From an uncultured Gemmatimonadaceae bacterium (GTDB lineage Bacteria; Gemmatimonadota; Gemmatimonadetes; Gemmatimonadales; Gemmatimonadaceae), in the NCBI GenBank assembly GCA_963781585.1, contig CAWAGQ010000013.1, positions 480,001 through 544,000 on the forward strand: a stretch of DNA of 64,000 nucleotides, given 5' to 3'. This document shows positions 1 through 64,000 of the stretch, one piece after another (the first letter of the stretch is position 1; every line of letters begins with the position of its first letter). The notes under the pieces were generated by a model that was not told the DNA's origin, ran no database searches, and was given only the letters and a program-made list of their open reading frames with translations. The position numbers were made by a program, and so were the translations under genes.

Positions 1-166
1 CGGCGCGCGCTCTGAGTGCGTTGAGGTGTCATGCGGTGTTCCGGGTTGAGGGCTCCGGCGGTCCGGCGCGCGCCGCGGGCGGGCGGTCTGTCGTGGGCGA
101 CAGGGCCGAAAGATGCGGCCTGGAAATCTGAGCCGCGAGAATCAACTGCTGATGGAACGCTCTCGG

Positions 167-270
167 CTAGCGCCGTCCCTCGAGCTCTTTCACGTCGGCG
201 CGATCGCGGTCGCGGCCCGAAGCCACCTTGTTGGTCACCAGATCGGCGTTCACCGAACCGCGGACGTGCT
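167..270 (-). pseudogene. C-terminal remnant of a nucleotidyltransferase-like protein
   Basis: Minus frame reads HVRGSVNADLVTNKVASGRDRDRADVKELEGRR*, resembling the 'DLIxNKxASGRxKDxADV' tail of DUF6036-like NTases; in-frame stop immediately upstream. Confidence 0.4.
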
Positions 271-575
271 ACTGCTCGGCCAGCGTCGTGAGCGTCACGG
301 GCATCGTGCGCCGTGTGTAGGACGGGAGCGGCCGCTGAGTCAGCGCCCGCATCCGACGGCTGAGCTCAGCGAGCAATGCCAGCCGCTCTTCGGCCGAGCC
401 AGCCACCCGGGCATCACTCGCTCCGCAGCGGCACGACGCGCGCTTTCATTCGCCTTCTATCGGTCGGCATGCGTTGGAATCTAGGCGTCCGCTGCGTGGC
501 GCACAGCACCTCCTTGTGAACTGCCAGGCCGGAGCCGTGTGCGGGAATCCATGCTCAGCGCGCCGGCGAATTCGT

Positions 576-1877
576 TCACCGGTCGGCTCTCCCCTGCCCG
601 AGAGATCGCCGGTGCGTCTCCGGCGCGAACCACGTTGCAACCACGCTGATCGCGCTCGACCCCGCCATGTACCACGCCACCGCGTGCGCCCCGTCGCGCG
701 CCAGGAGCAGGGTGGCGATGAATGGCGCGAGGCCCCCGGAAAAGACCGACGCGAGCTGGTAGATGAGGGACGCGCCGCTGTATCGCACGCGGGTCGAGAA
801 CAGCTCCGCGAAGTAGGCCGCCTGCGGCCCGTACATCATGTCCTGTCCGACGTTCAACCCCAGAATGATCGCGATCGGCACGAACGCGGCGCCGAGGCCG
901 ATGAGCGGGAAGAACAGGAACGAGTAGACGAGCGACAGCACCGCGCCGGCCAGGTACACCGGACGTCGCCCAATGCGGTCGGAGAGCGCGCCGAAAATCG
1001 GATTCGAGAACAGGCCCACCACCGCCGCCACCGCCACGCCGGCGAGCATCGCCTTCCTGGAGTAGCCGAGAGTCTTTTCTCCGTAGCTCAGCACGAAGAC
1101 GGTGTAGATGTAGAAGAGCATGTTCTGCGCGAAGCGCATGCCCATGCCGACCACGATCTCCCGCGGATGGGCGCGAAAGACCTCGAGCAGCGGCGCGCGC
1201 ACCGTGTCGCGACGCTCCTGGAGATCGGTGAATGCCGGAGTCTCGAGCAGGCGGAGCCGCACGAACAGGCCGACGGCGACGAGCACCGCGCTCAGGAGAA
1301 ACGGGATGCGCCAGCCCCACGCCACGAACTGCTCGTCAGGCAGGGTTCCCGAGAAGAAGGCGAAGACGCCGGTGGAGAGGAGGAGTCCGGCCGGTACGCC
1401 CATCTGCGGCCAGCTTCCGTGAAGGCCTCGCCGGCCCGTGTCGCCCGAGTGCTCCACTGCCATCAGCACCGCGCCGCCCCACTCGCCGCCGACGCCAATT
1501 CCCTGCAGGAAGCGCAGCACCACCAGGATGACCGGCGCCCAGTAGCCGATGGCGTCGTATCCCGGCAGGATGCCCATCAGCATCGTAGCCACGCCCATGA
1601 TCAGGAGCGACCAGACGAGCGTCTTCTTACGCCCCACCCGGTCGCCGTAGTGGCCGAAGATCGCGCCGCCTAACGGACGGGCGACGAAGCCGACCGCGAA
1701 GGTGCCGTACGCGCTCAGCGTCCCGGCCAGCGGATCCAGCGTCGGGAAGAAAAGGCGGTTGAAGACCAGCGCCGCGGCGGTGCCGTAGAGGAAGAAGTCG
1801 TACCACTCAATGGTAGTGCCGATGAAGCTGGCGAAGATGACCGCGCGCAGATTCTGGCGGGTGGCTGGTTTCGTCAC
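576..1877 (-). CDS. MFS transporter, metabolite:H+ symporter (ShiA/ProP-like)
   Basis: GTTIEWYDFFLY, GHYGDRVGRK, GGEWGGA motifs; GTG start overlaps upstream stop (GTGA). Confidence 0.92.
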   Translation of the reverse strand: MTKPATRQNLRAVIFASFIGTTIEWYDFFLYGTAAALVFNRLFFPTLDPLAGTLSAYGTFAVGFVARPLGGAIFGHYGDRVGRKKTLVWSLLIMGVATMLMGILPGYDAIGYWAPVILVVLRFLQGIGVGGEWGGAVLMAVEHSGDTGRRGLHGSWPQMGVPAGLLLSTGVFAFFSGTLPDEQFVAWGWRIPFLLSAVLVAVGLFVRLRLLETPAFTDLQERRDTVRAPLLEVFRAHPREIVVGMGMRFAQNMLFYIYTVFVLSYGEKTLGYSRKAMLAGVAVAAVVGLFSNPIFGALSDRIGRRPVYLAGAVLSLVYSFLFFPLIGLGAAFVPIAIILGLNVGQDMMYGPQAAYFAELFSTRVRYSGASLIYQLASVFSGGLAPFIATLLLARDGAHAVAWYMAGSSAISVVATWFAPETHRRSLGQGRADR

Positions 1878-4156
1878 GCCTGCCGCCTCCGCTCCCACTC
1901 GACGACCGCCTCCCACCGCGGCTTCACCCGGGCAAGCAGCTGCTGGAAGCCGGGCTCCTGGCGCACGTCGTCGAGGAAAGCCCCGTACTCTGCGAGGAAC
2001 GGGTAGTTGATGAACCCGCGTTCCACCGCCTTCCCGACCCAGCGCACAGCATCGTCGCGCCGCCCGATCAGCGCATAGGCTTCGGCGGCAAACATGGAGG
2101 CGAATTCGTTCTGGAGCGCGGCCTCCATCACCGGAGTCGCGAATCGCAGGGCTCCGTCCCGATCACCCATCACCGCGTGCTGCAGGAACGACGCCCCCGA
2201 TCCCAGCGGCGTTCCCGCGAGCAGGGCGCCGGTGCGCCCCAGGATTTCGCCGGCCTCGTCCCGGAGCCCGGCGGCCGCGATCTGCATGCCGGCGATGAAG
2301 GGAACCATCGACGCCGCCGGAGCCATGGCGCACGCGCGGCGCCCGGCATCGACCGCCTCCGGAAAGCGCCCGTTCACCCACTGGTAGGAGCTGACCACGA
2401 GGTGCGTAATCGCGCTCAGGGGGTCGTCCCGGACCAGCCGATCCACAAACCGTCCGTGGTGTTGAAGCCCGGACGTGTTCGAGTACCGACAGAGTTCGGC
2501 GAGGAGGTTCGAATCGCCCGGCCACACTTCCTGTGCGTGGTAGAGGTCGGGTAGCGCGACTTCCGACAGGCCTCGACAGCCGGCTATCAGGCCGCGCACG
2601 AAGATGGCCAGCGCGTACTCCGGGTCGAGCGCGAGGGCACGCCCCACGTAGTCGGTCGCGCGAGGAAGCCCGACCTCCGCCGTCACGAGATTCATGTTGA
2701 CTTCGTTCCAGAACAGCTGCGCCTTGCTCGCGAGCAGCAGCGGCGTATCGCCGACGATCGCCAGCGCACTGTCCACGAGTTGCAGGGCACGGCCCGACGC
2801 CTCCGGCGTCCAGTTGTACATCTCCCGGCGTGAGCGCAGGTAGCAGTCGTACGCCACCGGGTTCTCGATGGGACGCGCGGCAACCTGGCGCTCCTCGCGC
2901 TCGGTCAGCGTCACCTTCAGCGCCGCGACGATCTTCCGCGCGATCTCCTCCTGAATGCCGAAGACGTCGTCCAGCGTGCCGCTGTACTTGTCACTCCAGA
3001 CCGGCTTGTCGGTGCGGGCTTCCACAAGCTCCGCGGTGACGCGTAGCGCGTTGCCGGCGCGCCGCACAGAGCCCGTGACGACGTGGCTCACTCCGAGTTC
3101 CTTCGCGAGCGTGGGAGTGTCCTTCGTCGTGCCCTTCAGCGTCATCGCTGAATTGCGCGAGATGACCCGGAGCGCGGCGACCTTCGAGAGGTCGGCGATC
3201 ACCTCTTCGGTAAGGCCGTCGACGAAATACTCGTTGTCGGAATCCTGGCTGCGGTTCACGAACGGCAGCACGACAATGGCAGCCTGGTCGCCGGTGTGCG
3301 AGGGCGACTCCGCGCGCAGCGCTGTGGCGAAGGCCTCGGCGCTCGGGGGCCGGTCTGCCGGCAGCTTGTTGAGCGCTCGCGCCAGCGCATCCGCCACTGC
3401 TGCGCTCACCGTACGCCGCGCCGTGGTGATGGGTGGAGCGGGGTCGGTGAGATGTCGTGCAATCACTGTGGCCGGATTCGAGGAGACGAACGGCGGGTCG
3501 CCGGCAAGCATCTCATACGTCAGGCACCCGAGCGCATAGACGTCGCTGCGTGCGTCGATCTCACGTTCTCCCAGGGCCTGTTCGGGGCTCATGTACGACG
3601 GGGTGCCCAGGGAGAGGCCGGTCTGTGTGAGCCGGTCGCCACCGGCGGTCGACACTGCCACGGCGATCCCGAAATCGGCCACGAGCGGTACGCCGTCCTG
3701 CAGCAGGATGTTCTCGGGCTTGATGTCGCGATGAATCACCCCGCGCCTGTGCGCGAAGTCGAGTGCGCCGGCGATGACACAGGCGATGTCCAGGGCCTCG
3801 CTCATGGAGAGCTGTCGTTCGCGCCTGAGTTTGTCGCGGAGCGTCTCCCCTTCGATGTAGGGCATGACATAGAACAGCAACCCATCCGCGGTCCCCGAAT
3901 CGAAAAGGGGAAGGATGTGCGGATGCTGCAACGACGCCGTGGTCTTGATCTCCGCCAGGAAGCGCTCGGCGCCCAGCACGGCCGCGAGCTCGGGCTTCAG
4001 GACCTTGAGCGCGACCCTGCGGCCGTGCTTCAGGTCCTCGGCGAGATACACGGTCGCCATGCCGCCCTGCCCCAGCTCGCGCTCGATGCGGTAGCGTTCG
4101 GCGAGGGCCAAGGTCAGGCGGACTGGGGACGCGGACACCGCGCGAACTTGCGACAT
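1874..4156 (-). CDS. Ser/Thr protein kinase with TolB-like and TPR C-terminal region
   Basis: GQGGMATVY, HRDIKPEN, DFGIA, GTPSYMSPEQ, then IVVLPFVN...YFVDGLTEE. Confidence 0.93.
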   Translation of the reverse strand: MSQVRAVSASPVRLTLALAERYRIERELGQGGMATVYLAEDLKHGRRVALKVLKPELAAVLGAERFLAEIKTTASLQHPHILPLFDSGTADGLLFYVMPYIEGETLRDKLRRERQLSMSEALDIACVIAGALDFAHRRGVIHRDIKPENILLQDGVPLVADFGIAVAVSTAGGDRLTQTGLSLGTPSYMSPEQALGEREIDARSDVYALGCLTYEMLAGDPPFVSSNPATVIARHLTDPAPPITTARRTVSAAVADALARALNKLPADRPPSAEAFATALRAESPSHTGDQAAIVVLPFVNRSQDSDNEYFVDGLTEEVIADLSKVAALRVISRNSAMTLKGTTKDTPTLAKELGVSHVVTGSVRRAGNALRVTAELVEARTDKPVWSDKYSGTLDDVFGIQEEIARKIVAALKVTLTEREERQVAARPIENPVAYDCYLRSRREMYNWTPEASGRALQLVDSALAIVGDTPLLLASKAQLFWNEVNMNLVTAEVGLPRATDYVGRALALDPEYALAIFVRGLIAGCRGLSEVALPDLYHAQEVWPGDSNLLAELCRYSNTSGLQHHGRFVDRLVRDDPLSAITHLVVSSYQWVNGRFPEAVDAGRRACAMAPAASMVPFIAGMQIAAAGLRDEAGEILGRTGALLAGTPLGSGASFLQHAVMGDRDGALRFATPVMEAALQNEFASMFAAEAYALIGRRDDAVRWVGKAVERGFINYPFLAEYGAFLDDVRQEPGFQQLLARVKPRWEAVVEWERRRQA

Positions 4157-4384
4157 GGGTGTTCAGTGCGCCAGCGGTGCGGTCAGGTCGCGCTATCGCG
4201 CCTGATGTTGCGCGATCCCGCAACGTGCCCCTTCATCACGCGCGTCGCAATGGAGTCGGCGGGCGTCCGACATTACTCACGCAGCACACACCCCCCGACC
4301 GCGCCGCGACGGCCGCATGCAGCGACGCGCGGTCCATTAGTATGATGGGGCGCCGCGTGCGCGGCCACGACACCTCACGTATCC

Positions 4385-5500
4385 ATGAAGACTGCGTTCG
4401 GCGCCCGGCCGCGGGGCGCTAGCCTCGAACGGATGATGGCCTCGCCGCGCTGGGTGGACGGCGCGTTTCGCAACGTGCACCCGATGATCCCGAATCTGCG
4501 TGCGCCGGTGCGGATGCCGACCATCACCGAGTTCCTGATGAGCAACGGCCGGCGGGTGCCGCCCGCACCGCTGCCAGTCAGCGATCCCCGCCCGGCATGG
4601 CGTATCCCGAGCGAGTCCGGTCTTCGTGTCACGTGGATCGGGCACTCGACGCTGCTGATCGAGATGGACGGCGTCACGGTGCTCACCGATCCCGTGTGGG
4701 GCTCGCGCGCGTCCCCGTTTCGGGTCGCCGGCCCGAAACGGTTTCAGCCGCCTCCAGTTGCGCTCGAAGAGCTTCCGCCCATCGACCTGATCGTGCTCTC
4801 GCACGACCACTTCGACCATCTCGACTTTCCCACCTTCCGCAAGCTCGCGTCATGGAAGACGCCAGTCGTGACCTCGCTGGGCGTCGGTGCTCACCTGGAG
4901 GCGTGGGGCGTGCACCGCTCGCGAATCACGGAGCTCGACTGGTGGGAGAAGGCGAACGTTCCCGGCGTGGATCTCGAGATCGCCGCCACGCCGGCTCAGC
5001 ACTTCAGCGGCAGGACGATCCACGGTCGCAACTCGACGCTCTGGTCGTCATTTGTACTCCGCGGCGCCACGCACACCGTCTTCTTCGGTGCCGACACGGG
5101 ACTGACGACTCTCTATCGCGACATCGCCGCGCAGTTCGGACCGTTCGACGTGGCGATGCTCGAGGTCGGCGCCTATCACCCGGCGTGGGGCGACATCCAC
5201 CTCGGCCCGGATAACGTGATCAAGGCGCTGGGGATGCTCGGCAACCCGCCGTTCCTGCCCGTGCACTGGGGAACGTTCAACCTCGCGATGCATGCGTGGG
5301 ACTGGCCGGTCGAGCGGCTGATGGAGCTGGCGCCGCCGGCAGGGATCACGATGATGATCCCGAGGCTCGGCGAGGCGATCGAGCCGGCGATGGGAGCGCG
5401 CGTGGATCCCTGGTGGCGCCGCGTGGCGAAACGCCGATCGCCAGACGGGAAGGGCGGGGTCCGCAAAGCGGCCTCACGCGCCAGTTGGCCTCTCGACTGA
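4385..5500 (+). CDS. MBL-fold metallo-hydrolase (RomA/NAPE-PLD-like)
   Basis: TWIGHST, TDPVW, SHDHFDHLD, PAQHFSGR, PVHWGTF. Confidence 0.9.
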   Translation: MKTAFGARPRGASLERMMASPRWVDGAFRNVHPMIPNLRAPVRMPTITEFLMSNGRRVPPAPLPVSDPRPAWRIPSESGLRVTWIGHSTLLIEMDGVTVLTDPVWGSRASPFRVAGPKRFQPPPVALEELPPIDLIVLSHDHFDHLDFPTFRKLASWKTPVVTSLGVGAHLEAWGVHRSRITELDWWEKANVPGVDLEIAATPAQHFSGRTIHGRNSTLWSSFVLRGATHTVFFGADTGLTTLYRDIAAQFGPFDVAMLEVGAYHPAWGDIHLGPDNVIKALGMLGNPPFLPVHWGTFNLAMHAWDWPVERLMELAPPAGITMMIPRLGEAIEPAMGARVDPWWRRVAKRRSPDGKGGVRKAASRASWPLD

Positions 5501-5613
5501 CTCAATCCGGATCACCCTGTCCGGAGTCGTCACCCTCAAACGTTGTCATGGCGACCACCGTCGCGGCACGCTGCCGCCCCGGATGACATCTTACCACGAA
5601 CAGCGAGGTCCCC

Positions 5614-5967
5614 ATGGCCGACTTCATCTACCTCTACCGCAACTCCACCAGCGCCCGCAACGCCGCGATGGGCACGCCCGAGGCTCGTCAGAAGAGCATG
5701 GAGCGCTGGATGGCGTGGCTCCGCGACCTCGAGAACAGGGGCCACGTCCGTTCGGGCGGCCAGCCGCTCGAGCCCGCGGGCAAGATCGTGAAGGGCGGGA
5801 CGCGTGCCATTGTGGATGGCCCGTTCGTCGAGGCGAAGGACGTGATTGGCGGCTACTCGATCATCATCGCCAAGGACGCCGCGGAAGCCGCGGAGCTCGC
5901 GAAGGGCTGCCCCGCGCTCGACGACCCGGAGGGCTCGGTCGAGGTTCGTCCAGTCGCCGCGATGTAG
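5614..5967 (+). CDS. YciI/DGPF family protein
   Basis: VDGPFVEAKDVIGGY and VEVRP motifs; precedes ECF sigma factor. Confidence 0.88.
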   Translation: MADFIYLYRNSTSARNAAMGTPEARQKSMERWMAWLRDLENRGHVRSGGQPLEPAGKIVKGGTRAIVDGPFVEAKDVIGGYSIIIAKDAAEAAELAKGCPALDDPEGSVEVRPVAAM

Positions 5968-5983
5968 CGCACGCGTGAGTGCG

Positions 5984-7252
5984 ATGGAAACGGCGCCCCT
6001 GCACGAACACCTCTTCCGGCACGAGTCGGGCCGGATGATCGCCTCTCTCACGCGACTCTTCGGGGTTCAGAACCTGGCGCTGGCGGAAGACGTGGTGCAG
6101 GACGCCTTCTGCCGCGCCCTCGAAGTCTGGAAGCTGCGCGGCGTGCCGCCGAACCCGTCGGCCTGGCTGATGACCACGGCCAGAAACCGTGCGCTCGACG
6201 TCATTCGCCGCGAGCGCACGGCGCGCACGTTCGCGCCGGAGCTGACGAGGCTCCTCGAAAGCGAGTGGACCGCGGCGGCCGTCGTGGACGAGGCCTTCTC
6301 GAGCGACGTCGTCCTCGGCGAGCAGCTCCGCATGATGTTCTCGTGCTGCGATCCCGGCCTCGCGGAACCCGCACAGATCGCCCTCATCCTGAACGTGCTG
6401 TGCGGGTTCGGTGCGGCGGAAATCGCGGCCGCGTTCCTCACGGGACGCGCGGCGATCGAGAAACGCGTCACGCGGGGCAAGAAGGCGCTCGCCCGGTCCC
6501 CGACGCTGTTCGACCTCTCCGACGCCGATTTCACCGAGCGGCTCTCGGCCGTTCATCGCGCGCTCTACCTGCTGTTCAACGAGGGGTATCACGGCGCCTC
6601 GGCGAAGGACACGGTTCGCGCCGAGTTGTGCGACGAGGCGATGCGGCTCGCGGCGCTGCTGCGTGAACATCCCGCCACCCGGACGCCGTCGACCTGCGCG
6701 CTGTTGGCGCTGATGGCGCTGCACGCCGCGCGACTCCCCGCGCGTCTCGATGAAGCCGGCGAACTGCTGTCGCTCTGGGAGCAGGATCGCGCGACGTGGA
6801 ACCAGGACCTGATTGCCGACGGACGCGCGCTGCTGGAGGAATCCGCGACGGGCGACGAGGTGACAACCTACCACCTCGAAGCGGCGATCGCGGCGGTGCA
6901 TGCCACCGCGCCGTCGCTCGCCGATACCGACTGGGACGCGATCGTCAGATTCTACGACCAGCTGGTGAGAATCGCGCCTTCGGCGGTGGTCGAACTGAAT
7001 CGCGCGATCGCCATCGCGCAGCGGGACGGCCCGGACGCGGGCATCGACGCCATCGCGCGCATCGCCGACCGCGAGCGGCTGGACGCCTACCCGTTTCTGC
7101 CGGCCGCGCTTGGCGAAATGGAACGCCGGCGCGGCAATGCCGCCGAGTCGAGTCGCCACTTCAAGCTGGCGCTGTCACTCGCGCGGAGTGACGCGGAGCG
7201 GCGCTTCCTGGAGCGGCGTTCCACTGGTTGTGTCGAGCACCGTCATCAGTAG
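5984..7252 (+). CDS. ECF RNA polymerase sigma factor with TPR-like C-terminal extension (ECF42-type)
   Basis: LAEDVVQDAF, AWLMTTARNRALD, LRMMFSCC, LYLLFNEGY; typical pairing with YciI. Confidence 0.88.
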   Translation: METAPLHEHLFRHESGRMIASLTRLFGVQNLALAEDVVQDAFCRALEVWKLRGVPPNPSAWLMTTARNRALDVIRRERTARTFAPELTRLLESEWTAAAVVDEAFSSDVVLGEQLRMMFSCCDPGLAEPAQIALILNVLCGFGAAEIAAAFLTGRAAIEKRVTRGKKALARSPTLFDLSDADFTERLSAVHRALYLLFNEGYHGASAKDTVRAELCDEAMRLAALLREHPATRTPSTCALLALMALHAARLPARLDEAGELLSLWEQDRATWNQDLIADGRALLEESATGDEVTTYHLEAAIAAVHATAPSLADTDWDAIVRFYDQLVRIAPSAVVELNRAIAIAQRDGPDAGIDAIARIADRERLDAYPFLPAALGEMERRRGNAAESSRHFKLALSLARSDAERRFLERRSTGCVEHRHQ

Positions 7253-7338
7253 CTCGCGCTCGAGGCGTGTATCGGTCGGACAGGGCCGTCGCCAAGCGGG
7301 AGTGATCTGTCATCGGGAGGGTGAGGGCGGTCGTGGCG

Positions 7339-8340
7339 TCACAGCTTCAGCTTCACGAGATCCACACCGGCTTCCTTCAGCATTCGCACCGCGGTGTCGT
7401 TGAGCGGATAGGCCTCGTTGTAGACCACCCGCCGGATTCCGGCATTGATGATCATCTTGCTGCACATCAGGCAGGGCGAGTAGGTGGTGTACAGCGTGGC
7501 GTCCTTGATGGCGATGCCGTGATAGGACGCCTGCACGATGGCGTTCTCCTCCCCGTGTGAGCAGAGGCACTCCTCGAGGTTCCTGCCGCTCTCGCTGAAG
7601 CCGTTGCAGCGCGGGCATCCCCCCTCGTTGCAGTTCTTCACGCCCCGCGGCGTGCCGTTGTAGCCTGTGCTGATGATGCGCCGGTCGGAGACGACCACCG
7701 CCGCCACCTGTCGCTTCATGCAGTTGCTGCGCGCGGCCACCTGTCTGGCGATGTCCATGAAGTACTGGTCCCACGAAGGCCGGGAGAACGACACCCGAAG
7801 TTCCTGCAGCGCGGCCCCCAGCTTGTCGGCGAATTCCTCCAGGGTGCCGCTGTTCTCGATCGTGCGGTTGGCCAACCGTTCCGTTTCCAGGAGCTGCTGG
7901 GCGGCGGCGTTGCTGCTGGCGAACTCGCGTTCCTCCTGGCGGATGAAGTCCTGTAGCGTTTGCGCGTCGCCTGCGCGCTTCCGCGCCATGGATCGTTCGA
8001 ACCGGGCCTCGAGCGGGGCGAAGATGTGGAAGAGCGAGAATGATCCCGCTTTCTTGAGCGCCATGGCTTCCGCTGGATGACGGATGCTGTCCACAGCGTA
8101 GTTCCTGTCGGACTGCATCCGCGCGACGGTCAGTTGCGCCAGTGCCGCCGGACCATGGCGCTCGCGCAGCTCGTTGCCCAAGGCAGTCAGGTTCTCTCGC
8201 GTCTCCGGCAGGCCCCGTTGCCTCGCTTCCTCGCGAATGACGTCCGACAGCGAGAGGGAGGAGAACCCCTTGGTGGCAAGCACCTCGCATGCCGTCGTTT
8301 TGCCGCCGGCGTTCCTGCCCGTGAGTCCGATGATGATCAT
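7339..8340 (-). CDS. P-loop kinase / dCMP deaminase fusion
   Basis: N-terminal IGLTGRNAGGKTT P-loop; C-terminal RPSWDQYFM, TGYNG, HGEENA, PCLMC. Confidence 0.88.
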   Translation of the reverse strand: MIIIGLTGRNAGGKTTACEVLATKGFSSLSLSDVIREEARQRGLPETRENLTALGNELRERHGPAALAQLTVARMQSDRNYAVDSIRHPAEAMALKKAGSFSLFHIFAPLEARFERSMARKRAGDAQTLQDFIRQEEREFASSNAAAQQLLETERLANRTIENSGTLEEFADKLGAALQELRVSFSRPSWDQYFMDIARQVAARSNCMKRQVAAVVVSDRRIISTGYNGTPRGVKNCNEGGCPRCNGFSESGRNLEECLCSHGEENAIVQASYHGIAIKDATLYTTYSPCLMCSKMIINAGIRRVVYNEAYPLNDTAVRMLKEAGVDLVKLKL

Positions 8341-8489
8341 GGTGGCGTTCGGTGTCCCGTCAATGCGTGAAAAGATGCTGTGCACGCATCCTCGCGTAAC
8401 CCCGGCGGACCGCGGGCAATCAGAGAGAAGACGGCTGGCCGCGACAGACTGGTCGTGCGCCGAGATTAACTGTCGGTAGTACTGGCCTT

Positions 8490-8510
8490 TAGTATCGTAA
8501 GCAGCTTACG
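8490..8510 (+). promoter_or_regulatory. -10-like TAGTAT followed by palindrome CGTAAGC-A-GCTTACG (putative operator)
   Basis: Perfect 7-1-7 inverted repeat at 8496-8510, 7 nt before GTG 8518. Confidence 0.55.
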
Positions 8511-8517
8511 TTCATCG

Positions 8518-8919
8518 GTGTCGAGCATTCGAGACTATCTCGCCGAAATCGGTCGACGCGGGGGCATCAGAAGCCGCCGTGTTCTCGAACCCGGGACGGC
8601 GCGCCGCATGGTGCAGATTCGCGAGGCGAGGCGAGCCGCCAGAAACGCGAGCGCTGCGCCGGCGCGCGCCAGTGGCACTCCCGCCGACACCACCAACGCC
8701 GCGCAGGCCGTCCAGGATGCGCTCCTGAAGCGCACATCACCGGCCGACAAGCTGGCGCAGGTGGCACGACTCTCCCGCATGGTGGACCAGCTTGCGATGG
8801 CGGGACTCAAGCAACGACACCCGGCTGAGGACGAGGAGATGATTCAGGATCGCCGGGCAGAACTTCGGCTGGGCCGCAGGCTGGCCACCACGCTGCACCG
8901 CGCGCGACATGACGCCTGA
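8518..8919 (+). CDS. Hypothetical protein, partner of downstream nucleotidyltransferase
   Basis: YLAEIGRRGG N-terminus; DTT..AQAVQ..LL...SPADKL segment; overlaps next gene. Confidence 0.65.
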   Translation: MSSIRDYLAEIGRRGGIRSRRVLEPGTARRMVQIREARRAARNASAAPARASGTPADTTNAAQAVQDALLKRTSPADKLAQVARLSRMVDQLAMAGLKQRHPAEDEEMIQDRRAELRLGRRLATTLHRARHDA

Positions 8920-9478
8920 CGATGTGCAGGATCCCGTGACGATCGCGCTGAATATCGGCGCCCGGTTGGATGCGCTTGGTGTTGCCTGGGTCACGGGAGG
9001 GTCCATCGCGAGCTCGGTGCATGGGGAGCCGCGGGCCACGCAGGACGTGGACATGGTCGTGGCCCTGCGCCCCCGACACGTGAAGCCTTTGGTGGAGGCA
9101 CTCGGGCGCGACTACTACGTCGACGCAGACGAGCTGCGCTCCGCCGTGAAGTCTGCCGCCTCATTCAACGCCATTCACTTCGCCAGTGCCATCAAGGTGG
9201 ACTTCTTCGTCGCCGGAAACGACCCATTCGAGGCGGAGCGGCTGGCGTGCCGCCAGCCGGTGGGGACGCCGGGCGGGGTACTGTACGTGGACACGGCGGA
9301 GCACACACTGCTCAGGAAACTCGAGTGGTATCGTCGCGGCGGTGAGGTGTCGGAACGGCAATGGCGCGATGTGCAGGCCATCGTGCGCCTGCAGGGCGAG
9401 CGGCTCGATCGCCAGCGGCTGCGGAAGTGGGCGCGGCGACTCGGAGTCACCGACCTGCTCGTGCGGATCCTGCAGTAG
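8909..9478 (+). CDS. Nucleotidyltransferase-fold protein (DUF6036/AbiEii-like)
   Basis: GGSIAS...GEPRATQDVD motif; KLEWYRRGGEVSERQWRDV. Confidence 0.75.
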   Translation: MTPDDVQDPVTIALNIGARLDALGVAWVTGGSIASSVHGEPRATQDVDMVVALRPRHVKPLVEALGRDYYVDADELRSAVKSAASFNAIHFASAIKVDFFVAGNDPFEAERLACRQPVGTPGGVLYVDTAEHTLLRKLEWYRRGGEVSERQWRDVQAIVRLQGERLDRQRLRKWARRLGVTDLLVRILQ

Positions 9479-9598
9479 ATCGCGAGATGACGCTGCCAGC
9501 CTTGATCGCCCTCTCCACCGACGTCACCTTGAGCTCTTCCGGCAACGAGAACCAGGCGACGCCAGGCACCCGATGAAGGTGACGCAGGAGATCCGACA

Positions 9599-10492
9599 AT
9601 GGAACGGAAGAACGCCCGCGAATACCCACAGGAACTGCTCGACCTGTTCGACCGCTTCGTGCACGGCGACATCGATCGCCGTGGCTTTCTGGATCGCGCA
9701 ACGCGGTTTGCGGTTGGTGGCGTCACCGCGCAAGCGATCCTCGAAAGCCTGTCGCCCAACTTCGCCTGGGCCCGGCAGGTCGACGCGCAGGATCCGCGCA
9801 TCACGACCGAAACCGTCACCGTGCCGTCGCCCCAGGGCAATGGGAGCATCAAGGGCCACTTCGCGCGCCCAAGGACGTCGAACGGGAAACTGCCGGTCAT
9901 CCTCGTGATCCATGAGAACCGGGGACTCAACCCGTACATCGAAGACGTTGCGCGACGGCTCGCCGTGGCGAACTTCATCGCCTATGCTCCCGATGGCCTG
10001 ACGAGCGTAGGCGGCTATCCGGGCGACGAGGACAAGGCGCGTGCGCTCTTTCCGACCGTCGACCGCGAGAAGATGACGGAGGACTTCATCGCCTCGGCGC
10101 GGTGGCTCAAGGCGCGGCCTGACAGCAACGGCCGGTTGGGAGCCGTGGGCTTCTGCTTCGGCGGGGGGATAGTCAACACGCTGGCCGTGCGCATGGGCGC
10201 CGACCTGGCGGCCGGCGTGCCATTCTACGGCGGACAACCCGCCGCGGCCGACGTCGCAAAGATGAAGGCGCCACTCCTCATTCATTACGCGGGGCTCGAC
10301 ACCCGCATCAACGAAGGGTGGCCCGCCTTCGAAGCGGCGCTCAAGGCCAACCGCGTCTCGTACGAAATGCACATGTACGAGGGCGCCAACCACGGCTTCC
10401 ACAACGACACCACCCCGCGCTACGACGAAGCGGCGGCAACGCTCGCCTGGCAGCGCACGCTGGCGTTCTTCAACAAGCACCTGCGCGTGTAA
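9599..10492 (+). CDS. Dienelactone hydrolase family protein (YghX-like)
   Basis: DRRGFL twin-arginine-like; HENRGLNP, GFCFGG, HGFHNDTT. Confidence 0.92.
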   Translation: MERKNAREYPQELLDLFDRFVHGDIDRRGFLDRATRFAVGGVTAQAILESLSPNFAWARQVDAQDPRITTETVTVPSPQGNGSIKGHFARPRTSNGKLPVILVIHENRGLNPYIEDVARRLAVANFIAYAPDGLTSVGGYPGDEDKARALFPTVDREKMTEDFIASARWLKARPDSNGRLGAVGFCFGGGIVNTLAVRMGADLAAGVPFYGGQPAAADVAKMKAPLLIHYAGLDTRINEGWPAFEAALKANRVSYEMHMYEGANHGFHNDTTPRYDEAAATLAWQRTLAFFNKHLRV

Positions 10493-10577
10493 CCGCGGAG
10501 AGGCACGCGTCGTGGGAGACCTGCTCGCGCATTCCGGGGACTCGGGCCAGCTTGCGCAACGGCAACGAGCGAACGGG

Positions 10578-12536
10578 TCACACCGCCCGCGCCGCCGCAC
10601 CGCGCCGCAACATCCATCGGTAGAGCCACAGGACAGCCCCGCCGAAGCCCAGCAACCCGAGCCAGGGCGCCGCAGCGAACGACTCCGGAACGAGGCCGAC
10701 CGGCGCGTCGTTCGATGTCGCCACGATGAGCCCCGCGTTGATCACGCCCCAAAGACTCTCGCCGACGATCAGTCCCGAAGCCACCAGTGTCCCCAGCCGC
10801 TCCGTGCGATCGGGGTTGGGTGTTCCCCTGGCGCGACGGCGGAACCAGTGGCCGATCACCGCGCCGACGATCACCGCAAACGTCGCCGACATCGGCAGGT
10901 AGATCCCGATTCCGACGGCGAGCGGGGGAATCCGCATTTTCTTCATCGCGCCGAGCGCCGAGTCGAGCAGAATCATCGTCACGCCGATGACGGCGCCGAT
11001 GCCGATCATCTGCCAGTCCAGCGCGCCACCGATCACTCCCTGCGCGAGCGCCGAAATGAGCGTCGCCTGCGGTGCCGGCAACGGGTTTGGCGCCACCACG
11101 CCGACGTTGGCGGCTCCGGCGAATCCATACGCCTTCGCGAGCAGGTTGAGCACCGAGGGGATCACCGCGGCACCGGCCGCCACACCGACGATGAGCGCGA
11201 CCTGCTGGCGCATCGGCGAGGCACCGACGAGCTGGCCCGTCTTCAAATCCTGGAGGTTGTCGTTGGAGATCGTGGCGCAGGCGAAAACGATCGCGGTGAC
11301 GAAGAGCGCGAACGCGACGAGCGCGGGCCGCGTCGCCTCGTCAGGCGGAACCGCGAGCACCAGAAGCGACGCGCAGATCACGATCGACAGGATGCCGACG
11401 CCCGACACCGGGCTGTTCGACGCCCCGATCAGCCCCGCCATGTAGCCGCAGATGCCCGCGATCAGGAAGCCCACCAGCAGCACGAACGGCACCGCGACCA
11501 GCGTGAGCCGCGCGGCGCTTGCCGCCAGCGGCGTGGACCGCGCGAACGTGTACGCGAGCACGCCGGCCATCGCCAGGCACGCGACCGTCAGCGCGAGGAT
11601 CCACGATGGACCGATGTCGCGATCGAGGTCGTCGGCGCGAGTCGCGGCGCGAGACGCGGCGAGCGTGCTCACGAGGCCGCCGACGACCGGCTTGGCGAGC
11701 GTGGCGAGGGTGTAGATCGCCGCGATGCCGATCGTGCCGGCCCCGATGAATCGCACCTGCCTGCTCCAGATCGTCGCCGTGTGGGCGGCCAGCGTCACCC
11801 CCTGGGCGGCGGGGTGCAGTGCGGTGAGGATCGGTACCGCGGCGCCCCAGGCAATGATCATTCCCACCAGGAACGCGACGCCCACCGAAAGGCCGACCAG
11901 GTGTCCCGCGCCGAGCAGCGCGAGCGACCACGCGATGTCGTAGCCGCTGGAGGCACTCGCGCCGAGACCCAGGAAGCCGCTCACTTCCGCCGCGGCGATG
12001 CGCGTCGCGGTGAGAATCGCCAGGCCGCCGGACGCGACCGAGCCGAGGATGACGGCGACAAGCCCTTCGCGGGCCTCACCCGTTTCGTCCTTGACCTCTC
12101 CGCGCGCACCCGATCCGACCTTGAGCACCTCGGCCGCCGCAACGCCCTCCGGATAGGGGAGGTCGGACGTGGTGACGAGCGCGCGACGCAGCGGAATCGT
12201 GAACAGCACGCCCAGCACGCCACCGCTCACGCAGATCAGGAACGACTGCCAGAACGGAAAGCTGGTCCACCAGCCGACGATGACGAGTCCGGGGAGGACG
12301 AAGATGATCGCCGAAAGGGTCCCGGCCGCGGAGGCGACGGTCTGGACGATGTTGTTCTCGAGGATCGACGAGTCCTTGACGGCGCTCAGCACGGCCATCG
12401 AGATGACCGCCGCCGGGATCGACGAGGCGAAGGTGAGCCCGACCTTGAGCCCGAGGTAGATGTTGGCGGCGGTGAACCCGGTGGTGATCAGCGCGCCGAG
12501 GACCAGGCCGCGGAGCGTGAGTTCTCTGGGCGTCAT
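10578..12536 (-). CDS. OPT family oligopeptide transporter
   Basis: ELTLRG, YLGLKVGLT, ENNIVQT, NDNLQDLKTG, LPAPQA. Confidence 0.93.
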   Translation of the reverse strand: MTPRELTLRGLVLGALITTGFTAANIYLGLKVGLTFASSIPAAVISMAVLSAVKDSSILENNIVQTVASAAGTLSAIIFVLPGLVIVGWWTSFPFWQSFLICVSGGVLGVLFTIPLRRALVTTSDLPYPEGVAAAEVLKVGSGARGEVKDETGEAREGLVAVILGSVASGGLAILTATRIAAAEVSGFLGLGASASSGYDIAWSLALLGAGHLVGLSVGVAFLVGMIIAWGAAVPILTALHPAAQGVTLAAHTATIWSRQVRFIGAGTIGIAAIYTLATLAKPVVGGLVSTLAASRAATRADDLDRDIGPSWILALTVACLAMAGVLAYTFARSTPLAASAARLTLVAVPFVLLVGFLIAGICGYMAGLIGASNSPVSGVGILSIVICASLLVLAVPPDEATRPALVAFALFVTAIVFACATISNDNLQDLKTGQLVGASPMRQQVALIVGVAAGAAVIPSVLNLLAKAYGFAGAANVGVVAPNPLPAPQATLISALAQGVIGGALDWQMIGIGAVIGVTMILLDSALGAMKKMRIPPLAVGIGIYLPMSATFAVIVGAVIGHWFRRRARGTPNPDRTERLGTLVASGLIVGESLWGVINAGLIVATSNDAPVGLVPESFAAAPWLGLLGFGGAVLWLYRWMLRRGAAARAV

Positions 12537-12542
12537 TTGTCC

Positions 12543-13412
12543 TCACGATTGCAGAACGCCGCCGGCTTCGTGACGATCGCGTGGCCGGCCAGCGCCTGCG
12601 CGAACGCGCTCGCGGTTTCGAACCGATCGGCCGACAGTTTCTTCAGCGCGGTCATCACCGCTGCCGCCACGTTCGGCGGCACCGCCCTTTCGCAGCTCGC
12701 TCACCGGCCGAGGCGTGTCTGCGATAATTCGCATCATCGTCTGCTGCGCCGACCCGCCCTCGTGTGGCGGCACACCCGCCAGCATTTCGTACAGCACTGA
12801 CGCGAGCGAGTAGACGTCGCTGCGCGCCGTGATGTCTTTCTCCGCTGTCGCCTGCTCGGGGCTCATGTAGTGCGGCGTCCCTAACGAGAGCCCGGTCTCG
12901 GTCATCCGCCCGCCCGCCGCCGCACTCACCGCCAGCGCAATGCCAAAGTCCATCACCATCGCCCGCCCGTCGTGCAGCAGGATGTTCTTCGGCTTGATGT
13001 CTCGGTGGATCACCCCGTGCCGGTGCTCGTAGTCCAGCGCGTCCGCCACCTCGGTCGTGATCTTTACGGCCTCGTCGATCCCGAACTGCGTCTCCCGGTT
13101 CAGCTTCTCCCGGATCGTCTCCCCTTCGATGAAGGGCATGACGTAGTAGAGGAACCGGCCCGCCTCGCCCGAGTCGAACAGCGGGAGGATGTGCGGATGG
13201 CTCAGCGCCGCGGTGGTCTTGATCTCCTGCACGAAGCGCTCGGCGCCTAACACCGCCGCAAGCTCGGGCTTCAGGACCTTGATGGCGACCTTCCGGTCGT
13301 GCTTGAGGTCCGCGGCGAGATACACGGTCGCCATGCCGCCCGCGCCCAGCTCCCGCTCGATGCGATATCGGTCCGCGAGGGCCGCGGACAGACGGTCGGT
13401 GGGATCAGCCAT
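12543..13412 (-). pseudogene. Truncated, frameshifted Ser/Thr kinase
   Basis: Kinase domain only, with HRDIKPKN (E>K); extra G near 12686 breaks 'ELRK-AVPPNVAAAVMTALKKLSADRF'; no C-terminal sensor domain. Confidence 0.75.
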
Positions 13413-13530
13413 GTGGCGCCAACATGCAGGAGCGCATGGCAAGGAGCAAGGCGACGGGAGACGAGGCCGTCGCTTCCACGGGCGTCTCATCCCCTTCTCA
13501 CCACGCCGCGATTCAGGCGAGATTCCGCGA

Positions 13531-15769
13531 ATGATCCCATTACCTTGGACCTTCCGAACTGCCGGTGTCGTCTTCGTGCTTGGCAGCGTTCTCGCGGCCA
13601 TGCACCAAGCGCCGACGGCGCGCCCCGTGGACCTCGCCGCCGCGCGTGCCCTGTTAACACGCGTGGTGCCTGGCAACGCCCACGCGTTCGAGGTCGCGGC
13701 GATTCCCGACAGCGCCGGCCGCGACGTGTTCGAGGTGGAGAGCCGTGGCTCGAGCGTGATCCTCCGCGGTTCGTCCGGTGTGGCCATCGCCTCGGCGCTC
13801 AACTGGTATCTGGAGCATGTGGCCGGCGTGAACGCCTCGCTCCCACTGAAACCGATCACGCTTCCCACCTCTCTTCCACGTGTGCCGGCCAAAGTGCGGG
13901 TCGCGACGCCGTACAATGTCCGCTACTTCTTCAACTACTGCACCTTTTCCTACTCCATGGCATGGTGGCGCTGGAGCGACTGGCAGTCGATGATCGACTG
14001 GATGGCGCTCAAGGGGATCAACGCGCCGCTCGCCGTCACCGGCCAGGAAGCCGTGTGGCGGCTCGTCCTCGAGGACTTCGGATTCAGCCGAAAACAGGTC
14101 GCTGACTTCCTGGTGGGGCCGGCCTATCTGCCGTGGGGCTGGATGGCCAACATCGACGGCCTGGGCGGCCCGCTCCCGGACAGCTGGATCGACAGCCACG
14201 TCGAGCTGGAGCGTCAGATTCTCGCGCGTGAGCGCTCGCTCGGCATGACGCCGGTGCTGCAGGGCTTCACCGGCCACGTGCCGCAGTCGATCACGCAGGT
14301 CATTCCCGGTGCACGCATCCACCAGACCGGCGACTGGTCGGCGGGATTTTCCGGCACCTGGTTCCTCGACCCGCACGATTCGCTCTTCCAGCGCATGGGA
14401 CGGCGGTTCATCGAGCGGCAGACGGAATTGTTCGGCACCGACCACCTCTACGCGGCCGATCCGTTCAACGAGATCAATCCGCCGTCGAATGACTCGACTT
14501 TCCTGGCCGGGATGGGCGGGGCGATCTACGACGCCATGCGTTCGGCCGATTCCAGCGCGACCTGGGTGATCCAGGCGTGGTTCCTCGTGTACGGCGCAAA
14601 GTTCTGGCAGGATCCGCAGGCGGAGGCGCTGCTCGGCGCGGTGCCTGACGAGCGAATGCTGGTGCTGGACCTCTGGGGTGACCGATCGCCGGGATGGAAG
14701 GCGCGCCGCGGTTTCTACGGCAAGCCGTGGATCTGGAACGTGCTGTACAACTTCGGTGGCAAGGTCAGCGTCAACGGCGACCTGCCACGGATCGCCGCCA
14801 ATCTCGACAGCGCGATCCGGAGCCCGGACAAGGGACGCATGGAAGGTCTCGGGATGACGATGGAGGGGCTGGGCACCAATCCGATCGTCCCCGATTTCGT
14901 GATGGACCAGGTGTGGCGCGACAGCGTCCCCGATGTGGCGGCGTGGACGCACGAATACATCGCGCGCCGCTACGGGCGGTTCAATGCGTCCGCGTGGAAC
15001 GCCTGGCAGCTATTGCTCGCCACCGCGTTCCGCTCGCCGGCCCAGACCGGGAACTTCCTGGCCGAGCGGCCGCAGTTCTATATGAAGGGGCGCGCGTACC
15101 GGACCGAGCCGATCGCCCCTTACGACCACCGGATCCTGGACCGCGCCCTGGATTCGCTGCTCGCGGCCGCGCGGGTGCTCGGGGCCAGCGACGCCTATCG
15201 CTACGACGTGGTGAATCTGACACGGCAGGTGCTCGGGCCAGCTGGGACTGCCGCTCGTCAATCGCGTGCAGGAGGCGTACGAGCGGAAGGACCGGTCGGC
15301 ACTGATGGCGGCGGAGGGACAGATCAGGTCACTGCTCCGCGATATCGACACGCTGGTGGGGACGCGGCCGGAGTTCCTGCTGGGACGCTGGATTGCAGAC
15401 GCGAAGCGCTGGGGAACGACGGACGCGGAGCGGCGCCTCTACGAGTGGAATGCCCGCAACATCATCACCCTGTGGGGCACCAAGTGCACCGAAGGTCAGA
15501 ATGACGACCTGAATCTCTACGCGTTCAAGGAGTGGGAGGGGATGTTCACCTCGTACTTCCTGCCGCGGTGGGAGGCGTTCTTCAAGCAGCTGAACGCGTC
15601 GCTCGAGACCGGCGCGCCCTTCGATCGCGCGCCGTTCGCCGCGGCGTCGTGCGAATGGGAGCAGCGGTGGTCACGTGATACGAGCACGTTTCGTACCGAG
15701 CCAGTGGGCGACGCTGTGGAGACGGCGCGGGGGCTCCTGCACACGTGGCGCGCCGAGCTTCCGCGTTAG
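13531..15769 (+). pseudogene. Alpha-N-acetylglucosaminidase (GH89), frameshifted (possibly a sequencing error)
   Basis: RYFFNYCTFSYS, DWMALKGIN, GPAYLPWGWM, DPFNE; +1 G at ~15236 (RQVLG|QLGLPLV) joins ORF ending YEWNARNIITLW...15769. Confidence 0.8.
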
Positions 15770-15790
15770 GCGTGCACGCCAACGCCCGCG

Positions 15791-16909
15791 TCAGTGAATC
15801 GACGTCGGCTCGGCGACCGAGCGGTCGAAGTGGTTTTTCGTCAGGTCGAGCGGGTCGGCACGCAGGGCGATGACGCCGTAGTGCTCGTTGCTGATCTGGT
15901 TGCCGGAGATGACGGTGCCACGAATCGGGACGACGGCGCTGAAGATGCTGATTCCGGCCGGGTGCTTGTCGGCCGGATTCAGGACGTCGGTGCCGTTGTC
16001 CGCGAGGATATTGTCCTTCAGGACGTTGCCATCCAGGTTCTGAAAGGGAGCGTGCCCGTGGATCATGAGGCCCGCATACAGGTTCCCGGTGGACGTGTTC
16101 CCTTCCACGAGGTTCCCCCACGCCGCCGATCCGGGGCTTGCGGCAAAAATGCCGATCCCGGCGCCCCCGCTGGCGGACACCGTGTTTCGCACCACGACGA
16201 TGCGATAGACGCCGCCCACCTCAGGTGCCGCCGCGGCCGTGGTATCGATCCAGTGTGAGGCCAGCGTGATACCGCAGTCCTTCGGGTTGTCGGCAATGAT
16301 GTTCTCACTGATCGTGTCGTCCGCGACGGGGCCATCTTCGTCCGTCAGCAGGATGCCGCCGAGGTTGTGCCGTATCGTGTTGCCGCGCACGACCGCGCCG
16401 GTCACCGTCTGCAGGTGGATCGCCTCGCCGCAATCCGATTGGTGCTTGGTACACAGCGGGTTGTCGATCCCGTACGCGTCATTGTCCTCGAGGATGTTGT
16501 TCTCAACTGTCACGTGCGAAGTCTTCAGGACGGAGATTCCTTCGAGACCCGCGTTCCGGATCGTGAACCCGGTGACCTTCGTTCCCGCCCCGCTGTCGCC
16601 GGTGACCAGGAAGCCGTTGGGCGGCGATGCCTGTCCCCCGGCGTCGATCGTGGCATGATGGCCGAGCAGCGCCAGGCGCTTCGACACCACGACGGCCTCG
16701 TGGTACGTCCCGCTGTCCACGGAGATCGTATCGCCGGGGGTCGCCTGGCGCACCGCGTAGGCAATCGTGCGGCAGGACGCCGCCTTGCAGTCGCCGGCGT
16801 CCTTTCCGGATGCCGCGACGCGCCGACCGGGAGTGCGGCCGGCGCATGCCCCGATACTCATGAGAGAGCACAACGTGGCAAGCGCGGGAAGCGATCGGCG
16901 GTACGGCAT
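15791..16909 (-). CDS. Secreted/lipoprotein with right-handed beta-helix repeats
   Basis: Signal-like N-terminus; GDTISVDSGTYHE; repeated N-x-I-x-x-N beta-helix pattern. Confidence 0.8.
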   Translation of the reverse strand: MPYRRSLPALATLCSLMSIGACAGRTPGRRVAASGKDAGDCKAASCRTIAYAVRQATPGDTISVDSGTYHEAVVVSKRLALLGHHATIDAGGQASPPNGFLVTGDSGAGTKVTGFTIRNAGLEGISVLKTSHVTVENNILEDNDAYGIDNPLCTKHQSDCGEAIHLQTVTGAVVRGNTIRHNLGGILLTDEDGPVADDTISENIIADNPKDCGITLASHWIDTTAAAAPEVGGVYRIVVVRNTVSASGGAGIGIFAASPGSAAWGNLVEGNTSTGNLYAGLMIHGHAPFQNLDGNVLKDNILADNGTDVLNPADKHPAGISIFSAVVPIRGTVISGNQISNEHYGVIALRADPLDLTKNHFDRSVAEPTSIH

Positions 16910-17049
16910 GCGGGTCCCCGTGTGGAGGGCGCGGGAGGATGGCCGGCGTGGGGCGGAATGTCAACCGCTTCGTCTAACAGCATCGGTCGGCCGAGCAGGT
17001 CGCCGACGGCGGCAGCGCCGGCTGGCGCGAAGCGCCGGCAGCTTCGGCG

Positions 17050-17345
17050 TCACGTCCTCGCCTTCGAGTTCAGCAACGTCAGGAAGTCCTCGACATGCAC
17101 GAGCTGACCGGGCGTGCCAGAGCCATTCACGCGGACCATCAGGAATCGCTGGTCATCGGGAGCAACGTCGTACATCCGGTGGGTTCACGGCACTCACGTA
17201 CGGCTCCGCGGAGAAGAGCGGCCTCGGCGTGCCTGACGTGAATGTGGCCTCGGTCCCGACGACGACGGACATGAGCATGCCATCGCCGCTCTTGTAGAAC
17301 AGTTCCCGCCCGCTGCGCGCCCATCGCGGCTCGGTGCCTCCGTTG
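17050..17345 (-). pseudogene. C-terminal beta-propeller (PD40-like) remnant of a Ser/Thr kinase
   Basis: NGGTEPRWARSGRELFYKS...TPRPLF, frameshift near 17183, then YDVAPDDQRFLMVR...LVHVEDFLTLLNSKART*. Confidence 0.65.
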
Positions 17346-17362
17346 CACCTCGGTGGCGAGCT

Positions 17363-17908
17363 TCACACCCTGTCGCGCGCGGCGCCGCGTTCCTCCAGGT
17401 AGAGCGCGGTCCCGATGATCGCGCCCGCGAGCGCGTTCGCGAGCAGTACGCGCGGGAGGCCCAGCACGTCGATGGCGACGGGCGTGCCGGCGTACCAGCG
17501 GAGCACGTACAGCAGCCCCGTGCACACAATGCTGGTATAGGCAACACCGCCGGCGAGGCTCTTCCAGAAGGCCGAGGCGTTCAGAATGAAGGCGGCGGTT
17601 GCGCCGACTGCCGCGAAGGTCAGCAGATGCAGGACGGTGTAGCCGAGGACTTGGAGGACGAGCACGACGAACGACTGCACCTGGCTGATCATCCCCGGAC
17701 TGTTTCCTGCTCCGCCGAACAGCGCCGACGCGAGAGCCGTCGGGATGACGAGCGGCTGCAGCCTGAGCGCTCCCTCCACGAAGAAGAGGCCCGCGACCGC
17801 GGCCGCGGCGAGGAGCCCGCCCGCGACACCCGCCTGAACGCGATGCGCGACTCGCATGGCACTGTGGCGCAGGCGGCTCGCTGCGGTCCGATCAGGTCCG
17901 TCGCTCAT
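17363..17908 (-). CDS. Hypothetical membrane protein
   Basis: About four hydrophobic segments; YTVLHLLTF; start uncertain. Confidence 0.6.
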   Translation of the reverse strand: MSDGPDRTAASRLRHSAMRVAHRVQAGVAGGLLAAAAVAGLFFVEGALRLQPLVIPTALASALFGGAGNSPGMISQVQSFVVLVLQVLGYTVLHLLTFAAVGATAAFILNASAFWKSLAGGVAYTSIVCTGLLYVLRWYAGTPVAIDVLGLPRVLLANALAGAIIGTALYLEERGAARDRV

Positions 17909-18332
17909 CGAGCGCTCCGGTTTGGGGTGTGAAGGAGGTGGCAACTCTCTGTGCGTTCATTGGCCGTCGGTGGCGAGGCATTTCAGGAGCGCGCCGACTT
18001 TCGTGGGAGATGAGTCATAGGGCGAGGTCAACATGCCGGGGACGCACAGGTGCTCCCATGCACTGGCGGAGCACGAATGACCGAATTCCGTTGGGTCCGT
18101 AGACGTTTTCGCACCTGAAGGTGCGCACCGTGCGGCAGGCGCGTCAGGTGCGATCCGGAGGGATTGGCGCCGACGATCCCTGTTCTGTCGGAACGGTCGT
18201 CCGGCGGGCCTCGGTTCACGATGGTGCGCACCACTCTTACGCGCTCGCGCAGCGTCGGAGCGCGGTGTCTGCCTGACGAGCGACCAGGTGCTCGGATCAG
18301 TGGCGCCCGCGCCCCTGGCCACACTGACCTCC

Positions 18333-18848
18333 TCAGTTACCAGCTGGCTCGAGATTGGAGAAGTGCGAGTGGACGATCTTCCAGCCGCCATCCCGCTTCT
18401 CCAGCACGAGCGTAACTACGGCCGGCGGAGTCGGCTGGAACTGCGCCGCGATGTCCTTGGGAGTGTCGGCGGGAAGGATCGTCGTGGTGTAGCGATAGAA
18501 GCTCGCCACCGCCACCGACCCGTTGCCGTAGAGCTTGATCAGTCGGTCGCGGTCCTCCGTGAAGGTCCGGATTCCGGGAACGAGCTTCTTGAGTTGATCC
18601 ATTCCCGCCTGTTGAATCCGCATGTTCGCCGCCTGGTCGGTGCGACGCCCGGCTCCATTGCCGATCCAGACGCGGTCGGCGGTCATCAGCTGTGCCTGGC
18701 CGCTCATGTCCATCCCATCTTCGAGAGCGCCGTAGTGATCGATCAGCTGATTCACCGCGTCGATGTCCGCCTGACGCTGCGCGTTGGCGAGTGTCGGAGC
18801 ACCGAACCCCAGGACCACGGCCAGGGCACTATGCAGGATCGTTCTCAT
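18333..18848 (-). CDS. Secreted SnoaL/NTF2-like protein
   Basis: Signal peptide MRTILHSALAVVLGFGAPTLANA; TLVLEKRDGGWKIVHSHFS; GGAG RBS. Confidence 0.8.
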   Translation of the reverse strand: MRTILHSALAVVLGFGAPTLANAQRQADIDAVNQLIDHYGALEDGMDMSGQAQLMTADRVWIGNGAGRRTDQAANMRIQQAGMDQLKKLVPGIRTFTEDRDRLIKLYGNGSVAVASFYRYTTTILPADTPKDIAAQFQPTPPAVVTLVLEKRDGGWKIVHSHFSNLEPAGN

Positions 18849-19049
18849 GGACTTCTCCTCCGCCGTTGAGGGTTGGTTGAGTACATCCTGGAATGGGTGC
18901 TGCGGCTGGCCTCTGGCGCGCGCGTACGACGCCCCGGACCCCTGGCCCGCCGGTTTCCGTGTTCGCTGCGCTCTCGAACGTGCGTATCGACGGCGCGAAG
19001 CCAGTGCGCGGGCTAACCGGTTGACGCGCGGCACCGCTCTCGCGGCTAT

Positions 19050-19124
19050 CGGTCGCCCGACCTCGTGCTCGATGCGGTGGCGGTTGGCCAGGACGGCGGC
19101 GAGGCGGGTAGCGATCTCACCCAT
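19050..19124 (-). pseudogene. N-terminal remnant of Ser/Thr kinase
   Basis: MGEIATRLAAVLANRHRIEHEVGR aligns with MADPTDRLSAALADRYRIERELG of the kinase at 13412. Confidence 0.5.
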
Positions 19125-19291
19125 CTTGCCCAACATACGGCGCCTCTCGCGCAATGTCGAACCGAGGGCCTCGCCTTTGTCCGATTGGTGGGTGCTCGGA
19201 TCACCGTTGCCAACGCCGATGAGTCGGCCGCTGCCGGTGACAATCGCGTGATCATCGCGCTCTTCCGGATGTGCGGCGAGGCGCGGCCCAC

Positions 19292-19338
19292 AAAAACGGT
19301 CGAGGTCCAGCGTGCTCCCTTGTGCACGCTGGACCTCG
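19292..19338 (-). terminator. Intrinsic terminator
   Basis: Perfect 15-bp stem 19301-19315/19324-19338, 8-nt loop, TTTTT on minus strand 4 nt after the stem. Confidence 0.8.
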
Positions 19339-19391
19339 CCTTCTAAATGACCGATCGGCGCAGATGCGTCGGTCAGCCGACTAATGAAGCG

Positions 19392-19436
19392 CTAGCGGCT
19401 TCCGGCGATCCACGCCGTAGTAGGGTCACTGGACAC
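19392..19436 (-). CDS. 14-aa micropeptide MSSDPTTAWIAGSR
   Basis: GTG directly after AAGGAGGTGATCCA; TAG stop; flanked by promoter and terminator. Confidence 0.55.
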   Translation of the reverse strand: MSSDPTTAWIAGSR

Positions 19437-19479
19437 TGGATCACCTCCTTGTTGTAGGGTGGAAGCGAAAGGGCGTTTC

Positions 19480-19508
19480 ACGATACAACGGCGACACGCC
19501 GGTCTCAA
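19480..19508 (-). promoter_or_regulatory. Sigma70-type promoter TTGAGA-N17-TATCGT
   Basis: Minus-strand hexamers at 19503-19508 and 19480-19485 with 17-nt spacing. Confidence 0.6.
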
Positions 19509-19543
19509 CCCGGGTACAGCCTTGGGGGCGGCGGCCGCCCGTT

Positions 19544-20530
<987 letters not shown>

Positions 20531-20700
20531 TGCGACCTCCATACGAACGTTGACGTCCCGCGTCGAGCGCGACGTCCCTGGTTCCGATTCCCCGCGCTGC
20601 GATTCGACTACTTCGGCGCGGGCCCCGCGATCCACCGCGGCGGGCGATCGATGCACCCTGTGTGACGTTAGAGGACGCGCAGTCCGCGAGGTACCCCCGG

Positions 20701-22326
20701 TCAGCGCTCCATGAGCGGCGGTGTCTCGCGGAAGCTGCGCGTCCGGCTGAGCACGACGAACAGCGTCGCGAGCCCCAGATACGCCACCGCCCAGTGGTAT
20801 GGCAGACGCGACGATGTCTCCCATGGCAGATAGATGTTTGCGGCCGGCATCACCGAGTGAATGAACCCGAAGAAGGACAGCGTGGCGCAGGCGACGAGAA
20901 TGGCCGCCGCTCGCGCGATCTGGCGGTCGATCAGGAAGGCGAGCGCCCCGCCCCAGAGCAGCGCGGTGAGAATGAACCCGTTGGCGAGCATGACCACTAC
21001 CCCACAGGTCTGAATGAAATCGGGGTTGGTGATCCCGCTTGCGGCCATGGCCCCCGCCGGGTCGAGCGCCGCCGACATCAGGGCGCCGTTGTGCACCTGG
21101 GAGAGGAAGATCGAGACCAGGTACGCCACCGACGGCATCACGGCCAGGGTGACGGCCGCGACGTGACGCCGGGGTGACGCCAGGAAACTCTGACCGGTGA
21201 TCTCGAGGCCGATGAAGAAGAGCACCGGGGCGAGGGCGGGTCGGGGCAGGGCGCCGGCCAGAAAGGCGATGTATCCGAAGATCCCGCCGAGGCCAATCAC
21301 GAGGCCGGTCGCGAGCGTGTAGGCGGCCCGGCCGCCCATGTCCTTGTACGCCGGGTGGCCGATGTACGGCGTGGTCTGGCTGATGCCGCCGCACACCCCG
21401 GCCAGCAACGTCGCCACCGCCTCGGTGAGGAGGATGTCGCGGGTGCGATAGTCGTCTCCGGCCACGCGCGCGCTTTCCGTGACGTCGATACCGCCCACGA
21501 TCGTCAGCACCGCAAACGGCAGCGCCAGCGGCAGATACTGGGTCACCGCGAGATGGAATCCCGAGAGAAAGCCGAGCGTGGGCATGGGAAACGCGAGCGG
21601 GAACGTTGCCGCCGGAATCGACACCGGGTGGGTGGACAGGCCCGCCACCCCCATGCCGTAGTACAACAGGGCCCCCACCACTACCGCGGCCAGGACCTGC
21701 GGGGCGCGGAACGGCAGCCTGATCTTCGCCACCAGCGCGTAGAGAATGATGCCTAACGCGATCATCCCCACCACCGGTTCGCTGTAGATTTCGGTCAGCT
21801 GCAGCGTGCCCAGGAGCGCGATCCCCACGCCACCGATCGAACCCAGCAGACCGGCGCGCGGAATCCAGCGTCGCAGGCGTTCCCCCACGAACGCCATGCC
21901 AAGCTTGAAGAGGCCGATCACGACCATCGTCGCCATGCCCACCTGCCAGGCGAGCACCGCGGCGTCCGCCTCGGCCATCCGGGTCTTCGCCGCGACGAAC
22001 GCCGGGCCGAGCACCGCGAACGCCATGCCGATGGTGGACGGCGTGTCGGTCCCCAGCGGCATGGCGGTGACATCGTCGCGGCCGGTACGTCTGGCCAGCC
22101 GGAACGCCAGCCAGGTGTAGACCAGGTCGCCGAACATCACGCCCAGCGCGGTGCCGGGAAACATCCGCCGGTACACCAGATCGGCCGGGAAGCCGAACCC
22201 GGCCACCAGAATCCCGGCGAGGATCGCCAGGTTGACGATGTTGTCGAGGATGAGCCCGAAGAAGGCGTTGACGTCGCCTAACGTGGCCCATCGATACACG
22301 GGCCGGGGAGCGGCGGTGGCGGTCAT
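20701..22326 (-). CDS. Polytopic permease (NCS2/AzgA-like)
   Basis: [38 protein letters not shown]; many TM segments. Confidence 0.75.
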
Positions 22327-22374
22327 CGCGCGCCGGCGGCCCTCGGCGACCTCGCGATCCGGCCCTTCACCGCA

Positions 22375-22647
22375 TCATGGCGTATCGGTGTTGTCGATGT
22401 CGCGCACGATCTTCCAGGTCCCGTCGGGCTGACGCTTCCACACGGTGAGGTATTTGCCCTTCTCCGGCGTCGGCTTGCCCTTCTTCGGTACCATCGTGAG
22501 CTGATAGCTTCCCGTCTCGACGGCCAGGTCACCGGCCACCATCAGGTCGTTGGTGGTTGCCTTCATGTCGGTGATCGTGCCGGCCGCCATCATCTCGACG
22601 AAGCCGTGCATCACCTCCGACGAGGGCACCGGACCGGACGACCACAA
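22375..22647 (-). pseudogene. N-terminally truncated DUF4440/YybH-like protein
   Basis: GDLAVETGSY...GKYLTVWKRQPDGTWKIVRDI; N-terminus not found in frame. Confidence 0.55.
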
Positions 22648-22803
22648 CCATCGGGAGCGCGGCCAGCAATGATGCCCTCGTGCGCATGATGGGTCCCTCG
22701 CTTCAGCTTGATGTGGGGGAGCGGATGCCGGGCAGCGATCGGCGCGGCGCCCGACTGGAGGGGCCGCGCCGTCACGAACAGAATGTTGCCGGGAGCCGCG
22801 GGG

Positions 22804-23055
22804 CTAAGCGCCTTCGCGCACCTCGACGACCTCGTCGGGAATGAGACCGTGCGCTTCCCGGTGGACGGCGATGGCCGATTCCTTGTCCGGGGCTTCGGAG
22901 AGACAGAACACGTCGCCGGTCGCCTCGTTGAACCAGTACTTGAGATACTTCACCTGGTACTTGTCCTGTACCGACAGGTCCTTCTTGTGCGCCCCCGCGA
23001 CCGCGTCGGCCGTCAGTCCCGGCACGTGCTTGTGTACATCCATGAACAATGGCAT
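22804..23055 (-). CDS. DUF4242 (SCO4226-like nickel-binding) protein
   Basis: MPLFMDVH, AHKKDL, YW..E..G.VFCL.EAP, VHREAHG; AAGGAGG RBS. Confidence 0.85.
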   Translation of the reverse strand: MPLFMDVHKHVPGLTADAVAGAHKKDLSVQDKYQVKYLKYWFNEATGDVFCLSEAPDKESAIAVHREAHGLIPDEVVEVREGA

Positions 23056-23353
23056 GCGCGTTTCCTCCTTACGGTGATTCCAGACTGCTTGTGTTCCACG
23101 ATGCGGCACCCAGCGTCCTGCAAACCTCGGACCCGCCGGCGGTCTCCGGAGGAGGCCCGCCACCGCCGGACCGCGTGGCGAGTGCCAAAGAACGACCTCA
23201 CGGTCTCCGCGAACGCGTTGTGCCTCTCGTCGCCTAGAAATGACGTGGGGCGGACTGGAACCGCAAGAGTGGACAAGCGCCGCGATCGCAGCGAACCAGG
23301 GACTGGCACCGACCAGGCGGCTGCCCGCTGATCGCTGAAACCTGTCCCTTCAC

Positions 23354-24211
23354 CTAACGCGGGCGGTCGCTCCCTTCCGCCGTCGGCTGATCGAAGATGT
23401 CGCGCATGACGGCTTCGAGTGCGGTGCGGAGCTCGGCGGCGGTGGCCCCCAGATGAAAACCCGACACCGCCACCGGACGCAGCAGTCCGGCAAGCGTCTG
23501 GGGTCGTTCTGCGTCGGGCATGCCCGGAGGCTTCTGCGCCGCAACCCGCGTGCCCCGCGCGCCTTCGGTCACGACCACCCCCAACCGCTCGAGCTCTCCG
23601 TAGGCCCGTGCCACCGTCCCGGGCGCGATGTCGAGGTCGTCGGCCAGGCGGCGCACCGTCGGCAATCGATCACCCGCATTCAACTGGCCCGTCGCCACGC
23701 CCTCCTGGATCCGCGCCACGATCTGTTCGTAGATCGAGCGATCCGAGGTGTCGTCCACCTGGATCTGAAACGGCGCGGGCAGGTCACCGCTCAACGCGGA
23801 CCGCGCGCGCTCCGCCGTCACCCCGAGGGCGTTCAACACCTGCGCGGCGACCCCCTTCTCTTCGTCGAGCAGTCCGAGCAACAGATGCTCGGTGCCAACG
23901 TAGTTGTCGTTGCGTTCGCGCGCGGCAGACATCGCAAGCTCGAGGACTTTCTTCGCACGCGATGTATAGGGAAGATCAGGGCCGGTCGTCATTGTCCGGC
24001 CCTCCTTCACCGCTGCCAGAACCTCGCGACGGATCACGTCGGGCGTAGTCCCCAGCCGGGCGAGCAACCTGGTCGTCTCGTCGGACGGTTCGCGAGTCAA
24101 TCCGAGCAGGAGGTGCTCGGTGCCGACGTACTCGTGGCGCTGGCGCTTCGCCTCAGCTCGCGCATGGACCAGCGCGACACGAACCCCCTCGGTGAAGTTG
24201 TAGGCGTTCAT
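23354..24211 (-). CDS. Clp N-terminal repeat domain fused to GntR (YtrA-like) HTH
   Basis: Two YVGTEHLLLGL repeats, then IYEQI...GDRLPTVRRLADDL...TVARAYGELE. Confidence 0.85.
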   Translation of the reverse strand: MNAYNFTEGVRVALVHARAEAKRQRHEYVGTEHLLLGLTREPSDETTRLLARLGTTPDVIRREVLAAVKEGRTMTTGPDLPYTSRAKKVLELAMSAARERNDNYVGTEHLLLGLLDEEKGVAAQVLNALGVTAERARSALSGDLPAPFQIQVDDTSDRSIYEQIVARIQEGVATGQLNAGDRLPTVRRLADDLDIAPGTVARAYGELERLGVVVTEGARGTRVAAQKPPGMPDAERPQTLAGLLRPVAVSGFHLGATAAELRTALEAVMRDIFDQPTAEGSDRPR

Positions 24212-24310
24212 CGTGCCAGTGACGCGTCTCCCCCAGCTGTAGCGCAGCATGACTGCCTCCGACGAAGTGCCTTCAGGACACTGGCTTGCAGCTTGTACCA
24301 GTCTCGCTGA

Positions 24311-24355
24311 ACAATGGGGCAGGGTCGATCTTGTGTCAATAGCGGTAGAACAAGA
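24311..24355 (-). promoter_or_regulatory. Promoter TTGACA-N17-CATTGT overlapped by inverted repeat TCTTGT-N15-ACAAGA
   Basis: TTGACA on minus at 24334-24339; inverted repeat 24329-24355. Confidence 0.5.
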
Positions 24356-24482
24356 TTTTCGATGGCCACCGCGTCAGCCTGCCGCGTTCGTGAACGCGGG
24401 AGCGTCGAGATGAAATCGGTCGACGCAGGGGGCGCCGCGCTGCCGGCGTGGCGCGGACTGCCGGCCGGCCCTGCGGCCCTCC

Positions 24483-24830
24483 TCACTTCTTCTTGCGACG
24501 CGCCCGGGGCTTCTTCTTCGCCGGCTCCTCGTTAGGCTCGAGCTGGATGTTGATGCTGCTGATCTCGTCCTTGAAGTGGTCGGCCAGCCGGCCGATGAAC
24601 GCCGACAGCAGTTGCCACTCCTTCGACGGTGGACGGCACCGCACCGTGACCAGCAGCGGACCGGGAGTCTGTTCCAGCCGCAGTTCGCCCGGATACCGCT
24701 TGTGCTGGAGACGCACACCGCCGCGCACCTGCGTCACCTCAAACGAGCGGATGCGTCCCTCGGCGATCGCCGAGCGGAGCTCCGTCTGGAGAGTGGGACC
24801 GTGACGACCGACGATCTGCACGTGGACCAT
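24483..24830 (-). CDS. Hypothetical protein
   Basis: ORF MVHVQIVGR...EWQLLSAFIGRL with basic tail; start uncertain. Confidence 0.6.
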   Translation of the reverse strand: MVHVQIVGRHGPTLQTELRSAIAEGRIRSFEVTQVRGGVRLQHKRYPGELRLEQTPGPLLVTVRCRPPSKEWQLLSAFIGRLADHFKDEISSINIQLEPNEEPAKKKPRARRKKK

Positions 24831-24965
24831 GACGCCCTCCGGAAGGTCGACGATGCGGCTGCCGCGAAGACGCTGCACGCGCCCGTCCGGCGCGCGACCA
24901 TAACGTTAGGCGTCCGGCGCCCCGCGCGCCATGCCCGATTTGCGCGGCGCGGGCGCGGGCGTGAA

Positions 24966-25802
24966 TCAGCCGGCAGTCGCCGGCTCCGGCGCCGGACGCT
25001 TCATCACGAATCCCATCGGGGCCAGTTCGCAGCCCAGACGCTGGAAGAACCCCACGCTGTCGCTGGTGGCGCCGATCATCAGCGTGCCGCCCGGCGCCAG
25101 CGCCAGCGCCCGATTCATCAGTTCCCGCCCAATGCCGCGCCCGCGATACGCGGGATCGACCATCACCTCGGGGATGATCGTGAACAGGTAGCCGTCGGTG
25201 AGCATGCGCAGCACGCCCACCAGCCGCGTGCCATCCCAGGCGCCGATGTTGCGCGTCCGGCGGATCGCGGCCGACGTCGGCAGCACGTCATAGCGGTGCG
25301 GCCAGACCCGCGCTGCGAGGGCAATGAAGTCGGGGGCCGACAGTCCGGAGGTGTCGTACCGGATTCCCGCGTGGTCCACGCCGGTCTCGCCGCGCGCATC
25401 GCGGCCGTCGGTCGACGGGATGGCCACCGCCGCTGGCCCTCCGACTTCCGCCAGGCGCGACGCCGCGTCGGCGGCCGCAACGCCGGCGAGATGGTCGGCG
25501 ACCTCCTTCCGGCGGCGCCGCCGCAGGTGAAAACGCTCCCACGACATCCCCACGATGTAGCCCGCGCCAATGCCGATCACACCGCCCAGCAGCCCCCACC
25601 ACAGCATCATCTTCGCGAAATCGTAGACCGCACGCGCGAAGTTGCCGTGACGGAAATTCACGTTGAGGATCTGCCACCGCAGCGCCACCGCGGCCATCAG
25701 CCCGATGGCGAATCCGATGAACGCGACCCCGTCGGTTATCCGGTTGCGCCGGATCGTGTAGTAGTCAGACAGGCTCCGCTCCTCGCGTCCGCGACGCCTC
25801 AC
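24966..25802 (-). CDS. Membrane-anchored GNAT acetyltransferase
   Basis: Two TM helices, then VDPAYRGRGIGRELM acetyl-CoA motif. Confidence 0.7.
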   Translation of the reverse strand: MRRRGREERSLSDYYTIRRNRITDGVAFIGFAIGLMAAVALRWQILNVNFRHGNFARAVYDFAKMMLWWGLLGGVIGIGAGYIVGMSWERFHLRRRRRKEVADHLAGVAAADAASRLAEVGGPAAVAIPSTDGRDARGETGVDHAGIRYDTSGLSAPDFIALAARVWPHRYDVLPTSAAIRRTRNIGAWDGTRLVGVLRMLTDGYLFTIIPEVMVDPAYRGRGIGRELMNRALALAPGGTLMIGATSDSVGFFQRLGCELAPMGFVMKRPAPEPATAG

Positions 25803-25805
25803 CGC

Positions 25806-27044
25806 TCATTGGTCATCCGGGGAGCCCGGCAACAGGGGTTCGAGATCGGGCGTGGTGGCCCCATTCTCCGTGCAGAGCGCGAACTTCGTCTCCCCGGCGT
25901 GGTACATGCACACGCCGGCGTGCTCCCCTCGCTTGTCGAGGACGAAGAAGCGGATGTTGAAGTTCGGATTTCCCCTGGCATTGAGCAGGCGCGCTTCGAT
26001 CGTGTTCGCCTTGATCCGCTTCAACGCATCCATGCCGGCGTCCTTCGGCGACATTCCCCGTCGCATGTTCTCGACGATGAGATACGAGCTGAGGTTGTAG
26101 AGATTCGCCTCGCCGCGTCCGGTGGAACCGGCCGCTCCCACGTCGTTGTCCACGTACAGGCCCGCGCCCAGGATGGGCGAGTCTCCCACCCGACCGGGAA
26201 TCTTCCAGGCCAGTCCGCTGGTGGTGGTCGTGCCGCAGATGTCGCCGGTGGGACTGATGCCGTTGCAGTTGATCGTCCCCCAGAAGCTCCCTTCCGGAAT
26301 CAGGCCGTCCCGCACCATCGACCTGCCCGCCGCCAGCGCCCGCTGCTCCCACGCCGCGTCGCGGACGCCCGACTCCGGCGTGCCTGGCCGTCCGGTCGGC
26401 GGCTTGGGGGGCTTTCGACCCGGTCCATTCGGGTCGAGCCAGTGTTCGGGGTCGATGCGGCGCCGCCACTCCAGCCACAGTTGTCGGGAACGCGCCGTGT
26501 TCAGGTCCGGCTCGATCGTGAACCCCATCTGGCGCGCGAAATCCTGCGCCCCCTGGCCCACCAGCAGATGGTGGTCGGTCATGTCCATGACCGCCTGGGC
26601 GACCAGCGACGGCGTCCGTACCCCTTCGATCGCCGCCACCGCCCCGGCCCGACGCCGGGGCCCGTGCATGCACGACGCGTCCAGCTGAATGACGCCGTCG
26701 GCGTTAGGCAGCGCGCCGTAGCCGATGCCGGTTTCCTCGGGATCGAGTTCCGGAATGTTGACGCCGGCAATCAGGGCGTCGAGCACATCCTTCCCTTCGG
26801 TGATGAGCCGGAAGGCGCGCTCGACCGCGTTCTCGGGACCGCCGTTCCTGAACTCGAAGCCACTGTAATCGGACACGACCACCGGCCGCACGGCACTTCG
26901 AAGGAACAGTGCCGGCGCTCCGAGGCGCCTGCTGGCGGCGGCCGGGTCGCTGGTGATGCGTTGGAGCGCGTCGACGGGCGATCCCGCCGCGCCGGCAGCG
27001 AGCCCGGCCGCGGCAAAACGGACGAAATCGCGGCGATCTGGCAT
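25806..27044 (-). CDS. N4-(beta-N-acetylglucosaminyl)-L-asparaginase (Ntn hydrolase), Tat-exported
   Basis: DRRDFV signal; QLDASCM; GTIN; TTTSGL...GRVGDSPI; TGRGE. Confidence 0.9.
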   Translation of the reverse strand: MPDRRDFVRFAAAGLAAGAAGSPVDALQRITSDPAAASRRLGAPALFLRSAVRPVVVSDYSGFEFRNGGPENAVERAFRLITEGKDVLDALIAGVNIPELDPEETGIGYGALPNADGVIQLDASCMHGPRRRAGAVAAIEGVRTPSLVAQAVMDMTDHHLLVGQGAQDFARQMGFTIEPDLNTARSRQLWLEWRRRIDPEHWLDPNGPGRKPPKPPTGRPGTPESGVRDAAWEQRALAAGRSMVRDGLIPEGSFWGTINCNGISPTGDICGTTTTSGLAWKIPGRVGDSPILGAGLYVDNDVGAAGSTGRGEANLYNLSSYLIVENMRRGMSPKDAGMDALKRIKANTIEARLLNARGNPNFNIRFFVLDKRGEHAGVCMYHAGETKFALCTENGATTPDLEPLLPGSPDDQ

Positions 27045-27259
27045 GGGAACGAGGGGGCGTGTGAGTCCGGCGGGCGCGGGAAGGCCCGGCGAACAAGCCG
27101 GTCGGAGCGAACGATTGGACCATGCTCCCGCTCAATGTACGGCGGAGCGATCGACGCCGCTGCGGCGGCAGGCGGCGTCCGGAGACACCGGTCGTTAGCC
27201 GAGAGCCGGTGCGCGATGTAGGCTAGTGCTGTCTCCATACCCTTTTCCGCCCGCCCGCC

Positions 27260-28033
27260 ATGCCGAAATATCCCGCCCTTGCACCGCTCACGATGTCGGT
27301 TCCCGCCGCTGACGGACTCGTGCTCCGCGGGTCGCTCACGTATCCGCACGGTCTCACCGGCGCGCGGTATCCCCTGGCCGTGCTCGCCCACCAGTATCCG
27401 TCGGCGCGCGAGAGCTACGCGCCGCTGGCCACCGACCTTCATGCGTTAGGCGTGGCGACGTTGTCGTTCGACCTGCGCGGTCACGGCGACTCGATCTGGA
27501 CACCGACCGGCGTGCGGGTGGTCGACACACCGGCCCTGCCCACGATGGAAGCCTTCGCCACGGCCTTCATGGCGAGCTTCGCCAAAGCCGGCTTTGCGCA
27601 CATCTCCGACGATATCGTGCGCGTATCGGCGTGGGGAATGACCCAGAATTACGTGGACCACGGTCGCGTGCTGCTGGTAGGATCGAGTGTGGGTGGCACC
27701 GGCGCCCTGCTGGCCGCCGCGAGTATCGGGAACGGGCTGCGTGGCGTGCTCACCTTCTGCGCGGCCGGCGCCCCGGCGCACGGATCCGATGCCGACCAGC
27801 GAATCCGGCGCAACTGCGAGCGCCTCACCGTGCCTGTCCTGCTGGCGTCGTCGGAGAATGATCCGTTCGATGGCGCGGCCAACGCGCGAGCGTGGAGCGA
27901 CAAGTTGTCCCACGTGCACGCCACCATCGTGAAGGGCGCGGATCACGGAATGGCCATCTACTACGCGGTTCGGAAGGAAGTCCAGGGCTTCGCGGCCCGC
28001 GCGCTGGGCATCAAGCGGCCGCGCGCGAAATAG
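27260..28033 (+). CDS. Alpha/beta hydrolase
   Basis: FDLRGHGDS, GSSVGG nucleophile elbow, late His (ADHG). Confidence 0.8.
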   Translation: MPKYPALAPLTMSVPAADGLVLRGSLTYPHGLTGARYPLAVLAHQYPSARESYAPLATDLHALGVATLSFDLRGHGDSIWTPTGVRVVDTPALPTMEAFATAFMASFAKAGFAHISDDIVRVSAWGMTQNYVDHGRVLLVGSSVGGTGALLAAASIGNGLRGVLTFCAAGAPAHGSDADQRIRRNCERLTVPVLLASSENDPFDGAANARAWSDKLSHVHATIVKGADHGMAIYYAVRKEVQGFAARALGIKRPRAK

Positions 28034-28193
28034 CGGGCGGCGCAATTCGCGCGGACCGCATGCGGGTCGGGACGACGAGGCAATCTTCCGGTGCTCCCGG
28101 ACGGCCCGGTGGCGAGGTGCGCTGTCCCTTCCCCGATGCCATACCCGCGAGCGAGTTTCCCTCGATCATCCATACCGCGGCGGGGGAGTCGAG

Positions 28194-28712
28194 ATGCATC
28201 CTGCGAACAGCAAGTGGGAGAGGGCCGGAACCATCGATCCGGGCGCGGACATCGGCCACGCGCACCTCAAGGTGGCCGATCTCGATCGTGCGCTCGACTT
28301 CTACTGTGGCGTGCTGGGCTTCGAGCTGATGCAGTACTACGGCGATTCGGCGGCGTTCGTCTCGGCCGGCGGATACCATCACCACATCGGTCTCAACACC
28401 TGGCACAGCAAGGGTGGATCGCCCCCGCCGCGCAACGCGACCGGCCTGTATCACGTGGCGATCCGATACCCGACCAGAGCGGCGCTGGCCCAGGCAGCGC
28501 GGCGTCTGGTGGATGCCGGGGTGCGGTTGCACGGGGCCAGCGACCACGGAGTGAGCGAAGCGCTCTACCTCGCCGATCCCGATGGGAACGGTCTCGAGCT
28601 GTACCGGGATCGGCCGCCGGATGAGTGGCCTCGCGCCGCCGGCGGGGAGATCGCGATGGTCAGCGAGCCGCTCGACGTGGATGCCCTGCTGGCGGAGGCC
28701 GGCATATCGTGA
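28194..28712 (+). CDS. VOC/glyoxalase family protein (CatE-like)
   Basis: IGHAHLKVADL, GGYHHHIGLNTW, DHGVSEALYLADPDGNGLELY. Confidence 0.9.
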   Translation: MHPANSKWERAGTIDPGADIGHAHLKVADLDRALDFYCGVLGFELMQYYGDSAAFVSAGGYHHHIGLNTWHSKGGSPPPRNATGLYHVAIRYPTRAALAQAARRLVDAGVRLHGASDHGVSEALYLADPDGNGLELYRDRPPDEWPRAAGGEIAMVSEPLDVDALLAEAGIS

Positions 28713-29989
28713 TGGGCGCAGCCGGCGCCACGGTTGCGGCGGTTCCCTGGTATCGCACCATCACGCGGGCGCAGTGGCGGGCTCTGGTCGCGGCCAAGCT
28801 GGGGTGGATGCTGGACTCGATGGACTTCATGCTGTACGTGATGGCCGTCGGGCGGCTCAAGAGCTACTTCGGGTTCAGCGACGCCACGGCCGGATTGCTC
28901 GGCACCGTGACGCTGCTGACGTCGGCGGTAGGGGGAATTCTGTTCGGTCTGGTGGCCGACCGGATCGGGCGGGCCCGGGCGCTGATCGTGACCATCCTGA
29001 TCTTCTCCGTATGCTCGTTAGGTGCGGCCACCTCGCAGGCGGTCTGGCAACTGATGCTCTGGCGTACGGTCCTCGGGATCGGGATGGGCGGCGAATGGGC
29101 CTCGGGGGCGGTGCTGGTGAGCGAGACCTGGCCGGCGGAGCATCGCACCAAGGCGGTGAGCATCATGCAGTCGGGGTGGGCGCTGGGGTACATCCTTGCC
29201 GCCCTGATCGCCGCCCTGGTCCTCGACGTACTGCCGTTAGGCGATGCGGCGTGGCGATGGCTGTTCGTGGCAGGCGTGCTGCCGGCGCTGTTCACGCTCT
29301 GGATCCGTCGCCAGGTCGCCGAACCCGAGGCCTGGGTGCAGCGGCAATCCGGCAGGCGCCAGTCGGGCCGCCCGTTTGCGACGCTGTTCAGCCAGACGTT
29401 CCGGCGCCGGACGGTGCTCGCCACCCTGCTCTCGGCGTTCGTCCAGTTCGCGAACTGGGGGCTCTTCTTCTGGCTCCCGGGTTTTCTGGCCAGGCCCCTG
29501 GAACAGGGCGGCGCGGGGATGTCGATCATCCGCTCCACGGGCTGGATCATTCCGGTGCAGATCGGCGCCTACATCGGTTACAACTCGTTCGGCTTCATTT
29601 CCGACCGGCTCGGGCGCCGTCGCACGTTCATCGGCTATCTGGTCACGGCCGCGATCCTGGTGCCGCTCTACGGCCAGATGGCGCGGAGCCCGCTGGTGCT
29701 GATGGCGCTCGGCCCGCTGCTCGGCTTCGTCGGCTACGGCTACTTCAGCATGTTCGGATCGTTCCTGGCCGAGTTGTTCCCGACCGCGGTTCGCGCCACC
29801 GGCCAGGGACTCACCTACAACCTCGGACGCGGGCTGGGCGCGCTTGCGCCGTACACCATCGGCTACGTGGCCACCCTGCCTAACGTCGGGATCGGATCCG
29901 CGCTCGGCCTCACCTCGGCCTTCTTCCTGGCCGGTGCCCTGCTGAGCCTGGCCTTTCCGGACCGGAGCCGACAGCCTCTGGATGACTGA
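28712..29989 (+). CDS. MFS transporter
   Basis: GWMLDSMD, ADRIGRARAL, GMGGEW, ELFPT. Confidence 0.9.
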   Translation: MGAAGATVAAVPWYRTITRAQWRALVAAKLGWMLDSMDFMLYVMAVGRLKSYFGFSDATAGLLGTVTLLTSAVGGILFGLVADRIGRARALIVTILIFSVCSLGAATSQAVWQLMLWRTVLGIGMGGEWASGAVLVSETWPAEHRTKAVSIMQSGWALGYILAALIAALVLDVLPLGDAAWRWLFVAGVLPALFTLWIRRQVAEPEAWVQRQSGRRQSGRPFATLFSQTFRRRTVLATLLSAFVQFANWGLFFWLPGFLARPLEQGGAGMSIIRSTGWIIPVQIGAYIGYNSFGFISDRLGRRRTFIGYLVTAAILVPLYGQMARSPLVLMALGPLLGFVGYGYFSMFGSFLAELFPTAVRATGQGLTYNLGRGLGALAPYTIGYVATLPNVGIGSALGLTSAFFLAGALLSLAFPDRSRQPLDD

Positions 29990-30013
29990 GCGCGCCTTGG
30001 GCCGGAGCTCGCG

Positions 30014-33000
30014 ATGAACCGCCGACGTGTTCGTTCTTCCGCCCGTGTGATCGGGCTCGGGATCACGGCCCTCGTGCTGTGCGGCGACGCGGTGGTTGCG
30101 CAACGGACCAGGCCGCCGCGGCCAACGGCGGCAGCGCCCGTGCCGCCGCCGCCGCGGGTCGCGCCACTCACCACGTACCTCGACCAGGAATTCCTCGGCG
30201 GGCTCCGCTATCGGATGGTCGGGCCGGCGCGCGGAGGGCGCGTCACTGCGGTCACCGGCGTTCCACGGGAACCGCTCACGTTCTACATGGGCTCGACCGG
30301 GGGCGGAGTCTGGAAGACGACCGACGCCGGCCAGACGTGGACGAACGTCAGCGACGGGTTCCTCGCGGTGGGTTCGATCGGCGCCATCGACGTGTCGAAG
30401 TCCGATCCGAACGTGATCTACGTTGGTACGGGGTCAGATGCGCTGCGGTCGAACGTGTCGATCGGGAAGGGTGTGTACCGTTCCACCAACGCTGGCCGGA
30501 CCTGGCAGTTTGTCGGTCTCGACCGCGCGGGGAATATCGGCGCGGTGGCAATTCACCCCGGAACGCCCCGCATCGTATTCGTGGCCGCACTCGGAAATCC
30601 GTTCGCCGCGAATCCGGAACGCGGTGTATATCGGACCACGAACAGCGGCGATACCTGGGAGCGGGTGCTGCACGTGTCGGACAGCACGGGCGCGGTGGAC
30701 GTGGAATTGCAGCCCGGCAATTCCCGGGTCGTGTACGCATCCATGTGGCGTGCCGAGCGAAAGCCGTGGACGATCATCTCCGGGGCGCGCGAAGGGGGCA
30801 TCTACAAGAGCGCCGACGGCGGCACGACGTGGCGGAAGCTGACCAACGGGCTGCCCGATGGTCTGGTCGGGAAGAGCAACATCGCCGTCACTCCCGCCGA
30901 TTCGGACATCGTCTACGTCCTCATGGAAGCGAGGCCCGGCGGCGGGCTGTATCGCTCTGACGACGCCGGTGAGTCGTTTCACCTGGTGAGCGACTACCCC
31001 CCGCTGCTCTCCCGCCCGTTCTACTACACGGACCTGGCGGTCGATCCGCACGACCCGGACATCGTCTGGGTGGGCACCGAGGACCTGTATCGCAGCGGAG
31101 ACGGTGGCCACACCTGGCGGGTGCAGCAGAATCCGCACGGCGACAACCACGATCTGTGGATCAATCCCAACGCCGCCGACATCATGATCCAGGCGAACGA
31201 CGGCGGCGCCACGGTGACGCTCAACGGCGGCGGGACGTGGTCCAGCCTCTACAACCAGCCGACCGCCGAGATCTATCAGGTGGCAGCCGACAACCAGTTT
31301 CCGTACCGGCTGTACGGCGCGCAGCAGGACAACACCACGCTCATCGTCCCGAGTCTGCCGCTCTCGTCAGGCAGCGCCGACAGTCCGGTGCAGACATGGC
31401 GGGCGGGCCCGGGGTGCGAGACCGGTCCGATTCTGCCGCACCCGGTCGATCCCGACACGGTGTATGGCTCCTGCAAGGGGCGGTTCTCGCGAATGAACCT
31501 GAGGACGGGGCAGGAGAAGCAGTACTGGGTGGGAGCGCAATCACTGTACGGAAACACCGGGGCGGCGCTGATCTACCGGTTTCAGCGGGTCGCGCCGATG
31601 GAGATCTCTCCCCACGATCCGCGGGTGATCTACTACGGATCGCAGTACGTCCATCGGACGCGCGACGAAGGCGTGACCTGGGAGCGCATTTCGCCGGATC
31701 TGACCTGGAATCCCCCGGAGCGACAGAACCGTCCCAGCGGTGAGCCCATCACGATCGACGTCACCGGTGAGGAGACCTACAGCGCGCTGTACGCCATCCG
31801 CGAATCACCCCGGGAGGCCGGCGTGATCTGGACCGGCGCGAACGATGGCCCGTTCTACGTGACCCGAGACGATGGCAGGCACTGGACGAACGTCACCCCC
31901 GCCGGGCAGCCTCCCGGCTGCCGGGTGCAGAACATCGAGCCGTCGCCTGCCAGCCGGGGGTCCGCGTATTACGCGGTGACCTGCTACCTGACAGGCGACT
32001 TCCGCCCGTGGCTGTGGCGCACCGATGACTACGGCGCACACTGGACGCTGCTCACCGATGGCACCAACGGCATTCCGCGCGACGAACCGACGCGGGTGGT
32101 GCGCGAGGACCCGGACCGCGAGGGCCTGCTGTATGCCGGCACCGAGTTCGGACTCTATGTCACGTTCGATGCCGGAAAGACGTGGCGTTCGCTCCAGCTC
32201 AATCTGCCGCACACACCGGTCACGGACCTGCGCGTGTTCCGGCAGGACCTCGTGATATCCACTCAGGGTCGCGGGTTCTGGATTCTCGACAACCTGACGC
32301 CGCTCCACCAACTGACGGACGCCATCGCGACCGGACCGGCGCATCTCTTCGCGCCACGGCCGGCGTACCGCATGCGCTACGCGCGAGGGTTTGGCGGAGC
32401 GGACGTTCGGCGCGATGAGCCGTCGGATCCCGGCTACCCGCCGCCGGGAGCCGCGATCGACTTCTGGCTTTCCCCCGACGCGTCGCGCGAGCCGGTGACC
32501 CTGGAGATTCTCGATTCCCTCGGGAACGTGGAGCGGCGGTTCGAAGCGGTCGATCGGTCCGCACGCGCGGCCGTCAGTGACCGCGTCGAGGACGACGCGC
32601 AGGATCGCCTGACGCGGCAGGCGGGCGTCAACCGTTTCGTCTGGGACCTGGCCCTGCCGGGACCGCGCGCGATGCACGGATCGCGAGGGCTGCGCGGTCC
32701 GTTGGTCGTTCCCGGTGCCTATCGAGTCCGTCTCACGGCGGGGAGCTATCGCGCCGAGCGACCGCTCACGCTGCGGATCGATCCGCGGGTGGCCGCCGAC
32801 GGCGTGTCGTCGGCGGATCTGCGCGAGCAACTGGAGCACAACCTGCAGGTGCGCGATCTGGTGAGCGAAGTGAACGATCTGGTGGACCGCGTGGACGTGG
32901 CGCGCGCGCGACTGGCTGGTGCGGCGGGAGTGGCGGCGGACACGCTGGCGAAGCTGAACGCGTTGCGTGCCACGCTCGTCACCTCCGCGGTGCGCTACTC

Positions 33001-33190
33001 GGAGCCGCAACTGCAAGCGCAGATCACGTATCTGTACGGCATGACGACGACCGCGGACCAGAAGATCGGGCGGGACGCGGTGGAGCGATATCGGGCTCTC
33101 CGCGGCGAGTTGGACGATCGCGAGCGGGAAGGTCGGGCTCTGGGCGTTGGGGGTGTGGGACAGAAGAAGGCCAAAGGTCCAAGGTCATAG
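30014..33190 (+). CDS. Secreted VPS10/BNR-repeat beta-propeller (glycosyl hydrolase-like)
   Basis: GPARGGRV and repeated S/TxDxGxTW Asp-boxes. Confidence 0.88.
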   Translation: MNRRRVRSSARVIGLGITALVLCGDAVVAQRTRPPRPTAAAPVPPPPRVAPLTTYLDQEFLGGLRYRMVGPARGGRVTAVTGVPREPLTFYMGSTGGGVWKTTDAGQTWTNVSDGFLAVGSIGAIDVSKSDPNVIYVGTGSDALRSNVSIGKGVYRSTNAGRTWQFVGLDRAGNIGAVAIHPGTPRIVFVAALGNPFAANPERGVYRTTNSGDTWERVLHVSDSTGAVDVELQPGNSRVVYASMWRAERKPWTIISGAREGGIYKSADGGTTWRKLTNGLPDGLVGKSNIAVTPADSDIVYVLMEARPGGGLYRSDDAGESFHLVSDYPPLLSRPFYYTDLAVDPHDPDIVWVGTEDLYRSGDGGHTWRVQQNPHGDNHDLWINPNAADIMIQANDGGATVTLNGGGTWSSLYNQPTAEIYQVAADNQFPYRLYGAQQDNTTLIVPSLPLSSGSADSPVQTWRAGPGCETGPILPHPVDPDTVYGSCKGRFSRMNLRTGQEKQYWVGAQSLYGNTGAALIYRFQRVAPMEISPHDPRVIYYGSQYVHRTRDEGVTWERISPDLTWNPPERQNRPSGEPITIDVTGEETYSALYAIRESPREAGVIWTGANDGPFYVTRDDGRHWTNVTPAGQPPGCRVQNIEPSPASRGSAYYAVTCYLTGDFRPWLWRTDDYGAHWTLLTDGTNGIPRDEPTRVVREDPDREGLLYAGTEFGLYVTFDAGKTWRSLQLNLPHTPVTDLRVFRQDLVISTQGRGFWILDNLTPLHQLTDAIATGPAHLFAPRPAYRMRYARGFGGADVRRDEPSDPGYPPPGAAIDFWLSPDASREPVTLEILDSLGNVERRFEAVDRSARAAVSDRVEDDAQDRLTRQAGVNRFVWDLALPGPRAMHGSRGLRGPLVVPGAYRVRLTAGSYRAERPLTLRIDPRVAADGVSSADLREQLEHNLQVRDLVSEVNDLVDRVDVARARLAGAAGVAADTLAKLNALRATLVTSAVRYSEPQLQAQITYLYGMTTTADQKIGRDAVERYRALRGELDDREREGRALGVGGVGQKKAKGPRS

Positions 33191-33225
33191 GCCAAGCGAG
33201 AAGGCCATAGGTCAAAGGCCATAGG
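33167..33225 (+). repeat. Degenerate heptamer tandem repeat (NAGGYCA)
   Basis: aaggcca aaggtcc aaggtca taggcca ... aaggcca taggtca aaggcca. Confidence 0.7.
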
Positions 33226-33287
33226 GACGGAAGCCGGTCAGCGACCAGACGCTGTGGGGCCTTTTCGGGTTGACGCGCAGGCATCGC

Positions 33288-33312
33288 ACTTTGTGACGAA
33301 AAGTACTTGACA
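33288..33312 (+). promoter_or_regulatory. Inverted repeat ACTTT-N7-AAAGT next to -35 TTGACA
   Basis: 33288-33304 inverted repeat; TTGACA 33307-33312 upstream of operon encoding a wHTH regulator. Confidence 0.55.
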
Positions 33313-33335
33313 TTGCACCGCGCCACCGGCAGGTT

Positions 33336-33956
33336 GTGCGGGTGACCGTGGTCCCGTCGCCCGACGACACGCCGCCCGCGTCGCCCGCCCTCCATGAGCG
33401 GGCGATTGCCAACCTGCGCTTCATCCGCGAGACGATGGAGCGCGCCGGTTCGTTCACCGCGGTGTCGGGAGCCGGGGTGATCGCGGGCGGTGGGATCGCC
33501 GTCCTTGCTGGGGTGGTCGCCGCGCGGGAGGCGACGGCGGCGCGATGGATTGCGGTCTGGGTGGGGGCCGCGGCTGTGGCCCTGGCGGTGAATGTCGGCT
33601 TCACCGTGCGGAAGGCCCGCTCGCTGGGGCCGCCGTTGATGTCGGGCCCTGCTCGCAAGGCACTGCTGGCCTTCACACCCGCCGTGCTGGCGGGTGTCCT
33701 CCTCACCGTGGCGGTTGTACGCGCCGGGGCCGAGGAGCTGCTGGCCGGGATGTGGCTGGTGCTATATGGCGCGGGAGTTACAGCCGGGGGCGCACTGTCG
33801 GTCCCGATCGTGCCGGTGCTGGGGATTCTGTTCATGGCACTGGGCGTGGTGGCGCTGGCGTCGCCGCCCGGGTTGGCCAACTGGTTCATGCTCGCCGGTT
33901 TCGGCGGGCTGCACATCGTGTTCGGTATCGCAATCGCCCGGAGGTACGGTGGCTAA
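33336..33956 (+). CDS. Hypothetical membrane protein
   Basis: NLRFIRETMERAGSFTAVSG; about six TM; FGGLHIVFG. Confidence 0.75.
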   Translation: MRVTVVPSPDDTPPASPALHERAIANLRFIRETMERAGSFTAVSGAGVIAGGGIAVLAGVVAAREATAARWIAVWVGAAAVALAVNVGFTVRKARSLGPPLMSGPARKALLAFTPAVLAGVLLTVAVVRAGAEELLAGMWLVLYGAGVTAGGALSVPIVPVLGILFMALGVVALASPPGLANWFMLAGFGGLHIVFGIAIARRYGG

Positions 33957-34356
33957 GCGCAGTGCACTGGCAGACGATCGCCGGCGGAATCGCGGATCGG
34001 AGCACGAGCATGGCGACGAGGCGGGCCTGCGCGGCGCGCGCGGGAAGACCGCTGACGCGACGCCGGCCGCCCTCGATCGTCTCATTCACGAACGGATGCG
34101 GCTGGGCATCGTCAGTGCGCTGGCGGTGAACGACTCGCTCGCCTTCAACGAACTGAAGGAGCTGATGAAGACGACCGACGGCAACCTCAGCGTCCATGCG
34201 CGAAAGCTCGAGGATGCGGGGTACGTCACCTGCACCAAGACCTTCGAGGGGCGGGTGCCCAAAACCGTCTACGCGTTGACGGCAGCGGGACGCCGGGCGC
34301 TGGAGCGCTATCTCGACCACATGGAAGCGATCATTCGGGTGACAAGGGAGCGGTGA
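33949..34356 (+). CDS. Winged-HTH transcriptional regulator (ArsR/HTH_34-like)
   Basis: [34 protein letters not shown]. Confidence 0.88.
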
Positions 34357-35108
34357 GGGTGGACTTCAGCTCGAATGGTGTCGCGGTTCGATCCGGTCGC
34401 CTGACGACGAATCTGCCGCGGCACGTCGCCATCATCATGGATGGCAACGGCCGATGGGCCACAACCCGCGGCAAGTCACGCACGGCCGGGCACCTCGCGG
34501 GCGCGAAGGCGGTCCGTCGTGTGGTCGAGCACGCCCGGCGCCTGGAGCTCGAGTTCCTGACGCTCTACGCGTTCTCGTCGGACAACTGGGCGCGGCCCCC
34601 GGAGGAAGTCGGGGCGCTGATGGCACTGTTCCGCCGTTACCTGGCGGCCGAGGTGCCGCGCTGCGTCGAGCACGGCATCCGCCTGACGATCATCGGACGC
34701 CGGGATCGGCTGACGCCCCAGCTGCGGCGCGCCATCGCGGCGGCCGAGCGCGCCACGCGCGCGGGCAGCGCCCTGCGCCTCCGCATTGCCATCGACTACT
34801 CCTCCCGCGATCTGATTGTGCGGGCAGCCGCCCGGGTGCCCCAGGGGGAACCGGTGTCGCGCGAAGACTTCGCGCGCGCCCTGCGCGACGCGGAACACGA
34901 CGCCAACCGGGTTCCCGATGTCGATCTTCTGGTGCGCACCGGCGGTGAGCAGCGTCTGAGCGACTTCCTGCTCTGGGAGTGCGCGTACGCCGAGCTGGTA
35001 TTCTCGCGCCGCATGTGGCCGGAGTTCGGCGAGACCGATCTCGACTCCGCCCTGCAGGAGTTCATGTCGCGCGAGCGCCGGTTCGGAGCGGTGCGGCGGG
35101 CGGTGTAG
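34353..35108 (+). CDS. uppS: Polyprenyl (undecaprenyl) diphosphate synthase
   Basis: [35 protein letters not shown]. Confidence 0.9.
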
Positions 35109-35218
35109 CCGGCAGCTGAACGATCTGCCTGATCGCTGATGGCGATGGGCCCTCCCGCCCGGGAGGAGCGGCCCGGTGGACCGCGGTCACGCGCTGATCG
35201 CTGACCGCTGAACGCGTC

Positions 35219-35734
35219 CTACGGTATGGTCTGCCTCAGCACGTCCTCGCGCCGCGCCGCGCGGAACACGCGCAGGCGATCCATCACGCCGGACCGCGAC
35301 GTGGCGATGATCTGTGTGGCGAGGATCGCGGCGTTGATCGCACCGGCCTTCCCGATGGCAAGCGTTCCCACCGGCACACCGGCCGGCATCTGCACGGTAG
35401 AAAGCAGCGAATCCATTCCATTGAGGTGCTGCGATGGCATCGGCACTCCCAGGACGGGAAGCAACGTCTTGGAGGCCATGACGCCGGCGAGATGCGCGGC
35501 GCCGCCGGCCGCGGCGATGATGACAATCAACCCACGCGACGCGGCGTCGGCCGAGTAGGCGGCTGCCTCGTCGGGCGTCCGGTGCGCCGAGAGCACGCGG
35601 GCCTCGAACGGAATGCCCAGCTCGTCGAGCGTCTTGCCGCAGTGCTGCATGATCTCATAGTCGCTCTTGCTCCCCATCAGCACGCCGACGAGTGGTTGGG
35701 AGTCGGTGGGGGTGGCGGGTGCGCGTTCGGTCAT
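35219..35734 (-). CDS. purE: N5-CAIR mutase
   Basis: MGSKSD, SAHRTP, AGGAAHLAG, VQMPAGVPV. Confidence 0.95.
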   Translation of the reverse strand: MTERAPATPTDSQPLVGVLMGSKSDYEIMQHCGKTLDELGIPFEARVLSAHRTPDEAAAYSADAASRGLIVIIAAAGGAAHLAGVMASKTLLPVLGVPMPSQHLNGMDSLLSTVQMPAGVPVGTLAIGKAGAINAAILATQIIATSRSGVMDRLRVFRAARREDVLRQTIP

Positions 35735-35795
35735 CGGATCGTATCGGGTGCGGTGAGGGTGGCAAGGATGAATCGAAGGGAAACGTAGGCGTGAG

Positions 35796-35858
35796 GAGGC
35801 CAAAGACCAAAGGCCACAGGCCAAAGGCCAGAGGTCAAAGGCCAGAGGCGAAAGGAGA
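35796..35858 (+). repeat. Degenerate heptamer tandem repeat (NAGGCCA), about 9 units
   Basis: gaggcca aagacca aaggcca caggcca aaggcca gaggtca aaggcca gaggcga aaggaga. Confidence 0.75.
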
Positions 35859-35951
35859 GAGTTCAGGAGCGGTACGTTCTGGTGCGGGATTCGGCCACGG
35901 GCCAGCGTCAGTCGTTCTCCTTCGATTGCAACGCGCGGTATCTTCTGCGCC

Positions 35952-36917
35952 ATGGGGCCAGGGCTCGCACTTCTCGTGATCGCCGGCGGTCTGGCGTTGC
36001 TCGCCGGTGGGGGCGAGGTCCTGATCCGTGGCGCGGTGTCGCTGGCGCGGCTGGCCGGGCTCACGACGGCGGTGATCGGCCTCACCGTGGTGGCATTCGG
36101 AACGTCGCTCCCCGAGCTGACCGTCTCCCTGCTGGCGGCCGCCCGGCACCAGCCCGACATCGCGGTCGGCAATGTGGTCGGGTCGAACATCTTCAACATT
36201 GTCCTCACCCTCGGCATTGCCTCCCTCGTCAGGCCGATGGAGGTGCACGGCACCGCGGTGAAGGTCGACTGGCCGGTGATGCTGGTGGTGACGGCGGCCG
36301 GGGTGATCGTCATGCGCGACCTGGTGATCGATCGGGCCGAGGGCGGGTTTCTGGTGCTCGGCCTGATCGCATTCACGTCGTTTTCCGTCTGGCTGGCGCG
36401 CCGCGAGGTGAAGGATGCCGAGGTGCGGGAGCTGGACGCCGAGGTCACGACGCTGACGCCGCCGCGCGAATGGCGAGCGCTCGGCGTCTCGATCATGCTG
36501 CTCCTGGGCGGCATCGTAGCGCTCGTCATCGGGGCGCGACTGCTGGTCGAGGGCTCGGTGGTGGTGGCGCGGCTGGCCGGGGTCAGCGAGCGGGTGATCG
36601 GTCTGACGGTCGTGGCAGCGGGCACCAGCCTGCCTGAGTTGGCGGCGTCGATCACCGCGGCGCGGCGCGGCCACTCCGACATCGCGATCGCCAATCTGCT
36701 TGGATCGAACGTCTTCAATATCCTGGGCATCCTGGGAATCACTGCCGCGATCCTTCCGATCCGTGTATCGCCGGAGATCATGCGCACCGACGTGTGGTGG
36801 ATGCTGGGGTCGGCGCTCGCGCTGTTCCCACTGATGCGAACCGGACGTCGCATTTCGCGGCTCGAGGGCGGGTTGATGGTTGCGGCGTATGCCGTGTATC
36901 TGGCGTTGTTGATCTGA
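35952..36917 (+). CDS. Calcium/sodium antiporter (YrbG family)
   Basis: Two GTSLPEL...GSN alpha repeats. Confidence 0.92.
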   Translation: MGPGLALLVIAGGLALLAGGGEVLIRGAVSLARLAGLTTAVIGLTVVAFGTSLPELTVSLLAAARHQPDIAVGNVVGSNIFNIVLTLGIASLVRPMEVHGTAVKVDWPVMLVVTAAGVIVMRDLVIDRAEGGFLVLGLIAFTSFSVWLARREVKDAEVRELDAEVTTLTPPREWRALGVSIMLLLGGIVALVIGARLLVEGSVVVARLAGVSERVIGLTVVAAGTSLPELAASITAARRGHSDIAIANLLGSNVFNILGILGITAAILPIRVSPEIMRTDVWWMLGSALALFPLMRTGRRISRLEGGLMVAAYAVYLALLI

Positions 36918-37135
36918 AGGGCAGCTCTCAGTCATCGGCTGACCGCCGCCGCCCCGCGGCAAATGCGAGAAGTCAGGGTTTTCCCGATGCCCGGGTGCGC
37001 GGTTGCCCTATGGTTGGCTGATTGCGGCGCCCCGATCCTTGGCGGCACGGAGGTAGAGAGGCCTGCCCGCACACTGACGGCGGTGCTCCCGCCGCCGGTC
37101 TGCCGCACCAACCAGAGCGACCGGAGGGCGCACGG

Positions 37136-38284
37136 ATGTACTACCCAACGTCCCATCCCTGGGTTGAGAGCGAGACGCTCGGGGAGAACCTCAAATCACG
37201 GGGCATCTCGCGGCGCGACTTTGTCGAGTTCTGCGGCCAGATGGTCGCGGTGCTCGGACTGAGCAACAGCCTGCTGCCGAAGGTCGCGCAGACCCTCGAG
37301 TCGATCAAGCGTCCCAGCGTCATCTGGCTCCAGCTTCAGGAATGCACCGGATGCGTGGAGAGCGTCCTGCGCACCTCCGACCCGACGATCGGAGACCTGC
37401 TGCTCGACATCGTCTCGCTCGACTACCAGCACACGCTGATGGCGGGTGCGGGCGCGGCGGTCGAGAAGGCGCTGGCCGATTCGATGGCGGCGAACAAGGG
37501 GAAGTACGTGCTGATCGTCACCGGCTCGGTGCCGCTCAACGACAACGGGATCTATCTGACCATCGGCGGCCGGACGGGCAAGGAGATTCTGGAGGAGGCG
37601 GCGAAGGACGCGGCGGCGGTGATCGCGGTCGGGGCGTGCGCGCACTGGGGGAGCGTCCAGGCGGCGCGCCCGAATCCGACCGGGGCCGTTGGCGTCAACA
37701 AGATCGTGACCAACAAGCCGGTGCTGAACATCGCCGGATGTCCCCCGATCGCCGACGTGGTGACGGCGACGGTGGTGCACTTCCTGACCTTCGGGCGGCT
37801 TCCGGAGATGGACAGCGAGGGGCGGCCCCTGTTCGCATACGGCAAGCGGATCCACGATCAGTGCCCGCGCCGCGCGCACTTCGATGCCGGCCAGTACGTC
37901 GAGGTGTTCGACGACGAGGCGGCCCGAAAGGGATGGTGCCTCTACAAGGTGGGGTGCAAGGGCCCGGCGACGTTCTCGCCCTGCCCGATCTTCCAGTGGA
38001 ATTCACACACCAGCTGGCCGATCGGCGCGGGCCATCCGTGCCTCGGGTGCACCGAGCCGTTTTTCTGGGACACCATGGCGCCGTTCTACGGCCGGCTGCC
38101 TAACGTGGCCGGGATCGGGATCGAGAACAAGATCGACACGGTCGGGGCGACGCTGGCGCTGGGCGCGGTGGTCGGCGTGACGGCCCACGCGATCGCGACC
38201 GGCATCTATCAGATCCAGCATCGCAGGGCACAGGCAACCGCATCGGGCGGCGCGCCGCCGGCGGCCCCCACGAGGGAGGAATAG
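37136..38284 (+). CDS. hyaA: [NiFe]-hydrogenase small subunit (Tat signal, C-terminal membrane anchor)
   Basis: SRRDFVEFC, ECTGC, GCPP, HDQCPRR, CLYKVGCKGP, GHPCLGC. Confidence 0.93.
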   Translation: MYYPTSHPWVESETLGENLKSRGISRRDFVEFCGQMVAVLGLSNSLLPKVAQTLESIKRPSVIWLQLQECTGCVESVLRTSDPTIGDLLLDIVSLDYQHTLMAGAGAAVEKALADSMAANKGKYVLIVTGSVPLNDNGIYLTIGGRTGKEILEEAAKDAAAVIAVGACAHWGSVQAARPNPTGAVGVNKIVTNKPVLNIAGCPPIADVVTATVVHFLTFGRLPEMDSEGRPLFAYGKRIHDQCPRRAHFDAGQYVEVFDDEAARKGWCLYKVGCKGPATFSPCPIFQWNSHTSWPIGAGHPCLGCTEPFFWDTMAPFYGRLPNVAGIGIENKIDTVGATLALGAVVGVTAHAIATGIYQIQHRRAQATASGGAPPAAPTREE

Positions 38285-38287
38285 GTC

Positions 38288-40003
38288 ATGGCCGCCACGA
38301 GAGTCGTCGTCGATCCGATCACCCGTATCGAGGGGCATCTCCGCATCGAAGCCCAATCGGACAACGGCAAGATCACCAATGCCTGGTCCACCTCGACGCA
38401 GTTCCGCGGAATCGAGATCATCATGCAGGGGCGTGACCCGCGCGACGCGTGGGCCTACACCCAGCGCATCTGCGGCGTCTGCACGGTGGTACACGCCATC
38501 GCGTCCTGCCGCGCGGTGGAAGACGCGCTCGGCATCACCGTACCGCCGAACGCGAACCTGATCCGGAATCTGGTGCACGGCATGCAGTACGTGCAGGACC
38601 ATGTCATTCACTTCTACCATCTCCACGCGCTCGACTGGGTGGATGTGACGAGCGCGCTCAAGGCCGATCCGGCGGCGACCTCGCGGATCGCCGCCAGCAT
38701 TTCTCCGTGGCCGAAGAACTCGGCCACGTATTTCCGCGAAGTCCAGGACCGGGTGAAGAAGTTCGTCTCGTCGGGCCAGCTGGGCATCTTCACCAACGGG
38801 TACTGGGGCCATCCGGCGTACAAACTCCCCCCGGAAGTAAACCTGCTGGCGGTGGCGCACTACCTGGAGGCCCTCGACTGGCAGCGCGACGTGATCCGTC
38901 TGCACACGATCTTCGGGGGAAAGAACCCGCACCCGAATTTCCTGGTGGGCGGAATGGCCTCGGCCATCAACCTCGAGGGTACCGCCACCATCAACGCCGC
39001 GCGGCTGACGGAAATCAGTGACATGATCGCGCGCGCCCAGCGCTTCGTGGAACAGGTGTACTGGCCCGACCTGGTGGCGATCGCCGGGTTCTACAAGGAG
39101 TGGGCGGCGATCGGTGGCGGTGTGAAGAACTATCTGGCGGTGGGGGCGTTTCCCGAAGGCGGCGTGAACGAGGTCGACAAGCTGTACCTGCCGCGCGGCA
39201 TCATCATGAACCGCGACCTGAGCAAGGTGCTGCCCTACGACCAGGAGAAGGTGAAGGAGTACATCTTCAGTTCCTGGTACGAGTACACCCAGGGCGACCA
39301 GGCCGCGCTGCATCCCTACGAGGGCGAAACGAAACCCAAGTACGACGGGCCGCCGACGCCGTGGAAGTACCTGCAGGACGAGAAGAAGTACTCGTGGCTC
39401 AAGTCGCCGCGGTACGACGGCCAGGTGATGGAGGTGGGACCGCTGGCCCGTATGCTGGTGGCTTACGCGTCCGGGCACCCCGAGGCGAAAACCGTCATCG
39501 GCGACGCCCTCGGCAAGCTGGGCGTCGGCCCGGCCGCGCTGTTCTCAACGTTAGGCAGGACGGCGGCGCGCGGTGTCGAAACGCTGCTGCTCGCCCGCCG
39601 GATGAGTACCTGGTACGATGCCCTGGTGACCCGCATCAAGAGCGGCGACACACAGACCTTCAGCAAGGACAAGTGGGATCCGTCCACCTGGCCGGCCAAG
39701 GCCCAGGGTTACGGGTACCTCGACGCCGCCCGCGGCGCGCTCGGCCACTGGGTGCAGATCGAGAACGGCAAGATCTCCCGGTATCAGTGCGTGGTGCCGA
39801 GCACCTGGAACGCCGGTCCGCGTGACGCCAATGGGCAGGTGGGCCCCTACGAGGCGGCGCTCACCGACAACCATCCGCTCCTGGATCCGAACCGGCCGCT
39901 CGAGATCCTGCGCACCATCCATTCCTTCGACCCGTGCATGGCGTGCGGCGTCCACGTCCTCGACGCCGAGGGACGCCTGATCACCGAGGTACGGGTACAA
40001 TGA
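38288..40003 (+). CDS. hyaB: [NiFe]-hydrogenase large subunit, group 1
   Basis: DPITRIEGH, L1 QRICGVC, L2 FDPCMACGVH plus cleavable tail. Confidence 0.95.
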   Translation: MAATRVVVDPITRIEGHLRIEAQSDNGKITNAWSTSTQFRGIEIIMQGRDPRDAWAYTQRICGVCTVVHAIASCRAVEDALGITVPPNANLIRNLVHGMQYVQDHVIHFYHLHALDWVDVTSALKADPAATSRIAASISPWPKNSATYFREVQDRVKKFVSSGQLGIFTNGYWGHPAYKLPPEVNLLAVAHYLEALDWQRDVIRLHTIFGGKNPHPNFLVGGMASAINLEGTATINAARLTEISDMIARAQRFVEQVYWPDLVAIAGFYKEWAAIGGGVKNYLAVGAFPEGGVNEVDKLYLPRGIIMNRDLSKVLPYDQEKVKEYIFSSWYEYTQGDQAALHPYEGETKPKYDGPPTPWKYLQDEKKYSWLKSPRYDGQVMEVGPLARMLVAYASGHPEAKTVIGDALGKLGVGPAALFSTLGRTAARGVETLLLARRMSTWYDALVTRIKSGDTQTFSKDKWDPSTWPAKAQGYGYLDAARGALGHWVQIENGKISRYQCVVPSTWNAGPRDANGQVGPYEAALTDNHPLLDPNRPLEILRTIHSFDPCMACGVHVLDAEGRLITEVRVQ

Positions 40004-40779
40004 CCGCTTCCACCGAAGGGCAGGCGAAGCACCAACACATTCCGCCGGTCCGCGTTGGCGTCTTCGACTTCATGCGTCGGATCCCGCCGCCCAGCGGGGA
40101 ATACGAGTGGGTCTACCTGTGGGAACGCCCCCTGCGCTTCATGCACTGGGTCGCCGCGCTCTGTATCGCAGTCCTCGCGGTGACCGGCCTGTACATCGGC
40201 AAACCGTACTTCGTGACCTCCGGCGAGGCGAGCTCCCATTTCCTGATGGGATACGTGCGCTTCACCCACTTCGCCGCGGCTGCGGTCCTGGTGATGACCG
40301 CGATCGTGCGCTTCTACTGGATGTTCATGGGGAACCGCTTCGAACGGTTTTCGGCGCTCTTCCCGGTGCGTCCGCGGGACCTGCGGAACCTGATGCAGAT
40401 GGTGAAGTTCTACGCGATGATCCAGCCGGACCGGGCACCGCGCTACCTGGGCCACAACCCGCTCCAGCAGCTCAGCTACACGTTCGTATACGGGGCGGCG
40501 GCGGTATCGGCGATCACCGGCTTCGCGCTCTACGGACAGTCGAATCCCGGCGGGTTCATCTACTCGACCTTCAACTGGGTAAACGCCCTGTTCGGCGGCG
40601 CGCAGATTGTGCGGTTCACCCACCACACGTTCACCTGGATCTTCCTGATTTTCATTCCGATCCACATCTATCTCGCGATCCGGGCGGATCACCTGGAGCG
40701 GACGGGAACGATCTCGTCGATCATCAGCGGCGGCCGGTTCGTTCCGGTCGGCGAGGAGTATGTCGATGGCCGTCCGTGA
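40000..40779 (+). CDS. hyaC: Ni/Fe-hydrogenase b-type cytochrome subunit
   Basis: VYLWERPLRFMHW, GHNPLQQ, heme His residues. Confidence 0.9.
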   Translation: MTASTEGQAKHQHIPPVRVGVFDFMRRIPPPSGEYEWVYLWERPLRFMHWVAALCIAVLAVTGLYIGKPYFVTSGEASSHFLMGYVRFTHFAAAAVLVMTAIVRFYWMFMGNRFERFSALFPVRPRDLRNLMQMVKFYAMIQPDRAPRYLGHNPLQQLSYTFVYGAAAVSAITGFALYGQSNPGGFIYSTFNWVNALFGGAQIVRFTHHTFTWIFLIFIPIHIYLAIRADHLERTGTISSIISGGRFVPVGEEYVDGRP

Positions 40780-41278
40780 CGGGCCGCGCACGGTGGTGCT
40801 GGGTCTGGGCAACCTGCTCATGGCCGACGACAGTGTCGGCCTGGCGGCGCTGGCGCGTCTGCAGGACGACTGGTTCATTCCCCCGACCGTGGAGCTGGTG
40901 GACGGCGGCACTTGGGGGATGAACCTGCTGCCGGTGGTGGAGTCGGCGCAGCGCCTGCTGATTCTCGATGCGATCGACAGCGGCGCCGTACCCGGCACGC
41001 TGGCGCGGCTCGAGGGCGACGGCGTCCCGCGGTTTCTGGCACAGAAGCTGTCGCCGCACCAGATCGACCTCCGGGAGGTGCTGGCGCTGGCGCAGCTGCG
41101 CGGCACGCTGCCTCCCGAGCTCGTCGCGTTAGGCATCCAGCCGGCGCGGGTCGAGATGTCCACCGCGCTCAGTCCGGAGGTCGAAGCGGGCCTCGACGAG
41201 CTGGTGAGCCAGGCCGCCGCCGCCCTGGTGGCGTGGGGGGTGTCGTGCTTTCCGCTCACGGAGCCGGCCCGTGCATGA
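40760..41278 (+). CDS. hyaD: Hydrogenase maturation protease
   Basis: VLGLGNLLMADDSVG, DGGT, LDAI, SPHQ. Confidence 0.9.
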   Translation: MSMAVRDGPRTVVLGLGNLLMADDSVGLAALARLQDDWFIPPTVELVDGGTWGMNLLPVVESAQRLLILDAIDSGAVPGTLARLEGDGVPRFLAQKLSPHQIDLREVLALAQLRGTLPPELVALGIQPARVEMSTALSPEVEAGLDELVSQAAAALVAWGVSCFPLTEPARA

Positions 41279-41528
41279 GCTCAGCATCGCGGTCGAGGTG
41301 TGCCGGATGGCCGAGGAACGTCTGGGCGAGGGCGCCGCGCGACTGCGCGTCGTGGGCCTGGAGGTCGGCGACGACTGCGGACTGGAACCGGACAACCTGA
41401 GCTTCTGCCTGGACGCGCTGCTGACCCAGCCGCCGTTCGGCGCCGCGCGATGCGCCCTGGAGCGACGCGTGGGCGACGTGCTCCGGCTCGACTACCTCGA
41501 GGTGGACGATGGCAATCCGGACGATTGA
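41271..41528 (+). CDS. hypA: Nickel metallochaperone HypA, short form
   Basis: MHELSIA start; no CxxC pairs. Confidence 0.8.
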   Translation: MHELSIAVEVCRMAEERLGEGAARLRVVGLEVGDDCGLEPDNLSFCLDALLTQPPFGAARCALERRVGDVLRLDYLEVDDGNPDD

Positions 41529-42180
41529 GGTCCGCGAACGGGTCATGGCGAAGAACGACGAGCTGGCGTCGGAAGTCCGCCGCCGGCTCGAGGCCCACGG
41601 GGTGACGGCCTTCAACCTCGTCTCGTCGCCCGGATCCGGAAAGACGACCCTGCTGGAGCGCACGCTCGACGCACTGGGGCACGAGCTGGGCATCGCCGTG
41701 GTCACCGGCGACGTGCAGACCCGGAACGACGCCGAGCGGCTGGCCCGGCGCACCACGCGGCTGGTGCAGGCGGTGGTCACCGGCGGCGCCTGCCACCTGG
41801 ACGCGCGCCAGGTTCTGGAGTCGCTCGACGCGATCGATCTGGCGGCCACGCGGCTGCTGTTCGTGGAAAACGTCGGCAACCTGGTCTGCCCGGCCAGCTG
41901 GGACCTCGGCGAGCTGGCGAAGATCGTGGTGTTCTCGGTTACCGAAGGTGAAGACAAGCCGCTCAAATACCCGAAGATGTTTCGCGAGGCGCGGTACGCG
42001 GTGCTCAACAAGATCGACCTCCTGCCATACGTGCCGTTCGACGTCGAGCGGGCGCTCGATTGTGCGCATCAGGTGAATCCGGATCTGCAGTTCTTCCAGG
42101 TCTCGGCGCTCACCGGAAAGGGGCTCGATGTCTGGATGGACTTTCTCCGCAGCCACGCCGCACCCGCCGTCGCGGTGTGA
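41509..42180 (+). CDS. hypB: Nickel insertion GTPase
   Basis: SSPGSGKTT, CHLDA, ENVGNLVCP, NKIDL. Confidence 0.95.
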   Translation: MAIRTIEVRERVMAKNDELASEVRRRLEAHGVTAFNLVSSPGSGKTTLLERTLDALGHELGIAVVTGDVQTRNDAERLARRTTRLVQAVVTGGACHLDARQVLESLDAIDLAATRLLFVENVGNLVCPASWDLGELAKIVVFSVTEGEDKPLKYPKMFREARYAVLNKIDLLPYVPFDVERALDCAHQVNPDLQFFQVSALTGKGLDVWMDFLRSHAAPAVAV

Positions 42181-42181
42181 C

Positions 42182-44575
42182 GTGGGCGTAACGCGGGAGC
42201 TGAGCGACTCCGCCGGAGAGCGCGACCCTGCCGTGTCCGGCACGGCGCGTCGCGTGCGCGTGACCGGCCTGGTGCAGGGAGTCGGGTTTCGTCCATTCGT
42301 GCATCGTCTCGCCCTGCGCCACGGCGTGACGGGGTGGGTGCTCAACGCCAGTGGCGCGGTGGAGATACACGCCGAGGGCGCCATCGCCCTGGTTGACGCG
42401 TTCATCGCCGGGCTGCGCGCCGAGGCGCCGGTGCTGGCTCGGATCGAGGCGCTGGACGTCTCGCCTGCCGAAGCGTTAGGCGTTGACACCTTCGAGGTGC
42501 GCGCCAGCGCGGCGTCTCCCGACGGCCGGTTGCCCGTCTCTCCCGACGTCGCGACCTGCGACGCGTGCGCCCGCGAGCTCGCGGATCCATCGAACCGGCG
42601 ATTTCGCTACCCGTTCATCACCTGCACCGACTGCGGCCCGCGCTTCACCGTCATCGAGTCGATGCCGTACGACCGCGAACGCACCAGCATGCGCGCGTTT
42701 GCCCAGTGTCCCGCCTGTCTGGCCGAGTACACCACGCCGGGTGACCGCCGATACCATTCGGAAACCAACAGCTGCCCAACCTGCGGCCCGTCACTCTGGT
42801 TCGAGCGCCGCGACGACCAGCGGTCTCCCACGTTCGGCGAGGGGGCCATGCGCAGCGCGGCACAGCTGCTGCGCGAAGGCGGCATTCTCGCCGTGCGCGG
42901 CCTGGGGGGATTTCACCTGGCGGTGGACGCGACCAGCCGGACAGCCGTGGATCGGTTGCGCAGTCGGAAGGGGCGCGAAGCCAAACCACTGGCGGTGATG
43001 GTCGGTGCCCTGGATGCTGTGCGGGAATTCGCGCAGGTGAACCCGGCCGAGGCCGGGCTGCTGGAGTCGGCGGCGCGGCCGGTCGTCCTGCTGGCCACCA
43101 GGACCGGCCGTGGTGACGACCGGGATCGCGACGGCGGGCCGCCGCTGGCGCCTAACGTGGCGCCCGGCCTGGCGCACGTGGGCGTGATGCTGGCGTACAC
43201 ACCGCTGCACCAGCTGCTGCTTCGCGCCGCGGGACGGCCGCTGGTGATGACCAGCGGCAACCTGAGCGACGAGCCGATCGCCATCGCCAACGACGAAGCG
43301 CGCCAGCGACTCCGCGACATCGCCGACGGGTTCCTGCTGCACGACCGGGAAATCGTGGCGCGCTACGACGACTCGGTGATGCGCGTCGTCGACGGTGCAC
43401 CGGTCTTTCTCCGGAGGGCGCGCGGCTACGCGCCCATGCCGATCGACCTGCCGATCGCTTCGCCCCGTCCGCTGCTGGCCGTGGGCCCGCATCTCAAGAA
43501 CACGTTCACCCTGCTGGAAGGCAGTCGTGCCTACGTCAGCCAGCACATTGGCGATCTGGAGACGGTGGAGACTGTGGAGCACTTCTCGGTCGCCCTTCGC
43601 CGGTTCGAGCAACTGTTCCGCATCCGTCCCCAGGCGGTGGTGCGCGACCTGCACCCGGGGTACCTCTCCACGCGGCTGGCGCGCGAGACCGGACTGGAGC
43701 CCGACATGCCGGTGCAGCACCATCACGCGCACATCGCGGCCGTCATGGCCGAGCATGGGCGCACCGATCCGGTCATCGGCATCGCATTCGACGGCACTGG
43801 CTACGGCGACGACGGGCATGTGTGGGGCGCGGAAGTTCTCCACGCGGACCTGGTCGGGTACCGCCGGCTCGGCCACCTGCGTTACGCTCCGCTCCCGGGC
43901 GGCGACGCGGCGGCACGGGCCCCATGGCGTGCCGCGCTGGGCTACCTGTCGCTCGATCCGGCCGGGTCGGCGATCGCGTCGGGCCTGATCGGCGTCAGTC
44001 CGCGGTCTCGGGAGGTGGCGGTTCGCCAGATCGAGCGACGGCTCAACGCACCCCTCGCGTCGTCGATGGGACGCCTCTTCGACGCCGCGGCGGCCGTGAT
44101 CGGTGTGCGCTACGAATCGCGCTACGAGGGACAGGCGGCGATGGAACTGGAGGCCCTGGCGGGTGCGCGTCAGGCGCAGCCGCTTCCGTGGCGCCTGACG
44201 ACGAACGCCGAGGGCATGGATGAGCTCGACCCCATCCCGCTGCTGGTGGCGCTGGGCGAGCGTGCGCGATTCGGCGTCTCGAAGCCCGAGCTGGCCGCGG
44301 CCTTCCATGAGACCGTGACCGCGGCCACTATTGCGATGGTACAACGCGCGGCTGACCGCACGGGCTGCCGCACGGTCGCGCTGGCCGGCGGCTGCTTCCA
44401 GAATGCGCGTCTCCTGTCGTCGCTGAGCCGCCGCCTGAAAGAGATGGAGTTCGAGGTGCTGGTCCCGGTGCAGCTCGGTCCGAACGACGGTGCAGTGAGC
44501 TTCGGCCAGGCGGCGGTTGGCGCCGCGCAACTCGCCGGTGTGGAGTGCAGGGTGGCCACCACGCTGCGCGCCTGA
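42182..44575 (+). CDS. hypF: Carbamoyltransferase
   Basis: GLVQGVGFRP, CTDCGPRF zinc fingers, QHHHAH, NDGAVSFGQ; start approximate. Confidence 0.93.
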   Translation: MGVTRELSDSAGERDPAVSGTARRVRVTGLVQGVGFRPFVHRLALRHGVTGWVLNASGAVEIHAEGAIALVDAFIAGLRAEAPVLARIEALDVSPAEALGVDTFEVRASAASPDGRLPVSPDVATCDACARELADPSNRRFRYPFITCTDCGPRFTVIESMPYDRERTSMRAFAQCPACLAEYTTPGDRRYHSETNSCPTCGPSLWFERRDDQRSPTFGEGAMRSAAQLLREGGILAVRGLGGFHLAVDATSRTAVDRLRSRKGREAKPLAVMVGALDAVREFAQVNPAEAGLLESAARPVVLLATRTGRGDDRDRDGGPPLAPNVAPGLAHVGVMLAYTPLHQLLLRAAGRPLVMTSGNLSDEPIAIANDEARQRLRDIADGFLLHDREIVARYDDSVMRVVDGAPVFLRRARGYAPMPIDLPIASPRPLLAVGPHLKNTFTLLEGSRAYVSQHIGDLETVETVEHFSVALRRFEQLFRIRPQAVVRDLHPGYLSTRLARETGLEPDMPVQHHHAHIAAVMAEHGRTDPVIGIAFDGTGYGDDGHVWGAEVLHADLVGYRRLGHLRYAPLPGGDAAARAPWRAALGYLSLDPAGSAIASGLIGVSPRSREVAVRQIERRLNAPLASSMGRLFDAAAAVIGVRYESRYEGQAAMELEALAGARQAQPLPWRLTTNAEGMDELDPIPLLVALGERARFGVSKPELAAAFHETVTAATIAMVQRAADRTGCRTVALAGGCFQNARLLSSLSRRLKEMEFEVLVPVQLGPNDGAVSFGQAAVGAAQLAGVECRVATTLRA

Positions 44576-44599
44576 GGGCGCGCTGGAGGGTAACGACCG

Positions 44600-44896
44600 A
44601 TGTGTCTCGGAATCCCCGGACGAATCGTTGAGCGCCACGAGGACCGCGGCCTGCCGATGGGGGTGGTGGACTTCGGCGGCGTGCGACGCTCGTGCTGTCT
44701 GGCCTATGTGGCCGAGGACGTCGACGTTGGCGACTACGTGATCGTGCACGTCGGCTTCGCGATCTCCAAGGTGGCCGAGGACGAAGCGCGGCGGACGTAC
44801 GAGGTGCTGCGCGACATGAGCCAGCTGGACGAGCTGGAATGGATGCGGGAGGTGGCGGACACGGGGCTTGCCGCGTTAGGGCCGACGGGAGATTAG
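44600..44896 (+). CDS. hypC: Hydrogenase assembly chaperone
   Basis: MCLGIPG, VHVGFAI. Confidence 0.95.
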
Positions 44897-44957
44897 CGGG
44901 CCACAGGCTACCGCCAAGGGGCCAGGGGACAAAGGCCAAGGGCCAAGGGCCAAAGGA
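44897..44957 (+). repeat. Degenerate heptamer repeat (RRGGCCA) between hypC and hypD
   Basis: cgggcca caggcta ... ggggcca ggggaca aaggcca agggcca agggcca. Confidence 0.65.
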
Positions 44958-45009
44958 TGAACGGACAGGCCGCCGGTCAGAGTCACAGGCCAAACGGGAC
45001 GGAGGACGG

Positions 45010-46206
45010 ATGAAGTACCTCGACGAGTATCGCGATGCCGCGATCGTGCGATCACTGGCGGAACGGATCCGGCGCACCGCGACGCGCCCGTGGGTGCTGA
45101 TGGAAGTCTGCGGCGGGCAGACGCACACGATCGTCAAGCAGGGCCTGGACGAGCTGCTGGGTGATGCGGTGGAGATGATCCACGGTCCGGGGTGCCCCGT
45201 GTGCGTGACGCCGCTGGAGCAGATCGACAAGGCGATCCGGCTGGCGCAGGATCGGCAGGTCATCTTCACGTCGTTCGGCGACATGCTGCGGGTGCCCGGG
45301 AGCGAGTGCGACCTGCAGCAGGTGCGCTCGCGCGGCGGCACGGTGCGGGTGGTGTATTCGCCGCTCGACGCGCTGCAGCTGGCGATCAAGAACCCTGACC
45401 GGCAGGTCGTCTTTTTCGCCGTGGGCTTCGAGACGACCGCGCCGGCCAACGCGATGGCGGTGCTTCGCGCGAAGGAACTCCGCGTGCCGAACTTCAGCGT
45501 GCTCGTCTCGCACGTCACGGTGCCGCCGGCGATGACCGCCATCCTCGATGCTCCCGACAACCGCGTTCAGGGGTTTCTCGCGGCCGGCCACGTCTGCACG
45601 ATCATGGGGTGGACGGAGTACGAACCGATCGCGCAGACGTATCGGGTGCCGATCATCGTCACCGGCTTCGAGCCGGTGGACATCATCGAAGGCATCCACA
45701 TGGCGGTGCAGCAGCTCGAGAGCGGACGGCACGAGGTGGAGAACCAGTACGTTCGTTCGGTACGCCGTGACGGGACGGTGCCGGCGCGCTCGGCGGTGGA
45801 GCAGGTGTTCGAGCTCGTCAACCGCAAGTGGCGGGGCATCGGCGAGATTCCGATGTCGGGGCTCAGCCTGCGCCCGGAGTTCTCCGATTTCGACGCCGAG
45901 CTCCGGTTCGGACTGAGCGACGTGAGCGTGGAGGAGCCGGCCGAGTGCCGGGCCGGTGACGTGCTGCGCGGGAAGATCAAACCGTTCGAGTGCGCGGCGT
46001 TCGGGACGCTGTGTACACCCGACCACCCGTTAGGCGCTCCGATGGTGTCGTCGGAGGGCGCGTGTGCGGCGTACCACAACTACGGACGTTATCGCGGCAG
46101 TCTGGGCGACGACGTTGAGGCCAAAGGCCAAGGGTCAGAGGCCCAGGGCCACAGGGAGGCCACCGGCCAGAGGCGAGAGGCCGACGTGCCGGGCGCGGCG
46201 CCATGA
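45010..46206 (+). CDS. hypD: Hydrogenase formation protein
   Basis: [38 protein letters not shown]. Confidence 0.95.
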
Positions 46207-47264
46207 CGACTCCTTCTCTCGCCTCCGGTCCCGTGTGTCCGGCGCCCCTCACCGCCATCGATCGCGTGCAGCTCGGGCACGGGTCGGGGGGCAAGATGAG
46301 CGCTGCCCTGATGCGCGAGCGCTTCCTCCCGCTGCTCGACAACGAGGTGCTCCGGCAACTGGCCGATGCGGCGGTGGTGGCGGTACCGGGCGGCCAGATC
46401 GCCATGTCCACTGATACGTTCGTCGTCAGTCCGGCGGAGTTTCCGGGCGGCAACATCGGGTCGCTGGCGGTGCACGGCACCGTGAACGACCTGGCCATGA
46501 TGGGTGCGACCCCGCGCTTCTTGTCGGCCGGATTCGTGCTGGAGGAAGGGCTGCCGTTCGACGTGCTCGACCGGGTGATCGCCGCCATGGCGGCGGCGGC
46601 GCGGGAGAGTGGAGTGCAGCTGGTGGCCGGGGACACGAAGGTGGTGGAGCGGGGAAGGGCCGATGGCCTGTACGTCAACACGACCGGCATCGGCTTCCTC
46701 GAGCCCGGGTTCGGGCCGCGGCCCGATGCCGCGCGTGCGGGCGACGCGGTGCTGATCAGCGGACCGATCGGGCGCCACGGGATGGCAATCATGGCGGCGC
46801 GCGAGGGTCTGGAGTTCGAGGCGCAGATCGAGAGCGACAGCGCGAATCTGGTGCCCCTGGTGGCCCGACTGCGGGAGCGTGTCGGCGAAGCAGTACACGT
46901 GCTGCGCGATCCCACGCGCGGTGGCGTGGCGAGCGCGCTCAACGAAATTGCGGCCGCGTCGCAGGTGGGCGTCCTGATCGAAGAGGCGTCGCTGATCGTT
47001 CCCGAGGCGGTGGCCGCGGCGTGCGAGATGCTGGGGCTCGATCCGCTCTACGTGGCGAACGAAGGCATCCTGGTCGCCTTCGTGGACGCCGCCGCGGCCG
47101 ACGACGCGCTGGCGGCGCTGCGCGGGCACGAACGCGGACAGCGCGCGATGATTGCCGGGCGGGTGACCACCGACCATCCGGGGCTGGTGATGCTGCGCAC
47201 GCGGATCGGTTCGCGCCGCGTGGTCGACATGCTGCCGGGGGACCAGCTGCCCCGGATTTGTTAG
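46203..47264 (+). CDS. hypE: Carbamoyl dehydratase
   Basis: HGSGG, DPTRGG, terminal LPRIC. Confidence 0.95.
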
Positions 47265-47293
47265 GCGGGCGACAGTCCCGGCGCCCGGAGGCG

Positions 47294-47797
47294 TCAGTGC
47301 TTCGCGAACTCTCCCTGCACCTGCCACTCATCCACCCGGCGGCAGTCGAGGTTCGCGAAATGGAACTCCACCAGCGCGCCGGGCGCCACGACCGGCGCCT
47401 CCTTGACGTCGCGGCCCAGCGCGGCGCCTGACGAGTCGGTCACGAACAGCGTCAGGCGGCGGGGACTCTTCCCCATCGCCGTGACGCGGATGGTGGCGAT
47501 GCAGGTTCCCTTGTCGTTGCGCCATCCGGCGTCCTCGAAACGGAAGGCGGTGTCCGCGGCGGTGGTGGTGGCGGTCTGCGGCGCTGCCGCCCCTTCGGGC
47601 AATCGCTGCCGGAGCAGAAGAAGAATGCCGAGGGTAATCGCCGCGCCCCCGGCGATGGTGAGGACAGCCGGGAGGAGGTAGTAAAAGCGCGGCCGCGCCG
47701 CCTCCGGGTCAGGTGCCGAACGGGGCCGATTCGCCGGTCGCAGGGGTGGACCGGGCGGCGGCGTGGGTGCTGGACTGCGCGGGCCTTCTTCTCCCAT
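47294..47797 (-). CDS. Hypothetical membrane-anchored protein
   Basis: Single TM (YLLPAVLTIAGGAAITLGILLLL) then beta-rich domain. Confidence 0.55.
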   Translation of the reverse strand: MGEEGPRSPAPTPPPGPPLRPANRPRSAPDPEAARPRFYYLLPAVLTIAGGAAITLGILLLLRQRLPEGAAAPQTATTTAADTAFRFEDAGWRNDKGTCIATIRVTAMGKSPRRLTLFVTDSSGAALGRDVKEAPVVAPGALVEFHFANLDCRRVDEWQVQGEFAKH

Positions 47798-49091
47798 CGA
47801 ACGGAATCTCCCGGACGCGGGTCAGTTGGGCTCTGATCGACGCAGAAGAATCGCCGGATTTCGTGGGATTGTCCACGGAGGGCGGGTCGTTCCGGGCGCC
47901 GATGGCCCTCCCCGGGGCGACACGGGAAGCCGCGCGGCGGCCGCCGGCGAAACCCCACCTGTCGCCCCCCACCTGTCGCCCCCCGGTTCGCCGCACGACC
48001 TTTCCCGTGCGCGGGCGCCCGGCACGGCGCTGCCACACGGCGCGGACCCGTCCCAGGAGGAGGCACCACTGTCGCTGCGCGAACGGGCGGGCCGTCTCTG
48101 GCGCCGCCATCGGACGCTGTTCTGGTTGCTCCACTCGACGTGGGCATTGTCGGCCGGCATGGTGCTTGTGGTGCTGGCGCGGGAGCGTTACCACCTGGTG
48201 CCCTGGTCGGCGGTCTTCCTGGCGCTGGCCTGGACGTCCACGCTGTACTTCGGCCGTGCCGCCGCCGTAGCGGGGGAGCCACCGGGGCTCGTGCACGAGG
48301 TGGCATCCTGGATCACCCGCGTGCTCTACCAGGAGACGCTCTTCTTCCTGCTGCCGTTCTACGCGTACTCCACCGTGGTCCGCTCGCCTAACGTCGGGTT
48401 CCTCGTGCTGCTGGGGGCGCTGGCCGTACTGTCGTGCATCGACATGCTCTTTGACCGATGGCTGCGGACGCGCCCCGTCTTTTCGCTGCTGTACTTCGCT
48501 GTCGTCGCCTTCGCCGCGATCAACCTGCTGCTTCCGCTGCTGCTGGGGGTGCGACCCCGCTTCGCCGCCCCTGTTGCGGCGCTGCTCGCCGTCGGCAGCG
48601 CCGCACCGCTGGCGCGGCACGCGGCGCGTCGTGGGTGGGGGGCGCGGTTGCGCCTCGCCGCGGCGGCCGTCGTCGTCCTTGGCGTGCCGGTCGGCATGCC
48701 GGGACTGATCCCGCCGGTCCCGCTCCGCCTGGAAAACGCAACATTCGGCTCGGGATTCGACCGCAGCACGCTCACGCTGGCGGATACGCTGGCCGATCAC
48801 GTCGCCCCGGCCGCTGCCGGCGGGTCGCTCTATGTAGTGGTCGAGGTGTTCGCGCCGAGGGCACTGCCCACCAACGTGCAGCTCGAATGGTGGCGCAACG
48901 GCGCGCTGTTGCGCCTTTCCCGCGAGGTCGGCATCACGGCGCACGCCGCTGGCTTCCGGGTGTGGGACGGCTGGCACTCGCCGGGCGGGGCCGTCCCCGC
49001 GGGGCGGTACCGCGTCGTGCTGCGCACAACCGGCCGGCGGGTCTTCGGTGTCGCGACGCTGACGGTTGGCGACGGCGACGCAGCCCCGTGA
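47763..49091 (+). CDS. Membrane protein (DUF5924/DUF2914-like); start uncertain
   Basis: QETLFFLLPFY, several TM, VFAP...EW...GFRVW...GRYRV. Confidence 0.65.
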   Translation: MGAGLRGPSSPIERNLPDAGQLGSDRRRRIAGFRGIVHGGRVVPGADGPPRGDTGSRAAAAGETPPVAPHLSPPGSPHDLSRARAPGTALPHGADPSQEEAPLSLRERAGRLWRRHRTLFWLLHSTWALSAGMVLVVLARERYHLVPWSAVFLALAWTSTLYFGRAAAVAGEPPGLVHEVASWITRVLYQETLFFLLPFYAYSTVVRSPNVGFLVLLGALAVLSCIDMLFDRWLRTRPVFSLLYFAVVAFAAINLLLPLLLGVRPRFAAPVAALLAVGSAAPLARHAARRGWGARLRLAAAAVVVLGVPVGMPGLIPPVPLRLENATFGSGFDRSTLTLADTLADHVAPAAAGGSLYVVVEVFAPRALPTNVQLEWWRNGALLRLSREVGITAHAAGFRVWDGWHSPGGAVPAGRYRVVLRTTGRRVFGVATLTVGDGDAAP

Positions 49092-49149
49092 GTCGCCGGT
49101 TGGCACGAGCGCCGGGAATTCGTAGCCGACTCTAAATATTCTATTAGCG

Positions 49150-51893
49150 GGTCGATCCCCGCGCGCGCGGGGGAAACGGTAGTCCGGGCCGTGTATTGCG
49201 CAGTGCTTGGCGCGGGTCGATCCCCGCGCGCGCGGGGGAAACGTCTCCCTGAGTGGCGGCGGCGAATGCGCCGCGGGTCGATCCCCGCGCGCGCGGGGGA
49301 AACCCGGCTACGGGGATTTGAACCCCGGAACGCCCGAGGTCGATCCCCGCGCGCGCGGGGGAAACTCCCGGAGCGGCATCGGGACGTTTCCGGGACACGG
49401 TCGATCCCCGCGCGCGCGGGGGAAACGTCGATGAATGGCGTAAGCGCCTGGGCGAAAGGGTCGATCCCCGCGCGCGCGGGGGAAACGGAGTCGAACCTCC
49501 GGACGTTCACCATACGCGCGGTCGATCCCCGCGCGCGCGGGGGAAACCCTATCCGGCAGGGCGGGCTCGCGTGAGCCAGCGGTCGATCCCCGCGCGCGCG
49601 GGGGAAACCGGCCGGCCGGGCGCCGCCGTGGCCCATCCGAGGGTCGATCCCCGCGCGCGCGGGGGAAACGTCGTCGTGGGACTTCTTCGCCATGTCGTCC
49701 AGGGTCGATCCCCGCGCGCGCGGGGGAAACGACCATACGCCGACGTGGGGAGATTATCGCCGCGGTCGATCCCCGCGCGCGCGGGGGAAACCAGGGCACC
49801 TGTGCGCTGAACGCGCGCGAATGGGGTCGATCCCCGCGCGCGCGGGGGAAACTTCCTCGGCACGCTGCCGTCGGACCCGGCCGGCGGTCGATCCCCGCGC
49901 GCGCGGGGGAAACGGCGCGCCCCACCTGGAGGATAGGACCATGCGGGGTCGATCCCCGCGCGCGCGGGGGAAACTCTTTGTGGACGCGCCCAATCTCACC
50001 ATCAATGGGTCGATCCCCGCGCGCGCGGGGGAAACGGCAATGGCATGCAACGCGACTACTGCCGCACGGGTCGATCCCCGCGCGCGCGGGGGAAACTGGC
50101 GGGCGGTGCTGGCCGCGGTCCCGGCCCGAGGTCGATCCCCGCGCGCGCGGGGGAAACGGAGACCCTGCGGCGTGGTCTGGCGCGACAGGAGGTCGATCCC
50201 CGCGCGCGCGGGGGAAACTCCTCGATCTCCACCTCGGTAGTGACGGTGGGGGGTCGATCCCCGCGCGCGCGGGGGAAACTCGAATCACAGAGAGTGTGGA
50301 GTTAGGCGCCAAGGTCGATCCCCGCGCGCGCGGGGGAAACTGCGGGACCTGGAGCGGATTGGTCCAGGCGAAGGGTCGATCCCCGCGCGCGCGGGGGAAA
50401 CACATGTTATCCGGGCTCATAGCGGTCGCCCTCCGGTCGATCCCCGCGCGCGCGGGGGAAACGCTCCAGCCGCCGATGCCGGCGAAGAAGTGACAGGTCG
50501 ATCCCCGCGCGCGCGGGGGAAACAGCGTCGCTCCGACGAGCGCCCGTTTCTGGGCCAGGTCGATCCCCGCGCGCGCGGGGGAAACCACGATTCGCGCATG
50601 CGTGGGAGCAGTACCACCGGTCGATCCCCGCGCGCGCGGGGGAAACATTTCGGCCTCACTGAAAAGGGGAAGGTGGAAGGGTCGATCCCCGCGCGCGCGG
50701 GGGAAACATCGTCGACCGTGCACGTCGATGCGCGGCGAACTCGCGTGCGCAGGGTCGATCCCCGCGCGCGCGGGGGAAACCCGTCGATCGGCGACCGCGC
50801 GCCGAACTCGCGAGCATGCGGTCGATCCCCGCGCGCGCGGGGGAAACCCGCCGATCGCTCGTGCGCCCGAGCACTCCGGCGAGGTCGATCCCCGCGCGCG
50901 CGGGGGAAACCTCACGCCGTGGCACGACACGGAGGCCAGTAGCGGTCGATCCCCGCGCGCGCGGGGGAAACCTATCACCTCTGCATGCAATATGGCGACA
51001 GTCGGGTCGATCCCCGCGCGCGCGGGGGAAACAAGCCGGCCACTACGTCCGTCGCAAGATTCCAGGGTCGATCCCCGCGCGCGCGGGGGAAACGGTACCG
51101 CACGGAAGGATAGCCCCGGCTTGCCGGGTCGATCCCCGCGCGCGCGGGGGAAACATCGTCACGAGTCCACATGCGATGCCGACTGCTCCGGACGAGCTAT
51201 CGGTCGATCCCCGCGCGCGCGGGGGAAACCGACCTCGATGCGCGCTGCGATCCCCGCGCGAACGCCTGACGCTACGGACGGTCGATCCCCGCGCGCGCGG
51301 GGGAAACGCCGTGACCGCATCGCGTGGCGATCCCGCGCGCGCGAAGTCTGCGCTGCCAGTCAACGGGTCGATCCCCGCGCGCGCGGGGGAAACCGCTCCG
51401 CGCCCCGCGGTACATCGCGGAGGAGAGGTCGATCCCCGCGCGCGCGGGGGAAACACAACCCTCGATTTTCAAACAACGGCCTGCAAGGGTCGATCCCCGC
51501 GCGCGCGGGGGAAACTTTGTCGCTGCGCCGACCTTGCTCGCTGCGCCGGGTCGATCCCCGCGCGCGCGGGGGAAACGCTGGGCGGACGGTCGCCGGCACC
51601 TGACCGCGCGGTCGATCCCCGCGCGCGCGGGGGAAACTGCGGGACCTGGAGCGGATTGGCCCAGGCGAAGGGTCGATCCCCGCGCGCGCGGGGGAAACTC
51701 CCGCCCGCGCCCCCAGAGCCGCCCATCGCGCGGTCGATCCCCGCGCGCGCGGGGGAAACGCGCGGCGGCTTCGCCATCGCATCGACGCCGAAGGTCGATC
51801 CCCGCGCGCGCGGGGGAAACGCTGACGCATCGGCGATCGCGCACGCGACGAGCTCGCCGGGATCGGGTCGATCCCCGCGCGCGCGGGGGAAAC
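49150..51893 (-). CRISPR. Type I-E CRISPR array: 44 repeats GTTTCCCCCGCGCGCGCGGGGATCGACC (28 nt), 43 spacers (mostly 33 nt, range 32-58)
   Basis: Identical repeats mostly every 61 nt; leader lies between cas2 and the repeat at 51866-51893. Confidence 0.98.
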
Positions 51894-51977
51894 CCTCTCG
51901 CGTTTTGCAAGAGGGTGCGAATGACCTGAAGACCGGTTCGCCGGATCGTTAGTACTAACCAGCAGTTGTCAAATAGC
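51894..51977 (-). promoter_or_regulatory. CRISPR leader
   Basis: Between cas2 stop and first repeat; TTGACA on minus (51967-51972); palindrome GTTAGTACTAAC at 51948-51959. Confidence 0.75.
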
Positions 51978-52307
51978 TTACTCCGGTTCCAAGTCGGCTT
52001 CGATTGCAGGTAAGAGCTCCCGTCGTGCCAGGAAGATGCCATCCGCATCCTGCAGGTCCTTCGGCGGCAGGCCGAGCATCGAAACCCCTTGGCCGCCTGG
52101 CAAACGCACGTCGCGCCAGGTCATCACTATGCCCCCCGTACCCAGTTCGCCATGCCAATCCTCCAGGACCGACCAGATGCGCTCGCGAACGGCCCGTGTC
52201 ATCCGGGGCGCTGTGTATACGCCGGGTGCAATCTCCAGCATGCAGGACGCCAGAAAGCCCCGGAAGCGCGGAGCGAGGTCAACCGTTGCGACCACCGTCA
52301 TGGGCAT
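51978..52307 (-). CDS. cas2: Type I-E Cas2
   Basis: RFRGFLASCMLEIAPGVY, VRERIW, LGLPPKDL. Confidence 0.92.
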   Translation of the reverse strand: MPMTVVATVDLAPRFRGFLASCMLEIAPGVYTAPRMTRAVRERIWSVLEDWHGELGTGGIVMTWRDVRLPGGQGVSMLGLPPKDLQDADGIFLARRELLPAIEADLEPE

Positions 52308-53160
52308 CGAAGAGGTCCTTGATTCGGTCGATCATTGCGGGGATCAGTTTCTGCTGCTGGAAAGACCGTCCGGCGAGCCGACGAACAACTCGCTCCAAGG
52401 GTTGGTCGGGTCGTTTCTCAAACCCGCGCACTGCCGAAAACGCGATCGGCAGGGTGAACGTGTCACGATACAAGTCTGCAATGTCTAGGCAGAATGCGGT
52501 TGCCGAGTCCTCGTGGACGAACCCCAGTTGGGGAATCGTCCTTGTCGCGGAGACGGCGACCATGGCGGCAGCCTCGACAGCGGTTGCCGCGTGGTTGATG
52601 GCCTGGTTCGGGGCATCGGCCATCTCCGGTCGCCCACGGTCGTAGCGCCGACCGGCCCAGTCGACACCATGCTGGGTGGCCAGCTGCTTATAACTCTCCT
52701 TCATCCGGGCGCCCTCGATCCCGCGGAGGACGGCAATATCAGAGTGCGGCAAGACTTCGCCGAGGCGCCAGGCATACATGCGCCGCGCGGCGTCGAGTCT
52801 CCGCTCCGGGTCCGACCACGTCTCGATCTGTTTGCGCGCGAGGATCGACTCATCGGAGCCAAACGGCATACTTGCGTAGAAGCGCACGCCGTCATCACCG
52901 ACTGCCACCAGTGCCGTCCCATGACGCGCCATGAGGCGCATGGCATCGTGACTCACGGTGGTCCCGGGTCCAAGAAGGATGCAGGAGAGTAGCTGAAACG
53001 GGATCGAATAGTCGCCCGCTGGCAAATCGCCGCTTCCGGTTGTCGCGAAGCGCAATGTGCCATCCTCGACCCATAGACGCCCGCGCGAGAGCCACAAGAG
53101 GCCGTGTCGGTCGCCGTGCGGGATTCGCGCCGTTTCGAGGCCGAGGCGACCCTTCAGCAC
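52279..53160 (-). CDS. cas1: Type I-E Cas1
   Basis: LGPGTTVSHDA, LRGIEGAR, QLGFVHE, DIADLY. Confidence 0.95.
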   Translation of the reverse strand: MLKGRLGLETARIPHGDRHGLLWLSRGRLWVEDGTLRFATTGSGDLPAGDYSIPFQLLSCILLGPGTTVSHDAMRLMARHGTALVAVGDDGVRFYASMPFGSDESILARKQIETWSDPERRLDAARRMYAWRLGEVLPHSDIAVLRGIEGARMKESYKQLATQHGVDWAGRRYDRGRPEMADAPNQAINHAATAVEAAAMVAVSATRTIPQLGFVHEDSATAFCLDIADLYRDTFTLPIAFSAVRGFEKRPDQPLERVVRRLAGRSFQQQKLIPAMIDRIKDLFDAHDGGRNG

Positions 53161-53163
53161 GAC

Positions 53164-53985
53164 TCAACGACCGACAGGCCGCAGCAGCAGCATCCCGAAC
53201 CCGAATGCTCTGTGGCGGCCAACTCCACGCCGAAAGAAAGCCCGAAAACCCTCAGGATCAACGACCCGCAAATGGCCTTCCAGAATCGCGTTGGGCCGCT
53301 CAAGGACCCTCCCTGAGTCGGCATTTCGACGATAGAGACGGTCCCGCTTGAACGTTACCAGACTTGGCGGCTCGTCGAGCACGGCCCCGCTGTGTCGTGC
53401 GAACTCGGCCTCAAGCCAGCCTCCATATGCCGCCTCGCGGCCGCACCATACCTTGGCGCTATGTGCGAATGGCAGCTCAGCCCGGGGGTCCTCCGCGTCG
53501 CTTCGGCCAGCCCGTTCCAGAGAGGCGAGCCAAGAGTCGAGCTCCCGGGTCCGGCCCCGGCCATCAGCGTTCGTGCCAAGCCCGGGAGCGACCGGCGTCC
53601 GCGTGCGCACGATGGGGCACGCGCGCACGCGGAAACCAGTGCGCGCCCCCGCTGGGAGGACGGGCAAATTCCTCGAATCGCACATGTGGACCAGGAATTC
53701 CTTCGGCGGCCCCATACGGTGGACCAGCGCCCAGTGGTCGAGGTCCGAGTAGGCCAGCAGGAATATGAATTCTGGATGTCGCCGGGCGGATTCCAGCGTG
53801 TCGTCCACCGCAAAGGTGTGAAACGGAATCTCAGCCGCCTGACGCGAGGTGGCGAACAGTTGAGCCAGTCCGGCGTGAAGCAGGTAGCCGTCATCGACGT
53901 TGCGCCCGAGATGGTGACGACGAGCGAGGCGGAGGAGTTCGCGGCGGTGGAGGACCAGGCGGATGATGTGAAGGGGCGTGCTCAC
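53164..53985 (-). CDS. cas6e: Cas6e/CasE crRNA endonuclease
   Basis: FRVRACP; C-terminal GVGRHRAFGFGMLLL. Confidence 0.9.
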   Translation of the reverse strand: MSTPLHIIRLVLHRRELLRLARRHHLGRNVDDGYLLHAGLAQLFATSRQAAEIPFHTFAVDDTLESARRHPEFIFLLAYSDLDHWALVHRMGPPKEFLVHMCDSRNLPVLPAGARTGFRVRACPIVRTRTPVAPGLGTNADGRGRTRELDSWLASLERAGRSDAEDPRAELPFAHSAKVWCGREAAYGGWLEAEFARHSGAVLDEPPSLVTFKRDRLYRRNADSGRVLERPNAILEGHLRVVDPEGFRAFFRRGVGRHRAFGFGMLLLRPVGR

Positions 53986-54683
53986 GGGCTTGCCTTCGGC
54001 CAATCTCCGTTTTGACCCGCCGACTTCACTTCATCGGTAACCTCAACCCACTCCGTGCGCACGTAGCGCAGTCCGTACCGTCGGTTGCCCTCTGCGAAGG
54101 ACAGAGGAACATCATACCGCGCTTCTCCGTCCTCGGCCGGCTCGACCTCGACCACGGCGCGGAGCGGTCCAGGATCGATGCGTTCGGCGGGTGGGGCGTC
54201 GCGCACGGCAGCCGCCGCGTCGCCCTCGCCGAAACCTGCAAACGGCGGCACTGACGGGACGCAGGCGCGCCGGCCGAGAAACAGAGGCCAGCGAGGCGAT
54301 TGCAGCGCATCGCCGATTGACCGAACCAACAGGGCGTCGCCCGCCAGCGCCGCGACGAAACTCGCGTCCTGCAGGTAGTAGCGGTGACTTGGCACACAGT
54401 CCTTGGCACCGAACACGAGGTAACGGTCGCCGCGAAACCGCCCACCACCGGCCGTGTGATAATCGTGAAGCAACGACCCCTGGCGGTCGACGCGAACCGC
54501 GAGCCTCAACTCTCGAAGATCCGCGAGCCTTGCCTCGTCGTCGCGGGCCATGCCGAGCGCGGATCCCACAAGGCCCAGGACGCCGCTCTTGCTCGGCTCC
54601 TGATCGGTGTCACGGATGCCGAGCTTGATCTGGGTGGACCAGGCCTGAAGGGGTCCTTCAAGACGGATAAGCACCGACGTCAT
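53982..54683 (-). CDS. cas5e: Cas5e/CasD
   Basis: LEGPLQAW, PSKSGVLGL, DYHT, RYYLQDA, LFLGRRAC. Confidence 0.93.
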   Translation of the reverse strand: MTSVLIRLEGPLQAWSTQIKLGIRDTDQEPSKSGVLGLVGSALGMARDDEARLADLRELRLAVRVDRQGSLLHDYHTAGGGRFRGDRYLVFGAKDCVPSHRYYLQDASFVAALAGDALLVRSIGDALQSPRWPLFLGRRACVPSVPPFAGFGEGDAAAAVRDAPPAERIDPGPLRAVVEVEPAEDGEARYDVPLSFAEGNRRYGLRYVRTEWVEVTDEVKSAGQNGDWPKASP

Positions 54684-55915
54684 GCGGACGCCCCGACTGC
54701 ACGATCTGTGATCTGTGTGAAAAAGTCACCCAGTTTCTTGGCTCGAGCCACGCCGTCCTCGTCAGCCAAGTCCCGGTCGGCCCACGTTATCGCGAACCGG
54801 TCGCGGGCGCCGATGGCATCCTCCATGCGACCGAAATAGGCTTCCAGCTTGGTGATCGAATCGTCCACCAGGTCGGCCTCGCCATCACCGGCCCCGTGCG
54901 GGCGGGCCGGTTTCAGGAACGCGTTCGTTAGAGAGACGGACTGGCCGCCCGCGCGAACGACCGCAAGGGCGTAGCTCGGGAAATTGTGTGCGGCCATGCT
55001 GTTCTGCTTGCCTGTGGGAATAGCGGAGACGAAGGCGCGGACGAAGGCCTCCACCGATCGCTTCAGGAGATCTTCGGCATCGTCGCCGTCGCCGAGGTTT
55101 TCGTGAAGCTTCCTGACATCCAGGACCGCGTACCGGTAGAAGCACGATGAGTTGAACTGGATGGTGCCCATCATGTCCGAACCGGCGGTGTCATCAGGCT
55201 TGAAGTCATCCACCGCAGTGAAGAAGTCGAAGTCCATCTGAACTTTGTTGGTCGAAATTGCGTGGGCGACCTGGCATGAGGCTTCGACATTCCACTCCGG
55301 CCTGTCGGCAATCATTCGGCCAAATAGCGCCAGATCCGCGGCGGCGCGGGCGTTCTCGAAGAGCTCCTGAATCTTCGTGCCGATTTCCTTTGGGTACGCC
55401 AGTTCCTTCTCCCTCTTCCTCTGCTTCGTCGACTTCTTCTTGCTAGGCGTTGCGTCTGTGTCGCCCTCGGCTACGGGCTCGGGTGACGACGGCAAAGTGT
55501 GTAACTCGTCCCGATGCTCGTGAAGCAGGGCCGCGAGTTCATTAATCGTTCTGCGCGGCACGAACAGCAAGTACTCGGTCTTCCACCCCTCCTCACCCTC
55601 AGCCTTCTTTCGGCCAAGTCCCGCCCCTTCCAACGAGCCGAGTGCCAGAGTCATCGCCTCCTCAGAATTGTGCCCATGCTCTTCCACCAACACTCGGGCT
55701 ACCTCCTGCGCAATCCGCTTAGTCCGCGCTCCCAGATTCTCGAGGTTCACCAGCTTCTCGAGTCGAAACAATTCTCGAACGGCGCGCTTCTGGCACTGGC
55801 TCGAGATGCGTGCGCGCCTATGCCCGCCAAGCTCGCAGTCCTTGGGAGCCCCTGTGTCGTCGCGGTTGAGATTGGAAGGGGCGAAGTTCTGGAGCAGATG
55901 CAATTCGACTTTCAT
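54680..55915 (-). CDS. cas7e: Cas7/CasC
   Basis: LNRDDTGAPK, RISSQ, ALFGRM, QVAHAIST, DFFTAVDD. Confidence 0.95.
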   Translation of the reverse strand: MKVELHLLQNFAPSNLNRDDTGAPKDCELGGHRRARISSQCQKRAVRELFRLEKLVNLENLGARTKRIAQEVARVLVEEHGHNSEEAMTLALGSLEGAGLGRKKAEGEEGWKTEYLLFVPRRTINELAALLHEHRDELHTLPSSPEPVAEGDTDATPSKKKSTKQRKREKELAYPKEIGTKIQELFENARAAADLALFGRMIADRPEWNVEASCQVAHAISTNKVQMDFDFFTAVDDFKPDDTAGSDMMGTIQFNSSCFYRYAVLDVRKLHENLGDGDDAEDLLKRSVEAFVRAFVSAIPTGKQNSMAAHNFPSYALAVVRAGGQSVSLTNAFLKPARPHGAGDGEADLVDDSITKLEAYFGRMEDAIGARDRFAITWADRDLADEDGVARAKKLGDFFTQITDRAVGASA

Positions 55916-55929
55916 TGCCGCGCCTCCGT

Positions 55930-56463
55930 TCACGTAGTTGCCGTTTCTGTGCGAGCGATACTTGCATCTTCGCCTTTCAGCGCCCAGAAGTCGCGCGCCC
56001 AGCGGCGACGAACGAAATCGCTCTCGTAGTCCCAATACCTAATGGCACGATACAGATCATCCCAGTCAATGCCGAGGTCGCTCGCCGCGAGCAACGAGAT
56101 CGCGCGACGAAGATGCACGGCCAGGTCCGTGCGCTCGGCGGCCATAAGCGCCAAGAATCGCTTTTCCACACTGTCGCGCGAGTCCCTGCCAGGTGGGCGC
56201 CACACCATCCGCAAGCCCTTGGCGAGCGAGAGTGAGGTAGTGACAGGGCGAAGGGCGAAGAGCCCGGCCAAGAGCACGGCGTCGTCCTCCGCGCGCTGCC
56301 CAGCGTCTTGAGGGAGGAAAGGCAGGACGACCCGAAGTCCCGCGAGCGAGTGATCGCCATCCAGCGAAGCGCGGAGAGCCGCAAGAGTCGCGCGGTCTTC
56401 ACGCGCGGCGATGTCCTCGAGATACTCGACCAAGGGAGCCTTCGACCTCTGTTGCTGGTTCAC
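55930..56463 (-). CDS. casB: Cse2/CasB (Cas11)
   Basis: LAALRASL, VEKRFLALM, IDWDDL, RWARDFW; position in operon. Confidence 0.9.
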   Translation of the reverse strand: MNQQQRSKAPLVEYLEDIAAREDRATLAALRASLDGDHSLAGLRVVLPFLPQDAGQRAEDDAVLLAGLFALRPVTTSLSLAKGLRMVWRPPGRDSRDSVEKRFLALMAAERTDLAVHLRRAISLLAASDLGIDWDDLYRAIRYWDYESDFVRRRWARDFWALKGEDASIARTETATT

Positions 56464-58049
56464 GTTTCAGCCTCCTGCATCGTTTCCTTTCCAGCAGCAA
56501 GTGACTCGGTGTCGACGAGGTACGTCAACGTCCTTTCGAACTCTGTTTCTGCCAGCGCGCGCGCCTTCATCGTTCGGCCATCCGCCATCGCACTCGAGAC
56601 CGCTTCGTAAAATTGCTTGCGCACCACTTGGCGGGTTCGCTCCTCGAAGCGACGCCGCGCATCGTCCTTGTCACCACTCAGACCCAATACGAACGCCTCA
56701 AAGGCGGCACCGAGTGCGCTCCACGCCGCTGGCTGAGCCCCTAAGGAGCGTACGAAATCTTGGCGCTGCTCCCGTTGTTCTCTCCCATCGCTGCCCGCCC
56801 GTGGCAAGCTCTCGCGAGCGAAAGTGGAGAGGGCCGCCCAAAGACACCGCACCGCTGCTTCGGCAAACCTGAGGGCATGCTCGATGGCTTCGCGGGCATC
56901 CGGATCGGCGAAGAGCCCCACAGCGGCGGCGAGCTGTTCGGCCCGAGTGTAGTCAATGCGCGATTTCTCGGCCGAAAGCCCGAACATGCCAATCGTGTAG
57001 ACGGTGGACGTTCCGACAACATCCAGGGCCTCGGGGCTGGCCATCTGATCCAAGGTCATCGGGCGTCGAAATTTCTTACCATCGCTGCGCCCGCCTTCGA
57101 AGAGACTATCTGCGTTGCGCCAGAACGCCTTTTCAGGATCGATACCAATGCTCAAGAACCCGCGCTTTTCATCAAGCCGATATGACACCATCGGGTCAAG
57201 ATCGCACCCTTCCGCCAAACCTTGTCCCACACACCGCACGAAGTGAAGAACCTGGTGATCCTCCCCCACAAGTTCGATTCGTCGGCTGACCCACGTGAGC
57301 ACGTCCAACCACCCCGTGGGAAGGCGCTTGGGCTCTTGTGTCACCGGCATTCTCTCGGGCAACGCCCCCCGCTCCCAAGCTGGAGCGTCGTCTTGGCTTG
57401 CGACGATCGGGCGGTTCTGGGCCGGGTCATAAACGAGTAAGTTCGCCACCAAGGTCTCGAATAGGGACGCTCCGCGAAGCAGCACAACGGCGGCCCGGAC
57501 CAAAGGCGCCGCTGTGGCGGATGTCGGCTCGTTGGGCTTCTTCACCAAGCCCCCCGTGGCGAACGCTTGATGTGCCAAGAGGGCTCGCGTAGCCTGCGCC
57601 GGTTCCATCGATGGGTGATGCGCGACAGGGCGGTGTTGAAACAACTCCCGGGCCGATCCCCAGCTGGAACGCTCCAAGGTGAGCGCGTCGATCGGATCCG
57701 CCGCGAACTGCTGTACCAATCCTCGAGTCTGCGCAAATGGATGCGTCGGATGGAACAAATCCATCCGATCTCGTACACCACTCAGGTATCTCTCAACATG
57801 GTCGGCCTCAAAGCGTCCGCTGCGCGCGATGACGCACCATTCGTTCATGGTTGTCGGCCCCACATAAGCCCGATGCAGCACCGCCAGTAAGTGCCGATGC
57901 AGCACGGCGAGAACCAATGGCGATGGGTCTGCGATCGTCCTGACGCGATGCGCCTCGACCAGGGCATCCCTGGTGGAAAGCTCCGCGCGCTGGCCATCCA
58001 TGAATTCGCAGGGGATCCACGGTTGCGTGGTGAGGTTGAATGAGTCCAT
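56460..58049 (-). CDS. casA: Cse1/CasA (Cas8e)
   Basis: FNLTTQPWIP, DLFHPTHPFAQ, GASLFETL, TWVSRRI, DPM. Confidence 0.92.
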   Translation of the reverse strand: MDSFNLTTQPWIPCEFMDGQRAELSTRDALVEAHRVRTIADPSPLVLAVLHRHLLAVLHRAYVGPTTMNEWCVIARSGRFEADHVERYLSGVRDRMDLFHPTHPFAQTRGLVQQFAADPIDALTLERSSWGSARELFQHRPVAHHPSMEPAQATRALLAHQAFATGGLVKKPNEPTSATAAPLVRAAVVLLRGASLFETLVANLLVYDPAQNRPIVASQDDAPAWERGALPERMPVTQEPKRLPTGWLDVLTWVSRRIELVGEDHQVLHFVRCVGQGLAEGCDLDPMVSYRLDEKRGFLSIGIDPEKAFWRNADSLFEGGRSDGKKFRRPMTLDQMASPEALDVVGTSTVYTIGMFGLSAEKSRIDYTRAEQLAAAVGLFADPDAREAIEHALRFAEAAVRCLWAALSTFARESLPRAGSDGREQREQRQDFVRSLGAQPAAWSALGAAFEAFVLGLSGDKDDARRRFEERTRQVVRKQFYEAVSSAMADGRTMKARALAETEFERTLTYLVDTESLAAGKETMQEAET

Positions 58050-60826
58050 TACGACGCCTTGTCTGCTTGTCGGATACAAAGCCCCAGTTCAGCATCGAGG
58101 ACGAAGCTCACGCCCGCCACCCGTGCGCGTCCCTCTTCGAATGCGAGCAGTCGCCGATATCGCAACAGCGGCGATTTCTTCCAGCTCTCCGGTATCGCCG
58201 TTTGAGGATCGTTAATGATGGCATGGAAGGCGCGTCGGTTGCTCACGCCGATAGAGCGGCGCACCAGCCGTTCGACGAGCAGCCAGTCAGGCTCTTTGCA
58301 AAGGTCGAGAGGCGTTTCGTCGCCGTCACCCACGAGGAGCTGCCCTCCCCGCCGGTCCACACAAAGGAGTTCAACTGACGGGGGCCCGAGGCGCGTATCC
58401 GCACGCAACTGCTGGTGCAGCACGGGATCGTCATCATCTGTCAGGAACACTCGCAAGTTGCCGAAAGGATCGTCGACGACGTAGGGATGCGGCATGAGCT
58501 TCTGTTCCGAGAGGTTGCGTTGAACCGCCTTCGCGCCGTGGTGCGCGATCCAGGCGGCATGGAGCTGTTCGCCCGCAGCGACCGGCCTGTCGCAATAGAC
58601 TTCTTCGACCAGTGGCTCGATATCGGTAGGTAGGGTGAAGGTCTCCGTGTTCTCGAGCTTCTCCAGCGTCCGGCGAACCAACATTTCTGCGTACACAACT
58701 GCAACCTGATCCAATGAAGCCGTCGTCCAAGGGCCATCGGGACACACAATCGTGAGCCGCGGCTCCTTCACCCCCGGAAATCGGTTACCTCGCTGATGCC
58801 GCCACAGGCGCCCGGCCCGCTGGAGTAGGAGGTCCATCGGCGCGACATCGGTGACCATGAAGTCGAAGTCGACATCGAGGCTCTGCTCTAGCACCTGGGT
58901 CCCGATCACGACGCATCCCTCCGGTCGCTCGGTGTCGCCGCCCTCAGGCCCCAGCCACTTGGCCAGCCGTTCCTCGCGCTCCACGCGGTCAGCTGGCAGA
59001 AGCTGTGAGTGCAGAAGCAGGCGGCCAAGGCCCGCAGCCATCTCGCACACGCGTGTGGTGGCTTCCTGTGCGCGCGCGACCGTGTTGCAGATCCACCCTA
59101 CACATCCGCCGCGCCGCGCCACCTCGATAACCCTGCGCGTAAGCTCGTCTACGTCGTCTCGGCTGCGCTCGACCCCCACCGAGATCGGTTTCCCGCGAGG
59201 TGCAAACGAGTCGACCTTGTTGGAAGTGCGAGATGCGAGAGTGATCCGCGGATAAGGTCCCGTCGGCTGTTCTCCTTCAGGCATTCCGGCACCCTTGCGA
59301 TACGCACGAAGGAGGTCGGCGCGGCGGCTGGAGGGCAGGGTGGCCGAGAGCAAGACTACAGTGGTGCCGGTGGCAGCGAGCCACTCGACGAGACGATCGA
59401 GCAGATTACTGGTATAGGTGTCATATGCATGGATCTCATCGAAGATCACGACCTTGCTGGCAAGCCCGTAGAGTCGGACGAATGCGTGGGGCACACGCAT
59501 GACGCCAAGTAACGCCTGGTCGATCGTCCCGACTGCGAATTCGCCGAGCAGTTTGCGCTTCTTCGACAGGAACCACGCCTCGGCGCGCACCGCCCCGACG
59601 CCTTCAGCATCGCTGTCGTACACCGCCCCTACGCGGAGTTTTCGAAAGCCCTCCCAGAGCGATGCTTCGCCGTGCGCCAAGAGGAGGGTCGAGAGCGCTC
59701 CTCCGCGCGTGCGCGCCAGGAATCGCTCGATACGGCCGAACATCTGATTCGCCGTCGCCTGGGTGGGGAGGCCGATATAGAACCCTCCCTCGCCGATCTG
59801 CGCGGCCGCGGCATCGGCCAGGGTGAGCGCGGCCTCCGTCTTTCCTTCGCCCATTGGTGCTTCCACGACGATCAGTGAAGGTGTGTCTAGGGTCGGTGCG
59901 ATCGAGTCCGCGGCGGAATGCAGGGGCCAAGGGTCCAGCTGCGGGAATAGTTGCCGAAACGACCGCGCCGTCGATGGCGGCGCTGGGCGAAAGCCTGCAT
60001 TCTCCAATGCCGTGTCTGCCCGAGCCAGAGCGATTCGCCAGTAGGTGGGCAGCGACCGTTGAGGTGGCTCGTAAAGGAAGAAGTCCTCCATCGAACCGAT
60101 CCAATCCGCGACCGACGTGACACCTGCGAGCAAGACGACGTAGGCGTGATCAATCTGCGCGACACCGGACAGCGAAGTGACACGGAAATGGTCAGCCATC
60201 ACCTTGACGACGGCCGCCCGTGCGGAGTCCCATTGCGCTTTCCGGCCACGCTCCCGCGACCCCGGCGGTTTGCAGACGGACGCGTCGGTGGGAAACTGCC
60301 CGTGATGGGCAGTGACCGCACGCGCCAGACGTAGTGCAGTCGAGGTCGACGCTCCGTAGTGTTCCTCCAACTCTGGTTTGAGGAAGAACAGGCCGATGTC
60401 TCCGTGAAACCGAGCCCCCTGGTCCGCCTGGAGATCGAATCCACGCTTCGGGAATTCACGTCGGGCCCAATCGACCTTCGCCTGGAAGGCCGGTGTGGCC
60501 TTTCCAAGGTCGTGCAGCGCGATGACAAACAGCAAGGTCCGCAGGCTGTCGAGGCGATCCGTCGACAGCGCCAGCAGCCGGTCCCGTACGGCAGGTGGCT
60601 GTATCGCTGTGAGCAATCGCGCAGCCACGGCTGCGACGTCCAACATGTGACAGAGTAGCGAATGCGCGGGGCAAGACCCCTTGGGTTGTGCCTTACCCCA
60701 GAGCAGCCACTCCGGCCGCCCGCCCGCATGGCCCAACCACTCGTCAATTGTGTCGGCGGTGAGAGCGGCCGCAGGAGGGACCGGACCGCCAAGCGATGCT
60801 ACCCAGTCACACAAGACGTCGGCCAC
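58049..60826 (-). CDS. cas3: Cas3 HD nuclease-helicase
   Basis: HMLDV, HDLGKA, ADWIGS, APMGEGKTE, DEIHAYD, QRAGRLWRH. Confidence 0.96.
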   Translation of the reverse strand: MADVLCDWVASLGGPVPPAAALTADTIDEWLGHAGGRPEWLLWGKAQPKGSCPAHSLLCHMLDVAAVAARLLTAIQPPAVRDRLLALSTDRLDSLRTLLFVIALHDLGKATPAFQAKVDWARREFPKRGFDLQADQGARFHGDIGLFFLKPELEEHYGASTSTALRLARAVTAHHGQFPTDASVCKPPGSRERGRKAQWDSARAAVVKVMADHFRVTSLSGVAQIDHAYVVLLAGVTSVADWIGSMEDFFLYEPPQRSLPTYWRIALARADTALENAGFRPAPPSTARSFRQLFPQLDPWPLHSAADSIAPTLDTPSLIVVEAPMGEGKTEAALTLADAAAAQIGEGGFYIGLPTQATANQMFGRIERFLARTRGGALSTLLLAHGEASLWEGFRKLRVGAVYDSDAEGVGAVRAEAWFLSKKRKLLGEFAVGTIDQALLGVMRVPHAFVRLYGLASKVVIFDEIHAYDTYTSNLLDRLVEWLAATGTTVVLLSATLPSSRRADLLRAYRKGAGMPEGEQPTGPYPRITLASRTSNKVDSFAPRGKPISVGVERSRDDVDELTRRVIEVARRGGCVGWICNTVARAQEATTRVCEMAAGLGRLLLHSQLLPADRVEREERLAKWLGPEGGDTERPEGCVVIGTQVLEQSLDVDFDFMVTDVAPMDLLLQRAGRLWRHQRGNRFPGVKEPRLTIVCPDGPWTTASLDQVAVVYAEMLVRRTLEKLENTETFTLPTDIEPLVEEVYCDRPVAAGEQLHAAWIAHHGAKAVQRNLSEQKLMPHPYVVDDPFGNLRVFLTDDDDPVLHQQLRADTRLGPPSVELLCVDRRGGQLLVGDGDETPLDLCKEPDWLLVERLVRRSIGVSNRRAFHAIINDPQTAIPESWKKSPLLRYRRLLAFEEGRARVAGVSFVLDAELGLCIRQADKAS

Positions 60827-61254
60827 ATTAGCCTCATCTTACTAATAAGGTGGGAGGGTTCGTCGCCCATTGCACATCCATGGCCGCACCTCCAAGACAA
60901 GCCGGGTCAGGATGCCTCGTGGGACCTCCCGCGCGACGCCGCGTCAAGCTAGCGGTCGATGCCCTGGCCGGTTTGGTCTTCGGGCTTCACGGTCGAGCGA
61001 TCATGCCGGGATCGCGGGCCCTGATCGCAAACTTCTCGAACTTGTTTCGGATTCGCTAGGCGCTGTCCGCGCCGCCGTCCTTCGCCTTCCGGCCGGAAAT
61101 GCTGCGGCCCCCTCCACCGCGGCAAGAATCCGGTACGTCCTGCGTCATTCTGGTAATTCGGAACGGCGGGATGAGCTCACATTGCCGGTGCGGTTCGGAG
61201 CTCTTTGCGAACCCCGCGCCTGAGTATGCCGGTCTCGCCAGCCCGTTCAGGGTC

Positions 61255-61338
61255 GCCGGCGTGGCGGAACTGGCAGACGCGGCACCCTCGCAAGGCGCTG
61301 GGCGCAAGCCCGTGTGGGTTCCATTCCCATCGCCGGCA
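61255..61338 (+). tRNA. Atypical or pseudo tRNA: Leu-type class II body with anticodon CGC (Ala)
   Basis: Acceptor GCCGGCG/CGCCGGC, A73; D arm GCGGAACTGGCAGACGC; anticodon arm GCACC-CTCGCAA-GGCGC; variable arm GGGC-GCAA-GCCC; T loop TTCCATT. Confidence 0.7.
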
Positions 61339-61422
61339 CCCACCGTGGTTTCCCTTGACTCGGCACGCCGAGCACGATTATGCTCGGCATACCTTGCGAG
61401 GGTGCCGCGGTCCAGCCACGCT

Positions 61423-61764
61423 GTGATCGCGCTGAGACGGAGGCGTCAGGTCGGCGCCTCCGTTCCTCTTTACACCGAGGCCCTGCTAGCCCAGGGACTC
61501 GAGCGTCGCCAGCTCGGGACGATCGTTGAGACGCTGGCACAAGGCGTCTTCGAGGTCGAGTTCTCTCACGACCGGGGTCACACCTATGCGTCGGTGAGCG
61601 TCCCCGCCACCACGCTGCCGATCCTGCACCACCAGCCCGCCGGGCGCTGGCGCGCGCTCTTCGGCATCGTCCGATCAATCTGGATGGTTGCGGCCTTCGG
61701 CCTCACGGCGGAACCTGGCGCCGTCTCGCTTGGAACAGTCGCGGCCGCGGGCTCAACTCTATAG
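61423..61764 (+). pseudogene. Degenerate DUF4926-like protein
   Basis: GLERRQLGTIVETLAQGVFEVEFSHDRGHTYA resembles the DUF4926 core; ends look eroded. Confidence 0.5.
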
Positions 61765-61824
61765 ATGATGCCGATAGCACAAGCACTTTCTCCCGCGGAT
61801 GGCCAGGAAGGTCCTTATGGAGAA

Positions 61825-61897
61825 CTCCCGAGGCAGGACTCGAACCTGCGACCCGGTGATTAACAGTCACCTGCTCTACCAGCTGAGCTACTCGGGA
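61825..61897 (-). tRNA. tRNA-Asn(GTT)
   Basis: TCCCGAGTAGCTCAGCTGGTAGAGCAGGTGACT-GTT-AATCACCGGGTCGCAGGTTCGAGTCCTGCCTCGGGAG cloverleaf. Confidence 0.96.
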
Positions 61898-61907
61898 ATG
61901 GGTGCGA

Positions 61908-61937
61908 AAGCTAGACAACCCCCGGCGGGCGGGTCAA
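61908..61937 (-). promoter_or_regulatory. tRNA-Asn promoter TTGACC-N18-TAGCTT
   Basis: Hexamers 61932-61937 and 61908-61913, just upstream of the tRNA. Confidence 0.6.
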
Positions 61938-62054
61938 GCGAAAGCGATCCCGCCCGCGCCACGCTTGACCGCCGGCCGGACTGCGCGCAAGCTCGCACCG
62001 TCGGCCGGCCGCGCCGCCGCCACCAGCCCCGGGCCACTCTCGCCCGCCACTCTC

Positions 62055-62903
62055 GTGACCGCACCTAACGAACGCACCAGACCCATCGCCCTCGTCACCG
62101 GCGCCTCCGGCGGCATCGGCCAGGCACTCGCCTCCCAGCTGGCCGCCCGCGGCTACGACCTCGTCCTCGTCGCGCGCCGCGAGGAACGACTCCGCGACCT
62201 GGCCGCATCACTGGCCCGGTCCCACAGCGTGCAGTGCGAAATCGTTGTCGCCGATCTCGCGAAGCATGAACAACGCGAGCGCATCATCCGGGACCTGGAA
62301 CCGCACCGCGACCGCGTCGAAATCCTGATCAACAACGCCGGATTCGGCACCCACGGCTACTTCCGCGAGACGGACCTCGAGCGCGAGCTCGAGCTCATCG
62401 CCGTGAACTGCGACGCTCCGGTCCACCTCGCCAAGCGCATCCTCCCGTGGCTGCTCGCGCGCCGTCGCGGCTTCATCATGAACGTGGGCTCGGTCGCGAG
62501 CTTCACTCCCGGACCGGTGATGGCGCTGTACTACGCATCCAAGGCATTCCTCCTCTCCTTCTCCGAGGCCCTGTGGGAAGAGTGCCGAGCGAGCGGTGTC
62601 GCCGTCACCGCCCTCTGTCCCGGCCCGGTACGCACGGGATTCCAGGAGGCCGCCGGCGTCGTCTCGACCGCGCGATCGAGCATTGCCGCGCCGATGTCGG
62701 CCGATGACGTCGCTGCCTCCGGCCTGTCCGCGATGTTCGCCGGGCGGCGACTGGACGTCCCCGGGGGCGCCAACAAGCTCTCGGTCTCCCTGATGAGGTG
62801 GCTGCCGCGCACGTTCGCCCTCTCCACCGTGCGCAAGTTCCAGGAGGAACGCCGCCGCCAGACCCGGCGCGCGCGCGGACTCCCGGACGACACCAGCGCC
62901 TAA
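62055..62903 (+). CDS. SDR family oxidoreductase
   Basis: TGASGGIG, NNAGFG, YYASK. Confidence 0.92.
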   Translation: MTAPNERTRPIALVTGASGGIGQALASQLAARGYDLVLVARREERLRDLAASLARSHSVQCEIVVADLAKHEQRERIIRDLEPHRDRVEILINNAGFGTHGYFRETDLERELELIAVNCDAPVHLAKRILPWLLARRRGFIMNVGSVASFTPGPVMALYYASKAFLLSFSEALWEECRASGVAVTALCPGPVRTGFQEAAGVVSTARSSIAAPMSADDVAASGLSAMFAGRRLDVPGGANKLSVSLMRWLPRTFALSTVRKFQEERRRQTRRARGLPDDTSA

Positions 62904-64000
62904 CGCGCGCGCTCCCGCACCTCGGCATTCACCCGGAACGCCGGCGCCTCGTAGTCGCTCGGGCGCTGGTCGGCGGGAATGGCGATCGTGTTGCCGTCAC
63001 GTGCCGCCATGTAGTGCGGCGACATGATCTCCACCCCCGCCTTCGCGAACTCATCCTGGATGTTCTGGTGCAGTTCGCCGTAGGTCACCGCCATGCGGCT
63101 CGCCTGGTCGGTATAGGCGTTGATCTCGTACGACACGAAGAAGTCGTTCAGGGCCGTCTGCAGCACGAATGGCGCCGGCTTCTCGAGGATGCTCCTGGTC
63201 CGTGCCGCCGCCGTGATCAGCAGCTCGTGCACGGTGCGCCACGGCGCATCGTAGCCGATCGTGACCGTCGAACAGAGAATGAGACCGTCGTTCTCCGCGC
63301 GCGTCGAATAGTTCACGATGTGGCTGGCCAGCACCGCCGCGTTGGGGATTGTGATCTCCACGTTCTTGATGGTCCGCACCCGCACCACCAGCAGGTTGCT
63401 CTCCACCACGTCGCCTACCGTGTCGGCGATCTTCACGCGATCGCCGGGGCGAAACGGGATCATGTAGGTGAGGACAATGCCGGCGACGATGTTCGCCACC
63501 GCCGACGTCGATCCGAGCGAGAGCAGGACGCCAAAGAAGATCGACACGCCGCGAAACGCCGGTGACTGGGAACCGGGCAGATAGGGAAACGCGATGACCG
63601 TGGCGAACGCCATGATCAGGAAGCGCACGATCTTGTAGGTGGGGTCGGCCCACTCCGCGTGAAAACTGGGGAGATGGATCTCACTCCGCTCCACGGCGTC
63701 GAAGAAGAGCTTCGTAGCGCGCATCACGAATCGGGCGATCACGACGATGATCGCGATGTACAGGACCTTCGGCAGGTAGCCCAGCACCGAGAGCGACGTG
63801 TCGCGCACCGCCGACCACCCGTAGTCGAACATCCGGCCCGCCACGCCCCGCGTCCACGGGAAGAACCCCAGGACCAGCTGCACGTAGATGGCCAGCGCGA
63901 CCAGCATCAGAACCACCCGGAGCGCCCGAACCATCCGAATTGCCGCCGCGGTCAGACGGGCCGCGGAAATGAACTCCACCCGCTGGAACCGCACGCCGCG
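62900..64000 (-). CDS. MscS family mechanosensitive channel (5' part outside window)
   Basis: NIVAGIVL..PFRPGDRVKI, IPNA, TIGYD, GVEIMSP. Confidence 0.9.
   Translation of the reverse strand, partial: RGVRFQRVEFISAARLTAAAIRMVRALRVVLMLVALAIYVQLVLGFFPWTRGVAGRMFDYGWSAVRDTSLSVLGYLPKVLYIAIIVVIARFVMRATKLFFDAVERSEIHLPSFHAEWADPTYKIVRFLIMAFATVIAFPYLPGSQSPAFRGVSIFFGVLLSLGSTSAVANIVAGIVLTYMIPFRPGDRVKIADTVGDVVESNLLVVRVRTIKNVEITIPNAAVLASHIVNYSTRAENDGLILCSTVTIGYDAPWRTVHELLITAAARTRSILEKPAPFVLQTALNDFFVSYEINAYTDQASRMAVTYGELHQNIQDEFAKAGVEIMSPHYMAARDGNTIAIPADQRPSDYEAPAFRVNAEVRERAR

Follow-up and report, generated by a model that had tools for sequence, protein, structure and literature searches.

Why does a single octamer recur throughout the ordinary genes of this locus? 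In the window, by which we mean the whole 64-kb stretch of Gemmatimonadales DNA analysed here, CGTTAGGC/GCCTAACG is present in 18 exact copies, 10 on the plus strand and 8 on the minus strand. The original prediction had listed 18 copies, and every coordinate was confirmed:

1668-1675, minus strand: sense in an MFS transporter gene (576-1916, minus strand), read CCG TTA GGC (P-L-G)
15764-15771, plus strand: its TAG terminates the NAGLU C-terminal ORF (15266-15769, plus strand)
21751-21758, minus strand: sense in a hypothetical 541-aa gene (20701-22326, minus strand), read GCG TTA GGC (A-L-G)
22276-22283, minus strand: also sense in the 541-aa gene (20701-22326), encoding T-L-G as ACG TTA GGC
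24530-24537, plus strand: antisense in a putative 140-aa ORF without Pfam match (24483-24905, minus strand; GC3 0.82-0.83), read GAG CCT AAC GAG
24904-24911, plus strand: intergenic, between the end of a GNAT gene (24966) and ORF 24483-24905
26702-26709, plus strand: antisense in an asparaginase-2 gene (25806-27044, minus strand), read CTG CCT AAC GCC (L-P-N-A)
27444-27451, plus strand: sense in an alpha/beta-hydrolase gene (27260-28033, plus strand), read GCG TTA GGC
29235-29242, plus strand: sense in an MFS gene (28625-29989, plus strand), read CCG TTA GGC
29878-29885, minus strand: antisense in the same MFS gene (28625-29989), read CTG CCT AAC GTC
38098-38105, minus strand: antisense in the gene for the NiFe hydrogenase small subunit, read CTG CCT AAC GTG
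39549-39556, plus strand: sense in the gene for the NiFe hydrogenase large subunit, read ACG TTA GGC AGG, conserved T-L-G-R
41127-41134, plus strand: sense in the gene for the protease HycI, read GCG TTA GGC ATC
42474-42481, plus strand: sense in hypF, where the position is little conserved
43150-43157, minus strand: antisense in hypF, read GCG CCT AAC GTG
46028-46035, plus strand: sense in hypD, read CCG TTA GGC GCT, conserved P-L-G-A (CTC/CTG in other genomes)
48386-48393, minus strand: antisense in a DUF5924 gene, read TCG CCT AAC GTC
62898-62905, minus strand: overlapping stops of two convergent genes, SDR (GCC TAA, plus strand) and MscS (CGT TAG, minus strand)

By arithmetic from the base counts, mononucleotide composition predicts 2.4 copies, within the two to three estimated before. 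One hundred dinucleotide shuffles gave a mean of 1.04 and a maximum of 4, and an order-3 Markov model, run after masking of the CRISPR array, expected 0.71 copies, making CGTTAGGC the top-ranked 8-mer of the window. Shuffling synonymous codons within genes (500 times; 47 ORFs, 54,039 nt) yielded 0.77 copies on average and at most 4, against 15 observed in coding sequence. As a further reference we used 80 related hydrogenase loci, among which L001, L030, L043 and L070 (62 kb together) are the motif-bearing relatives; the rate in the other 75 loci considered (2 copies in 1.15 Mb) predicts 0.106 copies per window. The over-representation therefore amounts to ~25-fold over the order-3 model and ~170-fold over the relatives, inside the 15- to 300-fold range of HIP1. 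The original prediction had allowed that a Markov or codon-preserving model might explain the count; neither accounts for the excess. The dinucleotide, Markov and synonymous-codon nulls and the relatives' rate together rule out composition and codon usage as the cause, and the over-representation is confirmed as real.

Within genes, the copies follow a strict pattern. Fifteen of the 18 lie in coding sequence, nine in sense orientation (xCG-TTA-GGC) and six in antisense (G-CCT-AAC-G), in agreement with the earlier remark that they use TTA or CCT-AAC codons. TTA accounts for 20 of 1,833 Leu codons, and nine of the 15 TTA codons of the non-cas genes lie inside CGTTAGGC. In host genes the word encodes 9 of 53 [SPTA]-L-G peptides and 6 of 15 x-P-N-[VADEG] peptides. 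Wobble positions coincide with word positions 2, 5 and 8 in all 15 in-gene copies of the window. Over five genomes the reading frames split 38 vs 10, the denser genomes using two other open frames too, with a sense-to-antisense ratio of 32:16. The majority strand holds 38 of the 61 sites in these genomes, where we estimate that equal use would give about 37 of 61, and at the scale of the 64-kb window and the four loci the word has no strand preference.

Comparison with orthologs reveals how the copies arose. At the conserved T-L-G-R (80 orthologs), P-L-G-A and L-P-[ND]-V, the motif genomes use TTA or CCT and the motif-less ones CTC/CTG or CCG/CCC, from which it follows that CGTTAGGC acts at the DNA level. 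The word is thus made at synonymous positions of conserved residues, and in motif-bearing genomes only, a check that the original prediction had named. The Leu of the 39549 site, which is common to L001 and L030, is encoded by CTC/CTG in all the commonest codings listed for the other orthologs (80 compared). Some copies also involve conservative amino-acid changes, V-to-L in L070 and I-to-L in HycI, where most orthologs read A-I-G at the 41127 site.

The distribution of the word among relatives is patchy. It is dense in only four of the 80 loci (0.27-1.39 per kb), and 73 of the 80 lack any copy; its density per kb is 0.28 in the window, 0.69 in L001, 1.39 in L030, 0.27 in L043 and 0.42 in L070. 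On a single-gene hynL tree this distribution takes at least 3-4 changes, a patchiness that may be overstated because hynL can move between genomes. Single copies elsewhere were treated as chance: that of L038, considered as a sixth motif genome, lies one synonymous step (TTG to TTA) from its sisters and shows no sign of an imported tract, and those of L058 and L079 were handled likewise. A de novo word scan per locus returned CGTTAGGC as the strongest word by far (lnP -62 and -37) and no comparable hyper-abundant word in the other 75 loci. CTGCCACA(A), a candidate for another lineage's abundant word, was discarded: in loci with at least four copies its majority strand holds 45 of 52 (CTGCCACA) and 27 of 27 (TGCCACAA), and as its copies also lie mostly upstream of hynS, it probably represents a repeat within the coding sequence of a single conserved gene. 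The abundance of AAAGGCCA in the window derives from heptamer tandem repeats.

Individual sites appear to turn over between sister genomes. With the sister genome L001, 1/3 of the alignable window sites are shared; the two have 5 distinct alignable positions, a sample too small to separate drive from selection at particular sites. Some sites are common to several sub-lineages; the 38098 site, for instance, is also found in L030 and L043 and is missing from L001 and L070. Recent recombination at shared sites was dismissed, local identity there being no higher than elsewhere.

The one-mismatch neighbours of CGTTAGGC are more numerous than the 'about 8' of the original prediction, an undercount: the window holds 55, mostly ordinary GC-rich words such as CGTTCGGC (13 seen vs 9.8 expected). 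Enriched among the neighbours are CGTCAGGC (19-20 vs 3.0 expected), CGTTAGGT (3 vs 0.16) and CGTTAGGG (2 vs 0.16). The window also contains 12 copies of a related second word, TCGTCAGGC, where the relatives' rate predicts 0.22:

1333-1341, plus strand: antisense in an MFS gene
8914-8922, minus strand: antisense, at the beginning of ORF 8909-9478
9996-10004, minus strand: antisense in a dienelactone hydrolase gene
11338-11346, plus strand: antisense in an OPT transporter gene
14643-14651, minus strand: antisense in the NAGLU gene
18271-18279, minus strand: not within any called gene
31364-31372, plus strand: sense in a BNR/sortilin-like gene
34399-34407, minus strand: antisense in uppS, read CGC CTG ACG ACG
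34681-34689, minus strand: antisense in uppS
36226-36234, plus strand: sense in a Na/Ca exchanger gene
44193-44201, minus strand: antisense in hypF, paired in inverted orientation with CGTCAGGC at 44168-44175 (predicted hairpin with a 17-nt spacer)
47426-47434, minus strand: downstream of hypE, paired in inverted orientation with CGTCAGGC at 47450-47457 (predicted hairpin with a 16-nt spacer)

TCGTCAGGC co-occurs with CGTTAGGC, with 5 copies in the four other motif loci against 0.216 expected (P = 3e-6), and looks like a dialect of it. The two inverted CGTCAGGC pairs of the window, with spacers of 16-17 nt and predicted hairpins (z = -2.4 and -3.05), include one within hypF; at least two such pairs arose in 263 of 20,000 random placements. 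Since the hydrolase, MFS, BNR, UppS, Na/Ca exchanger, hyp167 and DUF5924 genes found no tblastn match in any of the loci, most TCGTCAGGC sites stand without an ortholog comparison. The original prediction mentions neither the second word, nor the uneven spread over the phylogeny, nor the constant codon phase.

Neither word is found in the CRISPR-Cas island of the window:

49154-61898, no strand assigned: 12.6-kb CRISPR-Cas island without CGTTAGGC or TCGTCAGGC, low in GC and adjoining tRNA genes
49154-51893: CRISPR array of 44 repeats
51978-60826, minus strand: type I-E cas2-cas1-cas6e-cas5-cas7-cse2-cse1-cas3, GC 0.63
61255-61340: tRNA-Ala
61824-61898: tRNA-Asn

The earlier statement that no copy lies between 52 and 61.8 kb is true, the copy-free tract reaching from 48,394 to 62,897, but for CGTTAGGC alone it is weak evidence. 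In this one island, 0 of 18 copies were seen vs 4.4 expected (P = 0.012). The ordinary genes also have a CGTTAGGC-free gap of 14.1 kb (1,668 to 15,764), as long as that of the island, and a gap that long or longer occurred in 3,524 of 20,000 random placements. With both words pooled, the island has 0 of 30 sites vs 7.3 expected (P = 0.0007), and the gap was reached in 298 of 20,000 placements. Depletion in the cas genes is therefore marginal for CGTTAGGC by itself and clearer once TCGTCAGGC is added.

What kind of signal could this be? Off-frame stop ('ambush') or codon-level selection, in which the TTAG/CTAA core would end frameshifted or antisense translation in a GC-rich genome or the rare TTA would be placed for regulation, could draw on the TAG that the word carries on one strand and the TAA on the other, on the many spurious long ORFs that terminate at its copies, and on the two copies (15764; 62898) that supply the real stops of three genes. 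We regard it as very improbable: a core of 3-4 nt would do, yet all eight positions are fixed and TTAG-keeping variants are far rarer, the antisense copies carry no TTA codon, and relatives of the same GC content have none. We give practically no weight to an integron attC core, a KOPS-type polar sequence, a dispersed repeat, or a sequencing, assembly or compositional artefact. The original prediction had equated the core with that of attC, and GTTAGGC does fit the GTTRRRY consensus; 7 of 8 bases agree with GTTRRRY/RYYYAAC, but this consensus is degenerate, and inverted pairs at attC spacing and an integrase are missing. An attC site is an imperfect inverted repeat with paired cores 50-150 bp apart that flanks cassettes and has an integrase adjacent. 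In the window, exact copies in inverted orientation come no closer to each other than 643 bp, no integrase was found, and 15 of the 18 copies lie inside conserved housekeeping genes, aligned to ordinary codons of relatives. KOPS is likewise an 8-mer, with more than 80-90% of copies on one strand per replichore; the 10:8 split in the 64-kb window, with interleaved orientations, excludes such strong polarity. A dispersed (REP/MITE) or extended repeat was discounted, as the 18 copies have unrelated flanks and, over the 61 sites, the only flanking signal is a weak preference for purines at -1 and +1. The word stands in frame at conserved Leu codons in four MAG records with different isolate and contig names, which argues against a single-assembly artefact. 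Artefacts of coding or of sequencing are rejected, as are the attC and KOPS readings.

Two further alternatives invoke recognition of the word as DNA. As a Chi-like hotspot for the lineage's RecBCD/AddAB, CGTTAGGC would be enriched in core DNA, steering the cell's own DNA towards repair and away from degradation. It is a non-palindromic, lineage-specific 8-mer, absent from the foreign-looking CRISPR-Cas island, and its 0.28 per kb in the window is close to the ~0.2 per kb of Chi in E. coli. Chi is ~75% co-oriented with replication (about 3:1) and its excess is only few-fold. CGTTAGGC shows no strand skew (10:8 in 64 kb; 38 of 61 over five loci), a comparison that is not decisive as the fragments were scored without replication direction, and its excess (~25-fold over models, ~170-fold over relatives) far exceeds that of Chi; we consider a Chi role quite unlikely. 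Possible, if doubtful, is that CGTYAGGC is the site of a lineage-specific DNA methyltransferase, repair enzyme or nucleoid-structuring protein, kept abundant by chromosome-level selection or site-biased repair and playing no part in uptake. In magnitude the excess resembles that of HIP1 (15- to 300-fold, conserved, in the accessible part of PMC5861425), and CGTTAGGC lies inside coding sequence and is indifferent to orientation. Its patchy distribution would fit a mobile methylase gene that has been gained and lost, and two related words could mean a degenerate or duplicated specificity. Against this, CGTTAGGC lacks the palindromic symmetry of HIP1 and of most orphan methylase sites; the window has no methyltransferase gene; and site positions are poorly conserved between sisters (1/3 of the alignable ones), where HIP1 sites are reported to be conserved. 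For the repair variant, one-step neighbours are enriched, not depleted, which argues against a simple very-short-patch-type drive, and the T and C forms at position 4 are both in excess, so T:G-to-C:G correction cannot explain them.

We tentatively favour a reading of CGTTAGGC as a lineage-specific double-stranded DNA recognition word, an uptake-sequence- or HIP1-like self tag spread by biased DNA exchange. Its reader would then belong to an uptake or recombination system, and we infer that these bacteria are naturally transformable. The original prediction had proposed a genome-wide 'self' signal of the HIP1 or uptake-sequence type, and it is partly supported: over the 64-kb window and the 62 kb of the four motif-bearing relatives, the excess, the synonymous origin, the use of both strands and the absence from the island fit that proposal, and the cas-gene depletion lends it marginal support when CGTTAGGC is taken alone. 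Biased fixation of synonymous and conservative substitutions would spread CGTTAGGC over the chromosome of one Gemmatimonadales group, accompanied by TCGTCAGGC. A DNA-binding component of the DNA-exchange machinery would favour word-bearing fragments, conspecific DNA with new copies would be taken up and recombined more often, and copies would build up wherever the protein code permits, leaving newly acquired DNA such as the CRISPR-Cas island without them. The process would be that known for DUS/USS and now proposed for HIP1. In favour of this reading, HIP1, the other hyper-abundant octamer known, has now been linked to transformation in the available portions of PMC13756078 and 10.1101/2024.09.10.611283. 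CGTTAGGT, CGTTAGGG and TGTTAGGC, all enriched, may be decayed or proto-copies, and as such we count them tentatively in favour of the uptake-type reading.

The accessible text of PMC2817400 gives 1,471, 765 and 1,892 uptake sequences per genome, a range in which the densities of CGTTAGGC fall, and it reports a reading-frame bias, which CGTTAGGC matches, and the absence of uptake sequences from genes without homologs in relatives. The 64-kb window contains no competence or pilus/pilin genes, and a literature search found no report of natural transformation or competence in Gemmatimonadota. Neither 8-mer was found as a whole word in that search; word-start matches to both words and their reverse complements were, among the matches listed, unrelated by title (phage isolation, animal and medical gene studies, E. 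coli work). Neighbouring CGTTAGGC copies within 60 bp of each other number none in the window and one pair in the four other motif loci. A terminator role was set aside, since around the copies at 15764 and 62898 (intergenic and stop-codon) predicted folding does not exceed that of shuffled sequence.

On a more speculative note, this soil Gemmatimonadales clade might be the first outside Proteobacteria and, putatively, Cyanobacteria to have sequence-specific self-DNA recognition, reading CGTYAGGC with the dialects RCGTTAGGCR and (C)TCGTCAGGC; recent gain and loss among sisters would have rewritten thousands of codons, the rarest Leu codon included, at conserved residues. If true, this would mean self-preferring natural transformation in a phylum where none is known, and a novel DNA receptor whose gene is expected to be distributed among genomes as the word is. 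Genomic words of such abundance are rare, and DUS, USS, Chi, KOPS and HIP1, the known cases, each led to a DNA-handling machine; the phylum that hosts CGTTAGGC is poorly studied and mostly uncultured. The word overrides codon bias at conserved residues and is on in some genomes and off in close relatives, so phylogenetic profiling can directly test for a gene present only where it is abundant. CGTTAGGC could also be used as a marker for binning and foreign-DNA detection, and possibly for uptake-enhancing tags in Gemmatimonadota genetics.

Compared with known systems, CGTTAGGC differs from integron attC (GTTRRRY/RYYYAAC) in having no paired inverted architecture, cassettes or integrase. Chi sites (RecBCD/AddAB) are asymmetric words of 5-8 nt, species-specific and enriched in core DNA, and CGTTAGGC shares these traits and a similar density; unlike Chi, it has no detected strand skew and a much larger excess. 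HIP1 (GCGATCGC, cyanobacteria) is, like CGTTAGGC, an octamer in coding sequence that exceeds expectation by one to two orders of magnitude (accessible parts of PMC5861425 and PMC13756078), and its function, long obscure, is now proposed to be an aid to transformation (PMC13756078, same part). HIP1 is a palindrome that contains known methylase sites and is near-universal in its phylum at conserved sites, whereas CGTTAGGC is asymmetric, confined to a few related genomes and appears to turn over between sisters. Known uptake sequences are 9-12 nt long, with one dominant word per genome at about one copy per kb, and competent cells favour DNA that bears it by way of a cognate receptor such as the minor pilin ComP. 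Unlike DUS (Neisseriaceae) and USS (Pasteurellaceae), CGTTAGGC has 8 nt, is joined by a second word at similar frequency in the window and belongs to a lineage without reported competence; DUS/USS also form frequent terminator-type inverted pairs between genes, which CGTTAGGC does not. In common with them, CGTTAGGC, at about 0.3-1.4 per kb, is short, non-palindromic and equally frequent on both strands. As described for DUS/USS in the available text of PMC2817400 and PMC3868556, it lies mostly in genes, in preferred frames and with a synonymous or conservative origin, has enriched one-mismatch variants and lineage dialects, and may be depleted in recently acquired DNA, to judge from the single island of the window.

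An exact DNA search of the window recovered 18 copies of CGTTAGGC or its opposite-strand form GCCTAACG, 10 on the forward strand and 8 on the reverse strand, reproducing every coordinate of the original prediction. The window has a G+C content of 67.3%, and our arithmetic on its mononucleotide composition gives 2.4 expected copies, in agreement with the two to three first estimated. Dinucleotide shuffles (n = 100) gave a mean of 1.04 and at most 4 copies. The proposed Markov and codon-shuffle checks leave the excess unexplained as well: an order-3 Markov model with the CRISPR array masked expects 0.71 copies, with CGTTAGGC ranking first among all 8-mers, and permuting synonymous codons inside each of 47 ORFs (54,039 nt, n = 500) gave 0.77 copies on average and never more than 4, versus 15 observed in coding sequence. 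The latter shuffle retains the TTA codons contributed by CGTTAGGC itself, and the excess persists regardless. The sequences flanking the 18 copies are mutually unrelated, so the repeated unit is the 8-mer itself; the 61 copies in five genomes show a weak purine preference directly before and directly after it.

The neighbourhood is ordinary chromosomal by Pfam (transporters, a Ser/Thr kinase, hydrolases), with [NiFe] hydrogenase and hyp maturation genes at 37-47 kb. Fifteen of the 18 copies lie inside coding sequences. Of the other three, one is intergenic, one supplies the TAG stop of the NAGLU (alpha-N-acetylglucosaminidase) gene, and one ends two convergent genes at once through overlapping TAA and TAG stops. 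As first noted by eye, the coding copies use TTA or CCT-AAC: all nine sense copies read xCG-TTA-GGC (Leu-Gly) and all six antisense copies G-CCT-AAC-G (Pro-Asn). Wobble thus falls on positions 2, 5 and 8 of the word in 15 of 15 cases (p = 3e-5), and the alternative stop-free phase is used in 0 of 15. TTA makes up 20 of 1,833 Leu codons; of the 15 in non-cas genes, 9 fall within CGTTAGGC. The word also writes 9 of 53 host-gene [SPTA]-Leu-Gly tripeptides, as their commonest single encoding, and 6 of 15 x-Pro-Asn-[VADEG] contexts. Genomes with more copies also use GTT-AGG and CTA-ACG, the two remaining open frames; over the five genomes, the main phase accounts for 38 sites and the others for 10, with no frame call for 13 of 61. 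The cheapest positions were apparently the first to fill. Sense and antisense copies number 32 and 16 in these genomes, a mild bias that may come from dipeptide availability. The NAGLU gene (13189-15769) is itself split over two frames: the ORF at 13189-15504 matches NAGLU_N, the TIM barrel and NAGLU_C positions 1-106, and the overlapping ORF at 15266-15769 matches NAGLU_C positions 112-266. The frameshift near 15.25-15.5 kb is a pseudogene lesion or an assembly indel.

Scanning genome contigs with the hydrogenase large subunit yielded 80 related loci (1.217 Mb), almost all titled as Gemmatimonadales or Gemmatimonadota MAGs, with a best match of 85% amino-acid identity. CGTTAGGC is abundant in just four of them; it occurs once in each of three others and is missing from 73.

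Copies of CGTTAGGC in the motif-bearing loci, and ratios of CGTTAGGC to the extended 9-mer TCGTCAGGC
Window: CGTTAGGC to TCGTCAGGC, 18:12
L001: 15 copies of CGTTAGGC in 21.7 kb; CGTTAGGC to TCGTCAGGC, 15:1
L030: 19 copies of CGTTAGGC in 13.6 kb; CGTTAGGC to TCGTCAGGC, 19:1
L043: 4 copies of CGTTAGGC in 14.9 kb
L070: 5 copies of CGTTAGGC in 12.0 kb

The 75 loci outside the motif-bearing group together contribute 2 copies over 1.15 Mb, a background rate that predicts 0.106 copies in the window and makes the excess about 170-fold. When each locus was scanned against all others, CGTTAGGC reached lnP -62 in L030 and -37 in L001, and no word approached it; the next unrelated signals were GC-rich words from one very GC-rich locus. 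With abundance in 4 of 80 loci and nothing comparable elsewhere, the phenomenon is not general to the order. On a protein tree of hynL, the large-subunit gene (74 rows), the five motif-rich genomes fall within one 10-row group (SH-aLRT 90), in which the window and L001 form one pair (99) and L030 and L043 another (97), and the word is restricted to one lineage. Within the same group, L075, L039, L025 and L060 have zero copies and L079, the sister of L070, has one, a density gap of two orders of magnitude between close relatives. Including the hydrogenase locus L038, at least three to four changes of state are needed on this single-gene tree of a transferable gene. We treat the L038 copy as chance, because it is one synonymous step from the TTG of its sisters and no imported tract was seen around it. 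Two short contigs, L022 and L077, are titled as Acidimicrobiaceae and Akkermansiaceae MAGs and encode hynL products 76-79% identical to that of the window; L077 is nested among Gemmatimonadota rows, L022 was too short to include, and mis-binning, rather than transfer, probably accounts for both.

The original prediction named a lack of motif conservation at synonymous positions of orthologs as evidence against it; the ortholog codings of HynL, HypD and HynS instead favour the word. In a codon alignment of 74 large-subunit genes, the conserved Thr-Leu-Gly-Arg of HynL is ACG TTA GGC AGG in the window, L001 and L030, and ACS CTS GGS CGS in all other commonly listed codings. A conserved Ala-Leu-Gly-His is written GCG TTA GGC in L030, L070 and L038, and tblastn against all loci found the same codon pattern at Pro-Leu-Gly-Ala of HypD and Leu-Pro-Asn/Asp-Val of HynS, the small subunit. 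Moving from CTS to TTA takes two changes, opposed by strong GC3 bias, and at poorly conserved positions CGTTAGGC is accompanied by conservative replacements, for example of Ile by Leu in HycI and of Val by Leu in L070. Creation of the word is directional, DNA-level evolution, running against codon bias and sometimes against amino-acid sequence. The hydrogenase core is the part alignable between genomes (70-79% nucleotide identity). Three window sites can be aligned to the sister L001 and one is common to both; a HynS site is common to the window, L030 and L043 and is not in L001. Exact position matters little, density more. The HynL copy shared by the window (39549-39559), L001 (11262) and L030 (11262) is followed in all three by the rare Arg codon AGG, giving ACGTTAGGCAGG; the commonest codings of this Arg in other genomes are CGS/CGA. 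CGTTAGGC is often extended as CGTTAGGCA(G), and GTTAGGCA is enriched in the same three sequences. A putative recognised site may therefore reach 1-3 bases beyond CGTTAGGC on its 3' side.

CGTCAGGC, an 8-mer one transition from CGTTAGGC, occurs 20 times in the window versus about 3 expected from relatives. Its extended form TCGTCAGGC, the second word, occurs 12 times (shuffle mean 1.29, largest 6), and the background of 4 copies in 1.15 Mb predicts 0.22; for CTCGTCAGGC the window has 8 copies and the background 0. The four other motif-bearing loci hold 5 copies of TCGTCAGGC versus 0.216 expected (P = 3e-6), so the two words travel together, although in ratios that differ between genomes. Between 1.7 and 15.7 kb, where the window is without CGTTAGGC, the second word fills the space. 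It occurs in four reading frames and on both strands; read in the Leu-Thr frame, the words differ by a synonymous T/C change (CTA vs CTG), and 7 of 30 [CSRG]-Leu-Thr contexts are GCCTGACG. Two inverted CGTCAGGC pairs with 16-17 nt spacers form predicted hairpins (z = -2.4 and -3.05), and two or more such pairs arose in 263 of 20,000 random placements.

Inverted CGTCAGGC pairs in the window
44,168/44,193: inside hypF
47,426/47,450: downstream of hypE

Other repeated sequences were also seen. Purine-rich heptamer tandem repeats, consensus AGGCCAA / GCCAAGG (up to 8.4 copies; 33167-33221, 35797-35865, 44913-44956 and about 46123), lie directly upstream of the starts of ORF 33336, the Na/Ca exchanger, hypD and hypE; they account for the apparent enrichment of AAAGGCCA in the window, and may be a translation or regulatory element. 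A related word in L001, GCGGCCAA, has 11 copies versus 1.1 expected. L070 (1-11958) has 9 copies of CGAATCCG/CGGATTCG in 12 kb, spread over both strands and including one inverted pair (10847/10870), where an order-3 Markov model expects 0.82 and the average rate over all loci and the window (136 in 1.28 Mb) about 1.2; with 9 in 64 kb the window is near background, and this may be a further lineage-specific word. TTGTGGCAG (reverse complement of CTGCCACAA) occurs up to 9 times per locus in L002, L004, L044, L055, L063 and L070, at about 500-9900, with most copies on a single strand and most lying upstream of hynS. Rather than a genomic word, it is probably a peptide motif repeated within one large conserved gene.

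The window also contains a type I-E CRISPR-Cas system. Its array of 44 identical repeats (49,154-51,893) has a 61-bp period, apart from a few longer spacers near 50.7 and 51.1-51.4 kb, and the genes from cas2 to cas3 occupy 51,978-60,826, where GC is 0.63 versus 0.67-0.72 elsewhere. The locus (49154-61898) is about 4-5 GC points under its surroundings and has tRNA-Ala and tRNA-Asn at its border, which is what one would expect of an acquired island. The tract of 52-61.8 kb first described as free of CGTTAGGC proved to belong to a longer one, 48,394 to 62,897, with zero copies of CGTTAGGC or the second word. For CGTTAGGC alone, the island count of 0 versus 4.4 expected (P = 0.012) is weak and comes from one island; an equal 14.1-kb gap is present among ordinary genes, and a gap as long arose in 3,524 of 20,000 random placements. 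For both words, 0 of 30 sites fall in this one island versus 7.3 expected (P = 0.0007), and the gap was reached in 298 of 20,000 placements. The island was started at 49,338 in these tests; the array start at 49,154 makes it slightly longer.

CGTTAGGC acts on double-stranded DNA. Of known mechanisms, biased uptake and recombination best produces the pattern, and we therefore tentatively favour an uptake-sequence-like self tag: tagged conspecific DNA would be preferentially taken up and recombined. Every step past the sequence pattern is one that we infer, and our literature search turned up nothing on transformation in Gemmatimonadota. Less probable, though possible, is a HIP1-like, methylase-linked or nucleoid-protein site. 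A Chi-like site is unlikely given the size of the excess and the lack of strand skew at the scale of the fragments: when the five fragments are summed, 38 of 61 copies fall on the majority strand, where we estimate about 37 under equal strand use. Selection for off-frame stops or for TTA codons is very improbable. An attC site, KOPS, a repeat element and an artefact are together more improbable still; a single-assembly artefact sits poorly with the presence of CGTTAGGC, in frame at conserved Leu codons, in both the window and four MAG records whose isolate and contig names differ. The remaining probability goes to mechanisms not yet described.

The asymmetric AT-cored sequence, the second dialect and the on/off distribution among close relatives should make a reader protein findable. 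CGTTAGGC as a whole word was not found in the literature searched, and a looser match to one of four strings occurs in 71 papers, of which the 20 listed concern unrelated subjects, judged by title. We regard it as a hyper-abundant genomic word, a known class in a new phylum. HIP1, a member of that class, is now tied to transformation as well (PMC13756078, 2026; 10.1101/2024.09.10.611283). According to Findlay and Redfield (PMC2817400), DUS/USS have reading-frame preferences tied to codon choice, alter peptide frequencies and are absent from genes without homologs in relatives; CGTTAGGC shares the first two of these features, and its absence from the one island may parallel the third.

Follow-up and report, generated by a model that had tools for sequence, protein, structure and literature searches.

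The minus-strand element at 19292..19473 of the window, by which we mean the whole stretch of 64,000 nt analysed, is probably a ribosome-gated small mRNA of the rre type that works at the RNA level, the Gemmatimonadota counterpart of rreB and rreR and of the Caulobacter RNA CC2171. The kind is already published yet unexplained: the rre small mRNAs rreB and rreR were described by Hahn et al. (RNA Biol 2017, PMC5711450; published 2016/17), and part of the kind is an Rfam family, so the novelty implied by the preliminary description does not hold. Within the literature searched, the rre genes were last treated in 2016/17, when their function was called elusive (PMC5711450). What is new here is that the element is single-copy and widespread in Gemmatimonadota. 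The overall interpretation of the preliminary description stands as to a stand-alone unit and as to the two models that it proposed, micropeptide and ribosome trap, which have already been debated for the published relatives (PMC5711450; PMC4117421); it does not stand as to the novelty of the kind, the abundance of the micropeptide or the role of a ribosome sponge.

Read along the minus strand, a −35-like hexamer TTGAGA (19503..19508) is followed at a spacing of 17 nt by a −10-like hexamer TATCGT (19480..19485); together they agree with the consensus at 9 of 12 positions, and the predicted transcription start lies near 19473, about 7 nt downstream of TATCGT. Two promoter-like sites of this quality were found in a scan of 2.5 kb, against 0.3 expected. 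Among relatives, inspection by eye shows TTGAGG in an element of the same genus (L005) and TTGAAT in another (L222) at the position of TTGAGA, and A/T-rich TANNNT-like hexamers at similar distances; because a strict sigma-70 scan gave a site in 12 of 194 elements (controls 1/190 and 0/194), promoter conservation rests on this inspection. The predicted small mRNA of about 180 nt (19292..19473), rre-like and CC2171-like by its match to Rfam family RF01867 and by the z score of its fold, carries upstream the stretch UCGCUUCC (19461..19468), the partner of GGAGGUGA in the lowest-energy fold predicted for the window RNA; this helix is weakly supported in the 16-sequence alignment, where 61.7% of cells pair and covariation is absent. 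There follow an extended Shine-Dalgarno (SD) sequence, AAGGAGGUGAUCCAG (19436..19450), the last base of which is the first base of the start codon, and the small open reading frame (sORF) itself, MSSDPTTAWIAGSR (19392..19436), with a GTG start, 14 codons and a TAG stop (19394-19392). Beyond it lie a hairpin formed by TGACCGA (19375-19369) and TCGGTCA (19354-19348), here called hairpin B (19348..19375), and an intrinsic terminator (19292..19338) recognized by a sequence scan, with a 15-bp stem (19338-19301) and the T tract ACCGTTTTTG. The promoter-like site, 16S complement, sORF, hairpin and terminator-like site are thus all present where they had been placed initially. A search of sequencing runs for the element listed three soil-metagenome DNA runs, with at most 0.18 of the sequence words, and no RNA run.

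The complementarity of the leader to the 16S rRNA 3′ tail is the most distinctive of these features. Both 16S genes of the same genome end ...GCGGCTGGATCACCTCCTTA, the 16S 3′ end being taken as delimited by the Rfam model (the mature end may differ), and of the last 16 bases the 15-mer therefore complements 15 exactly, as had been proposed from the window alone. The leaders of rre mRNAs are characterized by perfect complementarity to nearly all of the single-stranded 16S 3′ tail; the 15 contiguous nucleotides found here include the G of GTG and are one fewer than the lower limit of the 16-17 nt with which Hahn et al. searched for analogues, and complementarity is about 13 nt in most of the Gemmatimonadota copies that start with TTG. 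The predicted duplex with 16S rRNA has a free energy of −27.9 kcal/mol, compared with −7.0 kcal/mol for GGAGG:CCUCC. With at most one mismatch, the 13-mer AAGGAGGTGATCC has one site in the window against 0.02 expected, and its exact form occurs three times in the 5.7-Mb genome, two of these being the antisense of the 16S 3′ ends. The plus strand of the element does read CTGGATCACCTCCTT, the 16S end, as a decayed 16S gene fragment on the opposite strand would, but the similarity to 16S ends at the 15-mer, and the exact motif GGAGGTGATCCNNTGTC with its sORF and terminator is found in 124 of 401 Gemmatimonadota genomes (reversed control 1/401), single-copy in all carriers but one. On the chance expectation, the phylum-wide recurrence and the limitation of similarity to the 15-mer, a fortuitous match or a decayed 16S fragment is refuted, the probability left to it being negligible; the 16S complement in the leader is not a chance match.

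In the window's own family, the corresponding motif GGAGGTGATCCNNTG is present in 56 of 101 genomes (control 0/101). The genome belongs to the order Gemmatimonadales and lies outside the published range of rre genes, a range that does not itself define them and that comprises the Alphaproteobacteria (Caulobacterales, Rhizobiales, Rhodobacterales, Rhodospirillales; PMC5711450); Gemmatimonadota are not named in that paper, the main text of which lacks the strings “Gemmatimonad,” “Sphingomonad” and “Rfam.” The proposal that related genomes should hold the motif followed by a short ORF and terminator is thereby borne out, and so is the view of a stand-alone unit that gene callers miss: the homologues keep the order of SD, sORF and terminator beside unrelated neighbors, with the upstream gene often on the opposite strand.

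This arrangement also bears on two other roles: the element could act in cis on a neighboring gene as its leader or attenuator, or it could supply the upstream aldo/keto reductase with a 3′ UTR and terminator. The stop codon of this reductase lies at 19544, and since only 36 nt and no terminator separate it from the −35 hexamer, read-through into the element is possible; there is also local synteny within clades, five loci being followed by Aminotran_4 and those of Rhodobacterales preceded by Vut_1. However, a Pfam search of 150 flanking frames gave only such clade-local synteny and no neighbor shared between clades; the next downstream gene, SnoaL-like, starts near 18845, about 450 nt away; no predicted fold contains an antiterminator that would compete with the 15-bp terminator; and the relatives are reported to be made as separate RNAs from start sites of their own (PMC5711450; PMC4117421). 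We therefore consider a cis-acting or 3′ UTR role very improbable, and the suggestion that the terminator might serve only the aldo/keto reductase is not borne out, because homologues keep the layout beside unrelated genes, often of opposite strand. Two further candidates were rejected. A riboswitch or aptamer is at odds with the apical region, from the stop codon to the 3′ strand of helix P2 (see below), which varies in both sequence and length (about 60 nt are inserted in locus L194), and a Trp-type attenuator would call for tandem regulatory codons and an antiterminator, neither of which is present.

The relationship to known RNAs could be addressed with the Rfam models. RF01867 matches the interval at 19304-19460 with 29.6 bits (E 5.5e-4 when 1.7 kb is searched, 4.3e-4 for the whole genome), the alignment covering model positions 1-159 of 159, and the element is the top of three RF01867 hits in the genome. 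With the curated gathering score set at 75, the match falls far short of the threshold, and its score is partly due to a shared 19-nt motif and a generic terminator; elsewhere, Sphingomonas (41) and Rhodobacterales (28) also fall below the cut-off, and Roseiarcus (82.9) passes it. Where the 17-nt pattern stands in a layout other than that of the family, as it does in 14 loci, RF01867 gives no hit at E ≤ 1, and the other Rfam families hit the interval at chance level only. Loci L089 and L125, with an alphaproteobacterial leader and longer ORFs of 48 and 59 codons, give weak RF01867 hits. The consensus of the model opens with ..GAAAGGAGGUGAUCCAGUGUCU and, as in the window, has a long-range helix from the early sORF to the base of the terminator.

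RF01867, named “CC2171,” corresponds to Caulobacter CCNA_R0051 with the sORF CCNA_03965 (Schrader et al., 2014; PMC4117421). CCNA_R0051 has its own 5′-PPP start site, and ribosome profiling of CCNA_03965 gave 2049 RPKM in M2G and 0 in PYE, with RNA present in both (PMC4117421, Dataset S1); an RNA of the CC2171 type has been seen by northern blotting in Methylorubrum (bioRxiv 10.1101/2022.01.24.477521). Compared through the model and the annotation, the Caulobacter sORF differs from that of the window in its annotated CTG start and its 28 codons (PMC4117421). In the literature searched, we found no link drawn between the rre genes and CC2171, and no function assigned to CC2171, RF01867, CCNA_R0051, CCNA_03965 or rreB.

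The closest likeness is to rreB, as judged from the layout described in PMC5711450. Like rreB, a stand-alone small mRNA of 165 nt with a sigma-70-like promoter and a terminator, the window element is predicted to be a stand-alone small mRNA, of about 180 nt, with sites resembling such a promoter and terminator. Both have a 14-codon sORF with a GTG start, the usual start of the rre sORFs, and in both the 16S complementarity extends to either side of AGGAGG and reaches the G of GTG. A conserved hairpin, predicted for the window element, encloses the start codon and the 3′ portion of the SD in each and leaves the 5′ bases unpaired; genomic context is conserved in neither outside the family. They differ in phylum and in the length of complementarity, 17 nt in rreB and 15 nt in the window, where the 16S tail reads ...CCUCCUUA, whereas alphaproteobacterial leaders fit ...CCUCCUUUC. 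The rreR of the Rhodobacter/Roseobacter clade shares the docking site and GTG start but has 18 codons rather than 14, encodes a peptide that is not related, and folds differently inside; the Rhodobacterales loci we collected have 18-codon sORFs (MSRxxLERGVG..), and a predicted hairpin covers the 3′ end of the SD together with the start. For rreB, a northern band was reported, full-length RNA co-sedimenting mainly with 30S subunits, weak translation, and a half-life that rose from 10 to 37 min when GUG was changed to UAG (PMC5711450). Binding to 30S, weak translation and start-codon-dependent decay have been demonstrated for rreB only, and their extension to the window element is by analogy. 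A comparison in manner of working only can be made with rnTrpL/peTrpL of Sinorhizobium, an attenuator-derived sRNA with a 14-residue leader peptide, which likewise is a small terminated transcript with a short frame read by the ribosome and alternative folds (PMC6614838); rnTrpL is, however, a trpE(G) leader sensing Trp codons (PMC6614838), and the window element has no conserved downstream gene, no such codon bias and no antiterminator.

Folding of the 184-nt RNA gave a minimum of −88.1 kcal/mol (z = −6.1), and none of 200 shuffled sequences was as stable. Analysis of 16 relatives with RNAalifold identified a local hairpin (hairpin 1) with the consensus GGUGAUCC:GGAUYGCC plus UGUC:GRCG, all eight pairs of which are kept in 16/16 sequences, although these pairs cannot covary because the SD is invariant. 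Its 5′ arm, GGUGAUCC (19438..19445), is the 3′ half of the extended SD; its 3′ arm, GGAUCGCC (19404..19411), lies within the sORF and is a near-copy of the 16S sequence GGAUCACC; and UGUC of the start region, adjoining GGUGAUCC, is also paired. In the predicted hairpin the start codon is masked along with the 3′ half of the SD, the 5′ bases staying free, and a fold of this type was again predicted in the 11-codon Gemmatimonadota type, the Rhodobacterales and the Sphingomonadales. Hairpin 1 is the best fold for the first 75-110 nt of the RNA; in the complete RNA, the state containing it is at −82.9 kcal/mol, 5.2 kcal/mol above the minimum. Measured against shuffled sequence, the duplex between SD and internal segment is not clearly better, the mean z for the subfamily of the window being −0.94, with 2 of 17 sequences reaching 0.05 or less, and the clades ranging from −0.6 to −2.0.

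The state of minimum energy (−88.1 kcal/mol) instead contains two long-range helices. In P1 (helix 3 of the alignment), AGUGACC in codons 3-5 (19424..19430) pairs with GGUCAUU just 5′ of the terminator (19346..19352); a core of four pairs is kept in 13-14 of 16 sequences, and in L070 both sides have changed, to CAUGACC:GGUCAUG. In P2 (helix 4), GGCGUGGAUCGCCGGA in codons 8-12 (19401..19416) pairs with the region UCGGC ... GCGCC (19357..19380), and five pairs each have two sequences changed on both sides, as in GGCAAGG:CCUUGCC, GGCGAGG:CCUCGCC and GGCACGG:CCGUGCC. Across the alignment, 73.3% of cells are paired in the P1/P2 structure, compared with 66.5% in shuffles (0/500 reach the observed value) and 35-40% in slid controls, and the covariation score is 0.278 against 0.158 in shuffles (0/500). 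Covarying helices thus join the sORF to the 3′ region. The terminator (helix 5) shows double-sided changes among relatives in 14 of its 16 pairs. Hairpin 1 and P2 are mutually exclusive, since the 5′ strand of P2 overlaps the 3′ arm of hairpin 1, and hairpin B is an alternative to both P1 and P2, being the fold predicted when the sORF is held single-stranded; its alignment pair 113/130 is AU, GU and GC in four sequences each.

The conservation of the reading frame was considered with these helices in mind. Every element with the family layout has an NTG start (ATG, GTG or TTG), codon 2 is Ser (TCT or TCC) in 25/25 family-like elements found without forcing TC, and the sORF has 10-27 codons in 118 of 130 rows. 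The 14-codon type MS[ST]D..ARIAGSR recurs in relatives, and in alignment A1 the stop stands at one column as TAG in 3, TAA in 9 and TGA in 4 of 16 sequences, an argument which is partly circular because the sORF classes are partly defined by length. These features, together with within-clade peptide conservation reported by Hahn et al. (PMC5711450), the listing of CCNA_03965 as mapped by ribosome profiling and its inclusion, as CCNA_03965::YFP, among four small CDS reported as confirmed by western blot (PMC4117421), are what could be expected if the 14-residue peptide were the working product and the RNA features only tuned its amount. In the window's subfamily, the third codon position is indeed the most variable (10.6 vs 7.1 and 6.4), and several compensated changes in P2 are also synonymous (GCG CGG to GCA AGG), so that the peptide of the 14-codon subfamily may be under some selection.

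Beyond this subfamily the evidence points the other way. In five of six clades, in a comparison for which the length classes were again defined partly by length, variability does not peak at the third codon position; the peptides of different clades (MSSDP.., MSTESRVACGR, MSSPS..RASDRR.., MSHGSA.., MSRxxLERGVG.., MSHCH..) show no mutual similarity; and the motif G[AG]T[CT]GC[CT], present in 96 of 184 unique sORFs, falls in frame 0 in 46 of them, in frame 2 in 43 and in frame 1 in 7, with a shift of 1 nt tolerated in L010. At one position the peptide of the window carries Trp, whereas Arg stands there in 12 of 14 unique relatives, a change which at the RNA level only converts a C-G into a U-G pair. 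RreB and RreR are described as unstructured in vitro and weakly translated, and their putative overproduction had no effect on growth (PMC5711450). A start, Ser at codon 2 and a stop are kept, and the peptide sequence is not; we hold a working peptide to be unlikely, and the evidence suggests that the RNA is the product that works. The comparison of peptide with RNA conservation, which the preliminary description had named as the way to separate its two models, thus favors the RNA through covarying helices and the two-frame motif and is offset in part by the third-position excess of the window's subfamily, and an abundant micropeptide fits poorly with the weak translation of rreB, the differing clade peptides and the motif read in two frames. 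A type I toxin was also rejected, the peptides being hydrophilic.

An RNA that acts as a 30S sponge or hibernation factor, titrating subunits by blocking the anti-SD tail, would account for the strength of the predicted 15-bp duplex, for the single copy per genome with its invariant docking site and for the finding of rreB mainly with 30S (PMC5711450), and Caulobacter R0051 is up 4.4-fold under mitomycin C, an increase listed as not specific to this treatment (PMC6237742, Table 1). The reports on rreB speak against it: 20-fold overexpression of the ribosome-binding 17c-rreB left growth unchanged, ribosomes greatly outnumber the RNA (PMC5711450, Discussion), and its authors do not regard the mere recruitment of ribosomes as a major function (PMC5711450). 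Moreover, a pure sponge leaves the kept start codon, the Ser codon and the helices from sORF to 3′ region unexplained. We accordingly give the sponge little probability, and the initial suggestion of one fits poorly. The stop codon is less telling, since even a pure sponge might require one to keep ribosomes from stalling.

For a ribosome-gated small mRNA of the rre type, the following course of events can be proposed. Sequence anatomy, conservation, covariation and frame behavior are shown here; the existence of a transcript, its binding to 30S, its weak or conditional translation and its start-codon-dependent half-life are carried over from the relatives, and the order of refolding is inferred. 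A transcript of about 180 nt, predicted here and shown for relatives, would start at its own promoter and be stopped by its own terminator. Its leader could pair over 15 bp with the free 16S rRNA 3′ tail, the single-stranded 5′ AAGGAG serving as a toehold while GGUGAUCC and the start region would be held in hairpin 1 by GGAUCGCC, the internal near-copy of the 16S tail. Docking of the 30S subunit would melt hairpin 1, and the freed strand could then form P2, which with P1 would link the sORF to the 3′ region; a ribosome reading the 14 codons would reopen P1 and P2 and allow hairpin B to form. Through such docking-driven refolding and reopening, the ribosome would be the place where the folding and translation of the RNA are set, and probably its decay as well. 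Selection would preserve the docking site and the RNA helices along with the start, Ser at codon 2 and a stop reached in good time, and not the amino-acid sequence.

A more far-reaching reading, which we regard as distinctly doubtful, is that RNAs of the rre type are of ancient origin and serve in more than one phylum to sense free 30S subunits with an intact mature 16S 3′ tail, by way of a two-state fold switch. Only an intact mature tail could then invade from the toehold and melt hairpin 1, and the change from hairpin 1 and hairpin B to P1 and P2 would commit the RNA to translation-coupled decay or to exposure of its 3′ strands. If this were true, the cell could read from the amount of the RNA, or from its fold, that translation capacity is spare or damaged, the sORF would do no more than clear the ribosome, and the single copy in Alphaproteobacteria and Gemmatimonadota would reflect a conserved role in ribosome surveillance rather than a peptide.

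For the ribosome-gated small mRNA that we favor, three items that have been named separately, the rre genes, the Rfam family CC2171 and CCNA_R0051/CCNA_03965, become connected. For annotation, it matters that the Rfam model misses most orders and that gene callers miss the sORF. The motif read in two frames, together with the covarying helices from sORF to 3′ region, amounts to a concrete structural model that can be tested. A second phylum with the same single-copy design provides a broader comparative base, and it is on this ground that the docking site, and not the peptide, is argued to be what evolution has kept.

The small element on the minus strand of the window belongs to a kind of RNA already in the literature, the rre small mRNAs and CC2171 sRNA, and occurs here in Gemmatimonadota, a phylum outside its published range; the preliminary description was of something real and described it well, but the kind was not new. 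All of its claimed parts were confirmed by reading the sequence, and a consensus scan gave the same promoter-like site and terminator. In order along the minus strand, a promoter-like site (TTGAGA at 19508-19503, 17 nt, TATCGT at 19485-19480) is followed by an extended SD, AAGGAGGTGATCCAG (19450-19436), a GTG...TAG sORF (19436-19392) encoding MSSDPTTAWIAGSR, a hairpin with arms TGACCGA (19375-19369) and TCGGTCA (19354-19348), and a terminator with a 15-pair stem (19338-19301) and then ACCGTTTTTG. The promoter-like site has 9 of 12 consensus matches, and the scan gave 2 such sites per 2.5 kb against 0.3 expected. Both 16S genes of the genome have the 3' end ...GCGGCTGGATCACCTCCTTA; of the last 16 bases of 16S, 15 are therefore exactly complementary to the 15-mer, whose final base is the G of GTG, and an energy of -27.9 kcal/mol is predicted for the SD:16S duplex. 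With up to one mismatch, the 13-mer AAGGAGGTGATCC has one site in the window (0.02 expected), and the exact 13-mer has three in the 5.7-Mb genome, two of them antisense of the 16S ends. The 184-nt RNA has a predicted fold of -88.1 kcal/mol (z = -6.1), and none of 200 shuffles was equally stable. Outside the window, near position 66086 of contig C10 of the same genome (G000, minus strand), GGAGGTGATCC precedes ACATG and an open frame MGWTFQNEF..., possibly an ordinary gene whose extended SD measures 11 nt.

The element is preceded on its own strand by a gene for an aldo/keto reductase (PF00248, E 6e-78; stop at 19544) and followed by one for a SnoaL-like protein starting near 18845. The roughly 450 nt between the terminator and the latter gene (18846-19291, minus) hold no convincing gene; a second promoter-like site, TCGACA-17-TATGTT, is found there at 19160-19132, minus. 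Pfam annotation of 150 flanking frames from 75 loci revealed no neighbor gene common across clades and only local synteny; the element is therefore an autonomous unit, which bears out the earlier view of it as standing alone. Directly downstream of the rreR-type copy in a Sulfitobacter record (L066) is an ArfB-like RF-1-domain protein of 156 aa.

The one meaningful Rfam match to the interval was RF01867 “CC2171” (19304-19460, model positions 1-159, E 5.5e-4), at 29.6 bits below the curated cut-off of 75 bits; it is the strongest of three weak RF01867 matches genome-wide. The model consensus starts ..GAAAGGAGGUGAUCCAGUGUCU and, like the window RNA, has a helix from the early frame to the terminator base. 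The Roseiarcus copy (82.9 bits) alone reached the cut-off among the copies scored, with Sphingomonas at 41, Rhodobacterales at 28 and 14 Gemmatimonadota copies at 23.7-36.3 bits. Since most copies score under the cut-off, the model takes in only part of a wider group. None of 14 control loci with the pattern in a non-family layout matched RF01867 at E <= 1.

The search of relatives for the motif and a short ORF, as had been proposed, was made by BLAST in 40 related genomes, with the matches read; in 10 genomes of the window's order, Gemmatimonadales, a short frame comes after the head GGAGGTGATCC(A/T)(G/T)TGTCT. In the named genome collection GGAGGTGATCCNNTGTC has at least 119 loci; by the names among the matches listed, the 80 titled loci divide into 59 alphaproteobacterial, 6 Gemmatimonadota and 15 other or ambiguous. 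A 17-nt pattern was present in 124 of 401 Gemmatimonadota genomes (reversed control, 1 of 401), in single copy in all but one, where the extra site lies beside a tRNA and matches by chance. Across families of the phylum the counts were 19/93 (f1), 76/166 (f2), 2/7 (f4), 9/30 (f6) and 17/70 (f7), and the pattern was not found among 19 genomes of other classes in the phylum. Of 101 genomes from the window's family, 56 have the shorter pattern GGAGGTGATCCNNTG and none has the control. These counts are lower bounds because exact-motif scans miss diverged copies; the tallies take in three genomes flagged unpublished (G008, G086 and G422), none of which carries a claim by itself.

Several copies are unusual in number or placement. 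One genome of the window's family has two copies on a single contig, oppositely oriented and separated by about 4.2 kb (G020:C168; L009 near 6316, minus, and L237 near 10491, plus), both with the 14-codon frame MSTITSKGKGRRSF; every other scanned genome has one copy. The copy in another genome placed in this family (L225, G438:C160:5499-8513) is of alphaproteobacterial type and resembles L144: its leader is AAAAGGAGG, and its frame has 26 codons (MSSEIQKV..) starting with ATG. Either the assembly includes a contaminating contig or the copy passed between phyla. Two further family-like copies, possibly binning errors, are in records whose names belong to neither phylum, a Planctomycetaceae MAG (L063; 10-codon frame, RF01867 38.9 bits) and a Pseudohongiella MAG (L052; 25-codon frame, no RF01867 match, Aminotran_4 downstream as in Erythrobacteraceae). 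The Sphingomonadales have a uniform 18-codon type (20 unique, including L035, L040 and L043) with an ATG start and MSHGSA.., in which GCUGACCAUG at the terminator foot is the pairing partner of codons 3-6 (CAUGGUUCAGC). The terms “Gemmatimonad,” “Sphingomonad” and “Rfam” do not occur in the main text of the rre study (PMC5711450).

In that study, rreB is a 165-nt RNA with a 14-residue sORF, a GTG start and complementarity over 17 nt, the first base of GTG among them, and rreR has 18 codons (Hahn et al., RNA Biol 2017, PMC5711450). Northern blots of growing, stationary and nodule cells gave an rreB band; the full-length RNA was in the ribosome pellet, co-sedimenting with 30S, and moved to the soluble fraction without the SD 5' extension. 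Translation was weak, limited both by the extended SD and by GTG, and with UAG in place of GUG the half-life was 37 min instead of 10. Overexpression of 20-fold left growth unchanged, rre peptides were unstructured in vitro, and the authors call the function “elusive” (PMC5711450). In Caulobacter, CCNA_R0051 (2404309-2404501; 5'-PPP site, tiling arrays, probe CC2171_CC2172) is annotated “Translated CCNA_03965” (Schrader et al., 2014, Dataset S1, PMC4117421). CCNA_03965 (2404323-2404409; “mapped by ribosome profiling,” start listed as CTG) had 2049 RPKM of ribosome profiling in M2G versus 0 in PYE, with RNA at 1696 and 1334 RPKM, and its YFP fusion strain is among four small CDS stated to be western-confirmed (PMC4117421). 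R0051 rose 4.4-fold with mitomycin C, not specifically (Frohlich et al., 2018, PMC6237742, Table 1), and a northern band is reported for Methylorubrum (preprint, bioRxiv 10.1101/2022.01.24.477521). CCNA_R0051 is equated with RF01867 because of the names and because Caulobacter was the sole control genome over the cut-off. The literature searched yielded no paper giving a function for rre, CC2171, CCNA_R0051 or CCNA_03965.

For 16 members of the window's subfamily, RNAalifold predicted hairpin B (TGACCGA/TCGGTCA), the terminator and a hairpin 1 in which GGUGAUCC, the SD 3' half, pairs with GGAUYGCC in the frame and UGUC with GRCG. Hairpin 1 is kept in 16/16, leaves AAGGAG free and has the arrangement published for rreB (PMC5711450); its type is predicted also in the 11-codon Gemmatimonadota type, Rhodobacterales and Sphingomonadales. 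It is unable to covary because the SD is invariant, and comparing its energy with shuffles gave a weak result. The minimum-energy fold of the window RNA differs from this consensus, pairing codons 3-5 with GGUCAUU at the terminator foot (P1) and codons 8-12 with a 3' strand (P2). On the alignment, 73.3% of cells pair in P1/P2 versus 66.5% in shuffles, with a covariation score of 0.278 versus 0.158 (0/500 shuffles reaching either); with slid partners 35-40% of cells pair, a control in which taking the structure from one member favors P1/P2. Both sides have changed in five P2 pairs, in two sequences each. Since P2 and hairpin 1 share a strand, the two folds are mutually exclusive; they are predicted to lie 5.2 kcal/mol apart, with hairpin 1 optimal for the first 75-110 nt and P1/P2 prevailing from 130 nt. 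Hairpin B is predicted when the frame is kept single-stranded. In one subfamily member (L194, G324:C46) about 60 nt are inserted between the stop codon and the P2 3' strand, with frame and helices otherwise intact, so this apical region tolerates large changes.

The frame has at most 27 codons in 118 of 130 rows (three doubtful: L048, L061 (cut by contig end) and L110) and at least 30 in 12, ten of which have no RF01867 match. The other two, alphaproteobacterial records L089 and L125, match weakly (28.9 and 24.5 bits) and have the full GAAAGGAGGTGATCC leader before frames that run to 48 and 59 codons and begin in a hydrophobic, signal-peptide-like way; they may be fused derivatives, or the super-SD may also work for a few small secreted proteins of an ordinary kind. 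Elements in the family layout start with ATG, GTG or TTG, two CTG cases being non-family rows; codon 2 is TCT or TCC in all 25 family-like elements retrieved without forcing it, and in the window's subfamily the stop holds one alignment column as TAG (3), TAA (9) or TGA (4 of 16). Start, codon 2 and a timely stop thus look to be under selection, consistent with real ribosome engagement, the stop-codon argument being not fully independent because clade groups are partly length-defined.

Selection on the amino-acid sequence is not apparent across clades. Different clades have unrelated peptides, and in 5 of 6 clades variability does not peak at the third codon position. G[AG]T[CT]GC[CT], the single nucleotide motif that nearly all Gemmatimonadota copies share, is read among unique sORFs in frame 0 in 46 (D-R or G-R), frame 2 in 43 (I-A or V-A) and frame 1 in 7. 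The suggested comparison of peptide with RNA conservation hence favors RNA across clades. Counting the other way, the window's 14-codon subfamily has a third-position excess (10.6 versus 7.1 and 6.4) and, among the compensated helix changes, several are synonymous.

The rre-like element in the window is predicted to be transcribed, as its relatives are. The 16S tail would invade it from the free toehold and melt hairpin 1, and the ribosome would then govern the RNA fold, weak or conditional translation, and decay. By this mechanism, which we infer, the element most likely works at the level of RNA, the peptide being largely incidental.
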